Assembly (NCBI GenBank): GCA_041600715.1 | Contig: JBFIJM010000004.1 | Location: 1 to 60,860 of the forward strand | Length of the DNA stretch: 60,860 nucleotides | Source: Candidatus Saccharimonadales bacterium | Lineage (GTDB): Bacteria; Patescibacteriota; Saccharimonadia; Saccharimonadales; 2-12-FULL-41-12 | Reading direction: 5' to 3' | Part shown: positions 1-60,860 of the stretch, piece by piece | Position numbering within the stretch: position 1 is the stretch's first letter | How the letters are laid out: each line of letters begins with the position of its first letter | Notes under the pieces: model-generated | Seen by the model: only the letters and a program-made list of their open reading frames with translations | What the model was told of the DNA's origin: nothing | Databases searched by the model: none | Position numbers and translations under genes: made by a program

Positions 1-40
1 ATAAAAACATGTAATTTAATGGTTGGATAAATCTAGAAAA

Positions 41-991
41 ATGAATTCGTATATTAATTATTCAATGTCGACGCCCGTAGCAAAATCTCAAATTTACATG
101 ACGGAATTAATGAAGTCAAAATTAATAGGTGTCATCTGTATTGACATTATCAAATACGTAGATTTACTCGAAGGTACTCTGCAACATAAACATATACATA
201 CTAATACAATTAATTGTATTATTCAACTCCAAGATGGTCGGCTGGCGAGTTGTGGTAAAACAATCATTATTTGGAACCTGGATGGTAAAATTATTCATAA
301 TTTTACACATACCGATTGGGTGGTACGTTTTGTCATTCAACTCCAAGATGGTCGGTTGGCAAGTTGTAGTGAAGATAGGTCAATAATTATTTGGAACCTG
401 GATGGTAAAATTATAAATAATTTTACACATACCGATTGTATATATTCTGTCATTCAACTCCAAGATGGTCAGCTGGCAAGTTGCAGTGGTAAAACAATTA
501 TTATCTGGACCCTGGATGGTAAAATTATGAATAAACTTACTGGGCATACCGATTGGATAAATTCTATGATTCAACTTCAAGATGGTCGACTGGTGAGTTG
601 TGGTTGGGATAAATCAATCATTATTTGGAACTTGGATGGTAAACAAATTAGCCAACTTACGGGGCATACCGATGATGTATATTCTGTCATTCAACTTCAA
701 GATGGTCGGTTGGCGTGTTGCAGTGGTAAATCAATTATTATCTGGACCCTGGATGGTAAACAAGTTAACCAACTCACGGGGCATACCGGTTCGGTAAATT
801 CTCTAATTCAACTTCAAGATGGTCGGTTGGCGAGTTGTAGTTGGGATAAATCAATCATTATTTGGACACCGGATGGTAAACAAGTTAGCCGACTTACGGG
901 GCATACCGATTATATATATTCTATCATTCAACTCCAAGATGGTCGGCTGGCGAGTTGCAGTAGGGATAAATCAATGATTATCTGGGGATAG
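41..991 (+). CDS. F-box-like / WD40-repeat protein, 7 blades (array copy 1)
   Basis: The track ORF 23..991 opens on TTG. The first ATG is at 41, and the ATG conserved across paralogs is at 65. Seven ~41-aa repeats fit the consensus LTGHTDxVxSxIQLQDGRLASCSxDKSIIIWxLDGK (WD40-like GH...IIW blades). The N-terminal segment ELMKSKLIGVICIDIIKYVDLL looks F-box-like. Confidence 0.8.
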   Translation: MNSYINYSMSTPVAKSQIYMTELMKSKLIGVICIDIIKYVDLLEGTLQHKHIHTNTINCIIQLQDGRLASCGKTIIIWNLDGKIIHNFTHTDWVVRFVIQLQDGRLASCSEDRSIIIWNLDGKIINNFTHTDCIYSVIQLQDGQLASCSGKTIIIWTLDGKIMNKLTGHTDWINSMIQLQDGRLVSCGWDKSIIIWNLDGKQISQLTGHTDDVYSVIQLQDGRLACCSGKSIIIWTLDGKQVNQLTGHTGSVNSLIQLQDGRLASCSWDKSIIIWTPDGKQVSRLTGHTDYIYSIIQLQDGRLASCSRDKSMIIWG

Positions 992-1239
992 ATGAATTAT
1001 TTTAGGTATGTATAAAATAGGGTTTCCGCCATCGACCCCCGAGGCTAACCCAAAGACAGCATTTTCCTAAGGTTAAAGCATGATTTCTCTAAAATGCCCT
1101 AAGTAAGTTAGGCCCGAGGGTCGACAAAACACGTTTTTTTGACACCCCATTTTTCGGGGGTTTTCCGCAGAAGGTCAACAATATTATTTCTCCCGAAATC
1201 AAACCATAATGCTTTAAAATTAGTCTTGATAAAAAAAAA
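992..1239. repeat. Non-coding spacer of the tandem gene array, copy A (GC-richer core 1020..1185)
   Basis: Near-identical to 2101..2358, with point differences and small indels. It contains no ORF. There is an imperfect inverted repeat: TCGACCCCCGAGGC at 1032..1045 and GCCCGAGGGTCGA at 1112..1124. Confidence 0.8.
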
Positions 1240-1296
1240 CATGTAATTTAATGGTTGGATAAATCTAGAAAATTGAATTCGTATATTAATTATTCA

Positions 1297-2100
1297 ATGT
1301 CTTCGCCAATAGCTAAATCTCAAATCTACATGACAGAATTAATGAAGTCAAAATTAATAGATGTCATCTGCATTGACATTATCAAATACGTAGATTTACT
1401 CGAAGGTACTCTGCAACATAAACTTGTATCTGACACAATCGACCAAATTATTCAACTTCAAGATGGTCGGTTGGCGAGTTGTTGTAGTGAAGATATGTCA
1501 ATAATTATTTGGAACCTGGATGGTAAACAACTTACGGGGCATATCGATTATATACGTTCTGTCATTCAACTCCAAGATGGTCGGTTGGCGTGTTGCAGTT
1601 GGGATAAATCAATTATCTGGACCCTAGATGATAAAATTATTCATAATTTTACACATACCGATGATGTATATTCTATCATTCAACTTCAAGATGGTCGGTT
1701 GGCGAGTTGTAGTGAAGATAGGTCAATTATTATTTGGACCCTAGACGGTAAAATTATGAATAAACTTACGGGGCATACTGATTATATATATTCTATCACT
1801 CAACTTCAAGACGGCCGGTTGGCGAGTTGTAGTGAAGATGGGTTAATTATTATCTGGAACCTGGATGGTAAACAAATTAGCCAACTTACGGGGCATACCG
1901 ATGCTGTATATTCTATCATTCAACTTCAAGATGGTCGGTTGGCGTGTTGCAGTGATAAATCAATTATTATCTGGGCCCTGGATGGTAAAATTATGAATAA
2001 ACTTACGGGGCATACCGATGCTGTACTCTATATCATTCAGCTTCAAGATGGTCGGTTGGCAAGTTGCAGCTTGGATAAATCAATCATTATCTGGGGATAG
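1297..2100 (+). CDS. F-box-like / WD40-repeat protein, 6 blades (array copy 2)
   Basis: Paralog of 41..991. The upstream ATG of copy 1 is TTG here (1273..1275), so the first usable ATG is 1297 (MSSPIAKSQIYM, equivalent to ATG 65 of copy 1). There are six IQLQDGRLA(S/C)C blades. Confidence 0.75.
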   Translation: MSSPIAKSQIYMTELMKSKLIDVICIDIIKYVDLLEGTLQHKLVSDTIDQIIQLQDGRLASCCSEDMSIIIWNLDGKQLTGHIDYIRSVIQLQDGRLACCSWDKSIIWTLDDKIIHNFTHTDDVYSIIQLQDGRLASCSEDRSIIIWTLDGKIMNKLTGHTDYIYSITQLQDGRLASCSEDGLIIIWNLDGKQISQLTGHTDAVYSIIQLQDGRLACCSDKSIIIWALDGKIMNKLTGHTDAVLYIIQLQDGRLASCSLDKSIIIWG

Positions 2101-2358
2101 ATGAATTATTTTATATATACCTAAAATAGGGTTTCCGCCATCGACCCTCGAGGCTAACCCAAAGATAGCATTCCCCTAAGGTTAAAGCATGATTTCTCTA
2201 AAATGCCCTAAGTAAGTTAGGCCCGATGGTCGACAAAACATGTTTTTTTGACATCCCGTTTTTCGGGGGTTTTCCGCAGAAGGTCAATACAATAATATTA
2301 TTTCTCCCGAAATCAAACCATAATGCTTTAAAAAATTAGTCTTGATAAAAAATAAAAA
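2101..2358. repeat. Non-coding spacer of the tandem gene array, copy B
   Basis: Direct repeat of 992..1239, including GGGTTTCCGCCATCGACC...GGGGGTTTTCCGCAGAAGGTCAA. Confidence 0.8.
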
Positions 2359-2390
2359 CATGTAATTTAATGGTTGGATAAATCTAGAAA

Positions 2391-2640
2391 AATGAATCGT
2401 ATATTAATTATTCAATGTCGACGCCCGTAGCAAAATCTCAAATTTACATGACGGAATTAATGAAGTCAAAATTAATAGATGTCATCTGTCTTGACATTAT
2501 CAAATACGTAGATTTACTCGAAGGTACTCTGCAACATAAACATATACATACTAATGCAATTAATTGTATTATTCAACTCCAAGATGGTCGGCTGGCGAGT
2601 TGTGGTAAAACAATCATTATTTGGACCCTGGATGGTAGAC
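2391..2640 (+). pseudogene. Frameshifted and truncated third copy of the WD40 paralog
   Basis: The promoter-proximal sequence matches copies 1 and 2, but ATGAATTCG has become ATGAATCG (1-nt deletion) at 2391. Homology to copy 1 stops near 2637, after the first blade. The remaining ORF (2415..2699) reads into unrelated sequence. Confidence 0.7.
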
Positions 2641-2642
2641 AA

Positions 2643-2740
2643 ATCCTGTTTTCGCCGCTAGAAAAAAGAGGTTTTTTTTCTGGCGGCACGCGGCTGTGAC
2701 AACACTATCGACCCCGAAGAGTAACTATAAAAAACAGGAT
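2643..2740. mobile_element. MITE-like 98-bp element with perfect 10-bp terminal inverted repeats
   Basis: ATCCTGTTTT at 2643..2652 is the exact reverse complement of AAAACAGGAT at 2731..2740. An internal hairpin pairs GCCGCTAGAAAAAA with TTTTTTTTCTGGCGGC (2654..2687). The element starts right where paralog homology ends. Confidence 0.3.
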
Positions 2741-2769
2741 ATTATAGGAATTATTAAAAAAATAATCGA

Positions 2770-3477
2770 TCAATATCTAACTCTGGCCATATCGCTGTCG
2801 ATAAATAAATCTTTATCAATAAATGTACCAGTCATATTGGCTCTGGTAAGATTTGCATGGAAAAAGATTGCGCGAAATAAATCTGTATTACTAAAATTAG
2901 CACCTATAAGAGTAGCATGAGTGAAATCTGCAGATCCTAAATCGACTTCAGAAAGATTGACGTAAGATAGATTGGAGTGGTTGAATTTAACGTCTGCTAA
3001 ATAAAATAGTGAGCGTTGAGTTGTTATCGTATAATCACCGGTATAGAAATGATCAAACGCGAATCCTCTGATATCGAGATAAGATAGATCTAAAGGCCTT
3101 GCAAAATCGGTGATGAGATTTTCACCCAAGACATCTACCAAGTCAACGATGATGGTGCTGAGGTCAACATACTCAGCAACTGAATTCACTAAATATTTCG
3201 GAAGTTTGGCAGAGGTCGTGATGACTGAAGTAACGGCGTTACGTCGATGGGCGTCAGCAACTTCCTTGAAATCTAATTCCGGACACGCATCAGCATAACC
3301 AATATAACTATAAACTATATCACAAATACAATCAGGTAAAACCGTGGCAACTGAAATTACCGAGGTAAAGAGTTTATGCCTGTGATTGGATACAGTTTTG
3401 AGGATTTTCTCATCGGAGGTTAGAACCACTTGGGCGCCGACAGAGGGCGAAGCCTGAACAATGGTAGAACTTGCCAT
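2770..3477 (-). CDS. Pentapeptide-repeat protein
   Basis: The C-terminal half is a run of A(D/N)LxX-type pentapeptides (LSYVNLSEVDLGSADFTHATLIGANFSNTDLFRAIFFHANLTRANMTG). The N-terminus carries two copies of a TSVIxxxxxLPxxxxxxVxxY motif. ATG at 3475..3477. Confidence 0.8.
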   Translation of the reverse strand: MASSTIVQASPSVGAQVVLTSDEKILKTVSNHRHKLFTSVISVATVLPDCICDIVYSYIGYADACPELDFKEVADAHRRNAVTSVITTSAKLPKYLVNSVAEYVDLSTIIVDLVDVLGENLITDFARPLDLSYLDIRGFAFDHFYTGDYTITTQRSLFYLADVKFNHSNLSYVNLSEVDLGSADFTHATLIGANFSNTDLFRAIFFHANLTRANMTGTFIDKDLFIDSDMARVRY

Positions 3478-3566
3478 CGAACTTTATTACTGATACAAAA
3501 ATCAATTTTTTATGGAAAGATTAACAATTACACTTTCAACAAGGCTAAATTATTACTTATATATAG

Positions 3567-3974
3567 ATGAAGGTATGCGAACTTTTGATATGGACATTTG
3601 TAATTATACTTGTAATTGTACTTTGTCTTATACTTATATCTGAATGTAAAATAACAACTGAGGGGTTTGTTGCACCTAACGGAGATTTCTTTGAAACTGA
3701 GGATGATTACATAAGATTTTGTAAGCTTAATCCTGCCAAATGCATACCGTATTCTTTACCATATAATGCACCATATATACCATATGTACCATATGGTGGC
3801 GCTGGATATGGTAGACAACGTGCATATGGTAGAGGATATGAATCTGCATATGGGACAGGATATGGTCGAGGTATTTATTATGGTGGACAAAACGTTCCTC
3901 ACATGGTTTACGATCAGGGAGGAGGAGGTCGCCGAGGACTTCATGATGGAGACACTGGATATAGATTTAGATAA
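3567..3974 (+). CDS. Small membrane-anchored or secreted Gly/Tyr-rich protein
   Basis: Hydrophobic N-terminus (LLIWTFVIILVIVLCLILI). The C-terminus is rich in YG(R/T)GY repeats. TATATATAG lies directly upstream of the ATG. Confidence 0.6.
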   Translation: MKVCELLIWTFVIILVIVLCLILISECKITTEGFVAPNGDFFETEDDYIRFCKLNPAKCIPYSLPYNAPYIPYVPYGGAGYGRQRAYGRGYESAYGTGYGRGIYYGGQNVPHMVYDQGGGGRRGLHDGDTGYRFR

Positions 3975-4418
3975 AAAATAACACATCCGTATCTATGGGG
4001 TTTTCGTTTCTATCACAACTGATCATATTCATGCTTCATCATTATTTTCCCAATTATCAGCCATCTTCGCAACCTTGCATGTCATCATCTGGAATACCGA
4101 TCGGTATATATGGATCAACCATGCCAGCTGGAGGTGCAGAATTTTTTTTTATCGGTACGGGTGTATATTTAATTTCTACTAGACTTTTATTCTTCATCAA
4201 AGAACTAGTCTTCAGATAATCATCTATAATTTTTTTAGGATTCCCACCGGACCAATATTTTTTTTCTCTTGATTTCTTTTTGACATTTTTTACATTTTTT
4301 TCTTTTGATTTTTGTTCTTAGGTTTAATGGTATCTGTTTGCACTGTAATAATTGGAAGTTGGTCACTTTCTATCATATTCAATATAACGAATATGTCTTT
4401 CTTAATTTTTATATAGAA

Positions 4419-4754
4419 ATGTGGGGGTTATCGACGTTGGTTGTTTTTGTTATAATGACATTATTAATATTGCACTTGTATAATACAGCATACGCCACGA
4501 GGGTGTACTTTTTTCACAGTGAATCATGTAAATATTGTATCGACCTTGAACCTGCTTGGGATATGTTTATTAATAGTTCTCCATCAAGTGTTCGTCCTAT
4601 GAAGATAGATAAAAATGCCAACACCAAGATGGCTGAGAATTTTGGTGTATCTTCTGTGCCGCATATTGTTAAAGTCCAGGGAGATAATCGATATGTTTAT
4701 GATGGCGATCGGTCAGCTGAAGATTTACTTAGATGGGCGAAGCGTGATGAATAA
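4419..4754 (+). CDS. Thioredoxin-fold protein with N-terminal membrane anchor
   Basis: The track ORF opens on TTG at 4305; the first ATG is 4419, preceded by TATATAGAA. CxxC motif in FHSESCKYCIDLEPAW, and a downstream FGVSSVPHIVKV typical of thioredoxins. Confidence 0.75.
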   Translation: MWGLSTLVVFVIMTLLILHLYNTAYATRVYFFHSESCKYCIDLEPAWDMFINSSPSSVRPMKIDKNANTKMAENFGVSSVPHIVKVQGDNRYVYDGDRSAEDLLRWAKRDE

Positions 4755-4830
4755 AAATTGAATTGATATTATAAATCAATTATTATATGGCTCAAATATC
4801 ATATAAATAATAGTTATATTTTTTTAAATA

Positions 4831-5424
4831 ATGCAGATATCAAATGCCGAAACTATGCAGTTAAATAAAATATACAGGAATGAACATTATATACGACAAC
4901 ATGAAGCTATTACAAAGGAAATGGAAATGCGAAAAAAAGGACTAGATCTTATCATCGCTTATCAGGCCGAAGCAATAAACCGTTTAAAAGCCCTTAATCT
5001 TGTCGAACAAGCCCAGAAGACTGAATATACAATTGCTCGAGAACAAGAAGCTACTGAAATGATGAGAATTATAGGAGTTGAGAGTAAAAAACATCAAATG
5101 GAAGTCTGTAATGCTCAGGCTGAAGCTGTTAAATCACATAATTTAGCGAGATACTTTCAAGGTCTTGCTGATCACTTTGACTCACAAATACCACGTACAG
5201 GTGATGTTATTAATTTTACAATTACACCCATTGGAGAAGATCCAACTCAAGGAGGCGCTGTCTTGTTGCCGGCAAACAACGTCGTTGCCCCAGTCAGTAA
5301 CGTTATTACCCCATCTAGTGAAGAAGACTCGACAACATCATCTAGTCATGGTGATGGTGATGGTGTATCATGTGGGGATACCATCGATAGTGACCGTGAT
5401 AATGTAAAGCATCCTTTACCCTAA
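4831..5424 (+). CDS. Hypothetical protein (helical N-terminal half, Ser/Asp-rich tail)
   Basis: 197-aa ORF with an ATG start and an AT-rich upstream region. No recognisable motif. Confidence 0.6.
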   Translation: MQISNAETMQLNKIYRNEHYIRQHEAITKEMEMRKKGLDLIIAYQAEAINRLKALNLVEQAQKTEYTIAREQEATEMMRIIGVESKKHQMEVCNAQAEAVKSHNLARYFQGLADHFDSQIPRTGDVINFTITPIGEDPTQGGAVLLPANNVVAPVSNVITPSSEEDSTTSSSHGDGDGVSCGDTIDSDRDNVKHPLP

Positions 5425-5433
5425 AGTTGTGCG

Positions 5434-6240
5434 CTAGCACACTTCAATAAATGAACCAAGGGTACATAACCACTTCAAAATAGGACCTATCATTTCTATC
5501 TTCTTCTCGACAGATAGATAATTTTTTTCAAAGTCATCATTAAACCTGTCATATTGTAAAATTTTATTTTGTACACCTGCAAATCTTGTCTTGCTAATGT
5601 CAACACCTTTCGATGCAAAAAATTCTCCCTGAACTTTTAGTAAAGACATAATTGAAGACAATAATACATCTACCTTACCAAGATCTTTACTTTCATTATG
5701 GACTCTTCTAAGATATGACGATGCATCGGTATTTTTTAATTCTATCTTTATTTTCGATATGTTTGAGTAAAATTCCCTATAGGGATTTACTGGAATCATA
5801 AAACCATGTTTTTCATTGATAAAAGCATTAACGATCACTCTCGACACGCCGCTTAATGAGTCAACTTTATACCACTGGTCATTAACCCTTTTTAATCCAA
5901 AGATATGCCCTTGATTAAATACAAATATAAAATCCCCCTTGAGATTTTTCAATAGGGTCTCAACTGTAAGTCGATGACCTGGTTGAATCCAATGTATCCG
6001 ACAATGTACACCATATTTCTTCATAATGTACGATACGAGATTTTCACGGCAAAAGTATGAAAAATCCCATGAATCGCAACTCATACCATTGTAACATTTA
6101 TAATTTTTTAGCTGGTCGTCAAATTCTTTTTTATACTTGGCAAAAACTTCTTGGCTAATTTCAGATCTACCAAAATAGGCATTGCAAGCATGCATACGAC
6201 ATAACCCACCAATTTGTCTTTCATAAAAAATCCCGTCCAT
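5434..6240 (-). CDS. Josephin-domain (MJD-family) cysteine protease, putative deubiquitinase
   Basis: The N-terminus MDGIFYERQIGGLCRMHACNAYFG parallels ataxin-3 MESIFHEKQEGSLCAQHCLNNLLQ (catalytic Cys in context). Later, FNQGHIFGLKRVNDQWYKVDSL parallels YKEHWFTVRKLGKQWFNLNSL (catalytic His, with Asp in place of Asn). Confidence 0.75.
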   Translation of the reverse strand: MDGIFYERQIGGLCRMHACNAYFGRSEISQEVFAKYKKEFDDQLKNYKCYNGMSCDSWDFSYFCRENLVSYIMKKYGVHCRIHWIQPGHRLTVETLLKNLKGDFIFVFNQGHIFGLKRVNDQWYKVDSLSGVSRVIVNAFINEKHGFMIPVNPYREFYSNISKIKIELKNTDASSYLRRVHNESKDLGKVDVLLSSIMSLLKVQGEFFASKGVDISKTRFAGVQNKILQYDRFNDDFEKNYLSVEKKIEMIGPILKWLCTLGSFIEVC

Positions 6241-6259
6241 TATATATTAAAACGAATAG
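6241..6259. promoter_or_regulatory. 19-nt divergent intergenic region beginning TATATAT
   Basis: Lies between the ATG of 5434..6240 (-) and the ATG of 6260..6934 (+). Confidence 0.35.
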
Positions 6260-6934
6260 ATGTTTAAGTCAGACGAGGGGACTAATGCAAATACAGGTCA
6301 ACCGTGGGGGAGAATTTTAATATCCCTAGTGCTTGTAATTATCATCTTGATAATCGGCGCACTAATGGCAAGTAAGCGTGTGGATATTCTTAAACTTGAA
6401 GGTCGGTACTCTTCGTTAGGCGGGGCAAAATCTTCAGAATTAGCCATCAAAAAAAGCGACCAAGGGATGTTTACTGTTCTTGCAACATTTAATGGAGTCA
6501 CCACGGAGAACTCTATTTACGGGACGAGATTAAGTCTCGCTACTAAATTAGGTGACCCATCTTCTGTGGTATCGTATACATTTGCTTTGGTTGGGTCAAA
6601 TATTGTTTTTACACCTGTTCCGGGGTCACCTGGATCGGGTTTACCTATTACTTTTGTTACTATTGAAGGATATGAAACGCGTCTAGGGGGTACTAGTTCT
6701 TGGGGGTTTAAAGATCTTGCTGGTAATCTATACGCACCCCCACCATGGGATTATGATAACCATTCATGTACACAATGTCATATGAAATATCTAACTACTT
6801 CACGAATAGGGTCTAGTTGCCGACTACATGATCACAATGCCGACAGTCAACGATATATTGACAAGGTGGCTCAGGATATTGATTTACGAATAAGAAACCA
6901 GAGATATTATGGATATCATGGACCACGTGGTTAA
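6260..6934 (+). CDS. Hypothetical type-II membrane protein
   Basis: 224-aa ORF with one N-terminal TM segment (ILISLVLVIIILIIGALMA). It diverges from 5434..6240 across a 19-nt TATATAT-containing spacer. Confidence 0.65.
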   Translation: MFKSDEGTNANTGQPWGRILISLVLVIIILIIGALMASKRVDILKLEGRYSSLGGAKSSELAIKKSDQGMFTVLATFNGVTTENSIYGTRLSLATKLGDPSSVVSYTFALVGSNIVFTPVPGSPGSGLPITFVTIEGYETRLGGTSSWGFKDLAGNLYAPPPWDYDNHSCTQCHMKYLTTSRIGSSCRLHDHNADSQRYIDKVAQDIDLRIRNQRYYGYHGPRG

Positions 6935-7456
6935 TTATACGAATATTTCATTGAACGGTACCGGATTTAGGAAAGGTCCATTCCAGACAACCTGACCATC
7001 ATCATTCTTGATCGAGACCTTTACACCTTTCATTTTATCTAGATGACTATCATCAGCTCCTATATGGATGTTTTTAATACGCACATCTGTTCCAAGATCC
7101 AACTCGACCGATGACCCAATATCCATACTCCCATATGATAATTTACCAGGATACCCCGGAACCTTTATACTTGTAATAGGGATAGGTGTTTCGGAAAATT
7201 TATAAACAGAGACATATCTCCCTTCGATTTCTTTTTTATGTTTAAAACCTTCTCCAATGGGAGAAATTATTCGATCGTCTAATTTACAGTGGTTGGTTGT
7301 TTGTGCAAAACAATACCATATTAAGACTAATAATAGTAGTATAACAAATGTAAAAACTGCCCGATACACTTGTTTATTCAATGCCTCTATACATATCTCT
7401 GGTATTTTTGACACCCTGACCGGACCATGTTTAGTTTCGATAGTTTCTTCACTCAT
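6935..7456 (-). CDS. Hypothetical membrane-anchored protein
   Basis: 173-aa ORF with a TM segment (AVFTFVILLLLVLIWYCFA) and a beta-rich C-terminal domain. Confidence 0.6.
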   Translation of the reverse strand: MSEETIETKHGPVRVSKIPEICIEALNKQVYRAVFTFVILLLLVLIWYCFAQTTNHCKLDDRIISPIGEGFKHKKEIEGRYVSVYKFSETPIPITSIKVPGYPGKLSYGSMDIGSSVELDLGTDVRIKNIHIGADDSHLDKMKGVKVSIKNDDGQVVWNGPFLNPVPFNEIFV

Positions 7457-7495
7457 AAGTATATTAACACAAAAAAATTATAAGGCTTTATCCAA

Positions 7496-8464
7496 TTACT
7501 TGTTAGTGGGTATAATAAATGTCTCAGGTGGGACAGCGATCGATGAGGTCGATGAGGTCGGTGAGGTCGGTGAGGTTACCCAAGACGAATTCTTCTTCAA
7601 TTCCTCCATCATGTTTTCAACGGGGCCAACTTTTCGCAGGTAGAACGCGAAATATGCATGGAGTTTTTTTGCTAACACTGGCATATCGAGGTAGTGGACT
7701 GTAAGAATCATATTAGTCAAACACTCCATGAAGTTCTCAGATTTAGAGATTGGTCCATTGATAATGGCATAATCGCTACCAAGGATACCCTCTAAGGTTG
7801 AATTCTTGTCTAATGGTTGTCGTGGTGCAGGCAATTCTTCGCCATTTAGATCACAGTGTTTAATATAATCATACATGAGATTATAACCTTCTTTAAATCC
7901 TTCTTTAAGTTCAACTTTAGATTCTTTGAACCCGCCTCCTTCAAGTGCTGAGTAAAATACGCCAATCATTTTGGCCGATCGTTTAGATATTGGGTATTTT
8001 GTATCTTTAAACACCAAAGTATAAATTTCATCAGCATCGTCATCAAGACCACCCATTTCTTCTTGCTTTTCGTCGGCGCGAAGTTTATTGAATATCAATG
8101 ATTTTTCGATACGTGAAGTATATGTTCGGAGATGTTTTAGTTCTTTTTTTGACCAGGTTAGTAGATTAATTTGGTCCATGTCGGATATTTTTTTAGTCTT
8201 CGCTGCCTCAGTTAATTGAGCATTGAAGAGTTTCAACATATCATCTTCTTTTTTACCTTTGGCCTGACTCGCGTTAGCCCACAAGGCCGCGGCTGATCGT
8301 AATTTAAGCCCATTAATTAATTCATCAGAAGCTCCAATCAACGATATGCAGATAGATATTTTTGCTTCCAGGGTAGGGTCCTTTACTTTTTTCTTAATTT
8401 CCTGATGAAATTTCTTGAGGGCTGCGGCGGCTTTAATATCTTCATTATCGAGACTCTTAGACAT
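7496..8464 (-). CDS. Hypothetical protein, possibly BTB/SKP1-like C-terminal half
   Basis: 322-aa ORF. The region YTLVFKDTKYPISKRSAKMIGVFYSAL...LMYDYIKH loosely fits a BTB/POZ pattern. The C-terminal TSPTSPTSSTSS is encoded by a 9-bp repeat at 7542..7577. Confidence 0.55.
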   Translation of the reverse strand: MSKSLDNEDIKAAAALKKFHQEIKKKVKDPTLEAKISICISLIGASDELINGLKLRSAAALWANASQAKGKKEDDMLKLFNAQLTEAAKTKKISDMDQINLLTWSKKELKHLRTYTSRIEKSLIFNKLRADEKQEEMGGLDDDADEIYTLVFKDTKYPISKRSAKMIGVFYSALEGGGFKESKVELKEGFKEGYNLMYDYIKHCDLNGEELPAPRQPLDKNSTLEGILGSDYAIINGPISKSENFMECLTNMILTVHYLDMPVLAKKLHAYFAFYLRKVGPVENMMEELKKNSSWVTSPTSPTSSTSSIAVPPETFIIPTNK

Positions 8465-8532
8465 AATAGTGATAGATCAAATATACAGTATGTGTATTTC
8501 AATTTTTAGATTAATATAATATATAGTGTTTA

Positions 8533-8841
8533 ATGCAATACATACTTGTGGTTGTTATTTTAGTTGTTTTCCTTTTCCTGACATCACCATGTACATCATG
8601 TATGGGAGAGAAAGAAAATTTTATGGCCGGACATGGTGGTAATTTTAAATTAGATGATGCTAATGTGTTCGATCCAGAACCGGCAAGCTTTCGATCGCAC
8701 GATGCTCAATATCGTTACCCCAATCAACGACATGTATGGATCCCACCGCCGTCCCATCAATATTCGCCAGGAACTAATTGGGGTTATATTTACACACGAG
8801 CAGCTCGACCGCATTGGCTTAACCATCATAATGCTCATTAA
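8533..8841 (+). CDS. Small secreted or membrane protein
   Basis: 102-aa ORF with an N-terminal signal-like segment (MQYILVVVILVVFLFLTSPCTSC) and TATATAG upstream. Confidence 0.5.
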   Translation: MQYILVVVILVVFLFLTSPCTSCMGEKENFMAGHGGNFKLDDANVFDPEPASFRSHDAQYRYPNQRHVWIPPPSHQYSPGTNWGYIYTRAARPHWLNHHNAH

Positions 8842-8864
8842 TCTTAGGCTTATAAGTTTAAGAA

Positions 8865-9617
8865 TTATTCCGTCTGGAAAATAAACTGGGCACTCCATGG
8901 TTTTTTATTCAGATCAAGAACGTTTCCCTTGTCATCCTCCAATATAAAATCAATATCATTTTGATACGTCTGCTTCAAGTTTAGCTCAAATTGGGCGTCG
9001 ATAGGTTCGTGTATGATTATATCCGTGGGATTGCCCTTGGTCGGTATAGCGCATAATATATTTTTTCCGTCTTCGCTTGACGCTGTTGCAGAGGGGGAAG
9101 ACGCATATTGAGTCAGCAAATTTGACCGTAATAATAGATAGTTAGGACCGTGTAAACATAACACAGAGTCTCCAACATTTGACGTTGCCACTGCGGAATC
9201 AACGGTAAACCCTAAAATTGGTGCGATATTATTGGCTGCACTGGTCAGTACGGCAAATGCTCCAGCCGCTGCAATGGTCAGTTTATGGGTTGAATTACTA
9301 TATGTAACTGTATAAGGGCCTCCACCTATAGCGTCAAGAGTTGTTTTTAGGGCGGTAGCGAACGTACCCGCTGTGTAGTTTCCAGGGGCAACCGCGCCTG
9401 TTCCGGCAGTTACTTCAGCGATATTATTGGTGGCATTGACCGCATAATATGTGAATGGTATTTGTACTGACGCTAACCTAATGATCTTAACCCGATCAAT
9501 CTTTCTATCTAGGGTATATGTGAAATTTGTTGTGGTTGTAGTTGTCTTGTTATCTCTCTTATCGGCATCAATAACGACACGTGTATACTCTTGCTTTGGT
9601 CTTAAGATCTGATCCAT
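8865..9617 (-). CDS. Hypothetical protein, beta-rich; possibly a structural (penton-like) protein
   Basis: 250-aa ORF. Its composition and size are compatible with a single jelly-roll capsid accessory protein, but no diagnostic motif was seen. Confidence 0.55.
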   Translation of the reverse strand: MDQILRPKQEYTRVVIDADKRDNKTTTTTTNFTYTLDRKIDRVKIIRLASVQIPFTYYAVNATNNIAEVTAGTGAVAPGNYTAGTFATALKTTLDAIGGGPYTVTYSNSTHKLTIAAAGAFAVLTSAANNIAPILGFTVDSAVATSNVGDSVLCLHGPNYLLLRSNLLTQYASSPSATASSEDGKNILCAIPTKGNPTDIIIHEPIDAQFELNLKQTYQNDIDFILEDDKGNVLDLNKKPWSAQFIFQTE

Positions 9618-9646
9618 CCTATATGATGAAAAAAATAAAGCATAAA

Positions 9647-10552
9647 CTAAACCGAGATAGGAAGTTGCATATACCCATTTATAATTCGGTCTCGAATGGC
9701 GTCGAATGGATCTTTACTCGCCGATGGTTGTGGAAAAAGCTGCTTACTCACCGAAAGTGGGGCGGTTGCCGTCGTTAGTTGTGGCTGATGGATTTCTTTG
9801 CTCTCGTCAAGGTCACTCTCACTATCTTCTTTACTCTCGTCAAAGTCGCTCCCACTATCTTCGGACGAGGAACAGTTGATAATGAGACCTTTCATATTCA
9901 GTTCAAGACTAGATAAAGACGAATGCAGGTGATTGGTGGGCGCATTCCTCAGATTATTGACGGCTTGTAAAACATTCGACGATGCTCCAGTAAACATGTA
10001 GTCGGTTATGGACATGGATGTTTGATGTGGTATATTACTATCCAAAGTAACAACAACTTGTCCACCGTCTCGACGCCAGAACACAGGCTCGACTTCGAAG
10101 AAATACTTGGCGAACATTTCTGGCCAACGAAGAACGACAAACTGGAAGTCTGAAATCGCCTCCATGGCATACGGCGACCGAAAGTCGTGTCGTGGTAGAC
10201 TAATACCTCCTCCTGGCATAAACCGCGGCTTTAACCTCATCGGTTCCATAATGACGAGAGATTCGGCGGACGGTATTAGTGGAAATGCATACAATGAACC
10301 TAACACTATAGAAACTGGGTTAATCTGCTCGGTTAACTCTCGCATTTGATCTAACGTAGTCGCTTTGTTAGCTAGTATTAGTATGTTAACGAGATCCTGA
10401 TATGCCCGACCATTTCTCAAGTTTCCTCTTGGGATAAGCGCTGCGTTCGTCATGGCAAAATATACATTAAGTTGAGCTTCCTCCGTCAACCTCTTCCCAG
10501 TGAGGAATGGAATCATCGACTGGGGCATTTGGATATACCTAATGTCTTGCAT
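9647..10552 (-). CDS. Hypothetical protein with acidic Ser/Asp/Glu-rich C-terminal region
   Basis: 301-aa ORF with an ATG start. Confidence 0.6.
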   Translation of the reverse strand: MQDIRYIQMPQSMIPFLTGKRLTEEAQLNVYFAMTNAALIPRGNLRNGRAYQDLVNILILANKATTLDQMRELTEQINPVSIVLGSLYAFPLIPSAESLVIMEPMRLKPRFMPGGGISLPRHDFRSPYAMEAISDFQFVVLRWPEMFAKYFFEVEPVFWRRDGGQVVVTLDSNIPHQTSMSITDYMFTGASSNVLQAVNNLRNAPTNHLHSSLSSLELNMKGLIINCSSSEDSGSDFDESKEDSESDLDESKEIHQPQLTTATAPLSVSKQLFPQPSASKDPFDAIRDRIINGYMQLPISV

Positions 10553-10622
10553 TGTAAGTGTATATGGATATTAGACTTGTATTTTTCAATTTTTTAAGAG
10601 CAGTCGAAGACATGGTCAAGGT

Positions 10623-11453
10623 TTAAAGGGTTACCCAAGATTGATCAACATGTTTACTAGGTGCATGGATGCAACTCATATCATATCCTCGGATAGGAAC
10701 GAGCTTACTTGAATTACGATAATCATAGTCTCTTAAGCCCTCATTACTCCGGTCATAATGTCGAAGATTCATAGTTCGTTGCCATGGGGGAATACGATTA
10801 TTATAGCGAAAATTTTTGTTCCATACTTTAGTTTCTTGGAGACGCCAAACATCTAAGGTTCTGTAGTCGTCCACAGTCATATCGATTGGTGTCTTCATGA
10901 TGGGGCCACCACAACCTTGTTGACCCACTTCACTTGGCCCTACTAACTGTGATCGTCTAAAAACGTTTACGTCAGGCTCAAGGTCACCACATCCTCTTGT
11001 TTCTGAAATCTTAAATTCAGCGTCGTCGTCTTCTCTTATGTCACCATATCGTCGACGATCATCCGCTTCAGTTTCCTGGAAAGTTGCACCTCTACTCCTA
11101 ATTCGTTGAGTAAAATATTTATCATGCCGTTTAACGAATTCCATGTTGGCCTTTGATATAACCTCGACCCAGTTACTACCACAAGCATACTCAAATTGAC
11201 GTAGATCAACGACGTCGGCCCATGCATTCATAAGCATTGGAACGTGCTTCTGAAAAACAGAAAGAGCTTTTTTACCGTCGGCACCTACATGGAGTATATA
11301 TTGTTCTTTAATTACGAATCGAATATTACTTTTGCTTAAGAAGACATCTTTAAGATATGGAGCAACTGTTCCAGCGACCTTTGTCGCGACATTCATCTCA
11401 TCCTTGACGCTGATGAGAGATCTTGGTACGTATATGTAACTTCTTTCTGTCAT
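10623..11453 (-). CDS. Hypothetical protein
   Basis: 276-aa ORF with an ATG start and TAATATAGTA upstream. Confidence 0.6.
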   Translation of the reverse strand: MTERSYIYVPRSLISVKDEMNVATKVAGTVAPYLKDVFLSKSNIRFVIKEQYILHVGADGKKALSVFQKHVPMLMNAWADVVDLRQFEYACGSNWVEVISKANMEFVKRHDKYFTQRIRSRGATFQETEADDRRRYGDIREDDDAEFKISETRGCGDLEPDVNVFRRSQLVGPSEVGQQGCGGPIMKTPIDMTVDDYRTLDVWRLQETKVWNKNFRYNNRIPPWQRTMNLRHYDRSNEGLRDYDYRNSSKLVPIRGYDMSCIHAPSKHVDQSWVTL

Positions 11454-11528
11454 TACTATATTAAAACTATAATAATAATAAACATATTAAGACATGTTAA
11501 GTTAGAAAATGTGTTTCCAAAAGACACC

Positions 11529-11771
11529 CTACGTAGGCTTACCAAATAAAGCTCGGTTAACCGCAGTGTCTACACAAAAAGCTTTATGAGCGATGATACT
11601 TACCAAGATGAGCACGAGGAAAATAAGGAAGGTATTCATATCCGAGAAATATCCAATGGCAATACTAAGGGCGACCGTCGCTAGCACATCCACAATGGCG
11701 ACATTCATAAATCTATATGAGTGGACACCTTCCCTCGGCTTACCGAAAATATCTTTATACTCGCATAACAT
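11529..11771 (-). CDS. Small two-TM membrane protein
   Basis: 80-aa ORF with two hydrophobic segments (VAIVDVLATVALSIAIGYF and FLIFLVLILVSIIA). Confidence 0.5.
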   Translation of the reverse strand: MLCEYKDIFGKPREGVHSYRFMNVAIVDVLATVALSIAIGYFSDMNTFLIFLVLILVSIIAHKAFCVDTAVNRALFGKPT

Positions 11772-11797
11772 TGTATATGTATTTTTTATACTATATA

Positions 11798-12526
11798 ATG
11801 ATTTGGATATTCATTATTACACTTATACTTGTTATTTATGTATGTCGAAAAGATATGTTTGTTAAAATACCGTCGCCGCGAAATTGGGTGACATGTTTAC
11901 CGGCCGACGCGGATGCAAGTGAGGAATCAGAATCGGAATCGGAATCGGAATCGGAATCGGGAAGCACGATGGATCTATTTTCATCAATCCCATCACCAAT
12001 TCCATTAATACCATCTTTGAACGATGTATTTGCAGATAAGGTGTCAAAATTATGTGGATGGAACATTTCATTTATCTGTGAGGTCAACAATAATAAATTA
12101 TTTCTTGGGAATTGGGTGGGTAGTGCAAATAAAAATATTCTTCGTGAACTTGGGATAAAAAAAATACTATGCCTAAATAAATACAAGAAGCCCGAATATT
12201 TACTCAACACGTATGAAGAATTAGGAATTGAACATAAACATATAGATATTAATGATCATGCTGAAGAAAATATTGCACAATACTTTGACGAGTGTTATGA
12301 TTTTATTGATAAACCTCTTCCCGCGGGCGCAGGTATATTTATTCATTGCACAGCCGGCATCTCTAGATCATCAACCATAACTATCATGTATTTGGCCAGA
12401 AAAAATAACTGGTCTATTGATGAAGCATATCAATTTGTCAGCGCGCAAAGAAATTGTATTCAGCCTAACGATGGATTTATGCAACAACTACAGGCCGATG
12501 CAAATGCTCGTGTAATAGCTGCGTAG
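11798..12526 (+). CDS. Dual-specificity protein phosphatase with N-terminal membrane anchor
   Basis: Active-site loop HCTAGISRS (HCxxGxxR, nt 12344..12370) in a DSP-like context (IFIHCTAGISRSSTITIMYL). ATG 11798 was chosen because TATACTATATA lies directly upstream; ATG 11777 is an alternative. The (ES)6 repeat is encoded at 11924..11959. Confidence 0.8.
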   Translation: MIWIFIITLILVIYVCRKDMFVKIPSPRNWVTCLPADADASEESESESESESESGSTMDLFSSIPSPIPLIPSLNDVFADKVSKLCGWNISFICEVNNNKLFLGNWVGSANKNILRELGIKKILCLNKYKKPEYLLNTYEELGIEHKHIDINDHAEENIAQYFDECYDFIDKPLPAGAGIFIHCTAGISRSSTITIMYLARKNNWSIDEAYQFVSAQRNCIQPNDGFMQQLQADANARVIAA

Positions 12527-12539
12527 CCGAAAGCAGAGT

Positions 12540-13646
12540 CTAAAGGGAGCATCTAGCATCAGTATCAATAATCTCAATGGCACAGTTTCCCTTGAATATA
12601 TTACTCATCCGGTGCTGAGTATCCCCAACACTTGGGCCATGATGGATACTACCCATGGGAATTAATGGCTTAAATTCTGGCTTGTTTTGTCGGGCATCAT
12701 CGAAAAACGCACAGTCGTTAGCGACAGTTCTCTTTATCTTTTGTTTTCTTTTTTTTCCTTTCCTTTCAGGAACTGGCTTGGTTGCCGTCCCACTACTACT
12801 AAGTCTCAACGCATTAGCTTCAACTTCGCCAATATGGTCGCTACCAGCCCCGATGCCAGCCAATCCACCTTCTCCACCTACGCCCTCAAGCGCCTTGAGT
12901 CGGGCGGCCGTTGTTTTTTGTTTTATCTCCGTAGCCTCTCCTCCCCATTCAGGAGTCGGTTGATATGTAAGTCTGTCTAGTGGTTCATATGGCGATGGTC
13001 CATATTTTCGCGGAAGAACATCCTGCATCCCAGGGAAAATATCTTTTCTAATAGCATTAATAACTCTGTCAATTCGGCCAATATCTAACCGACCATTTCT
13101 ACATTTGGCCGACTTAGACAATGAAATTAAAGCTTCGACATGTTTGGTGATCTCGAAAATATAATAATCTTTGACCCCTCCAGACTCTTCGGCGTCTTGA
13201 TCATTTTCATATTTGACATCGGCAAACCTAGTTGTTTTATTGATAGGGTTATAAAGATCTGTACTTGTTCCGACTGTGCTGGCCGATAGGTCGTTATCTC
13301 TAAGGTACTTCTGGAGGTCACGTTTAATATTTACCAGGTCATCGGAATATTTTTTACAGTCCCTCTCTTTAATACTTTGTTCAATATTTTCCAGGTTATC
13401 CCTTAAACCCATTAGGTAATGCAAAAATACTTCATCGCTGACTGTTGTTGGGCCATCAATTGTATCAACATCAACACCAAGTCCTTGTTCACCTTCTCTG
13501 TCGGATGATCTATAAATTCTGCCTACTCTTATATCGTTTTTTGTCTGCACGTAAGATAAAAGAATCCACGCAACAATCACAATAATACACAAAGCAACAA
13601 TGTACACGTAATTAGCATATACTTCATCTGTATTACTTTTCGCCAT
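12540..13646 (-). CDS. Hypothetical type-II membrane protein
   Basis: The track ORF opens on TTG at 13691; the first ATG is 13646, preceded by CTATATAAGC. TM segment: VYIVALCIIVIVAWILLSYV. Confidence 0.6.
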   Translation of the reverse strand: MAKSNTDEVYANYVYIVALCIIVIVAWILLSYVQTKNDIRVGRIYRSSDREGEQGLGVDVDTIDGPTTVSDEVFLHYLMGLRDNLENIEQSIKERDCKKYSDDLVNIKRDLQKYLRDNDLSASTVGTSTDLYNPINKTTRFADVKYENDQDAEESGGVKDYYIFEITKHVEALISLSKSAKCRNGRLDIGRIDRVINAIRKDIFPGMQDVLPRKYGPSPYEPLDRLTYQPTPEWGGEATEIKQKTTAARLKALEGVGGEGGLAGIGAGSDHIGEVEANALRLSSSGTATKPVPERKGKKRKQKIKRTVANDCAFFDDARQNKPEFKPLIPMGSIHHGPSVGDTQHRMSNIFKGNCAIEIIDTDARCSL

Positions 13647-13702
13647 GCTTATATAGTCATCTGTATATTCTATTAAATTTGAAAACGTCAAATTAATATA
13701 CG

Positions 13703-16675
13703 ATGAATCGATATCTTAAAGAAAACTCAGATGAACTTGGTCGGATAGTATGGTTTAAAAAAACTCCCGGTATCGATTATTCTGTAAGTGGCGGGTCTGC
13801 CGAGTCTGCCGAGTCTGCCGAGTCTGCCGAGTCTGCCGGGTCTGCCGGGTCTGCCGAGGCAAATATTAAACGTTTGATAAAATTCAAAGGCACCAATGAT
13901 CACTTATACGACCGATTCATATCAATTATAAATAATAAAAGTAGGAACATTGAATTCCCCAAGGGTACGTCTCATCGCGATTTCAGAAATAAATTTCTTG
14001 AAATTGTAGAATCAACGAAAAACGACGATGAATTTTTCAAAGTGTTTGGAAAATATTTTCGGGATATATCTGCCGAATCAAAATTCACCGAATTCGCTCG
14101 TGGTGAGAATCGAGCCAAAAACTTAAAGGGTAAATTTCCATTTGACGGTCGGTTCAATAGTAAATCAAGATATTTAGACTTCGGTACATTTAGAGGAGAA
14201 ATCGCTAAGGCAATTGCTAGTGAATATGGTATCGCGCCATCTAACATATATGGGGTCGACATAAAAAAACAAAAAGACCTGAAAGGTATTAAATTCAGCC
14301 TTATTAAGAAGGATGGAAAAATACCCCATAAAGATAATTACTTCGATCTTATAACTTGTCTTATGGTTTTACATCATGTCGATAAAGATTCATTGATATT
14401 TACTCTAAGCGAAATATTCAGGGTATTAAAACCAGGTGGTATACTTATCTTACGTGAACATGATTTAACAGGGATCGACTCACGCGAGTTTAGTATAATA
14501 TTAGATTTACTTCATCGATTCTATGACCAGTTGTGGGAACCAACAAGTTCATGGGATCAATGTGGTGATGATCATTCAACGAATTATATGTCAATAACAT
14601 GGCTTACTTCTAGAATGAAGGAAGTCGGTTTTGTCCAAGGAGGTGTATTCAATAATAAAAATTATAAGTACAATCCATTTAACACATATGATGTTGTTTT
14701 TACGAAATCTCTCGAAGGCGGATATACCCGTTCACCTACTAAATGTCAGTCGTCAAGTAGTAATTTGCCCGGTTGTAAGCCGTCAAGTGGGGTTTTATCA
14801 AAAAGCACATCGTCGCAGATCACAAAGCTAGATTTAACTACAGAATGCATTATCGATAGTATTCTTGATATTAAACCCAACAATGATCCTCCGTATGAAA
14901 TCTCCGACATAAAAAAAACAATTCCCTACGAATGCCATAGAGGATTTTTTAATATGAACGTTCACTACGGTCAAAGAAAATTACTACTGACCGAAATAGA
15001 ATTTTATTCTAAATGTCTCATCCGGCAGCAAGGAAATATTGTCATATACGCTGGGTCGGCATCGGGGGAACATACCCCTATTATCCTAGATATGTATAAA
15101 CATCTGAAATTTATTTTCATAGATCCCAACTACCACTCATTTGATAAATACACCTACCAATACATCTACCAAAATACACCTGTTATATTAAAGGATAACC
15201 TAAAACAGTTCAAACGTGGTGAAAAATATAAACATCTAACCAAAGTCGATTTCCTATATGGCGGAAGGGCAAATGTCATAGATACAGCTGTTCAATACCA
15301 AACAACATCAGTCGAAGATCCATTTATTGTTAAGTCACGTGAAGATTTCGAAGGGGGTTTATATAAAAATTTAATCTCGGACATTATGCAGAGCAAGCAT
15401 AGGGTTTTTATCATTCAAGATTATATGACTATTAAATTGACTGAGATGTTCAAGGAGTCGCTTGATATTTATAATGAGGTTAAGAAACTGAAGGGTGGAG
15501 TTGGAGTTGGAGTTGGAGTTGGAGTTGGAGTTGGAGTTGGAGTTGGAGCTAGCGGCGGCGGTCGCAAGGTGCCCAAAAAATCCGCGGCCGCGAAGATCGC
15601 TATTAAGAAGATTAATGACGACGACTCGTCGCCACTTGTATCGACACCATCGCCGGCATCATCGCCAAATGTAGAGCTATATTTTCTAACGGATATCCGG
15701 ACAAATTTATTCCAAGACTCGCCGCATGATATTGAAGTATTGTGGAACTACGCCCTTCAGGTTATATTCCTAAAAATTCTTCAACCAACCTACAGTATGT
15801 TAAAATTTCGCCCTCCATATTTCGGAGAACTAAAAAGTGAACTTACTCGAGGATTTACTCTTCTTATGGAAGACGACGAGGAGTATAAAAAAATTATACC
15901 ATCAGGTAAACATATGATTTCAAATGTGATTAAGGGTGATTTGAAATTTGTTCATGAAAATTATGGTCTTGACTTGTTCGGTAATTACTTAAATGATAAT
16001 TTTACTTATTTAGACAATGATTTTATCTACATACAGCCTTGGTCACCGAAGGGTTCAACAGAGACACGTTTGTTCATTTCTAGAAAAACTTTGTCCAAGC
16101 CATATATTATTTATGATCAATATGCTTGGGAAGATAAATTCTTCTATCTAAGATATTATAAAAATTACGCATACCATGGTGTGTTTTATGAAAAGATTAA
16201 AGATATGAATACAATTTATGATGGATGTTACGACTGCACCCGGGAGCTGATGATTTTAGGAGGGTACATGTTGTCTTTGAAAAACATAGATAAATTTACA
16301 ACTGTTCCAAAAAAATATGATCTCCAAGAGATAGCTAAAATATTTGATTCTCCGAAAAACATCAAAACTTTATTGAAGTTATCTCAAACCATCGAAAGAT
16401 ACACTTGGAGTAAACTTGGGGTTGATCAAAAATCAAGTTGGCATGGAATATTAAATAAACCACCCTCACAAATTATCTTGAATACTATTAAAAGACCTGG
16501 TGATAGTATTCAAGGATATTTATTGAATAAAAAAACCCGCAAGGCGGATTTGATTTACTCATATACTAGTCCTATATGTAAGGCAGTCGATCGGCTGCGC
16601 GCAAAAAACGCCAGAGACATATGCATGCAAAACTTCAAAGTAGTTAATGACCCATGGAGACTTGAACCAATTTAA
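13703..16675 (+). CDS. Fusion of a class I SAM-dependent methyltransferase with a poxvirus VP39-like cap-specific 2'-O-methyltransferase
   Basis: The N-terminal part carries FDLITCLMVLHHV...IFRVLKPGGILILREHD (Methyltransf_11-like). The C-terminal part carries HYGQRKLLLTEIEFY...IVIYAGSASGEHTPIIL...IFIDPN, matching the VP39 pattern GQLKLLLGELFFL...VVYIGSAPGTH. In-frame repeats: (SAE/SAG)7 at 13795..13857 and (GV)8 at 15497..15544. Confidence 0.7.
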   Translation: MNRYLKENSDELGRIVWFKKTPGIDYSVSGGSAESAESAESAESAGSAGSAEANIKRLIKFKGTNDHLYDRFISIINNKSRNIEFPKGTSHRDFRNKFLEIVESTKNDDEFFKVFGKYFRDISAESKFTEFARGENRAKNLKGKFPFDGRFNSKSRYLDFGTFRGEIAKAIASEYGIAPSNIYGVDIKKQKDLKGIKFSLIKKDGKIPHKDNYFDLITCLMVLHHVDKDSLIFTLSEIFRVLKPGGILILREHDLTGIDSREFSIILDLLHRFYDQLWEPTSSWDQCGDDHSTNYMSITWLTSRMKEVGFVQGGVFNNKNYKYNPFNTYDVVFTKSLEGGYTRSPTKCQSSSSNLPGCKPSSGVLSKSTSSQITKLDLTTECIIDSILDIKPNNDPPYEISDIKKTIPYECHRGFFNMNVHYGQRKLLLTEIEFYSKCLIRQQGNIVIYAGSASGEHTPIILDMYKHLKFIFIDPNYHSFDKYTYQYIYQNTPVILKDNLKQFKRGEKYKHLTKVDFLYGGRANVIDTAVQYQTTSVEDPFIVKSREDFEGGLYKNLISDIMQSKHRVFIIQDYMTIKLTEMFKESLDIYNEVKKLKGGVGVGVGVGVGVGVGVGASGGGRKVPKKSAAAKIAIKKINDDDSSPLVSTPSPASSPNVELYFLTDIRTNLFQDSPHDIEVLWNYALQVIFLKILQPTYSMLKFRPPYFGELKSELTRGFTLLMEDDEEYKKIIPSGKHMISNVIKGDLKFVHENYGLDLFGNYLNDNFTYLDNDFIYIQPWSPKGSTETRLFISRKTLSKPYIIYDQYAWEDKFFYLRYYKNYAYHGVFYEKIKDMNTIYDGCYDCTRELMILGGYMLSLKNIDKFTTVPKKYDLQEIAKIFDSPKNIKTLLKLSQTIERYTWSKLGVDQKSSWHGILNKPPSQIILNTIKRPGDSIQGYLLNKKTRKADLIYSYTSPICKAVDRLRAKNARDICMQNFKVVNDPWRLEPI

Positions 16676-16690
16676 TTTCATCGTCTCATA

Positions 16691-17035
16691 TTAGACAAGA
16701 TCTGGTCTTATTTTTTCCATACGTTCCTTGATGACAAAAATTAAATCGTTTCTTTTCTTTTTTATCGGAGAGCAAGGTTTTAATTTATGCGCACCCTTAT
16801 GAAATTCTTTCATCTCAGTGAACACACCCGCGAGTTGATTAGGTTGTGATTTAATCGGTTTGTTTGTTGATTTGATAGATTCATTGGTACTCGACGTATT
16901 ATCCGTTAGTAGTGGAATGGGTGAGTCAGCACATTTCTCATCATCTTGGGATTCGACAGAGGAGGGCCAAAAGTAATACACTCCGGAAATTGTTGCGGTT
17001 GCAAGAGCAACTGCACTAGATATAACAAGAGCCAT
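16691..17035 (-). CDS. Small membrane-anchored protein
   Basis: 114-aa ORF with an N-terminal TM segment (ALVISSAVALATATISGVYYF). Confidence 0.55.
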   Translation of the reverse strand: MALVISSAVALATATISGVYYFWPSSVESQDDEKCADSPIPLLTDNTSSTNESIKSTNKPIKSQPNQLAGVFTEMKEFHKGAHKLKPCSPIKKKRNDLIFVIKERMEKIRPDLV

Positions 17036-17097
17036 GATAATATATGAACTAAATTAAATTTGATTTAACAAATACAATATAGCTTAGGTTTTGGAAA

Positions 17098-19848
17098 ATG
17101 CTATCCAATGTACTAAGTCAGGTCGGCGGACTCGTCGAAAAAGGTGAATCGCTGGAGATAGAACTTAGATTGCTTATAGATTCCCGAGGGAATATTCCTA
17201 AATTTACTCCTCCGGTTTTTATAGATACTAAAGAATTCGTTGGAAGTGTAATAAAAAAATACTGTACGTCTTCGACATGTAGTATACTTGAACATATAGA
17301 CTTTTTTCAGTCCGCAAACATAGGAAGCGAACCATATCAACGTGTTCGCAATATTAAAACACTTGTGTTTAAAAATGGAGAGCAACAAAAATCCCTGAAA
17401 CATCTTCATAAAAAACGCACACTATTAAATCCAATTTATGTTACTGCCCCTGGTAAAATATCATATAAAGTAGGTGCATCTGCCGAATCTAAATCTGAAA
17501 TTGAAGTGACAACCCCTGATTTGGTTCGCGGAAAACTTCGCCTAAGCATTGTAGATCCTAAATTAAAAGGTTGGCGCATCGATATCACTCTAACAAAGAC
17601 TCTTGAAAAAGCCAGCACTTTCACCGAGGTTAAAAAAATAAGGGATAATCTACTGGTCAAGGGAATAAATATTGATAATTTTATGGAAAAAGCCCCATGG
17701 GAATATGCCGATTTAGTAGAGTTCGAATTAGAATGGATCGGTAAAAAATCAGTTACCCCCATTGATTTCTTAGTAGTGGATACATTATTATCTGAGAGAG
17801 AAAGCTATTTATCCTCAGAACTTGGTGAAAATAAAAACTACCTATTTGAAATATCTCAAATCATCGACCCTAAAATATCCTACTATTTTAAGAATACATC
17901 TAATGTATTGGATAAGTTAAGTCGAGGTAGTATTAAAAGATTATGGAACAACCCCATTGAACTATCAAAACAATCATATTATGATGAGGTTTATGAACCA
18001 ACGCTTGCAGGTGATCAATTCTACCTGACTGATAAGGCTGATGGATTTAGAGCGTTTTTACGCCTTGGCGAACGTGCGGATTTAATAGTATCAAATCCAG
18101 CAGCCACTGATGTATCTGAACATGAGAAGAAACTAACAGACGCTTTGGTCAAAGCCTCGAAAGGGAAACTAGATGAGGGATTAAGCAAATCATCAAGCAA
18201 ATCATCAAGCAAATCATCAGGTAAAATACATATTGCGGATGTTGAGGTCACCCCCCACGGTGTATTTATATTCGATGCCATCAAATATAATGGTGAAAAT
18301 ATTTCACACCTGTCATTTAAAGATAGACTTAAGTACTTCGACAAGATAGCGAAACAAATAGGAGATAAAAAATTACTTTCTTCAAAAGATTTTATTCTTG
18401 TTGCTGGAAAAGAGAAGGATATAAAAAAATCGATCCTTTCAATTCAAGGAACATTATCAAAAAAACCTTATGAAACAGATGGTATGATATTTTCATCAGC
18501 CGAAGGTTCCTATAGTCGAACAAAACATTACAAACACAAACCAGTAGAGAAGATGACCATCGACTTTTTGGTAAAAGAATGTCCCAAGGGTCTTCTGGGC
18601 ATAGCGCCGTATGTAAAAAAACCAAATTATATCTTGTTCTTCCTATTTGTAGGTGTTAATCGGGGGATGTTCCGCATGCTGAACATGGATAGGGTTAAAC
18701 GCTATAGTGAACTTTTTCCAGAATCCCATGGCGACTACTTCCCTATACAATTCTCACCATCGAGTAAACCGTTAGCCTATTTATATTGGCATCCGACATC
18801 GGCTACCTCGACTGAAGATGTGAAGAATCATGTATGTGAAATGCATTATGATGTGAAAAAGGAAGAGTGGTCCTTACACAGGATCAGGACAGATAAAGAT
18901 ACAGACGTTGCGAAAGGAATCGCGTTCGGTAATGATTTTCGCATTGCTGAGCTGATATGGAGGAACTACCAAAATCCGCTAACTGTTCAAGATCTATACA
19001 TTAAGCCACCTGGTGGTTACTTTAAACAACATGATAACCCCAGATACAAGACTACTAGAGCGTTTAATAGTTTTGTTAAAGGTCATCTACTTGAGCAATT
19101 CTCGGGGACTGATTGGACAGTTGATATGGGCGGCGGCAAGGGGCAGGATCTATTTAGATACGCCAAATACGAGTTTAAAAATGTTGTATTCTTAGAGATT
19201 GACGACGATGCAATATCTGAGTTGATCAACCGCAAGTATTCCTTAGGTAAGACGAATGCCAACATGGGCGTACATGTACTTAAGATGGACCTAAATAATA
19301 AAGCAGATGCTAATATACAAAAGATAAAAGACGTCAGATTTGGAATGTCACATAAAGGAGCCCAACTTATCGTTTGTAATTTTGCATTTCATTATTTCAT
19401 TAACGGAAGTGCCGCCGTTAAGAATATTGTATCTTTAGTGGCGGGATTGTTGGCACCAGGTGGTCGATTTATATTTACAGCGTTCGACGGTCGGGCTGTA
19501 TTTAATCTCCTAGCGCGTAACTCAGGCGAATGGACTGTAAAGGAGGATGGCGTTGTTAAATATTCTATCAAGCGTGCTTATAAATCTAACAGCCTAACAG
19601 GATCGGGACAAAAAATTGAGGTTATTCACCCCTTCAGCGATGGTAAATATTACGAGGAAACCCTTGTGAATAATAGCTACATTGAAAGCGCCTTTGGTAA
19701 AGTAAAGATGCGACGTGAATTATACGATTCTTTTGGAACTCTGTTTGGGCGATTTCAGAAAGAAAACCCATCTATGTCAGCGGGATTAAGTTCTGCAGAC
19801 AAAGATTATATTGGTTTATATTATTATTGTTCTTACTTCAAGGCTTAA
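17098..19848 (+). CDS. Tri-functional mRNA capping enzyme (RNA triphosphatase, guanylyltransferase, cap N7-methyltransferase)
   Basis: The N-terminal LEIELRL is a triphosphate-tunnel-type beta strand. The KxDG nucleotidyl-transferase motif LTDKADGFRAFL is at nt 18034..18045. The C-terminal SAM motif I is VDMGGGKGQDL, near nt 19130. The 916-aa length fits ASFV and giant-virus single-chain capping enzymes. Confidence 0.85.
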   Translation: MLSNVLSQVGGLVEKGESLEIELRLLIDSRGNIPKFTPPVFIDTKEFVGSVIKKYCTSSTCSILEHIDFFQSANIGSEPYQRVRNIKTLVFKNGEQQKSLKHLHKKRTLLNPIYVTAPGKISYKVGASAESKSEIEVTTPDLVRGKLRLSIVDPKLKGWRIDITLTKTLEKASTFTEVKKIRDNLLVKGINIDNFMEKAPWEYADLVEFELEWIGKKSVTPIDFLVVDTLLSERESYLSSELGENKNYLFEISQIIDPKISYYFKNTSNVLDKLSRGSIKRLWNNPIELSKQSYYDEVYEPTLAGDQFYLTDKADGFRAFLRLGERADLIVSNPAATDVSEHEKKLTDALVKASKGKLDEGLSKSSSKSSSKSSGKIHIADVEVTPHGVFIFDAIKYNGENISHLSFKDRLKYFDKIAKQIGDKKLLSSKDFILVAGKEKDIKKSILSIQGTLSKKPYETDGMIFSSAEGSYSRTKHYKHKPVEKMTIDFLVKECPKGLLGIAPYVKKPNYILFFLFVGVNRGMFRMLNMDRVKRYSELFPESHGDYFPIQFSPSSKPLAYLYWHPTSATSTEDVKNHVCEMHYDVKKEEWSLHRIRTDKDTDVAKGIAFGNDFRIAELIWRNYQNPLTVQDLYIKPPGGYFKQHDNPRYKTTRAFNSFVKGHLLEQFSGTDWTVDMGGGKGQDLFRYAKYEFKNVVFLEIDDDAISELINRKYSLGKTNANMGVHVLKMDLNNKADANIQKIKDVRFGMSHKGAQLIVCNFAFHYFINGSAAVKNIVSLVAGLLAPGGRFIFTAFDGRAVFNLLARNSGEWTVKEDGVVKYSIKRAYKSNSLTGSGQKIEVIHPFSDGKYYEETLVNNSYIESAFGKVKMRRELYDSFGTLFGRFQKENPSMSAGLSSADKDYIGLYYYCSYFKA

Positions 19849-19887
19849 GTAAAAAAAAAGTGAATTTTTTTGTGCTAGTAAAGTTCA

Positions 19888-21336
19888 ATGGCAAGTTCCG
19901 CCTTTGATCTGACTTCGGTCCAAGCTGGAGCCTCTCGGGCTCCAGCTTTCTCTGATGATGAGCTTATTGCATCCGCTATGTTAGCCATCATTGATGAACG
20001 CGAGAATGAAGAAGCGTCTTTGAAGCTTGTGCGTCAACTCCAAAAGGAAGAAAAGCGTAAATTGATCCAAATAAAGAAAGATTTAAAGCTTGCTAAGAAA
20101 TTAGAGCGCAAATCCGCACATCCTTCTCAGCGCAAATCCGCACATCCTTCTCAGCACAAATCCGCACATGAGTTAAGTGCGGAAGAAATTGAGTTTCTCA
20201 AGAGCAAAGAAGAGTCTTGGAAGCTTGTGCGTCAACTCCAAAAGGTCGAAGAGAGTCGACAGATCCAAATACTGGAAGATTTAAAGCTTGCTCAAAAATC
20301 CCAGCTCGCCTTCGAATATCATCCTCAGCTCGCCCCCGAATATCCTCCTCAGCTCACCCCTGCACGGGTTGAACGAAAAGCTTGTCAGTCGCCTCAAAAG
20401 TACCCGAACATTCATTTACCTGTCCCCGAGAAGTTTGCTGTGGGTCGAAGTACTCGGATGCCGGAAAATTTTGGACACAGTAGCGCATGTGCAATTAATG
20501 CTATTCTGGCTGCCGGTAATGATGACATTACTCTTCAGAATATTTGGGATTGCCTCGTTGCAGCGAAGACGAAATTTCCAGGCACGATGAAAGAAGCCAA
20601 GGGAGGTAAGCAGATCGGAGAACCTATTTTCATGATTTGTTACCATCTCCTATTCCCCACGGGAAGAGGATCGTTTTCGATCTTGGCGTATCGCGGCATT
20701 AACCAAGAGACCGGCAAGCACTCGTCCACCACCTTGGTTACTGTCGGTTCTTCTGACGGTCCTCACTTTGACTTCATGCAAACGCACCTGTCTAGCCAAT
20801 GGCGTAACCAGCCGGTTGCTCACGAAAGAGCTACTGCATCGCTCGGACATTGGGTTTGTGTTAATGGGGATGATAGTCGATATATTGAGGCGCTTCAAAA
20901 CAACTTTGATGAGAAGTACCAAGATGGCGATGTCGGTTATTGCGAGGCATGGCATTATTCCGCGATTGGAACTGCAACAGATTATGAAAATGGTGACTCA
21001 GTTGCACGAAATTCTCCAAACTTCCTAGCAGCTCAAGCCCGAGCCCGAGCGCCAGCCCGAGCGCCAGCCCGAGCGCCAGCCCAAGCGCCATCCCGAGCGC
21101 CAGCCCAAGCGCCATCCCGAGCGCCATCCCGAGCGCCAGCCCGAGCGCCAGCCCAAGCGCCAGCCCGAGCGCCATCCCGAGCGCCATCCCGAGCGCCATC
21201 CCGAGCGCCATCCCGAGCGCCATCCCGAGCGCCATCCCGAGCGCCATCCCGAGCGCCATCCCGAGCGCCATCCCGAGCGCCAGTCCGAGCGCCATCCCGA
21301 GCGCCAGCGTTTGCCTATGATCCACACTTTCTTTAG
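19888..21336 (+). CDS. Hypothetical protein: duplicated LVRQLQ helix motif, Cys/His domain, (SRAPA)n tail
   Basis: 482-aa ORF. It has two copies of (S)(L/W)KLVRQLQK(E/V)EE...DLKLA, a central region with GHSSACAINAIL and LGHWVCV, and a C-terminal run of about 17 units of a 15-bp repeat at 21036..21308. Confidence 0.6.
   Translation: MASSAFDLTSVQAGASRAPAFSDDELIASAMLAIIDERENEEASLKLVRQLQKEEKRKLIQIKKDLKLAKKLERKSAHPSQRKSAHPSQHKSAHELSAEEIEFLKSKEESWKLVRQLQKVEESRQIQILEDLKLAQKSQLAFEYHPQLAPEYPPQLTPARVERKACQSPQKYPNIHLPVPEKFAVGRSTRMPENFGHSSACAINAILAAGNDDITLQNIWDCLVAAKTKFPGTMKEAKGGKQIGEPIFMICYHLLFPTGRGSFSILAYRGINQETGKHSSTTLVTVGSSDGPHFDFMQTHLSSQWRNQPVAHERATASLGHWVCVNGDDSRYIEALQNNFDEKYQDGDVGYCEAWHYSAIGTATDYENGDSVARNSPNFLAAQARARAPARAPARAPAQAPSRAPAQAPSRAPSRAPARAPAQAPARAPSRAPSRAPSRAPSRAPSRAPSRAPSRAPSRAPSRAPVRAPSRAPAFAYDPHFL
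21036..21308. repeat. 15-bp in-frame tandem repeat (CCCGAGCGCCA[G/T]C-type), ~17 units
   Basis: Read directly from the sequence. It encodes (A/S)RAP(A/S) in 19888..21336. Confidence 0.9.
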
Positions 21337-21381
21337 TAATAGTTATAGATTTAGTAATAGTTATAGTTAGTAGTCTAATGT

Positions 21382-21395
21382 AAAAAAATTTTTTT
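21382..21395. terminator. Palindromic A7T7 between convergent genes (putative bidirectional T-run terminator)
   Basis: AAAAAAATTTTTTT lies between the stop of 19888..21336 (+) and the stop of 21401..22423 (-). T-runs of 7 or more act as terminators in asfarviruses. Confidence 0.4.
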
Positions 21396-21400
21396 ATTTT

Positions 21401-22423
21401 TTATCTCTTCGATTCTCCAAGTACAGGATCAATAAATTTTGCCGATGCAGATGTCTCCGGGGCAAGATGTCGCACCATAGGCATTAAATGTTTCATCCTT
21501 TCGAGCTCAGTCTCTTTTTTGGAGATTATCCTGACACCTACGCCCTCGGCTGATGGTAATAACTTGACTGGTTTAAGGATATCTTGAACCGTCAGCCTAT
21601 GATTAGATTTTACCTCGTTCTGATCACACGCTTCCTTAAAAAGATTAACCATTTTATCCTTTCTTTGTTGATAAACTTGGACACGCAAGACTTCGACCAG
21701 ACTTCGAGTGTCTTCTTCTGGGAGTTTTTGTATTCCTGTTCGAATTCGATTGGTCAACTCTTGAACTAACTCAGCGCGATTTTCTTTTTCTTCGATCTCT
21801 ATACGTGACTCAGCCTGCTTGTGCATGTCGCGGAAGTCAGCAAATTCTTTCCGGAGAGATTTATATGTTTGCTCCCATACGTCCTTTGCCTCTTTCATAC
21901 CTAAATTCCTAATAAGACTGCCGTCATTACATGCTGCCCATAAATATTTAACGTAATCGGCTTGGCGTTTGCACCAATTATCTTCACGTTCACCCTTCTC
22001 AGAAATACTACTGGGGGTTGACTCGACGTTTTTTACTTTCTTTAAGTAAAGTCTAAAAGCAGATTCTTTATACTGTCCCATACATAACATATATCTGCAT
22101 ACTATCGGAAATTCATGTTGGAACTCTTTATGTTCTTTTTGCACCCATTCAATACGACTTTCTTCGCTTGATTCCTTGAACGACGGGTCGGATTTAATTC
22201 TGTCCAATATCTTTTTCCATATAACCCCGGCCTCACTAGTTGCCTTTTCAATATACTCTTCGGGTGTTTGACCGATATGTTCTTGTTTTTCTTGTACTTC
22301 GACGCCCTTGACTAATTTATTTACAATCTCAACTGGTGTGAGTTGAGATGGGGTTGCAACCAATTCTGAACCTGTTGGTTCAGAATTGGTTTGCTTTTTA
22401 GCGCGTTGCTTTTTTCTGGGCAT
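21401..22423 (-). CDS. Hypothetical protein with basic N-terminus
   Basis: 340-aa ORF starting MPRKKQRAKKQ. No recognisable catalytic motif. Confidence 0.6.
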   Translation of the reverse strand: MPRKKQRAKKQTNSEPTGSELVATPSQLTPVEIVNKLVKGVEVQEKQEHIGQTPEEYIEKATSEAGVIWKKILDRIKSDPSFKESSEESRIEWVQKEHKEFQHEFPIVCRYMLCMGQYKESAFRLYLKKVKNVESTPSSISEKGEREDNWCKRQADYVKYLWAACNDGSLIRNLGMKEAKDVWEQTYKSLRKEFADFRDMHKQAESRIEIEEKENRAELVQELTNRIRTGIQKLPEEDTRSLVEVLRVQVYQQRKDKMVNLFKEACDQNEVKSNHRLTVQDILKPVKLLPSAEGVGVRIISKKETELERMKHLMPMVRHLAPETSASAKFIDPVLGESKR

Positions 22424-22451
22424 TATTAAATAGTATTTTCAGTTGTTTAAA

Positions 22452-23024
<573 letters not shown>

Positions 23025-23057
23025 ATATTATGATATAAAAAAATAGTTTAGATAAAT

Positions 23058-23312
23058 CTATTCTACAGACAGTTTGCTTTGTAAGATATCATCCATTTTC
23101 TTGATCTGGCTGCGTACGAAATTATAAAGCACATGTACTAGTTCGTCAGACGCATGTTTTGTCATAAATTGAGTTCCTGCACCCTTCTCTTTGATGTACT
23201 TGGTGTTCATTGATGAGTTTATCAATATTTGCAGAAACTCCACGCGATTAGGTTTGGTTAGATATTCGATGTTCGCTCCGATGTACACGAGTTCTTGTCC
23301 ACGACGTGACAT
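23058..23312 (-). CDS. Hypothetical small protein
   Basis: 84-aa ORF with an ATG start and a T-run (minus strand) downstream at 23037..23043. Confidence 0.5.
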   Translation of the reverse strand: MSRRGQELVYIGANIEYLTKPNRVEFLQILINSSMNTKYIKEKGAGTQFMTKHASDELVHVLYNFVRSQIKKMDDILQSKLSVE

Positions 23313-23324
23313 TATATTTATGGA

Positions 23325-24257
23325 TTATTTTTTATTTAAATTATACAATTTCCATACTAGTCTGGCCCTTTCGGCGGCTTCACGTGTTGGGTAAGTTTCA
23401 AGTAGATCACATATCAACTGCAGGTATTTATAGTGTTTAAGTAAGCATCTAGTTGCAACCGTCAACATTGATTCCTCCTTAACTGGCAATTTTAATTCGG
23501 GATCATCCTTAGAGTAATATATTTTCCACTCTGAATGGTTCGTCTCAATCGGATCATATACATAACCCTCGTTAATATTTAGCAATTCACCATATGCAAG
23601 TCCTTTAATTTTCTTAGGGGACTTTTGCTCTTTATGAAAAGGATACACTAATTTAGTAAAGAATGTATATCCTTGTTTACTCTTACCTGCCAGATGTTGT
23701 AATTTTTTTGATACGTTTTCAATTTCTTCTATCATGTCGCGCATGTATTGTTTTTCTATATCGCTAGCCGGAGTGGTAATTTTATATACATAATTCTCCT
23801 CCCAAAGGGGTACAAATGGTATGGCAACAACTGTTATTTTATTCTTACCTGGAGTATACCCTGCCGTTCTGACAATGACAGGAACAGTTTCACCCGTGAC
23901 ATATGGGTCAAACATGTGGCGGTTGTATATTTTAAACTCGGAGTATTTATGGGACGCGGATATATCAGCATCTTTTCGTCCAATTTTACAGAAGATAACA
24001 TCGTTTTTATTAAAAATCACAGCTTTAACCTTGAACATAACTGTCGCCATTGCATTTGCCGTATTACTATCAGTGAATTTCCTTGTCGGTGAATTTAACA
24101 CTTCTAAAACTTCCAATATGAAACAAGACATGTAACACTTGCCAAGATACTTTTCTTTTAGTAATCGCATACAAATTTCCTTCGGATTTTGTCCGAAAAT
24201 GTCAGTGCTTGATACCTCGAGTTCAAGCACATCCGTAAGTGTTTTAATGACGATCAT
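23325..24257 (-). CDS. Putative RNA polymerase subunit Rpb7-like (extended form)
   Basis: The N-terminus MIVIKTLTDVLELEVSSTDIFGQNPKEICMRLLKEKYLGKCYMSCFILEV...VMFKVKAVIFNKNDVIFCKI follows the Rpb7 pattern MFF..L...I.L.P..FG......L...EGKC....G.I......V.FKA.VFRP..GEV. The 310-aa length resembles the long Rpb7 homologs of asfarviruses. Confidence 0.45.
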   Translation of the reverse strand: MIVIKTLTDVLELEVSSTDIFGQNPKEICMRLLKEKYLGKCYMSCFILEVLEVLNSPTRKFTDSNTANAMATVMFKVKAVIFNKNDVIFCKIGRKDADISASHKYSEFKIYNRHMFDPYVTGETVPVIVRTAGYTPGKNKITVVAIPFVPLWEENYVYKITTPASDIEKQYMRDMIEEIENVSKKLQHLAGKSKQGYTFFTKLVYPFHKEQKSPKKIKGLAYGELLNINEGYVYDPIETNHSEWKIYYSKDDPELKLPVKEESMLTVATRCLLKHYKYLQLICDLLETYPTREAAERARLVWKLYNLNKK

Positions 24258-24361
24258 TATATTATATTATAGGTTTCAAATTTAGCATGAATTCCTATAT
24301 CCGTCTAAAAAAAAATTGAATACATAATATGTATTATTAAACAACCTCTAATTAAGAGATT

Positions 24362-25357
24362 ATGCAGTCAACTGAAGAAACTATGCGGGCCATTAACGAT
24401 ATGATGAGCGACGCAGTAAAGTGGGACGCCTCTGACGACATTTTTAAAGGTAGAGTTAACAAACTGGTTGAAGGATTTTCTTTGGAATTACAAATAAATC
24501 TCCTTAAAATCGCCAACATAGACATTAAAAAATTGACCAAGCAATATCTCTTGCAGTTTATTGTGAACGAACTTTACGTAAACTTCCGCAAAGAGGCTGC
24601 AATCGCGGAATCTGATACGGTTACTCCGGTCACGACCACGACCACGACCGCCGCTACGACCACGACCGCCGCTACGACCACGACCGCCGCTACGACCACG
24701 ACCGCCGCTACGACCGCCGCTACGACCGCCGCCACTACCGCCGCCACGACCGCCGCTACGACTCCACATGTCGCAGGTAAAGCTGTGCAGAATTGGAATA
24801 TGATCTTAGGAGGCAATACTTCCGTACCAGAGGGTAAAATTATCAACTATGCCAAATCTAAAACGCCTCAAGTTAATGCAATGCAAGTTAGACGCTCGGC
24901 TGGTCAATGGGGTAGCAAGTCGACGTGGGGACACCTTTCCGATCAAAAAGGATGGTCTGTTGCTCTACCTAGAAGAGGTCGAGTTGACAACATATCCGGG
25001 AAAGGGTCACCGACTCGCCCTGATCAAAACGTCACCGCGGTTCGACCTGTAGCACCTGTCAGATCATTGGCTACATCAACTCTACCAGTTACAGGAAGGC
25101 ACTGGGATACAGATAAAACTCGGACAAGCACCTGTAAGTTTTACTTAACTGGTGTCTGTCCAAGACTATCCACCGATTGTATGTATCTTCATAAAACCAC
25201 ATACATGATGGTCGCTGGTAAAAAGATTGAAAAGCCCGTGGGTTGGACCGAAGAGAGCGAAGATGAGAATGGTCAATGGTACTTCAGACCTAACCGACGA
25301 TCTCCCGACTGGTACACCAAGGTAGCATCTGGCAAATGGACCCTATATGTTGAGTAA
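24362..25357 (+). CDS. Hypothetical protein with (TTAA)n repeat and a CCCH-type zinc-finger-like motif
   Basis: 331-aa ORF. The Thr/Ala repeat is encoded at 24630..24762. The C-terminal CKFYLTGVCPRLSTDCMYLH gives C-x7-C-x6-C-x3-H spacing. Confidence 0.6.
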   Translation: MQSTEETMRAINDMMSDAVKWDASDDIFKGRVNKLVEGFSLELQINLLKIANIDIKKLTKQYLLQFIVNELYVNFRKEAAIAESDTVTPVTTTTTTAATTTTAATTTTAATTTTAATTAATTAATTAATTAATTPHVAGKAVQNWNMILGGNTSVPEGKIINYAKSKTPQVNAMQVRRSAGQWGSKSTWGHLSDQKGWSVALPRRGRVDNISGKGSPTRPDQNVTAVRPVAPVRSLATSTLPVTGRHWDTDKTRTSTCKFYLTGVCPRLSTDCMYLHKTTYMMVAGKKIEKPVGWTEESEDENGQWYFRPNRRSPDWYTKVASGKWTLYVE

Positions 25358-25372
25358 GGAATAAAAAATGTA

Positions 25373-25381
25373 TTTTTTTTT
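25373..25381 (+). terminator. T9 run 16 nt downstream of the stop of 24362..25357
   Basis: Read directly from the sequence. Confidence 0.4.
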
Positions 25382-25400
25382 CATTGAATAATATATTTCA

Positions 25401-25853
25401 ATGGGACAATCAGAAATCATTGGACTTTGCATCGTAATATTGTTACTCATATTATTACTATCATGGTCTTGTATGGAACCAGATCACCACCCTCGAAGGG
25501 TAGTGTATGTTGTTGAAGGAGCATCGCAGCCCAACTTAGCGCAAAAGTGGAAGTTAGACACGACGTTAGGAGGTATACCGGTTAACGCTTTGTCTATTAG
25601 CGAACCAAGAAACGCTCCGGGGTCAATAATGATACCAAATAGCATGACATCGCTGCGCAAATTACAAGATGACAGTGACAATGTTACAATGGATGACCCG
25701 GCTAAAAATCGTCTTCAAGAAGGATTCCCCGATATGTCATCCATGCACATGCATAGGAGTTTTTTAAAGAATTCTAATTTTAAAGCAGTGCCAACCGGTG
25801 GCACGGTAAACCGCCGTTTACAAATCGATTCAAATCCTCGCAATGGATTCTGA
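25401..25853 (+). CDS. Small membrane or secreted protein
   Basis: 150-aa ORF with an N-terminal hydrophobic segment (IIGLCIVILLLILLLSWSC). Confidence 0.55.
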   Translation: MGQSEIIGLCIVILLLILLLSWSCMEPDHHPRRVVYVVEGASQPNLAQKWKLDTTLGGIPVNALSISEPRNAPGSIMIPNSMTSLRKLQDDSDNVTMDDPAKNRLQEGFPDMSSMHMHRSFLKNSNFKAVPTGGTVNRRLQIDSNPRNGF

Positions 25854-25857
25854 GCGA

Positions 25858-28122
25858 TTATAATTTTTCCTTCTTTAAGATCCACTCAGTTAGTTGGGGT
25901 ATTAATGGATTGTCGCTTTCAATAGGCATGTAACCTTTTACTTGATCATCGTATTCATAAATGGATATTTTACGGGACCCCTTCTCTTCAATAGCATAGT
26001 AGTATTTTTTCCCCAACTCATTGATAATAATTTCCTTTACTTTCACTTGCTCCTTCTCAAATTCTTGACATGGGTCGTCAAGAATTACATCCTTTGATAA
26101 GATAGGGTAGTATAATTTTTTGTTTGTTGGCGCACATATTTTGCATCGAATTTGAGAGCGAATTTTCTTGGTGAATTTTTTTTCATGCACACTACAATCG
26201 ATCGATGCCTCAGCTAAGGCGGTCATGAAAGACCCAATCAACACTCCACCCTTCATGGCACGAACATATAATTCAATATCTGTCGTCATCTCTTTTTTGT
26301 CTTTTTCTTCGACCGTCGTTGGGTAGTCTGATAAATAAGTGTATGATTGAATTGTTCTATCTTTTTTAGGTAGATCTTCGTGACTTTTATATCTGGCACC
26401 TCGGGCATCGATCTGATCATGAATCATTTTATTCCACGGGCCTTCTAGTTTATGATTATGTCTGCTATTTTTGAGCTCTATACCTTGCGATCCGGCCTTA
26501 CTAAGTAGCACGAGGGATATGATGTCGCCATTTATATTATCTTTGCTTCCGTAGACATCTTGTATCTGAGTTCTTTCTTCGTATGAGACTTCTCCAGATA
26601 TAACCGCATACTTACGTTTAGCTTTGGTTTTAGGTGTTGCCTTTAACTTACTACCTCCTTCGATGTCGTCTGCGAAATCAAGTAATTCGCTATAATCACC
26701 TACGACATCGGAAGGGTCCTCAATGGCACCGCCTTTGCTTTTGCTTTTGCTTTTGCTTTTGCTTTTGCTTTTGCTTTTACCCTTTACCCCGAAAACATAA
26801 TCTATACTACTCTTAGTGTCTTCAACACTTGTTGGTTGCCATCGCTCCCATCCATTAGCTTCAAGCATCATAGAGAAAATACCTAATCCTTCCGCGTATA
26901 CAAATTCAGAAGACACATAACCAGGGAGTCCTTTATATTTTTCTATATTTTCCAGGACTTTTTTAAACTTCGGGCTATATTTAGATAAATTCTCACCCTG
27001 AAGATCAGTAGGCGTAATTTTATCAAGTTCCTTTGAACGCATTTTCTTCCCTATTCGTGGTCCACGCGCTTTCTCGGGAATAAAGAAATTGCTTATTTGT
27101 CTGGACTTAATCCGATAACTAGAATGCGATATGCCCTTTGATGAAAATCTAGTAGCTTGCCCAGCAAAAGCTGGGATTTCTTTTTGTTCAGCATCTCTAG
27201 CTTCTGAATACGCGATGTATTGTGGTATACTCATGGGAATCTTGACAACAATATCAGGCGGAGTGCTTGGGAAGAACTCCGAAGCTTCATCGAAATACAA
27301 AGACCCATAATAACTGTACAATCCTAATATACGATTCTGAAAGCGGCTTTTGTTTTTTATACTACCCGTTGTGTAGTCAATAAAATAGTTGTCAAAGTCT
27401 TCTTTTAATTCAGGAAATAAAGTGATAGTTTGCCCCTGAGATACTTGAATAGGACCTCGTAACATATTAAAACAAGGGACAAGTTCGAACGGTGAATTAA
27501 CCATAGGCGTTCCGGTCAAAAAGATTAATTTGATGTTTTTTGCATTCATAATCTTATCATACAAATTGATAGCGTTCATCGAGCCATTTGTGATAGCGTT
27601 GAAAAAATTATGTGCCTCATCGATGATTAACACTACCCCTTCAAGAAAATCTTGGTCGGTTAATTCGTCTAGGTCTTTTAGTTGTTTCTCGAAAGAGATT
27701 TCTTCCTTAGATTTTTTTATCTTACTCATTTGACTATACATATTCGAAGCGTTAAGGCTAATAAATTTATAATTACTATCAATATGTGCATTAACATCAA
27801 TGCTGGACATATCTGGATTTTTGTTCAACAGTCGCTTTCTAATATTATCCTTCATGTTGTCAACTAACCCCTTCGCCAATAGTACGACAATCTGACGGGT
27901 ATTATCTTGCTCCTTATAAAAATTAGCCAGCTCATCTGCCGTCATAGATTTACCATAACCCATACTATATGCACAAAGAATACCCCTAGACATGGGATTA
28001 TTGATGATAAATTCTCTGGTGATGAACTGATGATACTGTAAAAATTCTCCTTTACCATATTTTAAGCTTAGTAAATAGTTTTTATTAAGGATTGAGAAAT
28101 TTGTGTTATCGAATTTCTCCAT
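25858..28122 (-). CDS. D6/D11-like SNF2-type SF2 helicase (VETF small-subunit-like)
   Basis: Motif I SMGYGKSMTA, motif II LIIDEAHNF, motif III FLTGTPMVNSPFEL, motif V SKAGSQGIELKN, motif VI QIDARGARYKSH. The (KS)7 repeat is encoded at 26734..26775, between the two RecA-like lobes. Confidence 0.8.
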   Translation of the reverse strand: MEKFDNTNFSILNKNYLLSLKYGKGEFLQYHQFITREFIINNPMSRGILCAYSMGYGKSMTADELANFYKEQDNTRQIVVLLAKGLVDNMKDNIRKRLLNKNPDMSSIDVNAHIDSNYKFISLNASNMYSQMSKIKKSKEEISFEKQLKDLDELTDQDFLEGVVLIIDEAHNFFNAITNGSMNAINLYDKIMNAKNIKLIFLTGTPMVNSPFELVPCFNMLRGPIQVSQGQTITLFPELKEDFDNYFIDYTTGSIKNKSRFQNRILGLYSYYGSLYFDEASEFFPSTPPDIVVKIPMSIPQYIAYSEARDAEQKEIPAFAGQATRFSSKGISHSSYRIKSRQISNFFIPEKARGPRIGKKMRSKELDKITPTDLQGENLSKYSPKFKKVLENIEKYKGLPGYVSSEFVYAEGLGIFSMMLEANGWERWQPTSVEDTKSSIDYVFGVKGKSKSKSKSKSKSKSKGGAIEDPSDVVGDYSELLDFADDIEGGSKLKATPKTKAKRKYAVISGEVSYEERTQIQDVYGSKDNINGDIISLVLLSKAGSQGIELKNSRHNHKLEGPWNKMIHDQIDARGARYKSHEDLPKKDRTIQSYTYLSDYPTTVEEKDKKEMTTDIELYVRAMKGGVLIGSFMTALAEASIDCSVHEKKFTKKIRSQIRCKICAPTNKKLYYPILSKDVILDDPCQEFEKEQVKVKEIIINELGKKYYYAIEEKGSRKISIYEYDDQVKGYMPIESDNPLIPQLTEWILKKEKL

Positions 28123-28136
28123 GGTCTATATTAATC

Positions 28137-28145
28137 AAAAAAAAA
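28137..28145 (-). terminator. Minus-strand T9 run downstream of the stop of 28163..28669
   Basis: A9 on the plus strand, 18 nt beyond the minus-strand stop. Confidence 0.4.
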
Positions 28146-28162
28146 CAACATCCTCTCGGTAA

Positions 28163-28669
28163 TCAACTTTCGGTAAGCAACTTAGACAAATGATTAATGT
28201 TCAACTTGACAATCTTTTTTTCTGCAATGGCTAACAAAATTTCATTTTCTTTTTCGGTAATCTTGCAATTCAGATGAGACATTTTATTTTCAAGCTCGTC
28301 AATAGCCGACATCAAATAATTTTGATCAACCCCCCCGGCTCCAGATACTTCAATGGTAGTAGTCAATTTTGGTTGATCCACCTGGAAGTCTTGTATGTCA
28401 ATAGTCCTTTCAAGGGGAAGAATATTTTTTACCCAGATACCTTCAAGATTAACAACGTATCCAGGTGGTGGTTTGGTTGGTGTACCTGAACTTTGAGTAA
28501 ATAGTCGGCGCGCACTAGATGGGTGAGTTCTAGATCGACGTATGCTGGATCGGGAGGATTGGGAGAGGCGATCATATGGCATTGGTCGGGTCATTCGGAT
28601 TTTGTCAGCCTTATGCCGTGCCCTTTCTTCATATGGACATGGTGGTGATCGAATCTGCGTAGCACTCAT
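28163..28669 (-). CDS. Hypothetical protein
   Basis: 168-aa ORF with an ATG start and a minus-strand T9 downstream (28137..28145). Confidence 0.55.
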   Translation of the reverse strand: MSATQIRSPPCPYEERARHKADKIRMTRPMPYDRLSQSSRSSIRRSRTHPSSARRLFTQSSGTPTKPPPGYVVNLEGIWVKNILPLERTIDIQDFQVDQPKLTTTIEVSGAGGVDQNYLMSAIDELENKMSHLNCKITEKENEILLAIAEKKIVKLNINHLSKLLTES

Positions 28670-28684
28670 GATACTTATATCCTC

Positions 28685-29032
28685 ATGTTTTATTCAATTT
28701 TTTTAAGTTTCACATATGTTATTCAAGAAGCGTTATGTCTGTTAAAAAACAAGAAGCGATTGATATTCACTGCAAAAATTGAACTACTTATCTTAATATT
28801 TAGCTTAATATTTAGCTTGATAATAATGCTCTATCCAATAAGTTTCATTGTGGGTTTATTATTAGGTGTATATATGACATCTGAGTTATACCGGAGAGAA
28901 GAAAGGATTCGAAGCACTGCCATTCTTAAAGAAGTCAAAAAAATAAGAGCATGTATTGACGAGGAAACCAATGAGTCTCGGTACGACTACTATCCGACTA
29001 CCGTTGGCCGTGCCCGTAGTAAAACGAGTTGA
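28685..29032 (+). CDS. Small multi-TM membrane protein
   Basis: 115-aa ORF with several hydrophobic segments and an internal duplication LIFSLIFSLI. Confidence 0.5.
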   Translation: MFYSIFLSFTYVIQEALCLLKNKKRLIFTAKIELLILIFSLIFSLIIMLYPISFIVGLLLGVYMTSELYRREERIRSTAILKEVKKIRACIDEETNESRYDYYPTTVGRARSKTS

Positions 29033-29110
29033 TTACTCCTCCCTCCCCCAACAGTGACAACGGCCGCCAACGAACTGGACAACTGAACGTGCAATCTAAC
29101 GTTGGGCTAA

Positions 29111-32100
29111 TTAAGGTTGATATTCATAACTAAAATAAAACCATTTAATCTTTGTTTTTTTGATTCGTTCTTTAAGCTCATTATAAATAAGCTTAGTTCT
29201 TATTCTATCACAGAGAGATTCCACATTGATCTTATCCTTAGGTGTAATACCGAGTTTATTCGCTATTTCCTTAAGAAAAGTTTTGCTCTTTGAATGAGCA
29301 CATACACTACCCTTCTCCATTTTACGAACGTCTTTAAATTTTTTGGCCTTATGCGCCGGGGGGCGAATTTTAAATCGGATATGTACCCCAGTTTCAGTCT
29401 TTTCATCATACCCAATAATAAGGTCATTCTCTTTATAATGCTCGCTTGGCTTAATATATTCCGGTAAGTCATACCAACCACCTTCTTTCTCAGGGTGATA
29501 GAATCTGGGGATCTTCCTGAAAAAATGGCCAACGGGTAACAAATCGGCCGAAACTTTTTGAGGCTTCTTCGACTTTTTAAACTTACCACTAAATAATGCC
29601 AATGATAGCTCAAGATTATTTTTAAAGTGGGCTTTTGCCTCAGATGGTGCCCAATTGAGTAAAGTAGTATTGATGGACGATTTCAACAGGTTGATAACGC
29701 CCGATGTCGACAATTTAGCCTCACCACTTGTCTCTTTTTTAAAGTCAACAAGCATATCAGACTTGTCTAAGATGCTGATGTTGATCGGAGTGACATATTT
29801 TTCATATGACTTTGCCACCATTTCCTTTGATGTATGTGCCCAAATAATCAGGCTTCTTAAATTATAATAGTACAACATTTTGAAGTAAAACTCATGATAC
29901 TGAGATTTTTTTGATCCGACCTCTGTCCAAATAGAGAACACATACTCAATACATTCTTCAAGAAATTGCACATGAAAGTCCGTCCCAAAATCGCAAACAG
30001 CATCTTCCAGATTTTCGATGGAGATATTCGCCCATTTATCATGGAACCTATGTTTCTTCTCAGTATAATCAAATAGTCCTGCTGACCCCTCTAGAAAACC
30101 TCGAATATTGATACTTTGATCGGCTCCAATAAGATCATGGTTGAGATATCCTTCCATATCGATGATGGGTTCTTTTGTTGAAGGGTCAACCTTAAATAAA
30201 ATATAGTAATTGTCTACTTGACAAATGATATAATATTCCCCCATAAAAATCAACTTATCTTCAGGATCGAACAATGATCGAACTGTACTTTGCTCTCGAA
30301 AAATCAAAGGTTCAATAGAATCGGATGATTTTACATAAGTAAGTTTATGAAGCGCAATTATAAAAGAACATTCATCAAAGATACTAGACTTAAATTCTAC
30401 ATCAAATGGTGGCGATCGCACAGCCTCCCATAATTTATCGCGAGTCCATACTGGACTAACTTGAATAAACAATCTTTTTATAATATACACGATGTAATTC
30501 ACCTCTTTCTCGGCAAAATAAACATTAAATGTCGACATTTGTAGCTTGTCTAAATTAATGTCAGCAGGTGTGTATTCTGGTTTAAAAGGTAATATGTCGA
30601 ATGTTCGGAGAGGGTCAGAAGGTCCCTTGGACTTGCTCGACCCCTTGGACTTGCTAAGCACGTCTTCTCTATTAATTAACTCGTAATTAATGGCACTATC
30701 ATAAGCAACCTCGTGAAATACTTTCTCAATTTGCTGGATTATTTTGTAGTCATCCATTTTTAACATATATTTCTCCTCCTCATAGCTTAATTTTTTATTA
30801 GGCAAACAAGTTGTATAGATGCGATATTCGATATGTCGCATGCTGGGAGGAAGATTTCTATGTGACCCATTACGGTTACCTCTACCAAAAACTTGCTTTA
30901 AACTTGATATATTATCGGGTCTACCGATAATCCATTCTTGTGTTACATCAAATAAGTTGTATGCTTCTTTGATGATTTTGGCACCTACTAAAATCATTAC
31001 TTCTGCTCCACGTGAATTGCTTGGTCGATTATATTTTTCTAAGCTACGTAATAAGCTCGTACGATCAATGTCTGAATGTATAATTGCATATCTTACTGGT
31101 GTAAATTCGTGCTCTTTATTAGCATCAATAATATTACCGGTCTTATCGGGTTTACCACCCCTTGACACTCTCTTGAGAAGAGCTTTTGTTAAATCCTTCT
31201 CAGATTCGTTCTGTGCTATTTCAATATCAGTATAGTAGATGTACTTTCCATAACTGATAGGTTTAAATTTTATCTTTTCAAGAGCATTGTGCAAATCTAT
31301 ACTTTCCGGTAAAGTCTCTATTACGATTGGTTTACCAGAGACATTATGTGCTGAATCAGCTAATCGCTTTCCCATGTCTAGTTTATTATGCTTTCGTACT
31401 AGGTCGAATATTTTTCCAACTGGCATTGCATCAATATTAATATCGCCGACATGTATATGTACTGCATCCGGGTCGATTTGAAACTCGCAAATGAGTACCC
31501 CATCAACGTCACTAATAATTTTAACAGCGTGCGTTGTCTCGACGTATCTTATTCCTTCTTTACCTTTAATTAATTGTTTGCCTCTTGCCCCACCATCTTT
31601 ACTAGTATGAGCATCGCGTGGTTTTCCGCAAATACACAATGTACTCGATGAACTGCCGCCGAATTCACCAATAACTCCGTTCTTTAGCAAAACTTGCTCC
31701 ATGAACAAAACGCCAGACATCTGTACTACTGGGTGAAATATCAAAAACTTACCTGTTTTATCCTTTATACATTTAAGTAAATCGCTCATAATCGTGTGAT
31801 ATTTGGACGAAATATCGTAGAGATTTTCTAATTTAAGTGCGTCCCCAACTATTCTACCATTAATAAAATCCAGACCCTTCTCTCTTTTCCACTTGGGGTT
31901 GGCGCTAGTTAACATCTTTTTTATTGTTTGTGTTTGATATAATCTATCGTCTTGATTTTTAGGATTGGGACCGGTTTTCGACTCTGGGTTAGGCAAGGCG
32001 AAATCAACCAAATATTGGCCATCGGGGGGCAACGTTCCAGTATAGACTTTTTTATAAGTAGCATAATGCCCCGGAGACATTGGACATCTAATAAATTTTA

Positions 32101-33139
32101 AATAATCAATATTGGGGATAGTTTCCCCAACTAAGCTTCGACTGGGGAAATACTTAGGGTTGTCGTCGCGTAAAAAACTAATCCTCCCCCGACATAGATC
32201 CTTAATTTTTTCAAGCGCGCCGGGCTTAAGTTTTCTGTCTAAGAACAAATTACTCTTTATAAGTTTTTTGCCAGTCAGAATACTTAACAGGTCAATGATC
32301 TCTTCAGGGTTATTGTTTAATGGAGTGGCGCTCATTAAAGCAGCGTTAACGCTAGGGATGTTATCTAAGATATACTGCAGGGCAGTGCCCCAGTTATTTT
32401 TCTCAGCACTATTATAGACGTTATGTATCTCATCACATATTACTGTGGAGTTCTTAAACAAATTCAGGAATTCATGGTTAATAGTTATTTCTCCGGTCTT
32501 TATCTTTTCCTCTATCTCATTTTTGCTAAGAGCATATAATTTAATACTGATGCTTGTTATGAATAGTTTATTTACTAATGCCTTGTATCCGATGAATTTA
32601 AAGAATCCATTTCCTTTTCGGTTGCTAAATCGTTTTTTGATTTTTATAGATAGCTCCCTAAGTTTATCTTTTTCATGTGTCATACCTGAAGATATTAATT
32701 TCTTAAGTTTGTCGATTTCACCCATTTCTTGATCGGTGATGAAGCCTAATTCGGGAAATTGCAGGAGCTGATTTTTAAAGGTATGCTCCGAGAAGCCAAG
32801 AATAAATACCGACCCAGGATCTGACACCCCGGCTAACTCTCGTCGGCGCATATATGGTATAAACTCAAGGGCAATTGCCGTAGCACCCAATGTTTTGCCA
32901 ACACCTGTTGACCATTTAACAAGTATCCTATTGATGTTTGTGTTCGGATTTACGAAGGCTCCCAGCGCTAACTGACTTGACCGAAACCTTAAGAATCTCG
33001 CCCCACTAATAAAACCTTTGATATTATACCAGTCTTCCCGAGCAGGTATTTTTGCAACACTCTTCATAAACATTACAAACTCTTTGCGGGAATTTACATC
33101 CCCAAGGATATTTTTATCCTCAATCTGTGGGTATGCCAT
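29111..33139 (-). CDS. Large D6/D11-like SF2 helicase
   Basis: Motif I WSTGVGKTLGA, motif II VICDEIHNVY, motif III LMSATPLNNNPEEI, motif VI QVFGRGNRNGSH. There is an insertion of about 190 aa between the lobes and a long C-terminal extension (1342 aa in total). Confidence 0.8.
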   Translation of the reverse strand: MAYPQIEDKNILGDVNSRKEFVMFMKSVAKIPAREDWYNIKGFISGARFLRFRSSQLALGAFVNPNTNINRILVKWSTGVGKTLGATAIALEFIPYMRRRELAGVSDPGSVFILGFSEHTFKNQLLQFPELGFITDQEMGEIDKLKKLISSGMTHEKDKLRELSIKIKKRFSNRKGNGFFKFIGYKALVNKLFITSISIKLYALSKNEIEEKIKTGEITINHEFLNLFKNSTVICDEIHNVYNSAEKNNWGTALQYILDNIPSVNAALMSATPLNNNPEEIIDLLSILTGKKLIKSNLFLDRKLKPGALEKIKDLCRGRISFLRDDNPKYFPSRSLVGETIPNIDYLKFIRCPMSPGHYATYKKVYTGTLPPDGQYLVDFALPNPESKTGPNPKNQDDRLYQTQTIKKMLTSANPKWKREKGLDFINGRIVGDALKLENLYDISSKYHTIMSDLLKCIKDKTGKFLIFHPVVQMSGVLFMEQVLLKNGVIGEFGGSSSSTLCICGKPRDAHTSKDGGARGKQLIKGKEGIRYVETTHAVKIISDVDGVLICEFQIDPDAVHIHVGDINIDAMPVGKIFDLVRKHNKLDMGKRLADSAHNVSGKPIVIETLPESIDLHNALEKIKFKPISYGKYIYYTDIEIAQNESEKDLTKALLKRVSRGGKPDKTGNIIDANKEHEFTPVRYAIIHSDIDRTSLLRSLEKYNRPSNSRGAEVMILVGAKIIKEAYNLFDVTQEWIIGRPDNISSLKQVFGRGNRNGSHRNLPPSMRHIEYRIYTTCLPNKKLSYEEEKYMLKMDDYKIIQQIEKVFHEVAYDSAINYELINREDVLSKSKGSSKSKGPSDPLRTFDILPFKPEYTPADINLDKLQMSTFNVYFAEKEVNYIVYIIKRLFIQVSPVWTRDKLWEAVRSPPFDVEFKSSIFDECSFIIALHKLTYVKSSDSIEPLIFREQSTVRSLFDPEDKLIFMGEYYIICQVDNYYILFKVDPSTKEPIIDMEGYLNHDLIGADQSINIRGFLEGSAGLFDYTEKKHRFHDKWANISIENLEDAVCDFGTDFHVQFLEECIEYVFSIWTEVGSKKSQYHEFYFKMLYYYNLRSLIIWAHTSKEMVAKSYEKYVTPINISILDKSDMLVDFKKETSGEAKLSTSGVINLLKSSINTTLLNWAPSEAKAHFKNNLELSLALFSGKFKKSKKPQKVSADLLPVGHFFRKIPRFYHPEKEGGWYDLPEYIKPSEHYKENDLIIGYDEKTETGVHIRFKIRPPAHKAKKFKDVRKMEKGSVCAHSKSKTFLKEIANKLGITPKDKINVESLCDRIRTKLIYNELKERIKKTKIKWFYFSYEYQP

Positions 33140-33150
33140 CTTATATATGT

Positions 33151-33158
33151 AAAAAAAA
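33151..33158 (-). terminator. Minus-strand T8 run downstream of the stop of 33168..33431
   Basis: A8 on the plus strand, 10 nt beyond the minus-strand stop. Confidence 0.4.
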
Positions 33159-33167
33159 GATCTAGTT

Positions 33168-33431
33168 TTAAACGCTTACTGATGGATTTAATAAAGGTCC
33201 CGACTGATCAGACTCTTGCCCACGTGGTTTGCGATCCCACCACTCGCCGCATGATTTTTGTTCAACAATTAACCACCATGCAAGATAAGTTATGACGGTA
33301 GATGCGGCTGTGCAAAATGAAACTACGGCGTCTGCAACGCAACGTGTATCATCATTTAGCTCGCACCCGGTTAATACACAAAAGGAAAATACGAGCACCG
33401 ATAAGTTTATTACAAATAGGGAATTTTTCAT
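33168..33431 (-). CDS. Small Cys-containing membrane or secreted protein
   Basis: 87-aa ORF with a signal-like N-terminus (LFVINLSVLVFSFCVLTGC). It diverges from 33440 across 8 nt (AGTATATA). Confidence 0.5.
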   Translation of the reverse strand: MKNSLFVINLSVLVFSFCVLTGCELNDDTRCVADAVVSFCTAASTVITYLAWWLIVEQKSCGEWWDRKPRGQESDQSGPLLNPSVSV

Positions 33432-33439
33432 AGTATATA

Positions 33440-34891
33440 ATGGGTATAATAATAATTCTTCTGCTACTATTGGTATCCATCATCTTCGTTGGTCGATTAT
33501 GGGATGATGGGCGAGGCGACGGGCAAAGCGACGGGCAAAGCGACAGGCAAAGCGACGGGCAAAGCGACTGGCAAAGCGACGGGCAAAGCGACGGGCAAAG
33601 CGACGGGCGAGGTGGTGTATGCAATATTGGATCGGTCGATTCTGGTTCAGGGACTCTTGTGCATGGTGTACTAAAACTTCCGCCTCTACTTAATGTGATG
33701 AAATATGAGAACGACTCAGACTTATACGGGGTCGAATATTTAACTGATAAAGACATTGCAGCTGGTGAATTCGGTGTTCGCCATTCTAGTGATGATTTTT
33801 ACAAGCTTCGAACAGAAAATGAACAGTCTACACATGGTGATACTGGCACACAAACATTTGGGCAATCTGGAGGGTCGGGAGGGTTTGAATATGAAGAATC
33901 TCCTGCAGAAAAACCTACTTCAATTACTGGAGAGGCTGCCGACGATGCTGCAGCTGCTAACTTAGGAGTCGACGATGACTCGGGTGACTCAGGGATTAAT
34001 ACAGGGTCAAACGATAACGGAGCAAATAGTGCAGTGACAACACCACCCCGTCCATATGAAAATGAATTAGCCGGATGGACATATGGGGGTGGTGGCGGAA
34101 AGCCTTATCCTGGAGGTGGAGTACCTGGTGGGCGAGCTGGTGTAGGTATACCAGAGGCAGTATTCGGAGCCATTAACCCTGATTATTTATCAAGAGCCAA
34201 GAGTCATCTTGGATGGAGACTACAAAGTCCTGGGTTATTACCTGCTGACATACTAAATAGAGAGCGCAAATATATGGGGATTCCGCATAATGGGCAATCA
34301 AGTCGATACGGTGGGCCGCTAGGGGCGTCGGCATACGGTGGTATCGTAAGCCCATCGGCATACGGTGGTATCGTAAGCCCATCGGCATATGACGATCCTT
34401 ATGCACTACGATCAGGCCCAAGAGAACCTAGAGTTTTAAAATTATACAGGGCCAAAAAATTCGTCGGTAAGTTTAAAGATATGGAGAGGGGCAAAAAATA
34501 TTTGATCATGCGTCAACTACCGGGTAAACTTAAGTATGAATATAATTATTTGTCAATGATCGCACGAGGTCATGAATATGATATGATCTTTTTCAAGGTC
34601 ACTAAGAATTACGAAAACGATCCTGAACCGAAGACAGAATTTTTCTTCAAATCACCCTCTGACATAAACAATATGCATGAATACTTATTTCGCGAGAGAA
34701 TATTGAAGCAGACAAGTACAAGTTTTCATAAATTTATCGAGATTGGCGTGTTCTGGTTGGAAAGGGAAGAATATATGCAGTTTAAAAAACGTGTGGGTAA
34801 ATCGGTTGATAGAGACCTTGAGAGTTGTATTATAAGAAATAAAACACTAGGACATAGCCATGAAGAAAGTGTTGACATATGTACTCGATAA
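33440..34891 (+). CDS. Hypothetical membrane-anchored protein with (GQSD)n repeat
   Basis: 483-aa ORF with an N-terminal TM segment. A 12-bp repeat x8 lies at 33516..33611 and a 30-bp repeat (SAYGGIVSP) at about 34326..34392. Confidence 0.65.
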   Translation: MGIIIILLLLLVSIIFVGRLWDDGRGDGQSDGQSDRQSDGQSDWQSDGQSDGQSDGRGGVCNIGSVDSGSGTLVHGVLKLPPLLNVMKYENDSDLYGVEYLTDKDIAAGEFGVRHSSDDFYKLRTENEQSTHGDTGTQTFGQSGGSGGFEYEESPAEKPTSITGEAADDAAAANLGVDDDSGDSGINTGSNDNGANSAVTTPPRPYENELAGWTYGGGGGKPYPGGGVPGGRAGVGIPEAVFGAINPDYLSRAKSHLGWRLQSPGLLPADILNRERKYMGIPHNGQSSRYGGPLGASAYGGIVSPSAYGGIVSPSAYDDPYALRSGPREPRVLKLYRAKKFVGKFKDMERGKKYLIMRQLPGKLKYEYNYLSMIARGHEYDMIFFKVTKNYENDPEPKTEFFFKSPSDINNMHEYLFRERILKQTSTSFHKFIEIGVFWLEREEYMQFKKRVGKSVDRDLESCIIRNKTLGHSHEESVDICTR

Positions 34892-35074
34892 TATAATTCT
34901 CATATTCTCAGTTCTTTATGTTTATCGTATCCGACTCAGTATATAGATTATATAACGAAAACATGTACTCGAACATTTAATTTTACATCACCGACTGAAG
35001 CGACTAGTTAATGTATCTTTTGTTAAATAATTATTTTCTTTTAAATTTCATCCTCTAATATACATCTACTAAAA

Positions 35075-35308
35075 ATGTCTGGTAAAATTTCTGATTTGTC
35101 CATGAGCGAGCTTGGTCATTATGTTGGCGTGTCGCTTCTTGTCGTCGGCACACTTATCCTTGTATACATGATTAGTTATACTTTTGAATTGTATCCATCT
35201 GAGCCCATGAGCGAAGGGGTTTTATGGTTGGTTGGTGCACTTACATATGGAGTCGGTGTTTACTGTTATAGGAATTACGACAGTCCCCCTGCGGGTATTG
35301 GATTCTAA
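35075..35308 (+). CDS. Small two-TM membrane protein
   Basis: 77-aa ORF with two hydrophobic segments. Confidence 0.5.
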   Translation: MSGKISDLSMSELGHYVGVSLLVVGTLILVYMISYTFELYPSEPMSEGVLWLVGALTYGVGVYCYRNYDSPPAGIGF

Positions 35309-35326
35309 GTAAAAAAATAAACACTA

Positions 35327-36373
35327 TTACACGTAGTCCTTTAAGCATACTTTAGCAAGAGCAATTGCGGATATCATGTTGGTTGTCGCGCTGATAAATC
35401 TATTTTTATGAATGAAAATGATGTCTTTTTTTGCCACTCCGCGCTTCATAAGAGTTTCTTTATCATGAATAAGTCTACGAGGGGTAAATGACCGATCATT
35501 GACTGTGCCGATTCTCCATTCCTCTTTATATGGATATATACAAAACCAAACTAGTGGAGACTTATTGGTTTTTTTTTCGTACTCTCCAAGAACTCGTCGC
35601 CAATTTCGATAGTTCTGTCGGCAAAATACAATATGACCAGATGGATGAGTTTCAAATCTTTTATCAAGATCTTCAATTATTTGTATTTTTTCTGTATTGT
35701 ACCCTACAGTATCGATCCAACATTTACGAATTTTTAATATAAGTATGTTAAGAGATAAAATCATTGCTTCCTTAAATAAATGTGATTGTTTGCTGTCATC
35801 GGATGTATTCACATAGTTCATCCCACCGATAAGCGATGTTAAATTGTTTGTTATTGGGTATTCAGGTGTGGTCGATAGATCAGTCGCAGCCCATTGTCGG
35901 ACACCATTATCTATAGCGTCAATCTCTCTAAAGAATTCTTTGTATACTTGCCAATAAATTTGTTGTGTCAACGCGGAAATGGTTTTTTTATCAACCCCTC
36001 CAAGCAGACCTTCTTCTTTAAGCACGATCAGAAGAAGCTTCTTGCCATAATATTTATATACCATCCCAGCTGATGACATCGGTATTTTACTCCAATTATT
36101 AGTATAATCGTGAGTAAATGTCAAATCGCAATCGTCTTGATGGTGGTCAAATCGACCAGCATCAGCATCATATATGCCGCCGACATCAACTACAATATGT
36201 GAACTATTAATAATTGATTGATTTCGTGTCCTTGTAATAATATTATTAGGGTGTATTTTTCCTATAATCGCGCAAGCAACAATCTCATCTGCGTGAAATT
36301 TACCATCATGCGTAGCGATTTGTATCGATGTGGATTTGATCTTGGGCATCGATGTGGACTTGATCTTGGGCAT
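35327..36373 (-). CDS. MYG1 / UPF0160-family metal-dependent hydrolase (DHH-like exonuclease family)
   Basis: IATHDGKFHADEIVACAII followed by VVDVGGIYDADAGRFDHHQ matches the MYG1 signature (THxGxFHADE...DVGG.YD....RFDHHQ). The start region is a 24-bp tandem repeat that gives two in-frame ATGs (36373 and 36349). Confidence 0.8.
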   Translation of the reverse strand: MPKIKSTSMPKIKSTSIQIATHDGKFHADEIVACAIIGKIHPNNIITRTRNQSIINSSHIVVDVGGIYDADAGRFDHHQDDCDLTFTHDYTNNWSKIPMSSAGMVYKYYGKKLLLIVLKEEGLLGGVDKKTISALTQQIYWQVYKEFFREIDAIDNGVRQWAATDLSTTPEYPITNNLTSLIGGMNYVNTSDDSKQSHLFKEAMILSLNILILKIRKCWIDTVGYNTEKIQIIEDLDKRFETHPSGHIVFCRQNYRNWRRVLGEYEKKTNKSPLVWFCIYPYKEEWRIGTVNDRSFTPRRLIHDKETLMKRGVAKKDIIFIHKNRFISATTNMISAIALAKVCLKDYV

Positions 36374-36411
36374 CGATGTGGATTTATGTTATAAAAAAAT
36401 CAAATTCAATT

Positions 36412-38853
36412 TTAGAATTGTTCATTCTCATAATACATGTTATGCACATGAAGTCTAGAAGTGCGGCCGATTCTGTAAGCTCGACCAAGTGCTTGGGTTT
36501 TATTATTGTTATCTCTGACTGAATGCATGAAGACAATATCGGTGGCGGTCTGGAGATTTCGCCCGGCACAATGTTTATCAAATAGTAGTACTGCACTTTT
36601 ACTACTTTGAAATTTCTTAGCAGCTTCTTCCATTTTATCAGCAGTTCCATCAAGCCGAAGATATTCTATTTTTTCTGCGTTGAAACGTTCTACTAGCAAA
36701 TTAGTCGTCTCTTTAAAATTAGCGTATATGATAATTTTACGTGGTATCTCAGGTGGAATTGCTTGGAAGGGCAATGAGTCGGGTTGCCCTTGTATTAAAT
36801 TACAAGAGTTTTCGTGGAAATTGACCTCTTTCTTTTCTTTGGGGATTATTCCTTTAATCAGCTCAATAACAGCAAGAATCTTTGATCGTTCCTCAACATT
36901 ACTCGGACTTCCATCGATGTCCTTTTCTTTTTTACTCTCTTTAACAACCGTCGACGTAATAATAGTCTCTAGATCCATCTCTGCGTTGATGTAAATTATA
37001 TCCTTGACGTTTATCTCTTGGCGACACATTGGGCAAGCTGATGATTTTAACTTTTGTTTAGACCCGTCGAATATAATACTAAAACAACAAGTAGCACAGC
37101 AAATACTCCCGCAACATTTAAGAATTACATTACCTCGTTTATCTGATTCAGACAATAATATGTCGGCAAATCCAGCTAGTTCCTCAAGTTCACTATCACT
37201 ATCGCTGGGGGGGTCTTGGTCTTGGGTTTGGTCTTGGTCAAGACTATGATTCCGAGAATCCTTTGCTATTGTATCTCGACATATAATGCATTTACCTTCG
37301 ATAAAGTTATCCTTAACACGTTTAAGAGCAACTCCAGTACGTCTATGTATTAGTTCTTGCTCTTCTCTAGTTGTTTCCAGTAGGCTTTTTAAAGCGGGGT
37401 AATTATATTTAATCTCACGTCCATTCATCAAATCTTTCTTACCATATGTATCACCTTTAGGTGCGCGAGTATATGGTAACCTTGATTTGATGTCGCCCAA
37501 ACTGTCCATAAAATCTAAAACTTTTTCAGCATCTCTATGAGCATAATAATGTTTACCGAGTATCTGTCTGAATATGTCACCAACGTTGTCAGTCTTTATA
37601 CCTGCACGCTCGGCCGCCGTTTCTATTGCGTCACCATTCAACATTTCAACAATTTCTTCCGCCTCGTCATCGCCTATAGATGTAAGTAGTTTCATATAAG
37701 AGTCGCTTTTATTTATAAATATATAGTTGAAAACTCTGGGGGTTTTTAAATTTATAGTATCTTGTATGAATTTTTTTGTGCATTTAACATTAAAGTAATC
37801 AAATAAAAGTTTATTATTCATAACTCGACCACAGCCATAATCGGCATGTAGTAACATGTCAGAGGTTTTTGTAAACTGCTTGGTTGTTGTTATAGATTTA
37901 TTCCGCATTGTTTTTTGTGTTGATGAAATATACCACGTGAATAAGGCATTAATAACGCCTGCGTTATGCGGCATACCGATTACATCGACATCATCAACTA
38001 CAACCCTTCCCCAACAATAAGTCCGCATATTTGATATGATGTTGTAAATATACGGACCGCTAATTTTATTTTTATCCTCACAAATTATGTCGTCGGGAAA
38101 ATCGACACCTCGGGACACCTTTGAATTTTTTACAAGCACAATATTGTATCTATTTATTATCTTAGACGACATCTTGTCCAGTAAATTTTGAAGATCTCGG
38201 ACATCTCTGACCGTAAACACGTTTAATATAGGATCAGTGTATGTTTTGATTGTTGTTTCCCACTGGCCAAGGACCGATTTTCCCACAAATATAAGGGTCG
38301 GTTTTAAAATAGATGAAAATCGTCGACGAATAGTTGAAGCTGCTGTTATATTTCCGTAGTAGTTGGTGAATATACCCTCGAGAATATTTTCACTTGTGGA
38401 TATAGGAAATTGTCTGATATTGCATATATCAGCTACAACCTTTGGCAATTTCTGGGTAAGTATAACCCCAAGGATAGAAAATGTTTTACCACTACCTACA
38501 GGATCCGACATAACACCAGCTGATGTTGTCACGCGGACATTGCAAGTACCATAACCATATGGTGTACAATTATCATATGTTGTTCTATTATTTTCAAGAT
38601 CACACATCGCTTTAATGACTCTTTGTTGAGTAGGATAAAGTATAACATTGAGACCTGGTACATTTTCTATGGCTTCATACGTTTCATCGAGATCCTGTGA
38701 AGGGGGTGAAGCTCTTTGATTAAACCAAAGGAGTGATTTTCTTGTTTCTACCCATGATTTCATTGATGGACACGGAGTTTTAGACTCACCAAGGTCGCTA
38801 ACTTTTTTAAAAGATCTTTTTACTTTCATCGATGTTTCTTTTATAGTGCTCAT
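36412..38853 (-). CDS. SNF2-family ATPase with embedded RING-like zinc finger (Rad5/Rad16-like architecture)
   Basis: The track ORF opens on TTG at 38883; the first ATG is 38853. Motifs: PVGSGKTFS (motif I), VVVDDVD (motif II-like), and C-terminal LFDKHCAGRNLQTATDIVFMH...QALGRAYRIGR (motifs V and VI). The RING-like cysteines CIIC...CCGSICCATCC...CPMCR lie between the lobes. Confidence 0.75.
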   Translation of the reverse strand: MSTIKETSMKVKRSFKKVSDLGESKTPCPSMKSWVETRKSLLWFNQRASPPSQDLDETYEAIENVPGLNVILYPTQQRVIKAMCDLENNRTTYDNCTPYGYGTCNVRVTTSAGVMSDPVGSGKTFSILGVILTQKLPKVVADICNIRQFPISTSENILEGIFTNYYGNITAASTIRRRFSSILKPTLIFVGKSVLGQWETTIKTYTDPILNVFTVRDVRDLQNLLDKMSSKIINRYNIVLVKNSKVSRGVDFPDDIICEDKNKISGPYIYNIISNMRTYCWGRVVVDDVDVIGMPHNAGVINALFTWYISSTQKTMRNKSITTTKQFTKTSDMLLHADYGCGRVMNNKLLFDYFNVKCTKKFIQDTINLKTPRVFNYIFINKSDSYMKLLTSIGDDEAEEIVEMLNGDAIETAAERAGIKTDNVGDIFRQILGKHYYAHRDAEKVLDFMDSLGDIKSRLPYTRAPKGDTYGKKDLMNGREIKYNYPALKSLLETTREEQELIHRRTGVALKRVKDNFIEGKCIICRDTIAKDSRNHSLDQDQTQDQDPPSDSDSELEELAGFADILLSESDKRGNVILKCCGSICCATCCFSIIFDGSKQKLKSSACPMCRQEINVKDIIYINAEMDLETIITSTVVKESKKEKDIDGSPSNVEERSKILAVIELIKGIIPKEKKEVNFHENSCNLIQGQPDSLPFQAIPPEIPRKIIIYANFKETTNLLVERFNAEKIEYLRLDGTADKMEEAAKKFQSSKSAVLLFDKHCAGRNLQTATDIVFMHSVRDNNNKTQALGRAYRIGRTSRLHVHNMYYENEQF

Positions 38854-38896
38854 CTGTAGTAATTTATAATAATATCTTTTCAAATTTTATATAGTA

Positions 38897-39640
38897 ATGG
38901 ACAGAGACCCAGAAAAGGTTATATTTAGAACAACAAGTTCATCAAAACTTACAACCCCCCCTAATGATAACTTGCTTTTAATGTTAGAACCCAAATCAGA
39001 ATCGGTAGTCGACTCAAAACTTCTGAGCACAAAAACCAGGGAAGATTCAACTAGAGAGTTACAATCCATGAAATCCATCGCTAAAGCAGCTGAAGCCGAC
39101 GCCCTAGCGTCTTTAAAAAGAGTAAAAACTGCCGAGAAAGCCCGGCAGTCGGCAAAAGCAGCCGTAACAATAGCTGCAAATAGAGCCAAAGAAGCCGAAG
39201 CACTTGCATTGGCTACTCAGATAGAGGCAAAAAAAGCTCGTCACGCTGAATCTAAGGCAAAAAGTAATGTAGCTAATGTATTAGCAGATGCCGATATTTC
39301 TAAAGCCTCTGCTGAATTTGAGGAGCTTATGGGGTTGTTAAAAACAATAACAATTAAAGATATTAGCGACCTTGTACCTGTTGTCATACCTATGATGGAT
39401 GCGGCGGCTGAGTTTAAAAAACTTAAAGGTTTCGAGAAGAAGAAATTAATTATCACTGTTGTATTAAAATGTATTAAAGAATCTGATGATCTGGATGACA
39501 CAACTAAGACTATCATTTTTGGGGTTGCCGAAAAATTGCTGCCAAGTATTGTCGATGGGTTGTTTAGCGCCAATCAAGGATTACATAAATTTAAAAAGAA
39601 AACTAGGAAGTGTGTGTTCGGATGTCTAGGAAAAAAGTAA
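38897..39640 (+). CDS. Hypothetical protein (Ala/Lys-rich helical centre)
   Basis: 247-aa ORF with TATATAGTA directly upstream of the ATG. Confidence 0.6.
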   Translation: MDRDPEKVIFRTTSSSKLTTPPNDNLLLMLEPKSESVVDSKLLSTKTREDSTRELQSMKSIAKAAEADALASLKRVKTAEKARQSAKAAVTIAANRAKEAEALALATQIEAKKARHAESKAKSNVANVLADADISKASAEFEELMGLLKTITIKDISDLVPVVIPMMDAAAEFKKLKGFEKKKLIITVVLKCIKESDDLDDTTKTIIFGVAEKLLPSIVDGLFSANQGLHKFKKKTRKCVFGCLGKK

Positions 39641-39761
39641 ATCTACATCATATTAATGTTAATACAGGATAGATTTATGACGATATTATTTCTAATATGC
39701 TAAAAAAATTGATTTTTTTTTCCTAGTTAACGTTTAGCCTGGATTTCCGGTAAACATTTTC

Positions 39762-40109
39762 ATGTCATCCTTCATTGATGGTATGCGCTTTTGCCTTGGT
39801 GCATGCTTCACAATGTTAATGCTATACATGTGCGTGTATGGCATTATTGCGTTGTTATTGAAGCGTGCATCTTCGCAGGTTTGTACATCACGTGCATTGA
39901 TTGTGGCGGTCTCGCTTGAATATGCTTCATTTTCCAACGAAGTTATTGGTTTTGAATCAGTTTCTGTAAATATTATCAAGATTACTGGGAAAGTGATGAA
40001 ACCGGATCAAGTACGTGAATATATTAAAAATCAATATAAAGATAACATCAAGTTCCGAAAACGTGAAGAATTTTTGAAAAACCTATTGAACAGAATAACC
40101 ATTAGTTAG
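39762..40109 (+). CDS. Hypothetical small protein (uncertain)
   Basis: 115-aa ATG-initiated ORF with a hydrophobic N-terminus. The competing minus-strand ORF 39734..39979 opens on TTG. The stop codon lies in the first unit of the 12-bp tandem repeat. Confidence 0.35.
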   Translation: MSSFIDGMRFCLGACFTMLMLYMCVYGIIALLLKRASSQVCTSRALIVAVSLEYASFSNEVIGFESVSVNIIKITGKVMKPDQVREYIKNQYKDNIKFRKREEFLKNLLNRITIS

Positions 40110-40157
40110 TTGCTTAGTTAGTTGCTTAGTTAGTTGCTTAGTTAGTTGCTTAGTTAG
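40102..40157. repeat. Intergenic 12-bp tandem repeat (TTAGTTAGTTGC) x ~4.6
   Basis: Read directly from the sequence. Every unit carries TAG twice on the plus strand and TAA twice on the minus strand. Confidence 0.9.
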
Positions 40158-40182
40158 CCATTTTTTTTGTCGTGTATTAAAA

Positions 40183-42030
40183 ATGAATACAATCAATAGT
40201 ATATCAGTGATGTCCCGCGCAGTTGTCTCCCATGCAGTTTTGACTCGAAGTGGATTATTTATTGATGAGGAGTATTTTGCTAATAAGGGACAAATTGGCA
40301 AGGTAAAGAAAAGTTTTACAGTCACTGTCATTGAACTAAAAAAATACATTAAGACAATGTCATTATTTAAGTATAGTAAAGTGGGTGGAGCCAAATATGT
40401 GATACTCCCAAGACACGGAGGTGTAAAAATTCTTAAGGGTTTAGAGAAAAAGTTGGGATTACCCCCACTCATAGTCGACAACCAAATGATGTCGGGCGAA
40501 CCACCTAAATTTACCTTTACCCGTGAAGGTAAATTTCGAGGTAACCAAAAAATCATTTTCGATCATATTATGAAGAATTATTTTAGTCCATCAATGGTAT
40601 CGAGGGGGTTGGCCAGTTTAATCCTTCAACTAGATACTGGCCAGGGTAAAAGTTATATCGGGGCCGCCCTCATTGCTCATCTACAGGTTAAGACTCTTAT
40701 TATTTGTCATAGTACCGCTGTTGCATCAGACTGGATTGATAAAACTCTTCGGGGGGAATTTCCGAACAATGTGATTGGCCAGTATAATGGTAGCTCGAAA
40801 AAAGACGGGGACATAGTTGTTGCTATTGTAAATAGTCTTATCATGGACGATATGAAAGTTTTGACAAATAAGTCGAAGAAAACATACGTGAAAATGACTC
40901 CGACAGACTTTTTTAGTCGGTTTGGTCTTATTATCTATGATGAAACACAAAAATATAATAGTAAAAGCTTTAGCAAAGTATTTTGGCGAGCGCAGGCCCC
41001 TTATGTTATAGGGCTTAGTGCAACCCCATCCCGACATGAATTCCATAAAATATCAAAGTGGGGAATAGGCGATGTCTTAGACGCGAAGACAATCCCGGGA
41101 TATTCAACAAAAAAGAGTAAATTTAAAGGCGAGGTTGGTATGATAAAATATCACGCACCCGCGAAGTATTCCCAACTATTACTCAATGAGAAACTGGAAA
41201 TATTAAATGTCGCTGCCACAATAAATATGATAACTGAGGACCCTTATAGAAATAGTATCATTATTGATAAGATGACCGAGCTAATTTCCGAAGGCCTAAA
41301 CATATTCGTATTCTCCGATAGAAAGGCTCACCTACATGAACTAAAGGCTGGGCTAATCGAAAACGGTAAACGATATGTGAAATCAATAGAAAATCCCTTA
41401 ACTGCTCATGGAATCCCTAAAACAGTAGTTGCATTGATACGAAAATATGTATTCTATTGTCATTCGTCGATTCTTATTGGAGGCGGGGGTAGTGGCAAAG
41501 TCGGGCGCGAACGTATGGAGAAGGCTGAGAGATTTTCCAATGTAATCTTAACAACATACCCATATATGGACACTGGTAAATCCATTCCAAAGATGAACGC
41601 TATTATGTTATGTACACCTCGCAAGAATAATAGTGAGCAATCGATAGGGCGTATCTTGAGGTTAGGCTCAGATGAAAGTACTGTTCGGCAAATAATAGAT
41701 GTTGTTGACTGGGGTACTCGACTTAAAAATCAATGGTACACACGTAAAAAATTTTATACATCTCGGGGATATGAAATCGCATCGACAGAATATGACTGCC
41801 GGGATAGATTCATTGGCGACGCCCGACAAGATGATTGTGTGGTTGGATCAAGTATTATTTCTAAGACAAAACCGGTAAAAAATACGACTATTAATAGTAG
41901 CGAGGCTGATAACTCCGATTCAGAGTCGGGGTCTGCTTCTGAATCTGAAGAAGCCATACGCGAACGAGGGAAGGATATGTTTAAGAAGTACTCTGCGTTC
42001 TTAGATCAGGACTCTTCGGGGTCGGATTAG
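40183..42030 (+). CDS. A18/XPB-like SF2 DNA helicase
   Basis: Motif I LDTGQGKSYIGA, motif II LIIYDETQKY, motif III GLSATPSR, motif VI QSIGRILRLG. Acidic Ser-rich tail. Confidence 0.75.
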   Translation: MNTINSISVMSRAVVSHAVLTRSGLFIDEEYFANKGQIGKVKKSFTVTVIELKKYIKTMSLFKYSKVGGAKYVILPRHGGVKILKGLEKKLGLPPLIVDNQMMSGEPPKFTFTREGKFRGNQKIIFDHIMKNYFSPSMVSRGLASLILQLDTGQGKSYIGAALIAHLQVKTLIICHSTAVASDWIDKTLRGEFPNNVIGQYNGSSKKDGDIVVAIVNSLIMDDMKVLTNKSKKTYVKMTPTDFFSRFGLIIYDETQKYNSKSFSKVFWRAQAPYVIGLSATPSRHEFHKISKWGIGDVLDAKTIPGYSTKKSKFKGEVGMIKYHAPAKYSQLLLNEKLEILNVAATINMITEDPYRNSIIIDKMTELISEGLNIFVFSDRKAHLHELKAGLIENGKRYVKSIENPLTAHGIPKTVVALIRKYVFYCHSSILIGGGGSGKVGRERMEKAERFSNVILTTYPYMDTGKSIPKMNAIMLCTPRKNNSEQSIGRILRLGSDESTVRQIIDVVDWGTRLKNQWYTRKKFYTSRGYEIASTEYDCRDRFIGDARQDDCVVGSSIISKTKPVKNTTINSSEADNSDSESGSASESEEAIRERGKDMFKKYSAFLDQDSSGSD

Positions 42031-42087
42031 CATATAAAAAAATTGAAAAAATATAATGCTATATAGTACTAACAGTACATAAAGATA

Positions 42088-42849
42088 ATGGCTTATCGTT
42101 CGGCTTCCAACCAAACACCTACCATCCCCTATAATGGACAGGGTCAAAAATATAACCAATATACTTCTCGTCACCACCTTTGTAGATGTGATCAATGCAT
42201 GCACCCGCGACCATTTCAGCATCATGCCGATCACCATGATAATAAATCTACAGGGTATAATACTGGACCCCACCCCGACCATCGGCAACCACGTGCACCA
42301 CGGCAGCTACGTGCACCACGGCAACCACGTGCACCACGGCAACCACATCATCCTAGTCAAGATTCGCCCCATTCTCAGCGTAGCAGTAGTCCGGCACAGC
42401 CTAAACAACCACAAGCTATGGCTAAATCTAAGAAGTTAGGTGTGGACACTGTAATGGCAATAGTTAACATTGATAAGGGTACTGTATTCGTGCGAGTCTC
42501 AAATAAGGGGCAGATATCAGTCCAAGCTGCGATGGCCAAGCGTGGCGAGACTCAATTCAACACCGTTGAGCGGGTCTTAATGGACGAAACTGGTAATCGC
42601 CCGAGATCTAATAGCGAACTCACCTCTTTAAAGAGCGAGAAGTTTCCTGAGGTCGCGTTCGTTGCTTTCCAGGATCCGTCATTCGAGCTTCGTCATTTTC
42701 GTCCGTCCCATTATTTCAAGGATAAAATACAATGCTTAATTGAAGTCCCACTTGCCGACCTTGCTAAAGGTGCTGTCACGGATCAGATGCGAGTTCCTCC
42801 ACACGCCCTTGCCGTTGAGTTTGCACAACTCCTCCTTGCGAAAAAGTGA
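42088..42849 (+). CDS. Hypothetical protein with His/Pro/Gln-rich N-terminus and (PRAPRQ)n repeat
   Basis: 253-aa ORF. An 18-bp repeat lies at 42284..42347. Confidence 0.6.
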   Translation: MAYRSASNQTPTIPYNGQGQKYNQYTSRHHLCRCDQCMHPRPFQHHADHHDNKSTGYNTGPHPDHRQPRAPRQLRAPRQPRAPRQPHHPSQDSPHSQRSSSPAQPKQPQAMAKSKKLGVDTVMAIVNIDKGTVFVRVSNKGQISVQAAMAKRGETQFNTVERVLMDETGNRPRSNSELTSLKSEKFPEVAFVAFQDPSFELRHFRPSHYFKDKIQCLIEVPLADLAKGAVTDQMRVPPHALAVEFAQLLLAKK

Positions 42850-42884
42850 AAAAATAATGTTTGATTTTTTTACAAATACTTACA

Positions 42885-43445
42885 TTATACATTGGAAAGT
42901 TGCTTATATAATCCTGCAAACCATACCCATCCGAACAGTTGAAGTACAACACCTGTTAATTTTAAGCAATGCGATGAAAGTAGAAACATTTGATAAGAAA
43001 AGATAACGACGCGGAATATCAAAAATGATATCATTTCGATAATAATCCAACATCTAATATTTTTTTTACCGAAGTTCGACGTGTGATGAATTATTGCATA
43101 TGCGAAATACAGAGGTATATTAGACAGCTCTAGTATAAAAAATGAATACATGCATATGGATTTATCTATTCCAAATTCAGAGCTTAGTAAATATATAGAT
43201 CCTAAGTGATGTAAGAAGTACATACTTAATATTCGCGAATTAAATAGATCATATACAAAAAATCCAATCGATATATTTGTATTTATATCTGATGAGTTTA
43301 TTAAATATTGTAACAGAACACTTGCACAATGAATAATACTCACCATATTTATATGGAATTTATTAGACTGTATAGGAAATATAAAAGGCAACGTCTTATG
43401 GATGATCATCCATAGAATGGTATATTGAACAACGGTGTCGATCAT
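42885..43445 (-). CDS. Multi-pass integral membrane protein
   Basis: 186-aa ORF with about six hydrophobic segments. Confidence 0.6.
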   Translation of the reverse strand: MIDTVVQYTILWMIIHKTLPFIFPIQSNKFHINMVSIIHCASVLLQYLINSSDINTNISIGFFVYDLFNSRILSMYFLHHLGSIYLLSSEFGIDKSICMYSFFILELSNIPLYFAYAIIHHTSNFGKKNIRCWIIIEMISFLIFRVVIFSYQMFLLSSHCLKLTGVVLQLFGWVWFAGLYKQLSNV

Positions 43446-43469
43446 TATGTATATGCAAATAATTATCCA

Positions 43470-45086
43470 TTATCCATTACTTAAATCATAAATATTATAT
43501 TTGTCTCCTCGAAATGTAACAACCTTGATTATTTTATATGTTGCAAAGAGTTTATTCGATATTAAATTATCAATATCAACCATTGCTAAGATCTTCAACT
43601 TTGGAAATTCTCCGATGAAGATAGGTAATATTTCCTTACCATATCCTTTACCTTGATATGGAGCATCGATTAATATACGAATAAATCTCTTATCTTTAAG
43701 GAATTTATGTTCAAATCCAGCGATGTAGTATCCTATAAATCCAATTAATTCGCCAGGTTGACATCTATCATTCAAACATATAGCGTAAAATCTGGCATAT
43801 GTTTCATTTTTATACTCCCGGATGTAGTTTGTCAACTGCACACGGACCTGAGATAGATTTTTAGTCTTGCCTGACGCTATATACTTCATGTTGTCCGGAT
43901 TATTTTGTATATCGTACATGCGCGGAAGGTCGGCCATTGTAAATTCACGAAGGGATATTCTTGATTTTTTTGTTGATGATTTGGTCGACTTAACTTTACT
44001 TTCTGACTTAACCTTACCTCCAGTTTTATCCTTAATAGTCTTAGCCTTTGACCAAATAAACATAGGTTGAGCTCGGGAAGTTTTGTGTTTTTCCGCGTAT
44101 GGAATAATACCCATATATTTAGCCTTAAATTTAGGGTCTTCCATATATTTTATCATCTCGTGAACATAGGTTTCATAACTCATACTATTTATCACCATAC
44201 ACATTATACCTTTCCCGTCATCCTTCACATTATCCCAAGCCTTTTCAAGATAAGGCTTGAAGAATTCTTCGGTCCATTTAGACTCGGATGTATGCTTAAT
44301 CGTTGACTGTTTCGCGTCTTGGGAGTATATCTCCATCTTAAAGTATGGTGGAGATGTGAACACAAGATCATACTTAGGTAAGTCCGGTGGCCGAACAAAC
44401 TCTTCAAATGGCATCTCAAATAGTTGGACTTGTCCGCCTAAATCAACCTCAAAGAACTCACATATATCTTTATATCGTGGGTGTACGACGGGATTAGGAT
44501 CGACTCCTGTGTAACTAGAGCCTGTTGCTATAGCGGCAATTAATCGGTCGCCCCATCCGGCTGACGGGTCAAGGACAGATATTGGAGAGGTTTTATAGGA
44601 CGGGAAAAATAGCTGTATTATTGCTATCATATTTGATGGGCGGAAGCTAGTACATTCGCGGGCATCTTTGATGGCCCACCGTGTCTCGATCAAATTTGGT
44701 CCGTCAATCACCCCATATTCTTTAAGACATTTCTCAGCTAGTTCCTTTGTCTTGCTATGAAAATACTCCCATGGTGAATACTTTGATCCAGCAAATTTAC
44801 ACTTCATGCGTTCCTCTTCCATGAACATGTCAGATAAGATATTAAAATCTTCGTAGTCACTTGGAAGATTTAATAGTAGCTTATTTTCTCCCTTGAATCC
44901 TGGTGTAACCTTAATATTGGCTATGGTATACTTCAGAGTCTTAAATCGAGATTTAAAGTTATATTCTTTTAAATTAGCCATCATATCCTTAATATCATCA
45001 TCTGTCTTGTTATCTCTTTTCGTAGGGAACTTGATAAGACCCTTCTTGAAATCTTTTAAAAATTGATTTACATCATTGTACATCAT
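43470..45086 (-). CDS. Fusion of a (D/N/S)PPY-family SAM-dependent methyltransferase with a GNAT acetyltransferase
   Basis: The N-terminal two-thirds carry SVLDPSAGWGDRLIAA (SAM motif I) followed by DLVFTSPPYF (motif IV, SPPY). The C-terminal ~170 aa carry the GNAT motif A, IDAPYQGKGYGKEIL. A Lys/Ser-rich linker joins them. Confidence 0.7.
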   Translation of the reverse strand: MMYNDVNQFLKDFKKGLIKFPTKRDNKTDDDIKDMMANLKEYNFKSRFKTLKYTIANIKVTPGFKGENKLLLNLPSDYEDFNILSDMFMEEERMKCKFAGSKYSPWEYFHSKTKELAEKCLKEYGVIDGPNLIETRWAIKDARECTSFRPSNMIAIIQLFFPSYKTSPISVLDPSAGWGDRLIAAIATGSSYTGVDPNPVVHPRYKDICEFFEVDLGGQVQLFEMPFEEFVRPPDLPKYDLVFTSPPYFKMEIYSQDAKQSTIKHTSESKWTEEFFKPYLEKAWDNVKDDGKGIMCMVINSMSYETYVHEMIKYMEDPKFKAKYMGIIPYAEKHKTSRAQPMFIWSKAKTIKDKTGGKVKSESKVKSTKSSTKKSRISLREFTMADLPRMYDIQNNPDNMKYIASGKTKNLSQVRVQLTNYIREYKNETYARFYAICLNDRCQPGELIGFIGYYIAGFEHKFLKDKRFIRILIDAPYQGKGYGKEILPIFIGEFPKLKILAMVDIDNLISNKLFATYKIIKVVTFRGDKYNIYDLSNG

Positions 45087-45150
45087 TGGATTATTTTGTT
45101 GCTCTTAGTAACAAAATTGTCTATATATACTGTTGAATTCAAATTTTAAC

Positions 45151-48100
45151 ATGTCCAAACCAACATTTATTATAGATGCAGGCGCAGGCGAGGATAAATC
45201 GACTGGATCAAACATGTCCCTGAATTTAAAAAAAGCATATATTCTTAAGCGTAAACTAGAGATGTTTGGATGGAAAGATGTTGGTGTTAGACTGGGTAAA
45301 CCACCAAAATTCGTCGACTTGCTCTATCTCGACTCGTTCGCCGATTGGAGAAAATATAAAAACACTCGATGTTATTTTAAAAACCTAGTCAAAGATTCAA
45401 TACTGTCCATAAGTGATAAATCTTTACTATATCATAACTTAGGCAAAATCGATTCGCATATAAGGGACACTTTCATGATGAGACAAATTGACGTTAACAT
45501 TACAGACTCGTCAAGCATCGAGGCATGTGAAAAATTGTTCGATGGGAGGATGTGGATTTTTAAACCAGTCGCCGGATGGAGTGGTAAAGGTATACAAGTT
45601 TTTAATAGTTACAACGGATTTAAAGAATACGCAGAATCGATTGACGTAGAAAACTGGAAATTTTTTAAATCAAAATCTTCAAGAGCTTCAATTTGGGTAC
45701 TCTCTGAATATATAGAAAATCCATTACTTATAGACGGCCATAAATTTCACTTGAGGCTTTATTTTACAGTGTATAAAAATACTAAAGGAGTAAAATCGTT
45801 CCTACACAACACTGGAATTATAATGGTGTCTAAATTTAAATATGATTTGTCATCCAGCGACATAGTAATACATAGTGTTCATAGCGACGACTCAGAAAAA
45901 CACGAGTTTCCTCGTGAGTATATTAAGTACTTCACTGAAAAAAATGCTAAAAAATTACATAACGACCTCCTAAAAATATTCAAAGCAGTCTCGAAGATAG
46001 ATTTTATGGAATGTTTTGAGGAGTCAAAAAAATGTTTTTATGATTTTGGATGTGATGTTATGATCACGGATAAATATGAGACCAAGCTTATCGAGATAAA
46101 CGACAAAGCTGGCATATCAAGTTTCATAACTATCGATAAATTTGGTAAATGTTATGTACCAAATTTGATGAAATTGATATTTGATCCTGTATTCTTTCCT
46201 AAATTGACCAACCCCGAGAAAAAAATACGGTATACCGATACGGATTATACTCTTATAAGTGTTGGAGAAGGTGGAGATGTAAATAAATCTACCACAAAAA
46301 CCTTTACAGTTTATCTATACAATACAGACACAGGATTTCAAAAACATTCTATTGATTATTTTAATAGATATGGATGGACACACATCCCCATTAGTCGAAA
46401 CATGAAGGGTCATATTAATTATCTCGACTATTCTCTAGACCATTGGCGATATTTTCAGAATGTAACTTCAGACATACGTTCGTCAGCTGACCCCTCACGA
46501 AAAAGATGGAAAGATAAATCTAGTCTATACAATGTTTTGGGGTCGACCCCACGGGGTAAACTTATCCGTGACAAATTCATGATGAAGCAATATGATGTTG
46601 ATTCGAATAATATCATGGGTGAATCGAAGCAATCCGAGAAGTTTAAAGAATTTAAGAACATATTTGATGGACGGAAATATATATTAAAACCAATAACAGG
46701 ATGGAAGGGTCTTGGTATAAAAATTACGGCATCACATAATGAAGCGTTGAAACATTTTAACCAAACTAACCAAATGGACTGGATTTATCACAAAGATAAA
46801 CAATCTGAATCAACTAAATGGGTTATTGCTGAGTACATTGATAACCCTCTTTTAATCCAAGGATGTAAATTTCATATCAGGGCATATTTTATGGTCTACC
46901 TGGATTCAGGATTTAAGACTGGAGCCACTCCGAAAATTAAAGGATATTTATTTAAGACAGGAATAATTATGCAAGCCATAAAAAAGTATAGACCGTCAAA
47001 TTACGATGACGATCAGGTACATAATATCCACGCTGGCAATTCAATAAAAAAAATATATCCAAATACTTTTATAAAAGAATTTGGACTCGCAACCACCAAT
47101 AAAATTAATACTAATATGCAGGAGTATTTTATTGAATTGTTCAATATTATAAACACAGGTTGTTACCCTGAAACTAAGAATTGCTTTACTCTTTACGGCG
47201 CTGACATCATGTTTGATGCGTCGTTTAATGTGAAAATACTCGAGATAAATTCATCTATCGGACGCAAATCTTTATCTGAAAAAAAAGAAGCATATGAATT
47301 TATGAACAACATATTTTCCATATGTATCGTACCAAACTATGGAAAACCTGCGAAATGGAAAGACCTCAAAGCTTATTGGGTAATCGGAGAAAAGTGTATC
47401 GATGATAAAAAATCGGCAGGTTCGATTGGTAAAATATCAGGGTCGGAGCGTCAAAAAACATATCTTATAGATTTAAAAGTCAAAGATTCTAAACCGTTTG
47501 AAAAGCAATTAACGAAGTATCTTGACGATAATGGGTGGGTTAACCACTTAGATTTATTTGCACCAGATGATGGAATCGACCACACAGTCGGTCTACTAAT
47601 ACATAAAAAATATGATTGGAAATCATATGACAAATATAAATCCACAATCCATGCATCTACAGAAAATGAACGGTCAATCACAAATAAATCAGCAATTTAT
47701 GATATCTCCGGAATAAAAAAATATATGATGCCCCAGTATACTATTGATTCAAGGAACAGCGATGATCTTGAAAGGGTGAAGAAATATTTTACTGGTAAAA
47801 TTCGATTTATAGTTAAACCTATGATGGGGTCCATTGGAATGGGTATATTTATAGCAAATACCCATCAAGCGTTGTTGAAAAATTTAGGTAGTAGCCATGT
47901 AGTGATTTATGATATGTATAAAAAAAGCGCTGATGTATATAGATGGATATTAGCCGAATATATTGAAAACCCTCTACTACTCAAGGGGCGTAAGTTTCAT
48001 ATACGTGTATTCTATCTTGTGACTGTGATTAATGGCGTCATTCGAGCATACATATATGGTAAAAATTACATAATGTACGCGACAAAGAAATATAATAAAA

Positions 48101-49698
48101 CATCAACTGACATACTGGTGCATAATATACATTCCGATAATTCTTCTAAATGTGTATTTCCCAAATGCTACACCGACGAATTTGGTCAAGCGAAGACTGA
48201 TAAATTAATAAAAGACTTGAAGGATATCTTTACTATTATTTTTAAGGTGTATAAATCTAAATGTTATGATAGCTCGGACCATTGTTACAACGTTTTTGGT
48301 GCTGACATAATGGTTACCGATAAATATGAAACGAAAATCATAGAGCTAAATCAAGAACCTGGTAAAAAGTATTTATCTGAGTCGACCGAATTATTCGATC
48401 ATTATACGCAAAATCTACAAGAGCTTGTGATTAATCCAGTATTTGGCCCTCCAACCACTGAGTGGAAAGATAAACATTCATATGTGCAAGTTGGTGGGCC
48501 TAAGCTCAGCAATGGTAAATCTTCATCATCGCAGATAGGAGGAGATAGAGATGCGAGTGATGCGAGTGATGCGAGTGATGACGAAACTAAAAAACAAATT
48601 TATGAAGGTGAAAAACACACCTTCGCCGTTGAGTCGGATTATTTTGCCCCATACCTAAATAAGAAAATAATAGAACTTGGTGCTGGGATGTGGGAAGAAT
48701 TTTCTTTATCGTCGTCGGCCAGACAAGGTGATCAAAAAATATCATTCCTCTACATGGATAATCTATCACTTCCTTGGAAAAAATATAAAAATACCCATGC
48801 AACTGTAAAAAATGTAGTCGATAATACTAAATATAGCATTGCCGATAAAGCAAACTTATATCAAAATCTTGCCGGGCCTGTGCGTAAGAAATTTATGCCA
48901 CTTCAGTATACGATAGATTTAGGTACAGAACCGGATGGCTTCACCAAATGGTGTGAGTGTAACTGTGAGAAATATCGTAAAATTATTAAACACGACATGT
49001 GGATGCTTAAACCAGTAACTGGGTACAAAGGTATTGGGATAAAAATGGTGGATAATTTCGGCGACTTCAAACGTCATCTTAGAGAGCATCGTCAAGAAGA
49101 TCATGCACATGGGTCTGAGCGATCCAAACGAGTTGGTGTATGGGTCCTATCTAAATACATAGATCCACCGCTGCTGTTTAAAGGGCATAAATTTCATATA
49201 CGTCTATATTATTTAGTTAGTCAAATCGAGGGCAAAGTACATGGGTATATATTTAAATCTGGCCACCTTTATATTTCAAAAAAGAAATATAAAATGTCTA
49301 GCCATTCGACAGACATCCATAATTTGCATCTTGATAATTCTAACATAGATTTATTCCCTGAAAGTTACGCCAAAGAATTTGGTGTTGATGCATGTGTTAA
49401 ATTATACACGGAAATCTATAAAATGTTTCAAGGAGTATTCGACATAACTAAAATTGGATGTTTCGACGACTCTTCAAATTGTTACTATATCTATGGAGCC
49501 GACATTATGGTTACAGAAGACGGGTGTCCCAAACTACTGGAGGTTAATACCTCTCCACATCTTGGTGTTATGAACATTAATAAAACGTTAGCCAACCGAT
49601 ATGTCACTAATATATTCTCATTAGTATTAAATCCTATATTCGGCGAACCACCTGGATTTCCTAAGAATAATGATTATATTCTCATTGGGGAGAAATAA
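45151..49698 (+). CDS. Protein with four tandem tubulin-tyrosine-ligase-like (TTL, ATP-grasp) modules
   Basis: The track ORF opens on TTG at 45133; the first ATG is 45151. Four modules start at about nt 45151, 46290, 47455 and 48610. Each carries W(I/M)xKP..G..G.GI, WV(L/I)(S/A)(E/K)YI(E/D).PLL..G.KFH(L/I)R.Y and (F/Y)G.D(V/I)M......K(L/I)(L/I)E(I/L/V)N. Confidence 0.8.
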   Translation: MSKPTFIIDAGAGEDKSTGSNMSLNLKKAYILKRKLEMFGWKDVGVRLGKPPKFVDLLYLDSFADWRKYKNTRCYFKNLVKDSILSISDKSLLYHNLGKIDSHIRDTFMMRQIDVNITDSSSIEACEKLFDGRMWIFKPVAGWSGKGIQVFNSYNGFKEYAESIDVENWKFFKSKSSRASIWVLSEYIENPLLIDGHKFHLRLYFTVYKNTKGVKSFLHNTGIIMVSKFKYDLSSSDIVIHSVHSDDSEKHEFPREYIKYFTEKNAKKLHNDLLKIFKAVSKIDFMECFEESKKCFYDFGCDVMITDKYETKLIEINDKAGISSFITIDKFGKCYVPNLMKLIFDPVFFPKLTNPEKKIRYTDTDYTLISVGEGGDVNKSTTKTFTVYLYNTDTGFQKHSIDYFNRYGWTHIPISRNMKGHINYLDYSLDHWRYFQNVTSDIRSSADPSRKRWKDKSSLYNVLGSTPRGKLIRDKFMMKQYDVDSNNIMGESKQSEKFKEFKNIFDGRKYILKPITGWKGLGIKITASHNEALKHFNQTNQMDWIYHKDKQSESTKWVIAEYIDNPLLIQGCKFHIRAYFMVYLDSGFKTGATPKIKGYLFKTGIIMQAIKKYRPSNYDDDQVHNIHAGNSIKKIYPNTFIKEFGLATTNKINTNMQEYFIELFNIINTGCYPETKNCFTLYGADIMFDASFNVKILEINSSIGRKSLSEKKEAYEFMNNIFSICIVPNYGKPAKWKDLKAYWVIGEKCIDDKKSAGSIGKISGSERQKTYLIDLKVKDSKPFEKQLTKYLDDNGWVNHLDLFAPDDGIDHTVGLLIHKKYDWKSYDKYKSTIHASTENERSITNKSAIYDISGIKKYMMPQYTIDSRNSDDLERVKKYFTGKIRFIVKPMMGSIGMGIFIANTHQALLKNLGSSHVVIYDMYKKSADVYRWILAEYIENPLLLKGRKFHIRVFYLVTVINGVIRAYIYGKNYIMYATKKYNKTSTDILVHNIHSDNSSKCVFPKCYTDEFGQAKTDKLIKDLKDIFTIIFKVYKSKCYDSSDHCYNVFGADIMVTDKYETKIIELNQEPGKKYLSESTELFDHYTQNLQELVINPVFGPPTTEWKDKHSYVQVGGPKLSNGKSSSSQIGGDRDASDASDASDDETKKQIYEGEKHTFAVESDYFAPYLNKKIIELGAGMWEEFSLSSSARQGDQKISFLYMDNLSLPWKKYKNTHATVKNVVDNTKYSIADKANLYQNLAGPVRKKFMPLQYTIDLGTEPDGFTKWCECNCEKYRKIIKHDMWMLKPVTGYKGIGIKMVDNFGDFKRHLREHRQEDHAHGSERSKRVGVWVLSKYIDPPLLFKGHKFHIRLYYLVSQIEGKVHGYIFKSGHLYISKKKYKMSSHSTDIHNLHLDNSNIDLFPESYAKEFGVDACVKLYTEIYKMFQGVFDITKIGCFDDSSNCYYIYGADIMVTEDGCPKLLEVNTSPHLGVMNINKTLANRYVTNIFSLVLNPIFGEPPGFPKNNDYILIGEK

Positions 49699-49701
49699 AG
49701 G

Positions 49702-51006
49702 TTATTTTATAATCACCGGATGTAGTTTATCAAAATTATTTATTAACTCGACCAAATATGTCGGTCTATATTTCTGCCGGATCTTTCTATATAATAAATA
49801 TTTATTATACAATGACAATTTGTAGTTGTCGTCCATATATTTTTTTTTTATATATTCAATATTTTCGGGTGTCACTAAAAATTTATGTTCATCGGTATAT
49901 TTTTTAAACTCTGCGGAATTCTCATCGATAGTGGGTGGATTTTTAACAAGTTCTTGCATCTTTATATTCGTACGAAATAAAATCATCGCTAAGAGGGCAA
50001 CTCTGAACCCTTTATTTTCATCTAACTGCATATCTTTCATGAAATCGCCCACATCAATAATTGGATTTGCCAATGTAAATAATATAATAAATAAAGACCA
50101 CGACTTACATAATTCATCGTTACCTTGTAATGTTATTAAGTTTCCCTTCCATTTCCACCGGCGAATCCCGAATTTGTCGAAAGTTCTGTAAAACCACTTT
50201 TTTACAATATTATATCTTATATCGCTACCCGTTTCTGGATTAGCGTCGGGATTACCTTCAATATTTATGCCACCATGTGGCTCAAAATAATAAATTGTCT
50301 TAGTTTTAGAATTGATCAATATAGTATTGCTATGCGATGCCACTATACCAGCGTACGACCATGATAAATTAATCACTGATATTTCATCAGACGTGAAAGA
50401 CTTAACCATAAATCTTTCCAATTCATTCATTTGATTAACTATATGACCTACATTGGTTAAATCAAAAAAGGACACACGGTATCTTTTATATTCATCTGGC
50501 TCTGTTATAGATGTTATGGGGATATGCAAATCTTGTAATTTCTCCGCTACATCGTAAGGTTTAAACGCGGCTTGTAATGTAAAAGAAAGCACCTGTTTGC
50601 CAATAACTAGGTTAATAACTTGATCAATGCGATTGGTCCTGTCGGCTATAAACGATGCTATATTTCCGAACATACCCTTTTCTTCACCGCGGTTGTTTAT
50701 AAAATCATAGAATTGACGCTTGATCAGTGAATCTCCAGACTTAAAAATAGTAGAATATTCCTGCGGCCATGGATAGTTATAATAATATATAGTGCGTGAT
50801 GTTAAAAATTGACCTATCCAAAAGAATGGAGAATTTGAAAAATTAGTTGATTGTCCTAACGGAATAGCTAATTTATAATTACTTTGACATTTAATATTAC
50901 ATTCCTCAAATGTAAGTCTTCCATGGTAAGGATGTCGTTCACATTTAAACTTATCCTTTTTGACATAACAATAATAATCTTCTGGTGGAGTAGGTATAAA
51001 TTCCAT
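49702..51006 (-). CDS. Putative Ulp1/SUMO-protease-like (adenain-fold) cysteine protease
   Basis: ASHSNTILINSKTKTIYYFEPHGG fits H.....(I/L)......(I)YY(F)(D/E)..G, and LQGNDELCKSWSLFII fits Q.N..(D/E)C......, giving His-Asp/Glu-Gln-Cys order as in C48, poxvirus I7 and ASFV S273R-type proteases. Confidence 0.5.
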   Translation of the reverse strand: MEFIPTPPEDYYCYVKKDKFKCERHPYHGRLTFEECNIKCQSNYKLAIPLGQSTNFSNSPFFWIGQFLTSRTIYYYNYPWPQEYSTIFKSGDSLIKRQFYDFINNRGEEKGMFGNIASFIADRTNRIDQVINLVIGKQVLSFTLQAAFKPYDVAEKLQDLHIPITSITEPDEYKRYRVSFFDLTNVGHIVNQMNELERFMVKSFTSDEISVINLSWSYAGIVASHSNTILINSKTKTIYYFEPHGGINIEGNPDANPETGSDIRYNIVKKWFYRTFDKFGIRRWKWKGNLITLQGNDELCKSWSLFIILFTLANPIIDVGDFMKDMQLDENKGFRVALLAMILFRTNIKMQELVKNPPTIDENSAEFKKYTDEHKFLVTPENIEYIKKKYMDDNYKLSLYNKYLLYRKIRQKYRPTYLVELINNFDKLHPVIIK

Positions 51007-51012
51007 TATATA
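51007..51012. promoter_or_regulatory. TATATA as the entire spacer between two divergent ATGs
   Basis: The sequence reads CAT(51004..51006) TATATA ATG(51013..51015). The same motif sits 0-25 nt upstream of many other ATGs in the window. Confidence 0.35.
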
Positions 51013-51246
51013 ATGATAAATTATTATGATTTATTATTTGCTTTTATTATTGTACTGTTGATATTATCAATATGTATATTTGCTCTTGATTATGGCATCA
51101 ATTTATTCGAATCTATAGAAAAATCAAAAAAAATGACAGGACTAGTATTATCTATAACACTACTGATAGGTGTATTTATTATTCGACGTACTGTTTTTTA
51201 TTACCAAACATCATCAAATACAATTATAGGATCTATGGAAGATTAA
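51013..51246 (+). CDS. Small two-TM membrane protein
   Basis: The track ORF 50884.. overlaps the protease gene. The first non-overlapping ATG is 51013, separated from the divergent ATG (51004..51006) by only TATATA. Confidence 0.45.
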   Translation: MINYYDLLFAFIIVLLILSICIFALDYGINLFESIEKSKKMTGLVLSITLLIGVFIIRRTVFYYQTSSNTIIGSMED

Positions 51247-51247
51247 T

Positions 51248-51484
51248 TTAATCAAAAGGATATAAAAATGGCCACAAGCATATAAATTTAACGCATCGTT
51301 GTCTTTTTTTCATATTCATATATTCTTCTAATGTATACACTGATGCTTTATTAGTTATGTGCCATTCTCTTTTATACGTTACCAAGTTTGGTGATGTTAT
51401 ATAATTTATAGTAGCGCCTGTTCCCATATACACGATTAACGGAGATATAGTCTTGTTAAGGTATCGAATAACGTTGCTCACCAT
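51248..51484 (-). CDS. Hypothetical small protein
   Basis: 78-aa ORF with an ATG start. Confidence 0.4.
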   Translation of the reverse strand: MVSNVIRYLNKTISPLIVYMGTGATINYITSPNLVTYKREWHITNKASVYTLEEYMNMKKRQRCVKFICLWPFLYPFD

Positions 51485-51511
51485 TTTATATGTTAAAAAA
51501 ATTACATACCT

Positions 51512-52123
51512 TTAGATGTATAAGCCGCATTTGATACATATCCATGTTGTCTGAGTAGACACATGGAGGTCGACGCCATAGAATACTCCCATATTATGAA
51601 AGGCGTCGGTTTCTAAATTCACAGATCGATATTCCCAAGTGTGTTCTGGGGGAGACAGACGTTGGCGACTAGCGAGTTCCCGGGCACTCTGAGTTGTACA
51701 TGCTGTAATTTTATCAAGAGTTTTTCGCATTGCTGTGAGGCCGTAGCTGTATTCTTGATGCCTTACACGTAAGTTGGAGATTGCAAGCTCACGGTTCTCA
51801 AGACACGTGATTGTCGGTACAATATCGTCGTCAGCCTGCAGACTTAAACAAGCATTGGTTATGTTTTTATCATGTTTAGTTACCGCTTTAGATATTCCCG
51901 ACAAGATGATCTGGGTAGTTATGATATGGCCTGCTCTACATTTAATAGCATTACTTACTTGCCCGTCGTATAAATTTACAGTTCGATGGGTGTCCGGATC
52001 GTTTGACGTTGCGACCACAACTGGAGGGACCCATTTCGACTCACTTGAGGTGGTCGAGGTGGTCGAGGTGGTCGAGGTGGTCGAGGTGGTCGAGGTGGTC
52101 GAGGTGGTCGAAGACGAAAACAT
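51512..52123 (-). CDS. Hypothetical Cys-rich protein with N-terminal (TST)n repeat
   Basis: The track ORF opens on TTG at 52165; the first ATG is 52123. A 9-bp repeat x7 lies at 52047..52109. Confidence 0.55.
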   Translation of the reverse strand: MFSSSTTSTTSTTSTTSTTSTTSTTSSESKWVPPVVVATSNDPDTHRTVNLYDGQVSNAIKCRAGHIITTQIILSGISKAVTKHDKNITNACLSLQADDDIVPTITCLENRELAISNLRVRHQEYSYGLTAMRKTLDKITACTTQSARELASRQRLSPPEHTWEYRSVNLETDAFHNMGVFYGVDLHVSTQTTWICIKCGLYI

Positions 52124-52170
52124 AGTCTTAGAATCACTTGCTGATACTATAAAAAAAATATTCAATTTTT

Positions 52171-52758
52171 TTAATTAACATTGTCATCGTTTTCGCCGCC
52201 ACCTTCACCGGGTGTGATATCGATTACTTGATCATCACCCAAGATGCTGATGACTTCATTATTTTCCTCTCTGTTTCTGATTTTAGAGTACATGTCTACA
52301 CATTCGGCGTGTTTTTCATCGACAGGTATAAGTGATTGGTCGTTGTTTTCAAAAATTCGCATGCTTCCGCTAGCATCATAATATACTCCGCTACCACTTT
52401 CATTATCGCCAGGCCACCCGTTATAGTCGTAAAACACGCCTGTCGGTCCACGAAAAATTCGCAAACGCCAGTCTGGAGATATCCCTTCCCAATCAGGGAG
52501 GTCGTCGTCAGAATTGTCCTCGTCATCTTCATCATCTTCATCATCGCCATTATCAACCTTCATAAGCTGATATAGATCGCATTTTTCTTCGATGCCATAT
52601 ATATCGTCGAGATCTTTATATATCATATCAAACAATCGATTTCGGTCTTCATTTTTTAAGTCTGATATTCTTTTTTTACGTTCCGCCTCGGTATCTTCGC
52701 TCGGAAAATCAATGATTTCTGGCTCAGTCGCGAGTAACAGTTTCTTAAGTGCCTCCAT
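52171..52758 (-). CDS. Hypothetical acidic protein
   Basis: 195-aa ORF with a DDEDDEDDED stretch. Confidence 0.55.
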   Translation of the reverse strand: MEALKKLLLATEPEIIDFPSEDTEAERKKRISDLKNEDRNRLFDMIYKDLDDIYGIEEKCDLYQLMKVDNGDDEDDEDDEDNSDDDLPDWEGISPDWRLRIFRGPTGVFYDYNGWPGDNESGSGVYYDASGSMRIFENNDQSLIPVDEKHAECVDMYSKIRNREENNEVISILGDDQVIDITPGEGGGENDDNVN

Positions 52759-52799
52759 CGTGCAGTTTATAGATATATTGAGTAAGATGTTTTCAATTT

Positions 52800-55187
52800 T
52801 TATAAGAGAGATTCGAGGAATTCATCATCACTCATAGTTTTCCGTTCATATTTTTGACATATTAAGTACCTAACCATATTCTCCAAGTTAGAGAATGAAC
52901 AATGTATACACCACTCTTCTCCTGTTAATAAATTTAATACCCGAAGGTTAGTTATGTTAGCGAGCCACCCGTATACTGCGCATTGTAGAAAATGGGTATC
53001 TGTGAGGGTATGTACACATTTTAATTCCCATATCACTTGATCGGTCGACGTGGTCGACGTGGTCGACGTGGTCGACGTGGTCGACGTGGTCGACGTGGTC
53101 GACGTGGTCGACGTGGTCGACGTGGTCGACGTGGTCGACGTGGTCGACGTGGTCATACTCCTGCCCATCGCCAATACATCTACGCGTCCAATAATAGTCC
53201 TCCCAAGGATATGTTTACTATACTCAACTTCGAAGCGAGCATTTTTGGACAACCTATTTGATAAACGAGCGACAGCTGCCATCAATTTCTTTTTACCAAT
53301 CCACGTATAATTATGTATCTGGTTTAATTTATGTACGTAGTTTGACTGTGTAGCGCAATATTCATTAGCAAGTTTAAGAAGAGTTTGTGGGTTGAATGGT
53401 ATAGGCTTTTCACCGATAGTCATTTTCCCGGTCATCTTATATTCAAGGAATGCCGGTATAGCAACGCCGGTGATTTCCCCAACCTGTTCATATAGATCTT
53501 GTTGTTTTGTCTTGATCGGTATATCAATAATAACACCTGGGTCAACGGTTTGTTCAGGTACAATATAGCTTAATGCATGGTTGATAACTTTTTGAGGGAG
53601 ATGTTTAAGTAGGTTAGTTACGCCGATCTTATTATTTTCGCCACCATCGCTTATCTTTGGAGCGATTCTATTCATAAGCCTAAAAGCACACGTCTTCGGT
53701 ACTTGCTCGACATTTATAAATGGCAAATAATCATGCTCGTAGTGGTGAAATAACGTTAATAATTCGGTTGCTCTAGTAATTGCTACGTATAATGTATTTG
53801 GGCAGACCATTGGATTTTCTCCCCTGGCGTAGAATTTAAAGTAACTTTCATCGAAATTAAATACAATAATACATTTACGCTCAAGCCCTTTCGCTTGATG
53901 AAAGGTAATGAATGATAACTTACCCTTAAGCACGTCATCATCGAGTCTTTCCTCGTCAGACCCCGGCACAAATATGGGTATACCAAAACCTGATAAAGTG
54001 TTCGCCAGTCGTATCACCGGTGATTTTGATGATTTAACACTAGGACTAAGTATAAAGATGTCTTCAGGTTTGTATCTGATAAGATACAGTTGAAGAATCT
54101 CGGCCACCCTGCTTGAAAAAGCATTACACACGTAGTATTGAACATCTGGCCCGGATTTCACCGCATTCATGCGGTTACCTTTGAGGCATGCCAGGTTAAT
54201 AAAATTTGCCATCTGATGTGTTATACGGTATGAAGTCGATAATTTCTTAGATGTCCAGGTAGCTGGTTGTGAGCCTGCCGAACTAACCGGCAAGCTCCAT
54301 ATTCTATCGACGAGAGTAATAAATCGATGGTCCGCCCCGTTAAATTGATATATTGACTGATTCTTATCTCCAAGTATTATAAGTTGACATATACCATTTT
54401 GTCGTATTATCATCGACATGAATTTATAATATAATAAAGACATGTCTTGGGCTTCATCGATGATTATAATGTCATAATGCCGGCTTGGTAAATCTTCCTC
54501 ACCTAAATCTATGGGGTCAAGATCATCGCTCGACTCTTCGTCTTCGTCTTCGTCTTCGTCTTCGTCTTCGTCTTCGTCTTCGTCTTCGTCTTCGTCTTCG
54601 TCTTCCGACCCGATGGCAAATTTTTTACCTGCTTCGTTATCATCTATGTCACTACCATCTCCATACATGGAGACTGTATTTGTTGATTTCGTCTTTATTG
54701 AGTTGCGAACTACTCTGATTAATCCAGCATCGGTCGAGCACGACGTGTTATAATATTTATACCCGTACGAATGGTAACTATGTACTTCGATATTTTTTAA
54801 ACCTATTTGTTGCACTTTTACTCGGGTCTCCATTTTTAGTTTAGCATTATAGGTTATCAGAAGGATTTTTTTATCCAAGTTAGCCCTAGCGAGATGTAGA
54901 ATTGTGGTTGTCTTTCCACTGCCGGCAATCGCATCAACAACAATATTACCCTTTACCTCTATAATTTCCTTCTGCTCTAGTGAGGGTTTCGGTAAAATAC
55001 TCACCCACATGGATGATCGGGATATTTTTTTATCAGTCGGAGGATGCTCACCAAAAATGTACTTGTACTCAGGGAGCGAGGTTAATATTTTACCCTCGCA
55101 CATATTAGTAAACACTAACTCATCAGAGTCTTCGTCAGATTCATCATCTGAATCGATCATGGAACGTACGAGTTTTAGTCTACTCAT
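52800..55187 (-). CDS. UvrD/Rep-like SF1 helicase fused to a C-terminal PD-(D/E)xK (RecB/Cas4-like) nuclease
   Basis: Walker A AIAGSGKTTT (nt ~54911..54927), motif II IIIDEAQD, FITFHQAKGLE, LYVAITRATE. The C-terminus has GRVDVL ... ELKCV ... QCAVYGW (D, ExK and QxxxY nuclease motifs). The (ED)n repeat is at 54535..54600 and the (TST)12 repeat at 53044..53151. Confidence 0.8.
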   Translation of the reverse strand: MSRLKLVRSMIDSDDESDEDSDELVFTNMCEGKILTSLPEYKYIFGEHPPTDKKISRSSMWVSILPKPSLEQKEIIEVKGNIVVDAIAGSGKTTTILHLARANLDKKILLITYNAKLKMETRVKVQQIGLKNIEVHSYHSYGYKYYNTSCSTDAGLIRVVRNSIKTKSTNTVSMYGDGSDIDDNEAGKKFAIGSEDEDEDEDEDEDEDEDEDEDEDEESSDDLDPIDLGEEDLPSRHYDIIIIDEAQDMSLLYYKFMSMIIRQNGICQLIILGDKNQSIYQFNGADHRFITLVDRIWSLPVSSAGSQPATWTSKKLSTSYRITHQMANFINLACLKGNRMNAVKSGPDVQYYVCNAFSSRVAEILQLYLIRYKPEDIFILSPSVKSSKSPVIRLANTLSGFGIPIFVPGSDEERLDDDVLKGKLSFITFHQAKGLERKCIIVFNFDESYFKFYARGENPMVCPNTLYVAITRATELLTLFHHYEHDYLPFINVEQVPKTCAFRLMNRIAPKISDGGENNKIGVTNLLKHLPQKVINHALSYIVPEQTVDPGVIIDIPIKTKQQDLYEQVGEITGVAIPAFLEYKMTGKMTIGEKPIPFNPQTLLKLANEYCATQSNYVHKLNQIHNYTWIGKKKLMAAVARLSNRLSKNARFEVEYSKHILGRTIIGRVDVLAMGRSMTTSTTSTTSTTSTTSTTSTTSTTSTTSTTSTTSTTSTDQVIWELKCVHTLTDTHFLQCAVYGWLANITNLRVLNLLTGEEWCIHCSFSNLENMVRYLICQKYERKTMSDDEFLESLL
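53044..53151. repeat. 9-bp in-frame tandem repeat (GTCGACGTG) x12
   Basis: Counted unit by unit. It encodes (TST)n on the minus strand, inside the nuclease domain of 52800..55187. Confidence 0.95.
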
Positions 55188-55229
55188 TATAATGAGTACT
55201 TGTAATTAGTATAGAGGGTATTCAAATTT

Positions 55230-55931
55230 TTACCATATAAAGTATAATACTCCAACCGCTATAATAGCTAGAACTGTTGATGTGTATACGAAGTCAATGC
55301 CGACAACTGACGTCGTAGGTAGAGGCGTTGCGTTTTTTTCCGGCAACTCTAGTATTTTTATTACTTTGTCTATGAATTCACTTGTGTAATTATTTATAAC
55401 TGTTGTCACCGGGGTGATTTTGTCCAGGGATTGCTCAGATTTATGCATTACAACATTATATTTTTGATCGCCTAGGTCACTTGGGTCGCCATTTGAGTTG
55501 ATAAATGCTGGGGGAATAGGTTTAATTTTAATCACAAGCCCACCCATTTGGTAAATAGCATCAGCTTCATCTTGATATCGAATCCCCTCGATTACATAAT
55601 TTCGCCCTTTATTTTCAAGATTGCTTAATTCTCTAATCATACATTTGACCCATATGTCAGAGAATTTACCCATTACTTGGGGTAGAAATTCTCGACAAAC
55701 TTCTGTCCCAAATTTTTGAAGGAACTCGCGGGCGGATACTTTCCAATATTTATTTATCTCTAGTTTTTGTTCCTGAGTACCCCATAATTGATGATGTTCA
55801 AAGCCAATGACCGCCGCTATCTCCTTGAGTGGTTTGGCCATCTCATATTTCGTGAACCCATAATCATTCGTTAATATAGATGTTATGTATGTTTTGCCAG
55901 ATCCTATATTTCCACATATGCCAACAATCAT
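55230..55931 (-). CDS. P-loop dNMP-kinase-like protein with C-terminal TM anchor
   Basis: MIVGICGNIGSGKTY (Walker A), followed by FAKPLKE-like MAKPLKEIAAVIG and REFLQKFGTEVCR, as in T4-type deoxynucleotide monophosphate kinases. Hydrophobic C-terminus: VLAIIAVGVLYFIW. Confidence 0.65.
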   Translation of the reverse strand: MIVGICGNIGSGKTYITSILTNDYGFTKYEMAKPLKEIAAVIGFEHHQLWGTQEQKLEINKYWKVSAREFLQKFGTEVCREFLPQVMGKFSDIWVKCMIRELSNLENKGRNYVIEGIRYQDEADAIYQMGGLVIKIKPIPPAFINSNGDPSDLGDQKYNVVMHKSEQSLDKITPVTTVINNYTSEFIDKVIKILELPEKNATPLPTTSVVGIDFVYTSTVLAIIAVGVLYFIW

Positions 55932-55989
55932 ATTGTACTAAACAGAAAATTGAAATATACATATAACATATAACATATAACAATTTTAG

Positions 55990-57417
55990 ATGGCAAAAGA
56001 ACAAGCTCTATCGGGCATATCGGGCGACTGGAAGAAGGTGTTGAACGGCGGAAAAGCCGCTAAACTACTAGTAAAAGTGTTTGAAGAACTCAAGGACGTT
56101 GATGAAAAAACCTTGTGTCCAAGCATAAAGGACATCTTTAATGCGTTTAGATTCCCATTTGAGCAAGTATCGGTGATTATCATAGGACAAGATCCATATC
56201 ATACCCCTGGCCACGCTCATGGTTTAAGTTTTAGCTCTTTGGCAGACACGGTACCGCCATCCCTTCACAAAATTTATAAATGTCTACAGACAGATGGATT
56301 AATTGGGTCAGATGCAGGTCCCGCATCGGGGGACCTGACCCCTTTGCGAGATCAAGGGGTACTTTTACTCAATAGTGCATTGACTACTGTTCACGGTAAA
56401 CCTGGTGCTCATATTAAGATTTGGAGTGCCTACATCGACTCCGTAATACATCGAATAAACGCTCTTTCTCTAAAGAAAGATAATAAACTTATATACTTGC
56501 TTTGGGGCGCCGATGCGCAGAAAAAGGCTGATGCAAAAAAGAAAAACCTAATGGACAAACACATAGTACTTACTGCAGCGCATCCAATGGCTTACCTAAA
56601 AGATTCCGACGAATTATCGTTCGTCCAGTGCGGACACTTCCTGCAGGCGAATAAATTGCTGAAGGGCATGGATAAACATGTTATTGACTGGGATTGGTCG
56701 TCTTCGTCGTCTTCGTCGCCTGAGTCGCCTGCGTCGCCTGAGTCGCCTGCGTCGCCTGCGTCGCCTGCGTCGCCTGCGTCGCCTGCGTCGCCTGCCGTGA
56801 CTACAGAAAAATCCAGGGCACAGATTCGCAGATATTTTACAGGAGGTGAACGAACATGTGTATGCTTTACCGATGGGTCATGCAGTCCAAATAAGAGATG
56901 TCCGGAAGCGCAAGGTGGATACGCAACTGTATTTACTCAAGGATTGTTAAACGATACTCGCATCTACGGATCTCTAAATACTGAAAAGAACTTTGCGTCA
57001 AATATGCGTGCAGAAGGATATGCTATTCTTCGAGGTCTTCAATATGCAAGTGATGAAAAGCATATTGAAGACTGGGATGTCTTTGTTGTCGTCACCGATA
57101 ATCTTAAATGGATGGAAATGATAACTCAGGACATGGCATCTTGGTCACCAGAAAAATTCGCCACTCAGTCAAATCCGGATATTACTTTACCACTATGGCA
57201 GCTATGGAAGAAGATGGAGTTTGAAAATGAAAAGAAGATGATTATTCTCCACATGAAATCCCACGATAAAGATGGGTGGAGCAGGTACCCTGATGGTAGC
57301 TACGAGAAATATTGTTACGAGCAAAATAAGTACGTAGATATTTTAGCTAAATATGCTCGTGAAGAAATGGACCGAGGTGATGAGTCTATTGATGCAGCTG
57401 AATATGAATCAGAATAA
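55990..57417 (+). CDS. Fusion of a family-1 uracil-DNA glycosylase with RNase H1
   Basis: UDG part: VIIIGQDPYHTPGHAHGLSFS (water-activating GQDPYH loop) and TAAHPMAYL (HPSPLS-equivalent). RNase H part: CFTDGSC...GGYATVF, NMRAEGYAILRGLQYA, VVVTDNLKWMEMI, HMKSH...NKYVDILAKYA (D-E-D-D pattern). The (SPA/SPE)9 linker is encoded at 56716..56796. Confidence 0.8.
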   Translation: MAKEQALSGISGDWKKVLNGGKAAKLLVKVFEELKDVDEKTLCPSIKDIFNAFRFPFEQVSVIIIGQDPYHTPGHAHGLSFSSLADTVPPSLHKIYKCLQTDGLIGSDAGPASGDLTPLRDQGVLLLNSALTTVHGKPGAHIKIWSAYIDSVIHRINALSLKKDNKLIYLLWGADAQKKADAKKKNLMDKHIVLTAAHPMAYLKDSDELSFVQCGHFLQANKLLKGMDKHVIDWDWSSSSSSSPESPASPESPASPASPASPASPASPAVTTEKSRAQIRRYFTGGERTCVCFTDGSCSPNKRCPEAQGGYATVFTQGLLNDTRIYGSLNTEKNFASNMRAEGYAILRGLQYASDEKHIEDWDVFVVVTDNLKWMEMITQDMASWSPEKFATQSNPDITLPLWQLWKKMEFENEKKMIILHMKSHDKDGWSRYPDGSYEKYCYEQNKYVDILAKYAREEMDRGDESIDAAEYESE

Positions 57418-57430
57418 ACAGTCACACCTA

Positions 57431-57437
57431 TTTTTTT
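57431..57437 (+). terminator. T7 run 14 nt downstream of the UDG-RNase H stop
   Basis: Read directly from the sequence. Confidence 0.4.
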
Positions 57438-57489
57438 ATTAGTGTAAATAAATTTTGTAAGGGTATTTTGCTTTGGTAATATAGGCAAT

Positions 57490-59985
57490 ATGGAAAAAGC
57501 ATTGCGCGATTTGATAAAAACTCGTTGGATCCAACTAAATGTTTACAACGGCATGTTATTTAATGACTTCTTTAGCCCAGTGTCTCTGAAAAAACCTAAA
57601 GCATATTATATTAAGGCCCGGCAGATTTTAGAGAGAAATCTCTCGGATATCCAGAATCAAGCTAAGAAAACACCAGTTCATTTACATAAAGGTTTACTAG
57701 ACAGGGTGAACCGATTATTTGACTCATATAAGAGTATACTCAATGATAACTTTGCTAAACATGTTATAGATACCGAACGAGTAGAAATTAAGACACCTCG
57801 TACACAACCTTTACCAGATATTGTCTATAAAGGAGTCGACGTAAAGCAGTTTAGTAAAAGTGAGGAGGCCCATATGAAAGCAATCCGAGAGGCTAAATTG
57901 GCGGACGCAATCAATCGGCATAAAGCTGTAATTGATGCCAAGAATCAGGCTAACGCGTTGCTACAACAGATGGAACAAAACCTAAGCAACTTAAATAAGA
58001 TGCTACAAAATATCCGTGAATTGGAAGATAAAATTAAAGAAGAAGAGGATAAATGGGTACGAGCTAAGGCTGAAGCTAATTCAGTTATTTTGGAAGCTCA
58101 GCGGAAAGCTGAGGAAGCTCAGCGGGAAGCTGAGGAAGCTCAGCGGAAAGCTGAGGAAGCTAGGTTGGAAGCTCAGCGGGAAACTAGGTTGGAAGCTCAG
58201 CGGAAAGCTGAGGAAGCTAAGCTGAAATCTGAGAAAGCTGAGCGGGAAGCTCAGCGGGAAGCTCAGCGGAAAGCTGAGGAAGCTCAGCGGAAAGCTGAGG
58301 AAGCTCAGCGGAAAACTCAGCGGGAAGCTGAGGAAGCTCAGCGGGAAGCTAAGCAGAAAGCTGAGGAAGCTGAGCGGGAAGCTAAGCAGAAAGCTGAGGA
58401 AGCTAAGCAGAAAGCTGAGCGGGAAGCTAAGCAGAAAGCTGAGCGGGAAGCTAGGTTGGAAGCTGAGCGGGAAGCTAAGCAGAAAGCTGAGCGGGACGCT
58501 AGGTTGAAAGTTGAGCGGGAAGCTAGGTTGGATGCTGAGGTAGCTAAGTGGAAAGCTGAGAGAGCTAAGTTGAAAGCTGAGGAAGCTCAGCGGGAAGCTG
58601 AGCGGGAAGCTGAGGAAGCTAAGTTGAAAACTCAGCGGGAAGCTGAGGAAGCTAAGTTGAAAGTTGAGCGGGAAGCTAGGTTGGATGCTGAGGTAGCTAA
58701 GTGGAAAGCTGAGGAATCTGAGCGGGAAGCTAAGCAGAAAGCTGAGCGGGACGCTAGGGTGAAAGATCAGATAATTAAGTTGGCAGCTGAGTTGAAAGAT
58801 GAGAGAGCTAAGCAGGAAGCTGAGCGGAAAGCTGAGGAAGCTAAGTTGAAAACTAAGCATGAAGCTGAGCGGAAAGCTGAGCGGGAAGATAAACCGGAGG
58901 AGATAAAAACAGAAGCTCAAAGTAGTAAAACGAAGGCGGAAGCGACCTGGATTGAACAAACTAGTCATGGTCCTGCGAAATCAAAATCCACTTCTAATGT
59001 CGAAAGTGTTCAAGAATACCTTTTAAATCAACAAAAAAAATCAGAAATGGCATTCAAACAATGCTTAACTGAAGAATTCAAATGGGTGGATAGAATAGGC
59101 AATCCTTATTTCGGTGTGGAACATACTGAAAAATTCGTGACAGATATGATTCATAGAGAACATTGCTTTAAGCTATTGAATATTATGAATTGGTACTCTG
59201 AAAAATTAAAAAAAATTAAGAGTTCTAAAAAATCGAGTATTGATTTGAGTGATCTTAAACAAGAAGAGACGATGATGATAGGTGCTGAGCAAAAAAAGTA
59301 TTTAGTCTCTAAAGAAGAAAAAATCAAGTATCTTATGAATAAATATCCGGAAATTTTCCGGAAACGTGAAGAGCATAAGAAACGTTTGGAAAAAAAAAAG
59401 AAAAAAGATTTATTAGTAAAGGAACATAAAGGGTATACGGAACTTTTGGAAGAAAAAAAGAAAGAAAAAGAATTATTGGTACCAAAATACTCCTCATTTA
59501 TCTCGCCCATATCCATAAAACAGATAAATGAGATAACTAAATTAGATAAGGAAATTAGTAAGCTGGAAAGTAAGGTTAGATTACTCAGGGAACGAATAGA
59601 ATTAATTAATATTACAGGAGGTCGTAATGAGTCGTCACCGAGCACATCAATAGAAAGAAAACATTTATTAAAACAATCTGATGTAGACGATGCCTCGCCA
59701 ACTTCATTGTCTACACCTCTTTTAATCGAACCCACAACAGAAGATTCATCTACCAACATGTTGTATGTAAACAACCCAAACATATTTACATCGGGAGGAA
59801 GAACAAAATATACGGGGGGGCAAGAAATTAATGATGTCGATCCGACTAGCGCAATCATATTAGGAGTGGGATGTGGGATGGCATTTATTATGCAGAACAT
59901 TTTAGTATTTATAATAATAGCTCTTATTATTATTATATATTATACTTGTACACCTTTACTGGTTCAAAATGAAGTCTGCGTCTGA
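57490..59985 (+). CDS. Tail-anchored long coiled-coil protein with ~270-aa E/A/K/R/Q 8-residue repeat region
   Basis: 831-aa ORF. The repeats (AQRKAEEA / AEREAKQK) are encoded at about 58081..58900. C-terminal TM segment: ILGVGCGMAFIMQNILVFIIIALIIIIYY. Confidence 0.7.
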   Translation: MEKALRDLIKTRWIQLNVYNGMLFNDFFSPVSLKKPKAYYIKARQILERNLSDIQNQAKKTPVHLHKGLLDRVNRLFDSYKSILNDNFAKHVIDTERVEIKTPRTQPLPDIVYKGVDVKQFSKSEEAHMKAIREAKLADAINRHKAVIDAKNQANALLQQMEQNLSNLNKMLQNIRELEDKIKEEEDKWVRAKAEANSVILEAQRKAEEAQREAEEAQRKAEEARLEAQRETRLEAQRKAEEAKLKSEKAEREAQREAQRKAEEAQRKAEEAQRKTQREAEEAQREAKQKAEEAEREAKQKAEEAKQKAEREAKQKAEREARLEAEREAKQKAERDARLKVEREARLDAEVAKWKAERAKLKAEEAQREAEREAEEAKLKTQREAEEAKLKVEREARLDAEVAKWKAEESEREAKQKAERDARVKDQIIKLAAELKDERAKQEAERKAEEAKLKTKHEAERKAEREDKPEEIKTEAQSSKTKAEATWIEQTSHGPAKSKSTSNVESVQEYLLNQQKKSEMAFKQCLTEEFKWVDRIGNPYFGVEHTEKFVTDMIHREHCFKLLNIMNWYSEKLKKIKSSKKSSIDLSDLKQEETMMIGAEQKKYLVSKEEKIKYLMNKYPEIFRKREEHKKRLEKKKKKDLLVKEHKGYTELLEEKKKEKELLVPKYSSFISPISIKQINEITKLDKEISKLESKVRLLRERIELINITGGRNESSPSTSIERKHLLKQSDVDDASPTSLSTPLLIEPTTEDSSTNMLYVNNPNIFTSGGRTKYTGGQEINDVDPTSAIILGVGCGMAFIMQNILVFIIIALIIIIYYTCTPLLVQNEVCV

Positions 59986-60860
59986 GGCGAAACAGTTCGT
60001 CAATTCATTTTTTAATATGATGCGCGAAAAAAACGAAAACACTCGTTCTGTGGAATTTTCTGTCGCTCATAAACATATCCTGCAAGACATTGACAATGAG
60101 CTACATCTTTTTAATGTTGGGAAGGGAGTATATAAAGGATTAACCACACCTCAGAAAGAAAAAAAATACCGAGCAACTCTTAAGCATATTTTATCAAAGA
60201 CATATAATGGGTATAAAAGTCATATAGAGGATGTTTTTGTTGAAACTGACACATCAGTGACTTATACTGAGGAAGAATTGGAACAAAAAATCATTGAGAA
60301 AGAACGACTAATAACTAGAATTATTGAACCGCGTCCATATGAATCTGGACAATACTTAGATGAAATAATAAAAAATCAGGAAGCCGCCATTCGCAATGAG
60401 CACGAGCTGCTTAATGACCTTGAAGCTAAAAATACTATTGTTGTAGATGATATCCGAAAAGCCGCTGGCGTGGACCCGGAAAATCCACAAACGGTCGACG
60501 AAATAATAAAATTTAACAGCGAATATCGTGCGGCTAAGCTCGAAAAATTGCAGGTTGTACGGGAGCAGAAAAGTGGAATTGATGAATTAGTTCGGCTAAC
60601 CAAGCTAATTCAAGGTTTAAAAGGCGACCCAGTACAGTTCAATGAAGTTGTTAAAGAGATACATCGTATAATTAAAAAAACCGAGGAAAAAATTGACGAC
60701 AACCTAAAAATACTACATGAAAAACACTTAAAAGAAGGAAAAGTGCGTATAACAAAAGAAGAAGAAGAAAACACAGCCCGACAAGAGGAGGAGGAGGAGG
60801 AGGAGGCGCGACGTAAAGCGGATGCGGAGGCGCGACGTAAAGCGGATGCGGAGGCGCGAC
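59969..60860 (+). CDS. Hypothetical coiled-coil protein, 5' partial (runs off window end); absent from supplied ORF track
   Basis: I translated by hand from ATG 59969 (MKSASEAKQFVNSFFNMMREKNE...) and found no stop up to 60860. It ends in poly-Glu and a 24-bp repeat encoding ARRKADAE. It overlaps the upstream gene by 17 nt. Confidence 0.6.
   Translation, partial: MKSASEAKQFVNSFFNMMREKNENTRSVEFSVAHKHILQDIDNELHLFNVGKGVYKGLTTPQKEKKYRATLKHILSKTYNGYKSHIEDVFVETDTSVTYTEEELEQKIIEKERLITRIIEPRPYESGQYLDEIIKNQEAAIRNEHELLNDLEAKNTIVVDDIRKAAGVDPENPQTVDEIIKFNSEYRAAKLEKLQVVREQKSGIDELVRLTKLIQGLKGDPVQFNEVVKEIHRIIKKTEEKIDDNLKILHEKHLKEGKVRITKEEEENTARQEEEEEEEARRKADAEARRKADAEAR

Follow-up and report, generated by a model that had tools for sequence, protein, structure and literature searches.

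We find that the window, the whole 60,860-nt stretch of DNA analysed here and probably a Mimiviridae-like fragment of an NCLDV giant virus, carries tandem repeats in a large share of its genes. The best explanation, to which we assign a probability of about 0.8, is that these arrays are coding micro- and minisatellites of a giant virus, produced by untargeted slippage or unequal recombination and then passed through a selection filter.

Running Tandem Repeats Finder (TRF) on the window with a score cut-off of at least 50 and merging the overlapping calls, we obtained 33 arrays covering 4142 nt in total (Table 1). In comparison, dinucleotide shuffles gave 0.26 ± 0.50 arrays (maximum 2; n = 100) and within-gene codon shuffles gave 1.89 ± 1.08 (maximum 6; n = 100), and thus the density is not matched by shuffled sequence. 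Twenty-two of the 53 ATG-ORFs hold at least one array (20 without the two WD40 genes), close to the figure of about 20 genes in a first-pass annotation of this DNA. TRF recovered 20 of the 22 items listed there, with essentially the same coordinates. The item at ~37207..37240 proved weak (score 42), and the one given as 58081..58900 is a degenerate array that represents an older, diverged repeat. Two unit lengths were revised: the xRAP array, described as 15 bp x 17, has a four-residue unit of 12 bp, and the array at 34328-34389 has a unit of 27 bp instead of 30 bp. TRF also added the arrays at 9794-9862, 20298-20360, 22838-22869 and 28788-28822, the intergenic arrays at 21332-21366 and 40102-40157, and the 120/237-bp WD40-blade arrays (221-985 and 1529-2094). 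The WD40 arrays differ in kind, being structural domain repeats and not low-complexity arrays.

Table 1. Tandem arrays of the window, with their units, positions, strands and contexts.
Unit	Array	Position	Strand	Context
WD40 blade	120 bp = one blade, ~80% identity	221..2094	+	two paralogous WD40 genes (221-985, 1529-2094)
TSP/TSS	9 bp x 4.1	7540..7576	-	near C-terminus, residues 297-309 of 322, ORF 7496-8464
EDSGSDFDESK	33 bp x 2.1	9794..9862	-	ORF 9647-10552
ES	6 bp x 6.3	11923..11960	+	residues 69-82, N-terminal to DSPc phosphatase domain (128-259)
SAE	9 bp x 7.1	13795..13858	+	residues 31-52, methyltransferase-VP39 protein
GV	6 bp x 8.8, perfect	15496..15548	+	residues 598-616, methyltransferase-VP39 protein, VP39-like part
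SSKS	12 bp x 3.1, perfect	18183..18219	+	residues 362-374, capping enzyme
RKSAHPSQ	24 bp x 2.7	20105..20169	+	ORFan 19888-21336
PQLAxEYx	24 bp x 2.7	20298..20360	+	ORFan 19888-21336, within 198-bp internal duplication (19990-20167 / 20188-20365)
xRAP	12 bp x 21.9, GC 0.77	21044..21306	+	C-terminal tail, ORF 19888-21336
	18 bp x 1.9, AT-rich, GC 0.17	21332..21366	.	overlaps last bases of ORF 19888-21336, rest intergenic
EPEPEV	18-bp units inside 81/99-bp higher-order units	22549..22814	-	ORF 22452-23024
poly-Asp	6 bp x 5.3	22838..22869	-	ORF 22452-23024
TTTTAA, then TTAA	compound, 18 bp x 4.3, then 12 bp x 5.4; GC 0.72-0.75	24638..24762	+	ORF 24362-25357
KS	6 bp x 7.5, perfect, AT-rich, GC 0.31	26734..26778	-	residues 449-463, 754-residue SNF2-type helicase
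SLIF	12 bp x 2.9, AT-rich	28788..28822	+	small ORF 28685-29032, uncertain gene
DGQS	12 bp x 7.8	33516..33608	+	residues 26-57, ORF 33440-34891
SAYGGIVSP	27 bp x 2.3, perfect	34328..34389	+	ORF 33440-34891
MPKIKSTS	24 bp x 2.6	36324..36385	-	spans start codon of MYG1-like gene 35327-36373; unit brings its own ATG
DQDQTQDQD	weak, 6 bp x 4.7, 81% matches	37212..37239	-	813-residue SNF2 helicase
	12 bp x 4.7, perfect, AT-rich, GC 0.32	40102..40157	.	overlaps last bases of ORF 39762-40109, rest intergenic; stop codons on both strands; upstream of helicase gene at 40183
PRQPRA	18 bp x 3.8	42278..42346	+	ORF 42088-42849
DAS	9 bp x 3.4, perfect	48550..48580	+	residues 1134-1144, low-complexity stretch after TTL domain match 869-1095
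STT	9 bp x 7.2, perfect, GGTCGAGGT	52047..52111	-	residues 5-26, ORF 51512-52123
TTS	9 bp x 12.4, perfect, GGTCGACGT	53043..53154	-	residues 678-715, UvrD-type helicase
ED	6 bp x 11.8, perfect	54535..54605	-	residues 195-218, UvrD-type helicase, inside N-terminal ATPase region
SPA/SPE after poly-Ser	9 bp x 11	56697..56795	+	residues 236-269, UDG-RNase H linker
	degenerate 21/33 bp, 69-76% matches	58092..58892	+	E/A/Q/R/K-rich segment, ~270 residues, ORF 57490-59985
poly-Glu (GAG x 7), then EARRKADA	24 bp x 2.5, perfect	60785..60860	+	ORF running off window end

The in-frame unit lengths reported earlier were found throughout: all 30 ORF arrays of the window have a period divisible by three (3n). 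Checking 11 related loci, we found 58 of 60 coding arrays to be 3n compared with 9 of 23 non-coding arrays (Fisher p = 3e-8), the latter rate being about that of chance. Coding DNA was not denser in arrays. The window showed 5.2 coding and 5.8 non-coding arrays per 10 kb, and the relatives 0.5-7.1 and 0-40, respectively; because the non-coding DNA of the window amounts to only ~3.5 kb with 2 arrays, this comparison leans mainly on the relatives. An equal or higher non-coding density, together with a non-coding 3n rate at chance, is the signature of untargeted mutation plus purifying selection against frameshifts. Assembly or sequencing artefacts, which would not respect the reading frame, are an extremely improbable source. 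Repeats are known to trouble assemblers, and the related contig L003 starts and ends inside arrays. However, every coding array keeps a long ORF open in frame, the arrays contain internal variant units, and independently assembled relatives exhibit a matching pattern.

We compared the arrays with the closest relatives of the window, which share ~40% protein identity; no near-identical sequence was found in the collections searched. All five arrays compared (SAE, GV, SSKS, KS and SPA) lie in insertions missing from relatives at 30-46% identity. The SAE array forms an 18-residue insertion missing from two orthologues, the SSKS array a 21-residue insertion missing from 6 orthologues, and the KS array an insertion of ~50 residues missing from a 46%-identical orthologue, while the GV array sits inside a large insertion unique to the window. 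Residues 358-374 around the SSKS array have an AF2 pLDDT below 50, in a capping-enzyme model that is weak overall. These lineage-specific insertions, the many arrays that TRF scores as 100% perfect and the nine consecutive identical units of xRAP support the recent slippage-type origin that had been proposed.

The SPA array of the UDG-RNase H protein lies between the UDG (residues 59-219) and RNase H (290-454) domains, and in the AF2 model (mean pLDDT 87) the sole segment below 50, residues 240-271, matches the array. Across 24 homologues the linker is hypervariable, ranging from 0 to ~270 residues with repeats that differ by lineage. Orthologues carry independent repeats of their own, at different sites or built from different units, as in the linkers of P0036, P0037 and P0040; the capping-enzyme orthologue P0005 likewise has an independent NPPNSGK x3 repeat. 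The suggestion that arrays sit at domain junctions thus holds for UDG/RNase H. For the helicase lobes it depends on our reading of the sequence, by which the KS insertion would mark the start of the C-terminal lobe of the SNF2-type helicase; Pfam found no Helicase_C domain in this protein. The GV array falls within the window-only insertion in the VP39-like part of its protein. In one relative, the variants P0037 and P0182 are 100% identical except for one 18-residue linker unit; this is the one polymorphism found, and the metagenome assemblies behind it are liable to collapse repeats. Owing to this one-unit difference, the use of the arrays as VNTR markers is plausible by analogy.

Could the arrays be positively selected functional modules? 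They might serve as evolvable disordered tags that adjust how enzymes are recruited to the phase-separated viral factory or, in a variant of this idea, as parts of virion proteins that are rich in Ser/Thr/Pro and act in glycosylation or as spacers; in either case the virus would gain from rapid changes in their length. The arrays do have classic disorder and low-complexity compositions of acidic, basic and S/T/P/A classes, S/T-rich units occur in three genes, and the UDG-RNase H linker was repeatedly refilled by repeats across lineages. Several arrays lie in replication and transcription enzymes, which in mimivirus act inside the viral factory. In Nucleocytoviricota this factory is a condensate, and an IDR 'grammar' recruits client proteins to it (PMC12415211). 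However, the words 'repeat' and 'tandem' occur nowhere in that article, orthologues differ in the sequence, charge and length of their repeats and some have no linker, and coding density is no higher than non-coding density. We therefore regard selection for such modules as quite unlikely.

The units are indeed GC-rich, as claimed (0.55 compared with 0.40 in the rest of the host gene; higher in 22/27 arrays; Wilcoxon p = 1.3e-5), although not universally: the KS, SSKS, SLIF and NRTTYD units do not exceed background. Against a background of 0.38, the array GC was 0.58, while 0.514 was expected from the amino acids with the genes' own codon usage. Most of the GC excess, about two thirds, follows from amino-acid content. 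Counting each unit once, we found a synonymous GC3 of 0.50 compared with 0.33 expected (higher in 22/28 arrays; p = 0.0015). The GC excess correlated both with the number of copies (rho 0.38, p = 9e-4) and with the length of the array (rho 0.41, p = 3e-4; n = 75); within the window alone, the correlation of GC3 excess with copy number was only suggestive (rho 0.35, p = 0.07). Within 60 nt of the array edges the GC content was 0.446, then 0.424, compared with ~0.39 further away, which we attribute either to older units that have decayed or to the composition of linkers. Relative to locus GC, non-coding arrays were AT-rich (-0.115) and coding arrays GC-richer (+0.079; p = 1e-4).

Mutation plus filter alone does not explain the GC3 excess, which would need an added GC-dependent step of expansion or retention. 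It is possible, as a tentative refinement of the main explanation and not a replacement for it, that a GC-biased molecular process drives the arrays and the peptide content follows, either because stable misaligned intermediates increase slippage or through GC-biased repair or gene conversion at repeats. Apart from the GC3 excess and the correlations above, arrays use the Thr/Ser codons ACC/ACG/TCG where ACT/ACA/TCT prevail elsewhere, and high GC has been associated with low-complexity regions whose length varies through slippage (PMC11285758). The amino-acid share of the excess and the p value of 0.07 within the window weigh against such a process, as do the array Pro codons (CCT/CCA, GC3 0.07), the perfect AT-rich arrays (KS, SSKS and intergenic 40102-40157), and the coding arrays of the most AT-rich relatives (L007 and L008), which exhibit no GC enrichment.

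Arrays of this kind have known counterparts. The WSSV ORF75/94/125 repeats and the central variable region of ASFV B602L are coding VNTRs. Short-sequence-repeat variation is also described for alphaherpesviruses (PMC3192842). The window resembles these viruses in having in-frame arrays in viral genes from slippage or recombination. Their strain-to-strain copy-number differences are demonstrated and serve genotyping, whereas the window is known from one sequence; its number of loci per kb is unusually high, its units are for the most part shorter (6-27 bp), and several of its arrays lie within conserved enzymes. The Emiliania huxleyi virus EhV-86 carries GC-rich 'family B' repeats, and chloroviruses carry proline-rich PAPK-type repeats. 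The likeness lies in GC-rich, in-frame Pro/Ala/Ser-rich repeats scattered through the coding DNA of an NCLDV genome of ~40% GC. EhV family B is a recognisable sequence family, but most units of the window bear no relation to each other, a point in favour of independent origins.

The exception is the STT and TTS pair, whose near-identical units in neighbouring genes could reflect array-to-array copying instead of independent slippage. About 1 kb separates the two arrays, which share a strand and have units that differ by one base (GGTCGAGGT and GGTCGACGT), and the TSP array at 7540 shows 63% in-register similarity (family D3). However, 9-nt units encoding the same simple peptide converge easily, the STT and TTS flanks have no similarity, and all other arrays have unrelated units, making it doubtful that some arrays spread between genes by gene conversion or recombination.

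Outside viruses, slippage-derived low-complexity regions of Plasmodium and other eukaryotes are a close likeness. These too are lineage-specific simple-repeat insertions in loops, linkers and termini of conserved proteins, linked to disorder and dependent on composition (PMC11285758, PMC5762703 and PMC10124876). AT-rich Plasmodium has AT-coded repeats (Asn/Lys), whereas the window, at 38% GC, has mostly GC-coded ones (Ser/Thr/Pro/Ala/Arg/Glu). Bacterial contingency loci, which are phase-variable simple sequence repeats (PMC3315296), are similarly mutational hotspots in genes. They switch genes on and off via out-of-frame units or promoter spacing. The window coding arrays are all 3n, so only length can change.

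We propose that head-to-tail repeats would arise genome-wide, in non-coding DNA at least as often as in coding DNA. Units of 6-12 bp would come from replication slippage, and those of 18-81 bp from unequal recombination or from the duplication of several units at once. In reading frames, as the period pattern shows, survival is limited to arrays with units divisible by three. As shown by protein positions and for six arrays (five compared with orthologues, one also by AlphaFold), they persist only where added residues are tolerated, namely inter-domain linkers, enzyme surface loops, N- and C-terminal tails and largely low-complexity ORFans. Surviving units encode disorder-promoting S, T, P, A, G, E, D, K, R and Q, a content that by itself raises the expected GC from 0.38 to 0.51. 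The synonymous GC3 excess and the greater length of arrays with GC-richer units suggest that expansion or persistence comes more easily to seeds rich in GC.

In the window and the related loci, we found no evidence of a dedicated, purpose-built diversification system. The density and frame pattern speak against the earlier idea of a genome-wide way to generate variability, and many of the arrays occur in housekeeping enzymes, for which hypervariability would bring no evident benefit. What results is a set of disordered insertions that are lineage-specific and turn over fast, with the hypervariable linkers as a by-product. Array copy number probably varies between strains of this virus. Such a pattern of in-frame slippage repeats is already known from large DNA viruses.

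Using TRF calls with a score of at least 50, we obtained 33 merged arrays totalling 4,142 nt in the window, many of which match at 100%. This number far exceeded both null models: 100 dinucleotide-preserving shuffles gave 0.26 ± 0.50 arrays (maximum 2), and 100 within-gene codon shuffles, which preserve the codon usage and amino-acid content of each gene, gave 1.89 ± 1.08 arrays (maximum 6). The arrays lie in 22 of the 53 ORFs (20 without the two WD40 genes), and every one of the 30 arrays inside an ORF has a period divisible by 3. With high-identity, head-to-tail copies far above composition-matched chance, they are coding micro- or minisatellites, in-frame arrays of putative VNTR (variable copy number) type. 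The first-pass annotation had listed 22 repeat items throughout the window, with unit lengths divisible by 3. TRF recovered 20 of them in place, and the repeat observation is confirmed with minor corrections. Two items, one of them rich in E/A/Q/R/K, are weak or degenerate; units described as 15 bp and 30 bp proved to be 12 bp (21.9 copies) and 27 bp, respectively; and several further arrays had been overlooked.

Coordinates of genes, arrays and sites in the window and, where a locus name is given, in related contigs
Feature	Position	Remark
Methyltransferase fused to VP39-type poly(A)-polymerase regulatory/cap 2'-O-methyltransferase domain	13703-16675	Pfam
Its counterparts in relatives	L002:3452-5596; L004:825-2957
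mRNA capping enzyme, triple-domain	17098-19848	Pfam
Tubulin-tyrosine-ligase-like (TTL-like) protein, large	45151-49698	Pfam
UDG-RNase H fusion	55990-57417	Pfam
Helicases, three SNF2/ResIII-type and one UvrD-type		Pfam
Dual-specificity phosphatase, GNAT acetyltransferase, MYG1-type exonuclease, dNMP kinase, thioredoxin		Pfam
WD40 proteins and pentapeptide-repeat proteins		Pfam
AAAATTGA sites, examples	1269, 3502, 8499, 10586, 24312, 28694, 36406, 39705, 42039, 52162, 52793, 55946
WD40-blade arrays	221-985; 1529-2094	120-bp unit
WD40 paralogues	41-991; 1297-2100
Truncated third WD40 copy	2415-2699
ORFan with internal duplication	19888-21336	copies 19990-20167 and 20188-20365
Array resembling STT and TTS in unit	7540-7576
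STT array	52047-52111	minus-strand gene; perfect
TTS array	53043-53154	minus-strand gene; perfect
Other perfect arrays, examples	15496-15548; 54535-54605; 56697-56795
Array with unit corrected to 12 bp	21044-21306	perfect
Array with unit corrected to 27 bp	34328-34389
Array with super-units	22549-22814	18-bp unit
Array across MYG1-like gene start	36324-36385	24-bp unit
Weak or degenerate items	37212-37239; 58.1-58.9 kb
Hexamer arrays at both ends of L003	L003:1-30; L003:11273-11310	also L002:9548-9705

The genome is most likely that of a nucleocytoplasmic large DNA virus (NCLDV). The 60,860-base window has a GC content of about 38% and carries non-overlapping ATG-ORFs on both strands, so that 94% of it is coding. 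A Pfam scan covering 47 of the 53 ORFs identified the listed genes, among which the triple-domain capping enzyme, the VP39-like methyltransferase, and the SNF2 and UvrD helicases are of NCLDV type; neither a capsid nor a polymerase gene was found within the window. The octamer AAAATTGA, which we take to be the early-promoter motif of Mimiviridae, is present in 20 copies where 9.6 ± 3.1 would be expected; 14 copies are correctly oriented and precede an ORF by 20-84 nt. The virus is therefore likely Mimiviridae-like. Its nearest proteins among 5.8 billion sequences are about 40% identical. In a search for near-identical sequence, an exact 42-mer had no match in viral, genome or metagenome contigs, and an exact window protein had none in the protein index. 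The TTL-like protein, with 1,515 residues, five TTL stretches and several TTL/ATP-grasp matches (E = 3e-102), is not what a virus usually carries. Comparing it with itself by BLASTP revealed no internal domain repeats and did not place its DAS array more precisely.

Two arrays are of a different kind. Their unit corresponds to one WD40 blade (Pfam WD40 E = 1e-38 and 1e-34), and they alone qualify as a structural repeat domain, the WD40 beta-propeller. The short GC-rich arrays matched no structural repeat family, giving below-threshold compositional matches only (PT, Trypan_PARP). The first 2,700 nt of the window are a threefold tandem repeat with a unit length of about 1.1-1.2 kb (38-287 matches 1270-1519 at 72% and 2388-2637 at 97%), yielding two WD40 paralogues, each composed of blade repeats of about 80% identity, and a truncated third. 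Elsewhere, an ORFan contains a 198-bp internal duplication at 72% identity together with three separate short-unit arrays.

For comparison, contigs of related giant viruses supplied 11 distinct loci, about 200 kb in total, which we processed in the same way as the window. Coding arrays occur at 5.2 per 10 kb in the window and 0.5-7.1 in the relatives, which places the window at the upper end of the relatives' range but within it. The density of non-coding arrays is 5.8 per 10 kb in the window and 0-40 in the relatives. The period class, in contrast, separates the two kinds of DNA (Fisher p = 3e-8). Coding arrays of the relatives have a period divisible by 3 in 58 of 60 cases, and their non-coding arrays in 9 of 23, near the unconstrained one-third; the window has only two non-coding arrays, both of this class. 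Composition differs as well. Compared with the locus in which they lie, the relatives' coding arrays are richer in GC by 0.079 on average (p = 1e-4) and their non-coding arrays poorer by 0.115 (p = 2e-4). No GC enrichment of coding arrays is seen in those relatives with the highest AT content (26-30% GC). Repeat generation therefore acts everywhere, and survival is what differs. It is very unlikely that the arrays are an assembly artefact, since they respect reading frames and the same pattern recurs in independently assembled relatives. One short-read contig, L003, opens and closes inside hexamer arrays. Assemblies thus appear to break at coding repeats, and repeat densities from metagenomes are probably underestimates.

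Two relatives, L002 and L004, are syntenic with the window over the methyltransferase-VP39 and capping-enzyme genes (in L002 also across the two SNF2 genes), so orthologues could be aligned directly. All five arrays aligned (SAE, GV, SSKS, KS and SPA, named after the encoded peptide) turned out to lie in lineage-specific insertions found only in the window. SAE forms an 18-residue insertion close to the N-terminus of the methyltransferase-VP39 protein, and GV sits inside a large window-only insertion in its VP39-like part. SSKS belongs to a stretch of 21 residues inserted in the guanylyltransferase domain and absent from six capping-enzyme orthologues, one of which (P0005) carries its own NPPNSGK x 3 insertion elsewhere. 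An AF2 model of the capping enzyme from a 7-sequence alignment has low confidence at residues 358-374, but its mean pLDDT of 64 is too poor to establish an SSKS loop. For KS, the insertion is about 50 residues long and is missing from an SNF2 orthologue at 46% identity. At 990 residues, the methyltransferase-VP39 protein is longer than its counterparts in the relatives (710-714). Several window-only insertions in the VP39-like part make up the difference, and some but not all of these are repetitive. Two motifs of the protein, ISDIMQS and LTDIRTN, hint at either a misalignment or a partial duplication within it. Being small insertions inside conserved viral genes, the arrays do not represent horizontally acquired GC-rich DNA.

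Other arrays occupy protein ends: STT covers residues 5-26, MPKIKSTS starts at residue 1, and xRAP, TSP and TTS form C-terminal tails. Some of the remaining arrays lie within largely low-complexity ORFans. No tRNA or Rfam family is associated with the arrays. The array that covers the beginning of the MYG1-like exonuclease gene starts 12 nt before the first ATG. Every MPKIKSTS unit holds its own in-frame ATG, so a change in copy number would add or remove alternative start codons. We rejected a phase-variable contingency locus, as all coding arrays have periods divisible by 3 and the only one that touches a start codon stays in frame.

The UDG-RNase H fusion, which is common in this metagenomic giant-virus group (the window and 24 homologues), carries its array at residues 236-269, between Pfam domains at 59-219 and 290-454. 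Its AlphaFold model has a mean pLDDT of 87 with both domains confident, and values below 50 are confined to residues 240-271, the array itself; the array is thus predicted to be a disordered linker between folded domains. Across 24 aligned fusions, both domains align well, while the linker ranges from none to about 270 residues. Its repeats are unrelated between lineages (DKENNSDEDSDEDD... in P0036, KKPKVDIDAKKTESD... in P0037, DKPDKPKKS in P0040 and SPA/SPE in the window); one linker position has been refilled with unrelated repeats. Comparing length variants within 90%-identity clusters, we found one clean unit difference: P0037 (538 residues) and P0182 (556) are 100% identical apart from one added 18-residue linker unit, KKPKVDIDAKKTESDVDA, a difference that could also come from assembly collapse. 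From the protein sequences, this appears to be a copy-number polymorphism in a related virus, exactly the kind that the first-pass annotation had predicted. Other candidates failed as repeat-unit variants: P0039 and P0183 differ in the start codon only, the indels of the P0058 cluster are not repeat units, and the aligned part of P0001 and P0032 has no indel. Further UDG homologues are fused to endonuclease III, PIF1-type helicase or photolyase domains (Pfam).

It is unlikely that the arrays are selected functional parts, either condensate client tags or glycosylated spacers. Only their composition speaks for such a role; that their sequence, their charge and even their presence are not conserved between orthologues speaks against it. 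We regard as a long shot the specific proposal that fast-evolving low-complexity insertions in enzymes of replication, repair and transcription are more than tolerated debris, namely adjustable client tags, in the sense of work on viral-factory condensates (PMC12415211), which set the partitioning of the capping enzyme, the VP39-like methyltransferase, the SNF2 and UvrD helicases and the UDG-RNase H into a phase-separated viral factory and are supplied quickly by a GC-dependent slippage bias. If true, coding VNTRs would be a tuning device for giant-virus factory organisation.

The claim that the units are GC-rich stood for most arrays. Consensus units average 0.55 GC against 0.40 outside arrays in the same genes, and 22 of 27 arrays exceed their host gene (Wilcoxon p = 1.3e-5), but the KS, SSKS, SLIF and NRTTYD units are AT-rich. 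Array codons have a GC content of 0.58; the same amino acids (S, T, P, A, E, D, R, G and Q are those repeated) at the genes' usual codon usage would give 0.514, and the background is 0.38. Therefore, about two thirds of the excess comes from the repeated amino acids. The rest is synonymous, with GC3 at 0.52 against 0.335 expected; counting one unit per array, it is 0.50 against 0.33 and raised in 22 of 28 arrays (p = 0.0015). The 60 nt beside the arrays are also elevated (0.446 and 0.424 against about 0.39), which we read as decayed older units or linker composition. In the window and relatives together, arrays with more copies have a larger GC excess (rho 0.38, p = 9e-4), and so do longer arrays (rho 0.41, p = 3e-4); period shows no such correlation. 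For the synonymous GC3 excess inside the window, the rise with copy number is only suggestive (rho 0.35, p = 0.07). The residual synonymous excess hints at GC-dependent expansion.

We infer the molecular process behind the arrays, its dependence on GC and a continuing variability in the window virus as follows. Slippage would make the short units; the longer and higher-order ones would come from unequal recombination or from duplication of several units at once, in both cases irrespective of coding. The 18-bp units arranged in 81/99-bp super-units are an instance of the longer kind. Purifying selection would eliminate out-of-frame arrays and those in structured regions, and the survivors would be in frame, built of disorder-promoting residues and located in linkers, loops and tails. 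GC-rich seeds seem better at expanding or persisting. The evidence supports the recent slippage-type origin and the hypervariable linkers of the first-pass reading but not its dedicated genome-wide mechanism. Array-to-array copying may have produced STT and TTS, which lie in neighbouring genes and have 9-nt units one base apart (GGTCGAGGT and GGTCGACGT), but it leaves all other arrays unexplained. The likeness of these units, shared by a third array, may reflect common origin, gene conversion or convergence. A retroelement-type diversifier was rejected: we found no reverse transcriptase or comparable domain in the Pfam-scanned ORFs, and the arrays are tandem, with no dispersed template/variable pairs.

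In-frame VNTRs are familiar from large DNA viruses, as in the WSSV typing loci, the central variable region of ASFV B602L and the GC-rich coding repeats of EhV-86. The window arrays are likewise in frame. Herpesvirus short sequence repeats offer the same comparison (PMC3192842). In eukaryotes, low-complexity insertions that arise by slippage in the loops and ends of proteins are well documented (PMC11285758, PMC5762703). Our search of the literature on giant-virus coding repeats returned general work on low-complexity regions and simple sequence repeats and no giant-virus-specific survey. Current understanding is not overturned: the window adds a dense and clean case, from a giant virus not described before, and no new kind of system. 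Its perfect arrays are candidate strain-typing markers for this virus and its relatives, and the arrays are places at which assembly of such genomes from short reads will break or collapse. Coding DNA, unlike spacers, shows filtering by frame and composition; mutation and selection jointly shape these low-complexity insertions.

Follow-up and report, generated by a model that had tools for sequence, protein, structure and literature searches.

A Josephin-family gene on a giant virus contig encodes a predicted cysteine peptidase with a family-specific C-terminal domain

Results

The Josephin locus and its genomic setting

The window analysed here, by which we mean the whole stretch of 60,860 nucleotides, originates from a marine metagenome and packs about 46 genes densely into its 61 kb. 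On its minus strand lies an intact ORF of 268 aa, running from ATG to stop, which encodes a protein of the Josephin family; the strand was missing from an earlier reading of this DNA made from the letters alone (hereafter the sequence-only reading). This ORF is the sole match to the family HMM across the window, and the gene is present as a single copy. The features of the locus are given below; conservation counts were taken over 152 representatives with mutual identity below 50%, and denominators are the homologues aligned at each residue.

5434..6240, minus strand: Josephin-family protein, complete ORF as read from the sequence, 268 aa plus TAG stop
5788..6240, minus strand: catalytic Josephin-fold domain, residues 1-151 (Pfam PF02099 spans residues 12-137; ataxin-3 aligns over 1-139; AlphaFold2 model)
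6214..6216, minus strand: codon (CAA) of Gln9, predicted oxyanion-hole residue, equivalent to ataxin-3 Q9; Gln in 133/137 aligned homologues
6199..6201, minus strand: codon (TGT) of Cys14, predicted to act as catalytic nucleophile and placed where helix 14-23 begins, equivalent to ataxin-3 C14; 137/137
6064..6066, minus strand: codon of Asp59, an acidic residue in the loop past helix 30-44, aligning with ataxin-3 D70 (NMDDSGFF motif)
5905..5907, minus strand: codon (CAT) of His112, predicted to act as catalytic base, with Ile113 and Phe114 next in the chain; His in 146/146
5860..5862, minus strand: codon of Asp127, predicted third triad residue, equivalent to ataxin-3 N134; of 144 homologues aligned here, 138 have Asp and 6 have Asn
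5437..5784, minus strand: family-specific C-terminal five-helix domain, residues 153-268 (AlphaFold2 helices), kept in 123/145 homologues
6241..6259, no strand: divergent intergenic region of 19 bp, with start-proximal TAATATATA abutting the ATG and no AAAATTGA
4419..4754, plus strand: membrane-anchored thioredoxin-like gene with a CKYC motif (Pfam Thioredoxin, E = 6e-9), a neighbour that converges on the Josephin gene and is conserved with it

The genome is that of a giant virus (NCLDV) and is probably Mimivirus-like. Among the NCLDV hallmarks in the window are an mRNA capping enzyme of three domains, whose best match on record reaches 39% identity, several SNF2/D6-D11-like helicases, a UvrD helicase, a dNMP kinase and MYG1. 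Together with the AAAATTGA promoters and the occurrence of homologues on giant-virus MAG contigs, these hallmarks confirm the viral setting proposed in the sequence-only reading. The hallmarks further comprise the following multidomain proteins, of which the longest is unusually large for a virus.

13703-16675, plus strand: methyltransferase fusion of 990 aa, a class I methyltransferase with a poxvirus-type poly(A) polymerase regulatory / cap 2'-O-methyltransferase domain (PARP_regulatory)
45133-49698, plus strand: multi-TTL protein of 1521 aa, with five tubulin-tyrosine-ligase stretches (E = 3e-102) and other ATP-grasp signatures
55990-57417, plus strand: UDG-RNase H fusion of 475 aa, a uracil-DNA glycosylase joined to RNase H

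Two stretches stand out in composition: 58001-60000 (GC skew +0.30, AT skew +0.28), which falls inside an 831-aa ORF (57490-59985) without a Pfam match, and 20001-22000 (GC 0.48), over an ORF of 482 aa that ends in a PT-repeat-like tail. The third-position GC content (GC3) of the Josephin gene, at 0.29, lies within the range of its neighbours (0.26-0.37), and a recent horizontal insertion of the gene was ruled out on the basis of this match.

Two promoter-like motifs recur upstream of genes in the window. The first, AAAATTGA, the early promoter motif of Mimivirus type, is found 27-92 nt upstream of 13/46 genes. The second, ATATA, occurs no more than 20 nt from the ATG in 24/46 genes, compared with a background of 5-9%, and only four genes have both. 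Examples lie at 4754, 24312, 42039 and 55946, and at 6241-6252. The Josephin gene falls in the ATATA class (TTTTAATATATA directly before the ATG) and outside the AAAATTGA class, which suggests that its expression would be non-early.

Sequence and structure both point to the Josephin fold

The similarity of the encoded protein to Josephins is beyond chance, although the match of the single sequence falls below the curated threshold. Pfam Josephin (PF02099) matches the protein with E = 6.4e-4 and 20 bits, below the gathering score of 26 bits, and a search of the single protein against PDB finds ataxin-3 chains at E = 0.003. Among 56 aligned homologues, 31 match Pfam Josephin at E <= 0.01 (best 3.1e-9), some of them with scores of 30.5-32.9 bits, above the 26-bit cut-off. 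When a profile of the family is compared with PDB, only Josephins are significant, namely ataxin-3 (E = 7.8e-6) and ATXN3L (E = 1.5e-3); JOSD2 (E = 0.017, Cys region only) and the bacterial PaJOS (E = 0.018) are marginal. Profile searches thus recover the family to which the sequence-only reading had assigned the gene.

An AlphaFold2 model built from the 56-sequence alignment has a pLDDT of 92.4 and a pTM of 0.88 over the whole chain. Searched against PDB with Foldseek, the model matches ATXN3L best (E = 3.5e-6, probability 1.00), and all matches with E <= 1e-3 are Josephins: ATXN3L, ATXN3, Parachlamydia PcJOS and Pigmentiphaga PaJOS, with E-values from 3.5e-6 to 9e-4. C39 peptidases (E = 7e-3 to 2e-2) and UCH enzymes match about 1000-fold more weakly than Josephins do. 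Taken together, the Pfam, family-profile, PDB, AlphaFold2 and Foldseek evidence makes the assignment to the Josephin fold secure.

A C39 double-glycine leader peptidase was considered as another assignment and set aside because the fold match is weaker, there is no Pfam C39 match and no family member is fused to a transporter. Whole-chain Foldseek matches to UCH37 have low probability and an rmsd of about 20 A, and were discarded as meaningless. No domain fusions were found in the longer family members.

A large family in giant viruses

Searched exhaustively with a profile, a set of 1.84 billion representative proteins yielded at least 319 relatives (clusters at 50% identity) at E <= 1e-3, of which 182 are found at E <= 1e-10; word-indexed searches had returned two relatives with the protein as query and ten with a 136-sequence alignment. 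The relatives are mostly 240-290 aa long and align over their full length, and their cluster entries carry no label other than 'hypothetical protein'. Every one of the 15 confirmed IMG/VR loci belongs to a viral genome entry, 11 of these being named giant-virus MAGs (GVMAG), and a scan of metagenomes confirmed another 97 stretches as encoding a relative. No relative was detected in bacterial or archaeal genomes by a pattern scan of limited sensitivity, and no exact copy of the window protein is on record in assemblies.

The sequence-only reading was not aware of Josephins as a common gene class of viruses, but at this family size they are not rare in giant viruses, and a protein of Orpheovirus had been named as a Josephin before. 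Orpheovirus IHUMI-LCC2 encodes a 'Josephin domain-containing protein' (UniProt A0A2I2L6A4), so that a viral Josephin was already annotated in the database, albeit by automatic annotation; literature searches returned no papers on Josephins in giant viruses. This protein likewise has a giant-virus Josephin catalytic domain and is the sole significant match to our model in a structure search of BFVD (E = 1.1e-9, target TM 0.85, rmsd 2.6 A), in which giant-virus USP/UCH entries gave non-significant matches only. It is 24% identical to the window protein but has 143 aa, consists of the core only and lacks the C-terminal domain, and its virus is an amoeba virus resembling pithoviruses, where ours is marine and probably Mimivirus-like.

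In one giant-virus genome, GVMAG-M-3300001589-11, two Josephin-family genes lie on two contigs (L010 and L015), which may be paralogues or reflect mixed strains.

Conservation of the catalytic residues

The sequence-only reading had aligned two segments of the protein with ataxin-3, and the alignment by HMMER agrees with both. Residues 1-139 align to residues 1-146 of ataxin-3. In the first segment, IFYERQIGGLCRMHACN (residues 4-20), Q9 and C14 fall on Q9 and C14 of ataxin-3, as claimed for the Josephin start with its catalytic Cys; in the second, GHIFGLKRVNDQWYKVDSL (residues 111-129), H112 falls on H119 and D127 on N134, the positions of the catalytic His and of the third triad residue. Outside these positions, E7, H17, N20 and D59 coincide with ataxin-3 E7, H17, N20 and D70.

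The aligned Cys and His are conserved without exception (137/137 and 146/146), in favour of the sequence-only reading, and Gln9 and Asp127 are nearly so. Arg15, His17, Asn20, Asp59, Phe106, Ser128 and Gly146 are also nearly invariant among the 152 representatives; Asp59 is present in 56/56 sequences of the first alignment and is Asp in 142/148 of the larger homologue set, and may serve to bind the arginines of the ubiquitin tail. This pattern indicates purifying selection on what we predict to be catalysis, and it speaks against a pseudoenzyme. The predicted catalytic competence of the giant-virus Josephin family is thereby well supported at the level of sequence.

These data bear on the reading that the protein is a catalytically dead Josephin-like scaffold which only binds ubiquitin, or that its similarity to Josephins is fortuitous. 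The single-sequence Pfam score under the curated threshold would be compatible with it, but about 150 homologues less than 50% identical to one another show hardly any variation at the Cys, His, Asp and Gln, the fold match has a probability of 1.00 and the family-level profile is significant. We consider this reading very improbable.

Departures from known Josephins

Three features are new at the level of the family: a C-terminal five-helix domain, the residue at the gatekeeper position and synteny with a thioredoxin-like gene. The first of these bears out the observation, made in the sequence-only reading, that the C-terminal part has no counterpart in Josephins; it comprises residues 153-268, about 116 aa. 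The AlphaFold2 model places five helices in it (153-168, 173-184, 189-210, 221-240 and 244-260) and packs them onto the catalytic domain. No sequence relative of this domain was found in Pfam, NCBIfam or PDB, and a Pfam scan of the whole protein at E <= 10 returned Josephin only, with neither UIMs nor a polyQ tail. The domain probably has a role in substrate or proximal-ubiquitin binding, or in regulation.

The second feature concerns the position directly after the catalytic His. In most deubiquitinase (DUB) classes, Josephins included, a conserved aromatic 'gatekeeper' at this position touches Gly75 of ubiquitin; in JOSD2 it is W126 (PMC7391069). The equivalent residue is W120 in ataxin-3 by our alignment, and F285 in PcJOS and F188 in PaJOS (bioRxiv 10.1101/2024.07.24.604956). 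In the window protein it is Ile113, and Ile or Val occupies the position in 142/146 homologues, an aromatic residue standing one position further on (Phe114; Trp, Tyr or Phe in 143/146). As the aromatic gatekeeper is missing family-wide, P2 specificity may depart from that of a standard DUB. In addition, the ubiquitin-binding alpha2/alpha3 arm of ataxin-3 appears reduced in the model to one helix (30-44) and a loop (45-67) that contains D59.

These departures raise the question of whether the substrate is something other than ubiquitin, such as a ubiquitin-like modifier with a bulkier P2 residue (ATG8/UFM1 type) or a specific site in a viral or host protein. Replacement by Ile/Val of the gatekeeper that keeps side chains out of P2 (PMC7391069) is in line with such a substrate, as are the apparently shortened arm, the unique C-terminal domain with no known ubiquitin-binding signature, and the fact that C39 double-glycine leader peptidases and the FMDV leader protease also match the fold, if more weakly. 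However, all significant matches are to ubiquitin-directed Josephins, the likeness to ataxin-3 extends beyond the triad (E7, H17, N20 and D59, with aromatic counterparts of Y27, F28 and W87), and no family member is fused to a transporter or polyprotein. We therefore regard a non-ubiquitin substrate as unlikely.

Relation to eukaryotic, bacterial and viral deubiquitinases

Ataxin-3 and ATXN3L (MEROPS C86, PF02099; PDB 1yzb, 2aga and 3o65) are the best match of the viral protein in both sequence and fold. The viral protein and ataxin-3 share a domain that starts at residue 1, the positions of Gln9 and Cys14, the order of Cys before His and a papain-like core, whereas identity to ataxin-3/ATXN3L is about 15-17%. 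Where ataxin-3 has Asn as third triad residue and Trp after the His, the viral protein has Asp and Ile, and the UIMs and polyQ tail of ataxin-3 are replaced by the 116-aa five-helix domain, the alpha2/alpha3 arm also appearing shortened in the model. JOSD1 and JOSD2 (PDB 6pgv) resemble the viral protein in being small stand-alone enzymes with a Josephin catalytic core, although JOSD2 lacks a C-terminal helical domain.

The bacterial Josephins (PcJOS, PDB 9fn4 and 9fpa; PaJOS, 9g7g; BpJOS) are, like the viral protein, non-eukaryotic Josephin folds carried by an intracellular parasite. They share with it a Cys-His-Asp triad and helical additions to the core, and match its model in Foldseek at E = 2.8e-5 to 9e-4. 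The additions differ in placement: those of the bacterial enzymes are N-terminal and form the S1' site, whereas that of the viral protein is C-terminal. The viral family lacks an N-terminal extension, its catalytic Cys being residue 14 and its alignment beginning at residues 1-5. At the position after His, bacterial Josephins retain Phe where the viral family has Ile/Val.

[quoted passage not shown] The viral protein might be a ubiquitin C-terminal 'clippase', as several bacterial Josephins are, cutting after Arg74 and before Gly-Gly and so destroying the modifier where a DUB would recycle it. Its fold match to the PcJOS/PaJOS clippase-family structures almost equals that to ATXN3, its third triad residue is Asp as in the bacterial enzymes, and the aromatic gatekeeper that it lacks is one that a clippase does not need, although most characterised clippases retain this residue (bioRxiv 10.1101/2024.07.24.604956). 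On the other hand, its highest sequence similarity is to ataxin-3, a conventional DUB, and the mode of cleavage cannot be read from the sequence.

Virus-encoded DUBs such as those of the herpesvirus large tegument protein, coronavirus PLpro, nairovirus OTU and giant-virus USP/UCH belong to other fold families. What they share in concept with the viral Josephin is a papain-like cysteine protease by which a virus edits the ubiquitin signalling of its host (PMC9741609).

A conserved thioredoxin-like neighbour

The third family-level feature is a small thioredoxin-like gene with an N-terminal membrane anchor. In six diverged loci it directly adjoins the Josephin gene tail-to-tail, and in L134, L136 and L140 it is no more than 2-3 kb away; the window keeps the pair, with one ORF between them. 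The homologues in the six loci are listed below.

L005, 3947-4276: thioredoxin-like homologue
L101, 2388-2723: thioredoxin-like homologue
L103, 2987-3325: thioredoxin-like homologue
L107, 2379-2732: thioredoxin-like homologue
L110, 2141-2488: thioredoxin-like homologue
L131, 1402-1734: thioredoxin-like homologue

A first comparison of synteny against loci L001-L019 had found no shared neighbours, and the thioredoxin pair emerged only with the metagenome loci. The synteny spans homologues that are only about 30-36% identical. A strict redox partnership is doubtful, as the CxxC motif is gone from the homologues of L005 and L103.

Ubiquitin genes near Josephin genes

We examined the neighbourhoods of 87 unique Josephin loci (636 kb), where ten genes for ubiquitin or a ubiquitin-like protein lie no more than 10 kb from the Josephin gene and represent at least five lineages. 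Nine of these genes stop short of the C-terminal Gly-Gly, in most cases with Arg74 as the last residue; among the giant-virus ubiquitin genes of a general sample, Gly-Gly is missing in 22/82. Gly-Gly-less ubiquitin near Josephin genes would be expected of a clippase, for which an end at Arg74 is the product, or of an enzyme linked to Ub(1-74). A tight linkage of the two genes was nevertheless discarded, as none of 80 ubiquitin loci in the general sample has a Josephin gene within 10 kb. With this result, and with no ubiquitin gene or other gene of the ubiquitin system in the window, which counts against a ubiquitin protease in general as well as a clippase, the association appears loose and may be lineage-bound. 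A lineage effect could thus underlie the link to Gly-Gly-less ubiquitin, and we judge clippase activity, on all of this evidence, to be unlikely for the window protein.

Many giant-virus ubiquitins that are 93-100% identical to eukaryotic ubiquitin end right after Arg74 (LVLRLR-stop), and a few after Leu73 or Gly75, so that the Gly-Gly used in conjugation is absent. As the downstream sequences differ from contig to contig, these ends are no assembly artefact. No mention of Gly-Gly-less giant-virus ubiquitin was found in a survey of eL40/ubiquitin (PMC11499249) or in literature searches. Truncated genes were located as follows.

L009, 11713-11934: truncated ubiquitin gene
L013, 16372-16593: truncated ubiquitin gene
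L016, 16988-17209: truncated ubiquitin gene
L150, 15298-15519: truncated ubiquitin gene
L102, 12420-12644, minus strand: truncated ubiquitin gene
L007, 17618-17836, minus strand: truncated ubiquitin gene
L020, L021, L026, L031, L041, L055, L061, L076, L079, L085, L088, L092, L095, L099: further loci with truncated ubiquitin genes

In two loci, on contigs from two samples, the next gene downstream of the Josephin gene is ubiquitin-like (L106, 1661-1897; L108, 1500-1736). It carries an internal duplication, GKTLIGKTLIRKTITL, is interrupted by an in-frame TAA where the canonical PPDQQRL has its second Gln, and ends in LLLR-stop; it is a decaying copy (pseudogene) common to the two contigs. In GVMAG-M-3300001352-24 (IMGVR), the Josephin gene and a ubiquitin ending in LRLRG-stop are found on separate contigs (L011 and L024).

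Discussion

We consider it likely that the ORF encodes an active Josephin-fold cysteine (iso)peptidase of a marine Mimivirus-like virus, acting most probably on the tail of ubiquitin or a ubiquitin-like protein. A ubiquitin-removing enzyme is the most likely class, and we infer ubiquitin as the substrate. In the mechanism that we propose, Cys14, at the start of its helix, would attack the scissile bond, with His112 acting as the base, Asp127 orienting His112 and Gln9 contributing the oxyanion hole. The most likely substrate would be the C-terminal tail of ubiquitin or of a close ubiquitin-like modifier, and the five-helix domain, packed on the catalytic domain, could supply substrate or proximal-ubiquitin binding, or regulation. 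The host is presumed to be a marine protist, in whose infected cells the enzyme would strip or trim ubiquitin from host or viral proteins; alternatively, its job might be the maturation of capped viral ubiquitin precursors.

A different strategy would be built on non-conjugatable ubiquitin, with the Josephin clipping before Gly-Gly, or acting on Ub(1-74), and not recycling the modifier. Loss of the gatekeeper and an excess of Gly-Gly-less ubiquitin beside Josephin genes would both follow from such a strategy. If it is true, the Josephin and the ubiquitin ending at Arg74 that many of these viruses also encode would together swamp the host in a dead-end modifier and block ubiquitin receptors. 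We think it improbable that this strategy is in use, and favour a ubiquitin-removing enzyme.

Josephins are one of the seven classical classes of deubiquitinase and were long taken to be restricted to eukaryotes; it was only in 2024-25 that bacterial Josephins with an unexpected ubiquitin-'clipping' chemistry came to be described. A third and large reservoir, with the clusters reported here, lies in giant viruses of aquatic protists. If the viral enzyme is a conventional DUB, it would be just another eukaryote-like gene in the giant-virus repertoire. The viral family is altered at the very residue on which selectivity for P2 (Gly75) depends in nearly all DUBs, and has a conserved accessory domain of its own. 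It thus offers a natural experiment on how Josephins choose their substrate and the position at which they cleave, one that may yield new tools for ubiquitin research and gives a hint that marine giant viruses may manipulate the ubiquitin system.

What the first reader, a model, noticed from the sequence alone, without database searches (positions are those of the whole stretch)
13703..19848. Double methyltransferase (class I SAM MTase plus VP39-like 2'-O-MTase) next to the tri-functional capping enzyme
The 990-aa ORF 13703..16675 joins a generic class I SAM methyltransferase domain (LKPGGILILREHD region, about nt 14150..14700) to a domain with the poxvirus VP39 signature (HYGQRKLLLTEIEFY, VIYAGSASGEHTP, IFIDPN). 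One small gene downstream lies the TPase-GTase-N7-MTase capping enzyme (17098..19848). Together these would give three methyltransferase domains for mRNA 5' ends: N7, 2'-O, and one of unknown specificity. The extra N-terminal domain may do a further cap-proximal methylation (a second 2'-O or a base methylation). That role is inference.
Basis: partly seen in the sequence, partly recalled or inferred. Interest (0 to 1): 0.65.

Follow-up and report, generated by a model that had tools for sequence, protein, structure and literature searches.

The report
Two-methyltransferase cap enzyme, marine giant virus
An uncultured marine giant virus encodes one 990-residue protein that joins a poxvirus-VP39-type mRNA cap 2'-O-methyltransferase to a second, virus-specific methyltransferase of unknown target, next to its capping enzyme, which points to an extra, still unidentified methyl mark on viral mRNA.

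Summary
ORF 13703..16675 is a real, uninterrupted 990-aa fusion, and an independent assembly spans the domain junction with no differences. Residues ~399-880 are a VP39-family domain: Pfam 63.6 bits, profile vs PDB E 4e-32, and Foldseek finds only VP39. The K-D-K-E tetrad (K426, D664, K701, E787) and the m7G-stacking residues (Y409, Y706, E810) are intact. Residues ~150-335 are a class I (Methyltransf_11/23) methyltransferase. It belongs to a giant-virus-specific subfamily whose SAM-binding and polar positions are near-invariant, although motif I is non-canonical (GxFxG). The trifunctional capping enzyme lies one small gene downstream.

The same methyltransferase subfamily is fused to cap-pocket-bearing VP39-like domains in at least 44 metagenomic proteins, in both domain orders. 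In another virus the VP39-like domain is fused to the capping enzyme plus a Tgs-type cap N2-methyltransferase. Homology and fold searches cannot name the N-terminal domain's substrate.

VP39-like enzymes in giant viruses are already known, and the fusion already exists unremarked in databases. This is a new variant of a known kind and a good biochemical lead.

The parts
13703..16675 (+). ORF990: methyltransferase + VP39-like fusion protein (990 aa)
13703..14149 (+). N-terminal hairpin and helical extension (aa 1-149) that precedes the Rossmann core. It is conserved in fusion and stand-alone relatives and includes the RGxNRxK motif (R133, G134, R137, K139).
13793..13858 (+). In-frame (SAE)n low-complexity repeat, aa 31-52, predicted disordered
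14150..14707 (+). Class I SAM methyltransferase core (aa 150-335), giant-virus subfamily of the Methyltransf_11/23 type. Conserved positions: D159, G161, G165, D186, D215, H224, H225, R240, E252, H253, D268, H271.
14171..14197 (+). Motif I, YLDFGTFRG (aa 157-165): non-canonical GxFxG loop
14720..14887 (+). Ser-rich interdomain linker (aa 340-395)
14897..16342 (+). VP39-like cap 2'-O-methyltransferase domain (aa ~399-880; the C-terminal boundary is approximate)
14978..14980 (+). K426, equivalent to VP39 K41 (tetrad)
15692..15694 (+). D664, equivalent to VP39 D138 (tetrad)
15803..15805 (+). K701, equivalent to VP39 K175 (tetrad)
16061..16063 (+). E787, equivalent to VP39 E207 (tetrad)
14927..14929 (+). 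Y409, equivalent to VP39 Y22 (m7G stacking)
15818..15820 (+). Y706, equivalent to VP39 F180 (m7G stacking)
16130..16132 (+). E810, equivalent to VP39 E233 (m7G hydrogen bond)
15137..15382 (+). Insertion 1 relative to VP39 (aa ~479-560), a structured mostly helical subdomain shared with the VP39-only relatives P0001-P0006
15506..15661 (+). Disordered low-complexity loop (aa 602-653) with a (GV)n repeat, unique to this protein
15830..16027 (+). Insertion 2 relative to VP39 (aa ~710-775), helical, between K701 and E787
16343..16672 (+). C-terminal extension (aa ~881-990) of helices plus a small beta domain. It follows the conserved DGCYDC motif at aa 840-845, which lies inside the VP39-like part.
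16691..17035 (-). Intervening 114-aa ORF with a hydrophobic N-terminus and no family match. Probably unrelated to capping.
17098..19848 (+). Trifunctional capping enzyme (916 aa)
17098..17817 (+). TTM-type RNA triphosphatase region (aa 1-240), assigned only from the motifs LEIELR (aa 20) and VEFELEW (aa 208)
   Evidence: no database hit for this part
18010..18525 (+). Guanylyltransferase domain (aa 305-476), with KxDG at K313
   Evidence: 26.2 bits, just below the Pfam cut-off of 29.6
19033..19827 (+). Cap guanine-N7 methyltransferase domain (aa 646-910)
   Evidence: PDB 7d8u, E 5.7e-39

Best explanation
ORF990 is a bifunctional mRNA-modifying enzyme of an uncultured marine giant virus. Shown: it is one continuous protein, and its C-terminal two thirds are a VP39-family Rossmann-fold domain. 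That domain has an intact K-D-K-E catalytic tetrad, an intact SAM-binding motif (GSASGEH plus D474) and the aromatic pair plus glutamate that sandwich m7G in VP39. Inferred with high confidence (about 0.85): this domain binds the m7G cap made by the neighbouring TPase-GTase-N7-MTase and methylates a ribose 2'-OH of a cap-proximal nucleotide. Position 1 is most likely, but positions 2 or 3 cannot be excluded. Shown: the N-terminal third is a class I SAM methyltransferase of a giant-virus-specific subfamily that also exists as a stand-alone ~300-aa gene. Inferred (about 0.7): it is catalytically active, because D159, D186, D215, H224-H225, R240, E252-H253 and H271 are near-invariant across 69 diverged members. 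Inferred (about 0.45-0.5): it acts on the same capped RNA. The VP39-like domain would serve as the cap anchor, and the N-terminal domain would add a second, chemically different methyl group, on a base or another non-2'-O position near the 5' end. Its conserved His/Glu/Asp cluster suggests general-base or metal-assisted chemistry. The two genes together would convert pppRNA to m7GpppNm carrying one further mark.
For: VP39 domain: Pfam 63.6 bits; family profile vs PDB E 4e-32 over VP39 residues 8-250. The AF2 model has pLDDT 86.4 and pTM 0.87. Foldseek vs PDB returns 21 VP39 chains (TM 0.71-0.75 normalised to target) and nothing else below E 0.04. The tetrad is invariant in the first 13-sequence alignment and present in 230 of 240 family members.

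Cap pocket: Y409/Y706/E810 align to VP39 Y22/F180/E233.

Link to capping: the capping enzyme lies 423 nt downstream. In L011 one 1457-aa ORF joins capping enzyme, VP39-like domain and a Tgs-type cap N2-methyltransferase.

N-terminal domain: Pfam hits above cut-off; AF2 pLDDT 77.8 with a Rossmann core above 90; class I fold matches; conservation table.

Coupling of the two domains: 40 methyltransferase-VP39 and 4 VP39-methyltransferase fusions among 334 retrieved proteins. Three of the four reverse-order fusions were checked and carry the same subfamily signature YLDxGC/LHH/REHD/DxxH; P0324 did not reach the subfamily score threshold. 38 of 41 methyltransferase-VP39 and 4 of 4 reverse-order fusions keep an aromatic/aromatic/acidic m7G pocket. 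The only lineage linked to poly(A) polymerase has lost it.

The locus is ancestral: helicases and flanking genes are shared with L001, L003 and L004.

Giant-virus translation factors read cap-proximal methylation (PMC12621921), so extra marks have a plausible use.
Against: No search ties the N-terminal domain to any RNA methyltransferase. The best PDB relatives are LahSB, BH2331, YcgJ and phosphoethanolamine N-methyltransferases. Foldseek gives Trm112-partner Hvo_0019, TleD, RebM, Coq5 and METTL6 at similar scores. Nothing in NCBIfam reaches its cut-off.

Motif I has Phe in place of the usually conserved middle Gly.

Stand-alone homologues are not next to VP39-like or capping genes in L003, L004 or L005.

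Adjacency of the fusion to the capping enzyme is seen only in this window.

VP39 D182 and Y204 equivalents are G708 and G784.

There are no transcript or protein data: the source is a DNA metagenome.
Confidence: 0.55

Rival explanations
1. The N-terminal methyltransferase acts on a non-RNA substrate, such as a protein (for example a virion or transcription-complex component) or a small molecule. It is fused to the cap 2'-O-methyltransferase only for co-expression or co-packaging.
For: The closest solved relatives are peptide, small-molecule and lipid-headgroup methyltransferases. Stand-alone members sit in unrelated neighbourhoods. One relative (P0175) joins VP39-like, methyltransferase and a TTL-type protein-modifying ATP-grasp domain, and the window has its own large TTL protein.
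Against: Recurrent fusion in both domain orders, specifically to VP39-like domains that keep the cap pocket, is hard to explain without a shared substrate. The other confirmed fusion partners of the VP39-like domain are mRNA-end enzymes: capping enzyme, Tgs-like methyltransferase and poly(A) polymerase.
Confidence: 0.2
2. The N-terminal domain is a catalytically inert methyltransferase-fold module that stabilises, regulates or adds RNA binding to the VP39-like domain. Known analogues, recalled from memory, are vaccinia D12 with D1 and the second Rossmann domain of human CMTR2.
For: Motif I lacks the middle glycine (GxFxG). Human hMTr2 needs both of its Rossmann-fold domains (section heading in PMC3113572).
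Against: Every other SAM-contacting position (D159, G161, G165, D186, D215) and a set of polar residues typical of active sites (H224, H225, E252, H253, H271) are kept in 60-68 of 69 members. 18 of 69 members have the canonical Gly at position 163. The domain also exists alone as a ~300-aa protein, which a pure accessory module would not be expected to do.
Confidence: 0.12
3. The protein works mainly at the 3' end. The VP39-like domain would be a poly(A) polymerase partner and poly(A) 2'-O-methyltransferase, as shown for VP39 and Megavirus Mg18, and the N-terminal domain would modify the tail or 3' terminus.
For: Relatives of the same long-insert VP39-like family lie directly downstream of a Poly_A_pol_cat gene (L007) or are fused to it (P0270 and P0275). 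Mg18 methylates poly(A) internally (PMC4402537).
Against: The poly(A)-polymerase-linked lineage has lost the m7G pocket (CLW or YLL), while the query keeps Y-Y-E. No poly(A) polymerase was detected in the 60.9-kb window. The neighbour here is the capping enzyme. This function would not exclude cap methylation, since VP39 does both.
Confidence: 0.1
4. The 990-aa ORF is an artefact: two adjacent genes joined by an assembly or sequencing error.
For: The source is a metagenome assembly, and the ORF contains tandem repeats where assemblers break.
Against: An independent contig spans the junction with no differences at even depth. The repeats have periods of 9 and 6 nt and lie away from the junction. 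At least 40 independent contigs carry the same architecture. There is no usable internal start codon upstream of the conserved Y409.
Confidence: 0.02

Closest known systems
Poxvirus VP39 (vaccinia and monkeypox cap-specific nucleoside-2'-O-methyltransferase and poly(A) polymerase processivity subunit; Pfam PF01358)
   Same: Same fold (only VP39 chains match, TM 0.71-0.75), same K-D-K-E tetrad, same SAM motif, and the same m7G-stacking Tyr/aromatic pair and Glu.
   Different: About 15% identity. There are two structured insertions (aa ~479-560 and ~710-775), a disordered repeat loop, a ~110-aa C-terminal extension and an extra N-terminal methyltransferase. VP39 D182 and Y204 are not conserved. 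Any poly(A) polymerase partnership is untested, and no poly(A) polymerase was found in the window.
Megavirus chilensis Mg18 (VP39 homologue; PMC4402537)
   Same: A giant-virus VP39-like enzyme with K-D-K-E. Mg18 was shown to 2'-O-methylate capped RNA.
   Different: Mg18 appears to be single-domain (inferred from Y59 being the equivalent of VP39 Y22). It lacks the F180/D182 loop, does not depend on N7 methylation, and also methylates poly(A) internally. The query keeps the F180-equivalent aromatic (Y706).
Medusavirus Cap3MTase and trypanosome TbMTr2/TbMTr3 (VP39-family enzymes for cap positions 2-4; PMC13393146, PMC3113572)
   Same: VP39 family, K-D-K-E and a Y-Y-E cap motif. They show that family membership does not fix which nucleotide is methylated.
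   Different: No second methyltransferase domain is described for them.
Mimivirus capping cluster: R382 (TPase-GTase-N7 MTase) next to R383 (predicted CMTR-like 2'-O-MTase), plus L320 (Tgs-like N2 MTase) (PMC4402537, PMC12621921)
   Same: The same gene logic: a trifunctional capping enzyme sits beside a cap 2'-O-methyltransferase gene, and a further cap methyltransferase is encoded by the virus.
   Different: Here the 2'-O-methyltransferase is VP39-type rather than CMTR/FtsJ-type, which is a non-orthologous replacement. The extra methyltransferase is a Methyltransf_11-type domain fused to it, not a Tgs-type enzyme.
Uncharacterised metagenomic methyltransferase-VP39 fusions (P0007-P0012, P0101 and others, 640-770 aa; L030). 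The Hyperionvirus 688-aa protein annotated as a cap-specific 2'-O-methyltransferase (A0A3G5A637) may also belong here.
   Same: The same two domains in the same order, and the same methyltransferase subfamily signature.
   Different: Their VP39 part is compact. The query's VP39 part is the long-insert type otherwise seen only in VP39-only proteins: 400 bits to P0254, with no fusion protein among its 25 best matches. None has been studied experimentally as far as the searchable literature shows. That the Hyperionvirus protein is a fusion is inferred from its length only.
Multi-methyltransferase capping proteins (bluetongue virus VP4, reovirus lambda2, human CMTR2; PMC4615557, PMC3113572)
   Same: Two Rossmann-fold methyltransferase domains in one polypeptide devoted to the 5' cap.
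   Different: In those proteins the two domains are N7 plus 2'-O, or 2'-O plus an inactive copy. Here N7 sits in a separate protein, and the second domain is unrelated to N7 methyltransferases (hhalign probability 19%).

Membership tests
VP39 / PF01358 cap-specific nucleoside-2'-O-methyltransferase family | Significant match to the family profile | tested here: met
   Pfam 63.6 bits against a cut-off of 25.4; family profile vs VP39 chains E 4e-32 in three collinear segments
VP39 / PF01358 cap-specific nucleoside-2'-O-methyltransferase family | K-D-K-E catalytic tetrad (VP39 K41, D138, K175, E207) | tested here: met
   K426, D664, K701, E787; invariant in 13 sequences and present in 230 of 240 family members
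VP39 / PF01358 cap-specific nucleoside-2'-O-methyltransferase family | VP39-type three-dimensional fold | tested here: met
   AF2 pLDDT 86.4; Foldseek vs PDB gives 21 of 21 significant hits as VP39, with the next hit at E 0.04
VP39 / PF01358 cap-specific nucleoside-2'-O-methyltransferase family | m7G pocket: stacking Y22 and F180, hydrogen-bonding E233 and D182 | tested here: inconclusive
   Y409, Y706 and E810 are conserved. The D182 equivalent is G708 (with E709 adjacent) and the Y204 equivalent is G784. This rests on alignment only, with no ligand modelling.
VP39 / PF01358 cap-specific nucleoside-2'-O-methyltransferase family | Cap-dependent 2'-O-methyl transfer, and which nucleotide is targeted | not testable with these tools
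   Needs an enzyme assay. Family members target positions 1, 2 and 3 or poly(A) (PMC13393146, PMC4402537).
VP39 / PF01358 cap-specific nucleoside-2'-O-methyltransferase family | Heterodimer with, and processivity factor for, the viral poly(A) polymerase | not testable with these tools
   No poly(A) polymerase was found in the window. Relatives linked to poly(A) polymerase have lost the cap pocket, unlike the query.
Class I SAM-dependent methyltransferases (Methyltransf_11/23 type) | Profile match and Rossmann-like fold | tested here: met
   Five Pfam models above cut-off; AF2 core pLDDT above 90; 1308 class I matches in PDB at E <= 0.001
Class I SAM-dependent methyltransferases (Methyltransf_11/23 type) | Motif I glycine-rich loop, (D/E)xGxGxG | tested here: inconclusive
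   DFGTFRG: the first and third Gly are present, the middle Gly is Phe. In the subfamily this position is F33, G18, Y6 of 69.
Class I SAM-dependent methyltransferases (Methyltransf_11/23 type) | Motif II acidic residue binding the SAM ribose, and the acidic residue after strand 4 | tested here: met
   D186 in 66 of 69 and D215 in 60 of 69 members
Class I SAM-dependent methyltransferases (Methyltransf_11/23 type) | SAM binding and methyl transfer | not testable with these tools
   Needs biochemistry
Known cap-modifying methyltransferases other than 2'-O (N7 PF03291, Tgs PF09445, PCIF1 PF12237), as a home for the N-terminal domain | Profile match of the N-terminal domain to one of these families | tested here: not met
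   No such Pfam hit. hhalign against the window's own N7 domain gives probability 19%. Ecm1 ranks 54th of the 60 PDB profile hits listed, at E 1.4e-10.
Trifunctional NCLDV capping enzyme (TTM TPase - GTase - N7 MTase) | N7-methyltransferase domain | tested here: met
   PF03291, 43.1 bits against a cut-off of 26.6; PDB 7d8u E 5.7e-39
Trifunctional NCLDV capping enzyme (TTM TPase - GTase - N7 MTase) | Guanylyltransferase with a KxDG lysine nucleophile and an OB domain | tested here: inconclusive
   PF01331 scores 26.2 bits, just below its cut-off of 29.6. PF03919 scores 23.8 against 26.5. The KADG motif is at K313. The homologous part of L011 matches at E 2e-113 and scores 41 bits for PF01331.
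Trifunctional NCLDV capping enzyme (TTM TPase - GTase - N7 MTase) | Metal-dependent TTM triphosphatase with two Glu-rich strands | tested here: inconclusive
   Only the motifs LEIELR (aa 20) and VEFELEW (aa 208) are seen. There is no profile or PDB hit for aa 1-240.

The most novel reading that the evidence does not exclude
The N-terminal domain would represent a new family of cap-proximal RNA methyltransferases. It would add a base or other non-2'-O methyl group, making a hypermethylated, cap-4-like 5' end on giant-virus mRNAs. It would be tethered to its substrate by the VP39-like cap-binding domain, and the extra mark would serve as a viral mRNA identity tag for viral translation factors or against host decapping and sensing. 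Because trypanosome cap 2'-O-methyltransferases are VP39 relatives thought to derive from viruses, the family could also point to the still unassigned base methyltransferases of cap 4.
Probability: 0.3. Interest if true: 0.8.

Novelty: new variant of a known kind. Interest (0 to 1): 0.55.

Why it matters
Methylation next to the cap decides whether an mRNA is translated, decapped or sensed as foreign. Mimivirus vIF4E was recently shown to read m7GpppAm specifically (PMC12621921). A Medusavirus VP39 relative was shown to make Cap3 (PMC13393146). A conserved second methyltransferase welded repeatedly, and in both orders, to cap-binding VP39-like domains is a concrete candidate for a further, unknown mRNA-end modification in giant viruses. 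The enzyme is small enough to express and assay directly. If it proves to be a new cap-modifying activity, it would also interest makers of synthetic mRNA, who already use giant-virus capping enzymes. The census made here also suggests that VP39's two poxvirus jobs are split in giant viruses, between cap-pocket-bearing forms and pocket-less forms linked to poly(A) polymerase.

Tried and rejected
1. Naming the N-terminal domain's substrate failed. Pfam, NCBIfam, PDB sequence and profile searches and Foldseek on a good AF2 model give only generic class I relatives at similar scores.
2. A diverged duplicate of the N7 domain is rejected (hhalign probability 19%).
3. Weak RAD51 (E 0.008, aa 48-182) and CKS1 (E 0.5) hits are treated as chance. 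They fall on helical or low-complexity parts and were not reproduced by profiles or folds.
4. Gene-neighbourhood support for the stand-alone methyltransferases: no VP39-like, capping or poly(A) polymerase ORF within 8 kb in L003, L004 or L005.
5. Conserved adjacency of VP39-like genes to the capping enzyme is not found in the other loci examined; only the L011 fusion links them.
6. No poly(A) polymerase in the window with profiles from L007, P0270 and P0275 or with Pfam.
7. The PCIF1-like region in L028 is sub-threshold in Pfam (25.7 against 31.1 bits) and has no PDB sequence hit. It is kept only as a lead.
8. Transcript evidence: only DNA metagenome runs hold the sequence.
9. Identity of the virus: the protein itself is not in the protein collection, and none of the fusion clusters carries a virus name. 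Shared helicases with L001 and L003 and the best BFVD matches suggest a Mimiviridae-like lineage. The N7 domain is closest to PDB 7d8u, which I recall, from memory only, to be ASFV NP868R. Placement is unresolved.
10. A Hen1-like metal site was considered because of the HH and EH motifs after strands 4 and 5. This rests on memory only, and Hen1 did not appear among the listed hits. It is not claimed.

Full report
**Observation.** A 114-aa minus-strand ORF (16691..17035) lies between them. Pfam places five class I methyltransferase models on aa 150-310 of ORF990 (best E 1.6e-14). It places PF01358, the VP39 / poly(A) polymerase regulatory subunit family, on the C-terminal part (E 1.9e-17, 63.6 bits against a cut-off of 25.4). 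ORF916 carries guanylyltransferase, OB and cap N7-methyltransferase domains. It also has the two Glu-rich strands of a TTM triphosphatase and KADG at K313.

The sequence comes from a marine DNA metagenome. Contigs assembled independently from that run cover 13400-20000 without a single difference. One contig spans methyltransferase domain, linker and VP39 start, and breaks occur only at in-frame tandem repeats.

**The VP39-like part.** A single-sequence search already finds VP39 in two segments separated by about 180 residues. A 62-sequence family profile matches VP39 at E 4e-32 in three collinear pieces covering VP39 residues 8-250. An AlphaFold model built on that alignment is confident (pLDDT 86.4, pTM 0.87). 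Only aa 602-653, a (GV)n and Ser/Pro-rich loop, is disordered. Foldseek against PDB returns 21 vaccinia and monkeypox VP39 chains (TM 0.71-0.75 normalised to VP39), and the next hit is at E 0.04.

The catalytic tetrad is K426, D664, K701, E787. It is invariant in the first alignment and present in 230 of 240 family members collected. The residues that hold m7G in VP39 are partly kept. Y22, F180 and E233 correspond to Y409, Y706 and E810. D182 and Y204 correspond to G708 and G784.

Relative to VP39 there are two structured insertions (aa ~479-560 and ~710-775) and a C-terminal extension. The query shares these with a set of VP39-only metagenomic proteins of 535-670 aa. VP39-like proteins are already annotated in many giant-virus genomes, including Hyperionvirus, Tupanvirus, Pithovirus and Orpheovirus. 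Two have been characterised. Megavirus Mg18 is a cap 2'-O-methyltransferase that also methylates poly(A) (PMC4402537). The Medusavirus enzyme methylates the third nucleotide (PMC13393146). Family membership is therefore secure, but the target nucleotide is not determined by it.

**The N-terminal part.** Aa 1-345 are homologous over their whole length to the N-terminal halves of 712-735-aa fusion proteins. This includes a hairpin and a helical region upstream of the Rossmann core. They are also homologous to stand-alone proteins of about 300 aa, at E down to 1e-128 for the profile. The model is good in the core (pLDDT above 90; overall 77.8, pTM 0.80).

Nothing identifies the substrate. Foldseek, the PDB profile search and NCBIfam return a flat list of class I enzymes: LahSB, BH2331, YcgJ, phosphoethanolamine N-methyltransferases, RebM/AtmM, TleD, Coq5, METTL6 and a Trm112 partner. 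No NCBIfam model reaches its cut-off. The domain is not a copy of the neighbouring N7 domain.

Motif I reads DFGTFRG, so the middle glycine of GxGxG is phenylalanine. I aligned 69 members of the viral subfamily. That position is F in 33, G in 18 and Y in 6. In contrast, D159, G161, G165, D186, D215, H224, H225, R240, E252, H253 and H271 are each kept in 60-69 members. That pattern indicates a working enzyme with an unusual SAM loop rather than a decayed domain. The His/Glu/Asp cluster after strands 4 and 5 is specific to the viral subfamily.

**What links the two halves and the cap.** Among 334 proteins retrieved there are 40 methyltransferase-then-VP39 fusions, 4 with the reverse order and 2 poly(A)-polymerase-then-VP39 fusions. 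Three of the four reverse-order proteins carry the same subfamily signature (YLDxGC, LHH, REHD, DxxH), so the same two modules were joined more than once.

In IMG/VR locus L011 a single 1457-aa ORF contains the capping enzyme (E 2e-113 to the window's) and a VP39-like domain with tetrad and pocket intact. It ends in a Tgs-type cap guanine-N2 methyltransferase (PF09445 E 3e-13; human TGS1 E 7e-10).

A census of the pocket residues separates two classes. Nearly all VP39-like proteins have aromatic/aromatic/acidic residues at the Y22/F180/E233 positions, including 38 of 41 methyltransferase-VP39 fusions and 4 of 4 reverse fusions. The only lineage tied to poly(A) polymerase has C-L-W or Y-L-L there while keeping K-D-K-E. 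That lineage comprises P0270 and P0275 (fused) and P0256 and P0257 (P0256 directly downstream of a Poly_A_pol_cat gene in L007). The query has Y-Y-E and sits beside a capping enzyme, so it belongs to the cap-binding class.

Cautions apply. Stand-alone methyltransferases are not next to VP39-like or capping genes. Adjacency to the capping enzyme is not seen in the other loci examined. A possible PCIF1-like partner in L028 is below threshold and unsupported.

**Peculiarity of this protein.** Its methyltransferase half is closest to the methyltransferase halves of fusion proteins (about 150 bits). Its VP39 half is closest to long-insert VP39-only proteins (about 400 bits), and no fusion protein appears among its 25 best matches. 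No other retrieved protein combines the two in this way. The gene lies in a neighbourhood conserved with the loci that carry the compact fusion or the stand-alone methyltransferase. Three large SNF2/ResIII helicases (587-1114 bits) and the two genes just upstream are shared. The locus is therefore old, not a recent insertion.

**Most likely mechanism.** The capping enzyme makes m7GpppN-RNA. The VP39-like domain of ORF990 docks on m7G through Y409, Y706 and E810 and methylates a cap-proximal 2'-OH with K-D-K-E. The tethered N-terminal domain then adds a second, chemically different methyl group to the same 5' end. The first two steps follow from established knowledge of the families plus the tests above. 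The last step is inference from the fusion pattern.

The main rivals are a non-RNA substrate, an inert regulatory domain, and a 3'-end role. An assembly artefact is practically excluded.

**Novelty and value.** VP39-like 2'-O-methyltransferases in giant viruses are known, and the fusion is present, unremarked, in dozens of database entries. I found no paper describing it. This is a new variant of a known kind. Its interest lies in a well-defined, conserved, assayable candidate for an additional mRNA-end methylation. That matters at a time when cap-proximal marks of giant viruses have been shown to be read by viral translation factors (PMC12621921) and when their cap enzymes are being adopted as tools.

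Noticed in passing
L011:7508-11878 (IMGVR_UViG_3300024344_002854): A single 1457-aa ORF joins capping enzyme (GTase and N7 MTase by Pfam, homologous to the window's enzyme from residue 87), a VP39-like 2'-O-methyltransferase and a Tgs-type cap guanine-N2 methyltransferase. It would be a four- to five-activity cap factory in one polypeptide.
   Followed up: partly
L007:8616-11701; proteins P0256, P0257, P0270, P0275: One lineage of long-insert VP39-like proteins is linked to a Poly_A_pol_cat gene (P0256 adjacent in L007; P0270 and P0275 fused; P0257 is a close relative whose context was not looked at). It has lost the m7G-pocket residues (CLW or YLL) while keeping K-D-K-E. This suggests VP39's cap and poly(A) roles are split between paralogous forms in giant viruses.
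   Followed up: partly
window 45133-49698 (+); protein P0175: A 1521-aa window protein carries several tubulin-tyrosine-ligase / ATP-grasp domains. A metagenomic relative of ORF990 (P0175, 2179 aa) joins VP39-like, the same methyltransferase subfamily and a TTL domain in one protein. The connection is unexplained.
   Followed up: no
L028:9005-12097: A 1031-aa ORF has a VP39-like domain followed by a sub-threshold PCIF1_WW match (25.7 bits against a cut-off of 31.1). PCIF1 is the cap m6Am writer. A PDB sequence search gave no support.
   Followed up: partly
L010:5376-11611: Two VP39-like genes lie in tandem (1305 aa and 759 aa), each with a long unannotated N-terminal region.
   Followed up: no
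window 11923-11960, 13795-13858, 15496-15548, 18183-18219, 20105-20360, 21044-21306: Many ORFs carry in-frame microsatellite-like coding repeats: (SE)n, (SAE)n, (GV)n, (KSSS)n and 22 copies of APSR. The APSR array raises local GC to 48% and creates long spurious antisense ORFs. Independent contigs break at three of these repeats (the SAE, GV and KSSS arrays), so their copy numbers are uncertain.
   Followed up: partly
window 23-991, 1255-2100, 2415-2699 (+): Three tandem paralogues share nearly identical N-termini (MS(T/S)P(V/I)AKSQIYMTELMKSKLI...). The first two are WD40 repeat proteins; the third is a short 94-aa copy.
   Followed up: no
window 55990-57417 (+): A single 475-aa ORF combines a uracil-DNA glycosylase superfamily domain (aa 59-219) with an RNase H domain (aa 290-454).
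   Followed up: no
window 10623-13691 and 25858-38883, compared with L001, L003 and L004: The 1342-aa, 754-aa and 823-aa helicases and the two genes just upstream of ORF990 have homologues clustered around the methyltransferase(-VP39) gene in AT-rich metagenomic giant-virus contigs. This is a conserved neighbourhood that may help place the virus.
   Followed up: partly
window 11717-12526 (+): A dual-specificity phosphatase (DSPc, E 3e-30) with an N-terminal hydrophobic segment and an (SE)n repeat lies two genes upstream of ORF990.
   Followed up: no
window 35327-36373 (-): A strong MYG1 exonuclease family member (PF03690, E 7e-66) lies between two helicase genes.
   Followed up: no
window ORF990 aa 840-845 and 914 (nt about 16220-16237 and 16442-16444): The conserved DGCYDC...KC..H pattern in VP39-only relatives looks like a small zinc site. 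In the query the third Cys is Ser (KSSWHG), so the site may be degenerate here.
   Followed up: no

Follow-up and report, generated by a model that had tools for sequence, protein, structure and literature searches.

The window considered here, a stretch of 60,860 nt, is part of a contig that belongs to a mimivirus-like giant virus. On its minus strand, at 43470..45086 (stop codon at 43470-43472), there is an ORF with an ATG start that encodes a protein of 538 aa, exactly as claimed in the preliminary description. The protein begins with a predicted methyltransferase module, which we call MOD (aa 1-349), consisting of an N-terminal subdomain (aa 1-145; 44652..45086) and a Rossmann methyltransferase core (aa 146-349; 44040..44651) that are conserved together throughout the family. 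A disordered, basic linker rich in Lys and Ser (about aa 350-372, 43971..44039, within a Lys/Ser-rich stretch at aa 347-376) leads into a GNAT N-acetyltransferase domain (aa 373-538; 43473..43970) matching PF13302. An ECTSFRP pre-motif is found at aa 144-150, followed by the SAM-binding motif I, VLDPSAGWGDRLIAA (aa 171-185; 44532..44576), and the catalytic motif IV, DLVFTSPPYF (aa 240-249; 44340..44369), and the GNAT domain contains the acetyl-CoA pyrophosphate-binding motif A, QGKGYGKEIL (aa 478-487; 43626..43655), all on the minus strand. The AlphaFold2 model of the whole protein has a pLDDT of 92.5.

The MOD-GNAT gene diverges from a gene on the plus strand (45133..49698) whose 1521-aa product contains four TTL-like ATP-grasp modules (4xTTL). 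The two genes have in common a divergent intergenic region of 64 nt (45087..45150) containing TATATATA and AAAATTG-like words; early promoter words of the AAAATTGA type often precede genes of the window, and the exact word was not found upstream of the MOD-GNAT gene. The other neighbours are a 186-aa ORF without a family match and helicases. Approximately 24 kb away is the gene for an mRNA capping enzyme with guanylyltransferase and N7-methyltransferase domains (17098..19848, plus strand), adjoined by a gene for a 990-aa protein (13703..16675, plus strand) in which an MT23 class-I methyltransferase is joined to a VP39-like cap 2'-O-methyltransferase. All three of these neighbours have counterparts that are fused to MOD in other viruses: the TTL enzyme type of the 4xTTL protein is found fused to MOD-GNAT, the capping enzyme type to MOD, and the MT23 domain of the 990-aa protein is homologous to the MT23 that is fused to MOD elsewhere. 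A complex prediction for MOD-GNAT with the first TTL module gave a score of 0.00, which speaks neither for nor against binding. Acidic tails of low complexity, such as polyglutamylases prefer, are present on several proteins of the window.

The two halves of the protein

The order of motifs in MOD, motif I (VLDPSAGWGDR) and then motif IV (FTSPPYF), had suggested an amino-methyltransferase, and the model agrees with this, being that of a canonical class-I Rossmann methyltransferase (pLDDT 95). Strands beta1 to beta4 are modelled at aa 170-173, 191-195, 220-223 and 241-244, with motif I (D173-G179), motif II (D196), motif III (F227/E228) and motif IV (S245-Y248) following them. Across 70 relatives D173, G177, G179, R181, D196 and P247 are invariant or nearly so, T244-S245-P246 is conserved at 90% or more, and the N-terminal subdomain has positions conserved across the family at P21, F88 and R93. 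MOD is predicted to be a SAM-dependent amino-methyltransferase module. FTSPPY at aa 243-248 agrees with [LIVMF]-T-S-P-P-[FY], the PROSITE-type signature of N4-cytosine methyltransferases, in which the TSPPY motif is typical. Pfam returned only matches below threshold for this half (Eco57I, 17.8 bits; N6_N4_Mtase, 17 bits); PF01555 scored 17 bits against a cut-off of 26.7 over positions 2-128 of its 221, and MOD has motif I (aa 171) ahead of motif IV (aa 244), the opposite of the beta-class order of PF01555. The MOD module stops right after motif VIII, and no C-terminal target-recognition domain was found in it. A phmmer search of PDB sequences with the whole protein gave no meaningful match and a search of NCBIfam gave only noise. 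Foldseek and VIA-align searches with the MOD model returned a flat list of class-I methyltransferases with no subfamily singled out, and the fold is therefore no guide to whether DNA, RNA or protein is the target.

The profile that the catalytic core matches best is mad2 of PADLOC (PDLC04134; E 4.7e-11, aa 168-317), although the match spans only positions 292-415 of the 492 in the profile, that is, the catalytic core, and the PADLOC profile is without a curated cut-off. For mad2 of the Pseudomonas aeruginosa MADS system, genetic evidence supports a role as a DNA methylase (10.1101/2023.03.30.534895). Like MOD, Mad2 is a SAM-dependent amino-methyltransferase with motif I before motif IV, aligned in one contiguous match. 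Mad2 differs in being a bacterial defence protein of approximately 490 aa that methylates a DNA motif and has no GNAT domain, the match leaves the N-terminal subdomain of MOD uncovered, and the partners of Mad2 are defence genes whereas those of the MOD family are RNA-capping and TTL enzymes. The mad1-mad8 operon was not found around the MOD-GNAT gene, where the 4xTTL gene, the 186-aa ORF and the helicases are located instead. Enzymes of the PF01555 type (TTHA0409, 2zie; bdelloid N4CMT, 8s9n; the M.PvuII type) share with MOD the TSPPY-type motif IV, the next helix and the glycine loop of motif I, and 2zie and 8s9n were found in a profile search of the PDB at E values of 5.7e-6 and 8.9e-5. Because motif IV comes first in these enzymes and motif I comes first in MOD, the PDB match falls into two swapped pieces, and, unlike in the PF01555 enzymes, no DNA-recognition domain was identified in MOD. 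In both the ESM Atlas and BFVD the nearest clusters bear the automatic name N4-cytosine DNA methyltransferase. In sequence, the MOD core lies closest to DNA amino-methyltransferases, namely MADS Mad2, the N4-cytosine enzymes and phage homologues.

The order of pre-motif, motif I and motif IV, together with the same Rossmann core, is also that of RNA methyltransferases acting on guanine N2 or adenine N6 (aTrm11, TrmN/Trm14, RsmC/RsmD and METTL5), although these have Asp or Asn in motif IV where MOD has Ser. The top structural neighbour is aTrm11 (5e72; Z 15.0, rmsd 3.2 over 179 residues, 21% identity), tied with unrelated O-methyltransferases that also reach Z 13-15; the protein glutamine methylase PrmC is among the matches at Z 13.2. 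The 538-aa protein has no match to the RNA methyltransferase families of Pfam (PF03602 and relatives), weak matches of the PF03602 type being present in a few relatives (e.g., P0169 at 3.8e-6), and no THUMP or similar RNA-binding domain was recognised in MOD.

The C-terminal half, where the preliminary description had proposed a GNAT domain behind the Lys/Ser-rich linker, is a GNAT domain of the RimL/MccE type. Its score for PF13302 (Acetyltransf_3, RimJ/RimL-like; aa 376-513) is 46.7 bits (E 6.9e-12), well above the curated Pfam cut-off of 25.4, and its model, with a pLDDT mostly of 90-97 and dips to 77-82, retrieves AAC(6')-Ib, SpeG, MccE and RimL in Foldseek at E values of about 4e-8 and target TM scores of 0.67-0.77. 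Motif A (Q/R-x-x-G-x-G/A) is intact as QGKGYG at aa 478-483; it is kept in most homologues with the fusion, P0007 being one of a few in which it is degenerate. RimL (1s7l) and MccE (3r96) superpose on this half at target TM scores of 0.73-0.74. RimL and RimJ, however, are standalone bacterial enzymes acting on the N-termini of ribosomal proteins, while the GNAT of MccE is the C-terminal domain of a different protein and acts on an aminoacyl-nucleotide, and since identity to RimL and MccE is only 15-18% their substrates are not transferable to the viral domain. The linker falls below a pLDDT of 50 at aa 358-372, and a tandem repeat behind it was looked for in its coding sequence and not found. 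Both GNAT and linker are basic (median GNAT pI 9.5).

One could argue that two separate genes have been joined artificially through misassembly or a frameshift, a possibility already raised in the preliminary description and one that a mixed metagenomic bin, the sole point in its favour, might encourage. We rejected this explanation and regard it as practically negligible. The linker is in frame, a complete GNAT fold follows it, and full-length homologues as distant as 29% identity, drawn from numerous independent contigs and sources, have the same architecture, with 14 of them (29-57% identity) aligned end to end; conservation of this kind among relatives shows that the fusion is not a frameshift artefact. 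The identity of the domains, their intact catalytic motifs, the conservation of the fusion and the network of related fusions described below are established.

The MOD family and its fusion partners

MOD belongs to a large, unnamed viral family with 2183 representatives at E<1e-10. A GNAT domain is present in 41 of 249 MOD-family proteins (29 MOD-GNAT, 7 plain GNAT-MOD and 5 longer chains with TTL, MT23 or an N7-methyltransferase), and the joining of methyltransferase to GNAT is the commonest fusion of this giant-virus family. For methyl and acetyl transfer in a single chain, which the preliminary description did not recognise as a standard architecture, we found no paper describing a MOD-GNAT cassette in the literature that could be searched, but the architecture is not rare and recurs across giant-virus relatives. 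The search for split homologues that the preliminary description had proposed was also informative, as GNAT and MOD are adjacent separate genes (5684-6268 and 6299-7363) beside a major capsid protein gene on the NCLDV contig L004, and the reverse order of GNAT and methyltransferase exists together with longer fusions.

Other partners of MOD in single chains are TTL-like ligases, a second class-I methyltransferase, complete capping enzymes and cap methyltransferases of the FtsJ, Tgs and PCIF1 types. Among 39 long relatives TTL was counted 10 times, GNAT 8, N7-methyltransferase 6, and FtsJ, Tgs and PCIF1 3 times each. Capping domains are joined to MOD in P0185 (TPase-GTase-N7MT-MT23-MOD) and P0173 (GTase-N7MT-Tgs-MOD), P0206 and P0169 are further single-chain fusions, and a PCIF1-like domain follows MOD in P0154. 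GNAT and TTL are combined with MOD in P0175 (GNAT-TTL-MOD-N7MT), P0140 (MT23-GNAT-MOD-TTL), P0247 (TTL-GNAT-MOD), P0130 (MOD-GNAT-TTL) and in P0152 and P0165 (both FtsJ-MOD-GNAT-TTL), the last two being in the same 94%-supported clade as the 538-aa protein. PF01555 is weakly matched in 26 of 56 relatives, and an extra DNA-methylase-type PF01555 domain is present in P0191 and in P0205 (FtsJ-MOD-PF01555-Tgs-MT11). A large class of relatives of approximately 600 aa joins MOD to a weak PLP-enzyme (PALP) domain that is below the Pfam threshold. No nuclease, helicase or recognisable DNA-specificity subunit was found in approximately 95 multi-domain relatives scanned.

The same components are also found as neighbours. 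On contig L007 a TTL gene, a GNAT-TTL gene, an FtsJ gene and a MOD gene lie inside 8.4 kb, with a PurF-like amidotransferase and a HAD hydrolase between GNAT-TTL and FtsJ/MOD. A search of metagenome contigs with the single protein gave only two short loci, and a search for longer proteins with a GNAT domain gave only two. Family searches of four IMG/VR records for TTL and NCLDV capsid proteins gave no match, and the controls gave none either. For most standalone MOD genes of viral contigs no TTL or GNAT lies within 8 kb, some viral records have three or four MOD paralogues, tandem MOD arrays are present in two viral records, and the homologues of cultured phages are surrounded by genes of DNA metabolism (dCMP deaminase, helicase and SbcD). 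In a FastTree phylogeny of 233 MOD modules at least 20 changes of GNAT state are needed, of which well-supported branches force only one; the two domain orders, MOD-GNAT and GNAT-MOD, imply at least one rearrangement. Giant viruses have a mix-and-match cassette of MOD, GNAT, a TTL-like ATP-grasp ligase and another class-I methyltransferase, frequently with an FtsJ-type methyltransferase as well, whose parts are encoded as neighbours or as fusions and are repeatedly joined to the capping enzyme and to cap methyltransferases. The 538-aa protein has a full-length MOD (aa about 3-349) with LDxSxGWGDR and TSPP[YF]F, its GNAT is fused and the 4xTTL gene is 46-64 nt away. Through this network, which spans many giant viruses that have not been cultured, TTL, MOD and GNAT are linked to the apparatus of viral mRNA capping.

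Possible functions of MOD-GNAT

The likeliest role for MOD-GNAT, to which we give a probability of about 0.4, would be that of a modifier of the 5' ends of nascent viral mRNA coupled to transcription or capping. The protein, with MOD tethered through a floppy basic linker to an acetyl-CoA-dependent GNAT, would act where viral mRNA is synthesised. A base at the 5' end, or close to it, would be methylated on its exocyclic amino group in the TSPPY pocket of MOD, GNAT would acetylate a primary amine, either of this substrate or of a component associated with it, and the neighbouring 4xTTL protein may serve the same pathway; we infer both this substrate and any cooperation of the two activities. 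We favour this reading because MOD is fused to capping enzymes and cap methyltransferases, because its MT23 partner is here fused to a VP39-like enzyme beside the capping enzyme, because structural neighbours of MOD include the RNA amino-methyltransferases aTrm11, METTL5, TrmN and RsmC, and because GNAT and linker are basic. Enzymes of the mimivirus R382 type (TPase-GTase-N7MT) and of the Tgs, VP39/FtsJ and PCIF1 types each share a chain with MOD in other giant viruses. Such fusions lend indirect support to the cap-proximal nucleotide that the preliminary description named among the possible targets; its idea that both activities modify one substrate is a possibility, and DNA is a serious competitor as the target. 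MOD, GNAT and TTL are not, however, among the known viral capping activities, and no known cap structure needs them. The mRNA reading is weakened because the best sequence matches of the core are DNA methyltransferases, because homologues occur in cultured phages, which make no caps, and because most standalone MOD genes are without a nearby TTL or GNAT gene. Furthermore, a ligase of the TTL ATP-grasp type needs a carboxylate, which ordinary RNA does not have, and this partner is therefore better suited to a protein or amino-acid substrate. If the mRNA 5' end is indeed the target, MOD-GNAT would represent a new class of cap-proximal modification enzymes, with a bearing on the marking of viral mRNAs by giant viruses and perhaps on engineered mRNA caps. 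With its small size, its well-folded model and its intact active sites, the 538-aa protein is a handy start for biochemistry.

A wider proposal, which we put forward tentatively and consider doubtful, is that MOD-GNAT, the TTL-like ligase, MT23 and FtsJ-type enzymes make up a writer system, specific to giant viruses, for a composite novel modification whose target would be either the 5' end of viral mRNA or the machinery of transcription and capping itself. The mark might be a base carrying N-methyl or N-acetyl groups, or an adduct derived from an amino acid that is later N-capped. If so, the virus would gain its own means to tell viral from host messages.

It is also conceivable, though somewhat unlikely, that MOD acts as an orphan DNA amino-methyltransferase of the virus (N4-cytosine or N6-adenine), derived from phage-type enzymes, to which GNAT is attached as an unrelated passenger or for action on a DNA-associated protein. 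The Mad2 match, the beta-class N4/N6 DNA methyltransferases found by profile search of the PDB, the TSPPY motif and the weak PF01555 matches among relatives are all as this would predict; the phage homologues carry DNA-methylase annotations and are located among genes of DNA metabolism, and the tandem MOD arrays recall those of DNA methyltransferases. The PF01555 score is nevertheless below threshold with the motif order permuted, and the names of the ESM Atlas and BFVD clusters, which agree with a DNA target, were assigned automatically. MOD also is without a C-terminal target-recognition domain, and the multi-domain relatives, apart from the extra PF01555 domains of P0191 and P0205, combine MOD with capping enzymes, cap methyltransferases, TTL, GNAT and PLP-type domains instead of nucleases, helicases or DNA-specificity subunits. 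Should the target be DNA or protein, a function would even so be defined for a methyltransferase family that is among the largest without a name in the Nucleocytoviricota.

To our knowledge, TTL-family enzymes are known only as protein ligases, and MOD-GNAT and the TTL ligase could accordingly be a protein-modification set that adds amino acids, acetylates N-termini or lysines and methylates Gln, Lys or N-termini, with viral transcription machinery or host tubulin or ribosomal proteins as targets. We think this unlikely, even though GNAT resembles RimL and RimJ, which acetylate protein N-termini, PrmC is one of the (N/D/S)PPY enzymes, and MOD, GNAT and TTL are fused in every order. The acidic tails on window proteins are of the right kind for such a set, and viral TTL has been interpreted in publications as a modifier of the cytoskeleton with which host microtubules are manipulated (PMC11915834; PMC13196603). 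The fusions of MOD, to complete capping enzymes as well as to cap methyltransferases of four kinds, point instead to RNA, the MOD core is nearest in sequence to nucleic-acid methyltransferases, and there is no protein substrate that we could name. The pair might instead modify a small molecule, with amino acids, polyamines, aminoglycoside-like compounds and aminoacyl-nucleotides as conceivable substrates and the ATP-grasp ligase building an amide that is then N-acetylated or N-methylated. This seems quite improbable to us, and it leaves the capping-enzyme fusions unexplained. The top structural matches of GNAT, AAC(6')-Ib, SpeG and MccE, acetylate amines of small molecules, in the case of MccE an aminoacyl-nucleotide, but matches within the GNAT fold are generic; the PALP domains that relatives of approximately 600 aa join to MOD would fit as well, were their matches not below the Pfam threshold. 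Also in keeping with a small-molecule substrate are the PurF-like amidotransferase and HAD hydrolase amid the cassette on L007, and a Satyrvirus relative that has been named 'glutathione synthase'.

Architecture of the fusion protein and its recurrence

The gene at 43470-45086 (-) is, as the preliminary description had claimed, a single ORF of 538 aa; it starts with ATG, and the motifs quoted in that description are all present: motif I (VLDPSAGWGDRLIAA) at aa 171-185, motif IV (DLVFTSPPYF) at aa 240-249 and the GNAT motif QGKGYGKEIL at aa 478-487, with a linker rich in Lys and Ser at aa 347-376. Its assignment of the C-terminal half to the GNAT acetyltransferases was borne out by three tests: this half scores 46.7 bits against PF13302 in Pfam (cut-off 25.4, E 6.9e-12), matches AAC(6')-Ib, SpeG, MccE and RimL in Foldseek (E ~4e-8, target TM 0.67-0.77), and falls within GNAT clusters of bacterial type in the ESM Atlas. 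The N-terminal half, the SAM-dependent amino-methyltransferase module MOD, did not reach Pfam thresholds (Eco57I 17.8 bits, N6_N4_Mtase 17 bits). Modelled with the alignment of its relatives, it is a class-I Rossmann methyltransferase (pLDDT 95) in which strands 1-4 are each followed by motif I, II (D196), III (F227/E228) or IV (S245-Y248), respectively. In the whole-protein model (pLDDT 92.5) disorder is confined to the linker at aa 358-372; repeat encoding was looked for in the linker and not found.

Word-indexed and exhaustive searches of JGI, ENA, NCBI and Logan assemblies recovered full-length homologues that share this architecture at identities as low as 29%, and the invariant columns of their alignment (n=18) are the catalytic ones: L172, D173, S175, G177-R181, D196-P197, T244-P247, F249, E252 and Y254. 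HMMs built for both domains and run on all 249 fetched family proteins detected GNAT in 41, with the order MOD-GNAT in 29, plain GNAT-MOD in 7, and longer chains with TTL (a tubulin-ligase-like ATP-grasp enzyme), MT23 (a second class-I methyltransferase) or an N7-methyltransferase in 5. The N-terminal GNAT of family protein P0087 is also PF13302, with 23% identity to the window GNAT. Split homologues, which the preliminary description had proposed to look for, exist on IMG/VR contig L004, where GNAT (5684-6268) and MOD (6299-7363) are separate genes with a gap of 30 nt and adjoin an NCLDV major capsid protein gene. These adjacent genes, together with the recurrent fusion homologues, rule out the artefact that it had raised, a frameshift joining two genes. 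Since the coupling persists whichever domain comes first, and also where the two are neighbouring genes, it argues that GNAT and MOD act in one pathway, not necessarily on the same atom. The architecture is real and conserved and, judged by its motifs, catalytically intact.

The MOD family and its partners

MOD is one conserved unit (residues ~3-349) that includes an N-terminal subdomain of 145 aa. Clustered at 50% identity, the family comprises 2183 representatives (E<1e-10), from standalone modules of ~330 aa to proteins of up to 2530 aa, and its relatives occur across Nucleocytoviricota, including metagenomic pithovirus-like and klosneuvirus-like genomes; cultured phages hold weaker relatives. 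In BFVD the whole fold is found in an uncharacterised Salmon gill poxvirus protein (A0A0H4Y1D9, 422 aa, E 4.5e-19), so that MOD is present in a poxvirus as well, and in Satyrvirus A0A3G5AD75 (699 aa, E 5.2e-22), which is named 'Glutathione synthase' and appears to be a MOD and ATP-grasp fusion mis-named for its ligase half. No curated family covers MOD, and its automatic names conflict (RsmD, TrmN6, DNA modification methylase, N4-cytosine DNA methyltransferase). Paralogues, each an ORF of ~384-447 aa, were seen in two IMG/VR records from a giant virus or jumbo phage, four within 8 kb in L009 (149 kb; 63780-71773) and three in L024 (290 kb). At nine IMG/VR loci (L016, L017, L018, L026, L031, L032, L037, L070 and L076) MOD aa 145-291 or 145-306 matched across ~1650 nt by tblastn, while the ORF holding the match is only ~410 aa, which suggests a second adjacent MOD copy or an insertion.

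To survey the partners, 39 long relatives and 56 of medium length were scanned with Pfam, as were some proteins singly, and in none of these was a nuclease, helicase or DNA-specificity partner seen. The 39 long relatives carry TTL (10), GNAT (8), mRNA N7-methyltransferase (6), and FtsJ, Tgs-type cap N2-methyltransferase and PCIF1-type domains (3 each). Fusions of MOD recur both with the complete capping enzyme and with cap methyltransferases of four kinds. Read from N to C terminus, the chains include triphosphatase-guanylyltransferase-N7MT-MT23-MOD (P0185), guanylyltransferase-N7MT-Tgs-MOD (P0173), GNAT-TTL-MOD-N7MT (P0175), FtsJ-MOD-PF01555-Tgs-MT11 (P0205), FtsJ-MOD-GNAT-TTL (P0152, P0165), MT23-GNAT-MOD-TTL (P0140), TTL-GNAT-MOD (P0247), MOD-GNAT-TTL (P0130) and MOD followed by a PCIF1-like domain (P0154). 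The window protein shares one clade of the MOD tree with P0152 and P0165 (support 94%), and P0191 and P0205 have an extra bona fide PF01555 domain besides MOD. GVMAG contig L007 carries TTL, a GNAT-TTL fusion, an FtsJ-like gene and a standalone MOD in a stretch of 8.4 kb, where genes for a HAD-family hydrolase (3050-4072, +) and a PurF-like glutamine amidotransferase/phosphoribosyltransferase (4476-5993, -) separate the GNAT-TTL fusion from the FtsJ/MOD pair. In a large class of relatives of ~600 aa, represented by P0043, P0049, P0146 and P0083 (~575-740 aa), MOD is followed by a C-terminal domain that matches PLP-dependent enzymes (PALP, PF00291) weakly and below threshold.

Candidate substrates

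By sequence profile the closest relatives of MOD are DNA amino-methyltransferases. TTHA0409 and the bdelloid N4-cytosine methyltransferase match its core with the half-domain order swapped, and FTSPPY in the window protein agrees with the N4-cytosine signature. The PADLOC mad2 profile matches aa 168-317 (E 4.7e-11), and mad2 deletion leads to loss of DNA motif methylation (10.1101/2023.03.30.534895). Phage homologues are surrounded by dCMP deaminase, replicative helicase and SbcD genes. The structural match list is flat (Z 13-15), with aTrm11, METTL5, TrmN, RsmC and PrmC among O-methyltransferases. Sequence and model together indicate an exocyclic or amide nitrogen as the probable target atom, and this mixed likeness does not settle whether the substrate is DNA, RNA or protein.

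In our leading reading, to which we give a probability of about 0.4, MOD would methylate the amino group of a base at the 5' end of nascent viral mRNA or close to it. Recruitment of DNA amino-methyltransferases to RNA has happened repeatedly, with the MT-A70 lineage as the textbook case, and for this reason context was weighted most. Ancestry and sequence likeness point to a DNA methyltransferase, which is less likely than the leading reading but rivals it seriously; the giant-virus-specific context, in which MOD is fused to the capping enzyme and cap methyltransferases, points to the machinery that makes mRNA. Modification of proteins by the MOD, GNAT and TTL set fits best with the TTL partner, which requires a carboxylate, and is slightly less likely than a DNA target. 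A small-molecule target, hinted at by the small-molecule type of the structural neighbours of GNAT, by the PALP fusions and by the PurF and HAD neighbours on L007, seems improbable.

MOD-GNAT is one form of a so far undescribed modification cassette of giant viruses that has links to mRNA capping. A literature search found no paper on the MOD-GNAT fusion or on the cassette; viral TTL has been interpreted in the literature as acting on the cytoskeleton (PMC11915834, PMC13196603), and a 2026 paper on a medusavirus Cap3 methyltransferase shows that higher-order caps in giant viruses are an active topic.

Genomic setting

The window contig has giant-virus-like gene content, with a capping enzyme (17098-19848, +), a VP39-like protein, TTL and several helicases of D6/D11, SNF2 and UvrD type. 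Cassette parts are spread out here. The MOD-GNAT gene adjoins a divergent gene (45133-49698, gap 46-64 nt) whose 1521-aa product has four TTL modules, and MT23 is fused to the VP39-like enzyme, with 33-34% identity to the MT23 of P0140 and P0185 (E 5e-21 and 2e-16). This 990-aa protein (13703-16675, +), a class-I methyltransferase (aa 133-310) plus VP39-like cap 2'-O-methyltransferase, is encoded next to the capping enzyme gene. It includes a (GV)n run, and its ~400 C-terminal residues received no domain assignment. Pfam gave no match at E<=0.01 for two further ORFs, one of 186 aa downstream of the MOD-GNAT gene (42885-43445, -) and one of 434 aa that follows the TTL gene (49702-51006, -).

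Many window genes have the mimivirid early-promoter word AAAATTGA 25-60 nt ahead of their start codons, for example at 4754-4761, 24312-24319, 39705-39712, 42039-42046 and 55946-55953 (+) and at 3502-3509, 8499-8506, 10586-10593, 28694-28701, 36406-36413 and 52793-52800 (-). The total of AAAATTGW, 23 versus a shuffle expectation of 16.4, is not far above chance, so that the signal is in the positions; this placement resembles that of the early promoter of Mimiviridae and assigns the virus to Imitervirales or their vicinity. The assembly is listed as a prokaryote genome (98.65% complete) and is a mixed bin: contig C1 (771 kb, GC 0.42, 39 tRNA genes) looks cellular, while C3, C4 (the window contig), C7, C9, C12 and C13 (GC 0.37-0.41) look viral and are rich in AAAATTGA, several such contigs, the window contig among them, being of 30-70 kb. 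The MOD-GNAT gene has one copy within the bin.
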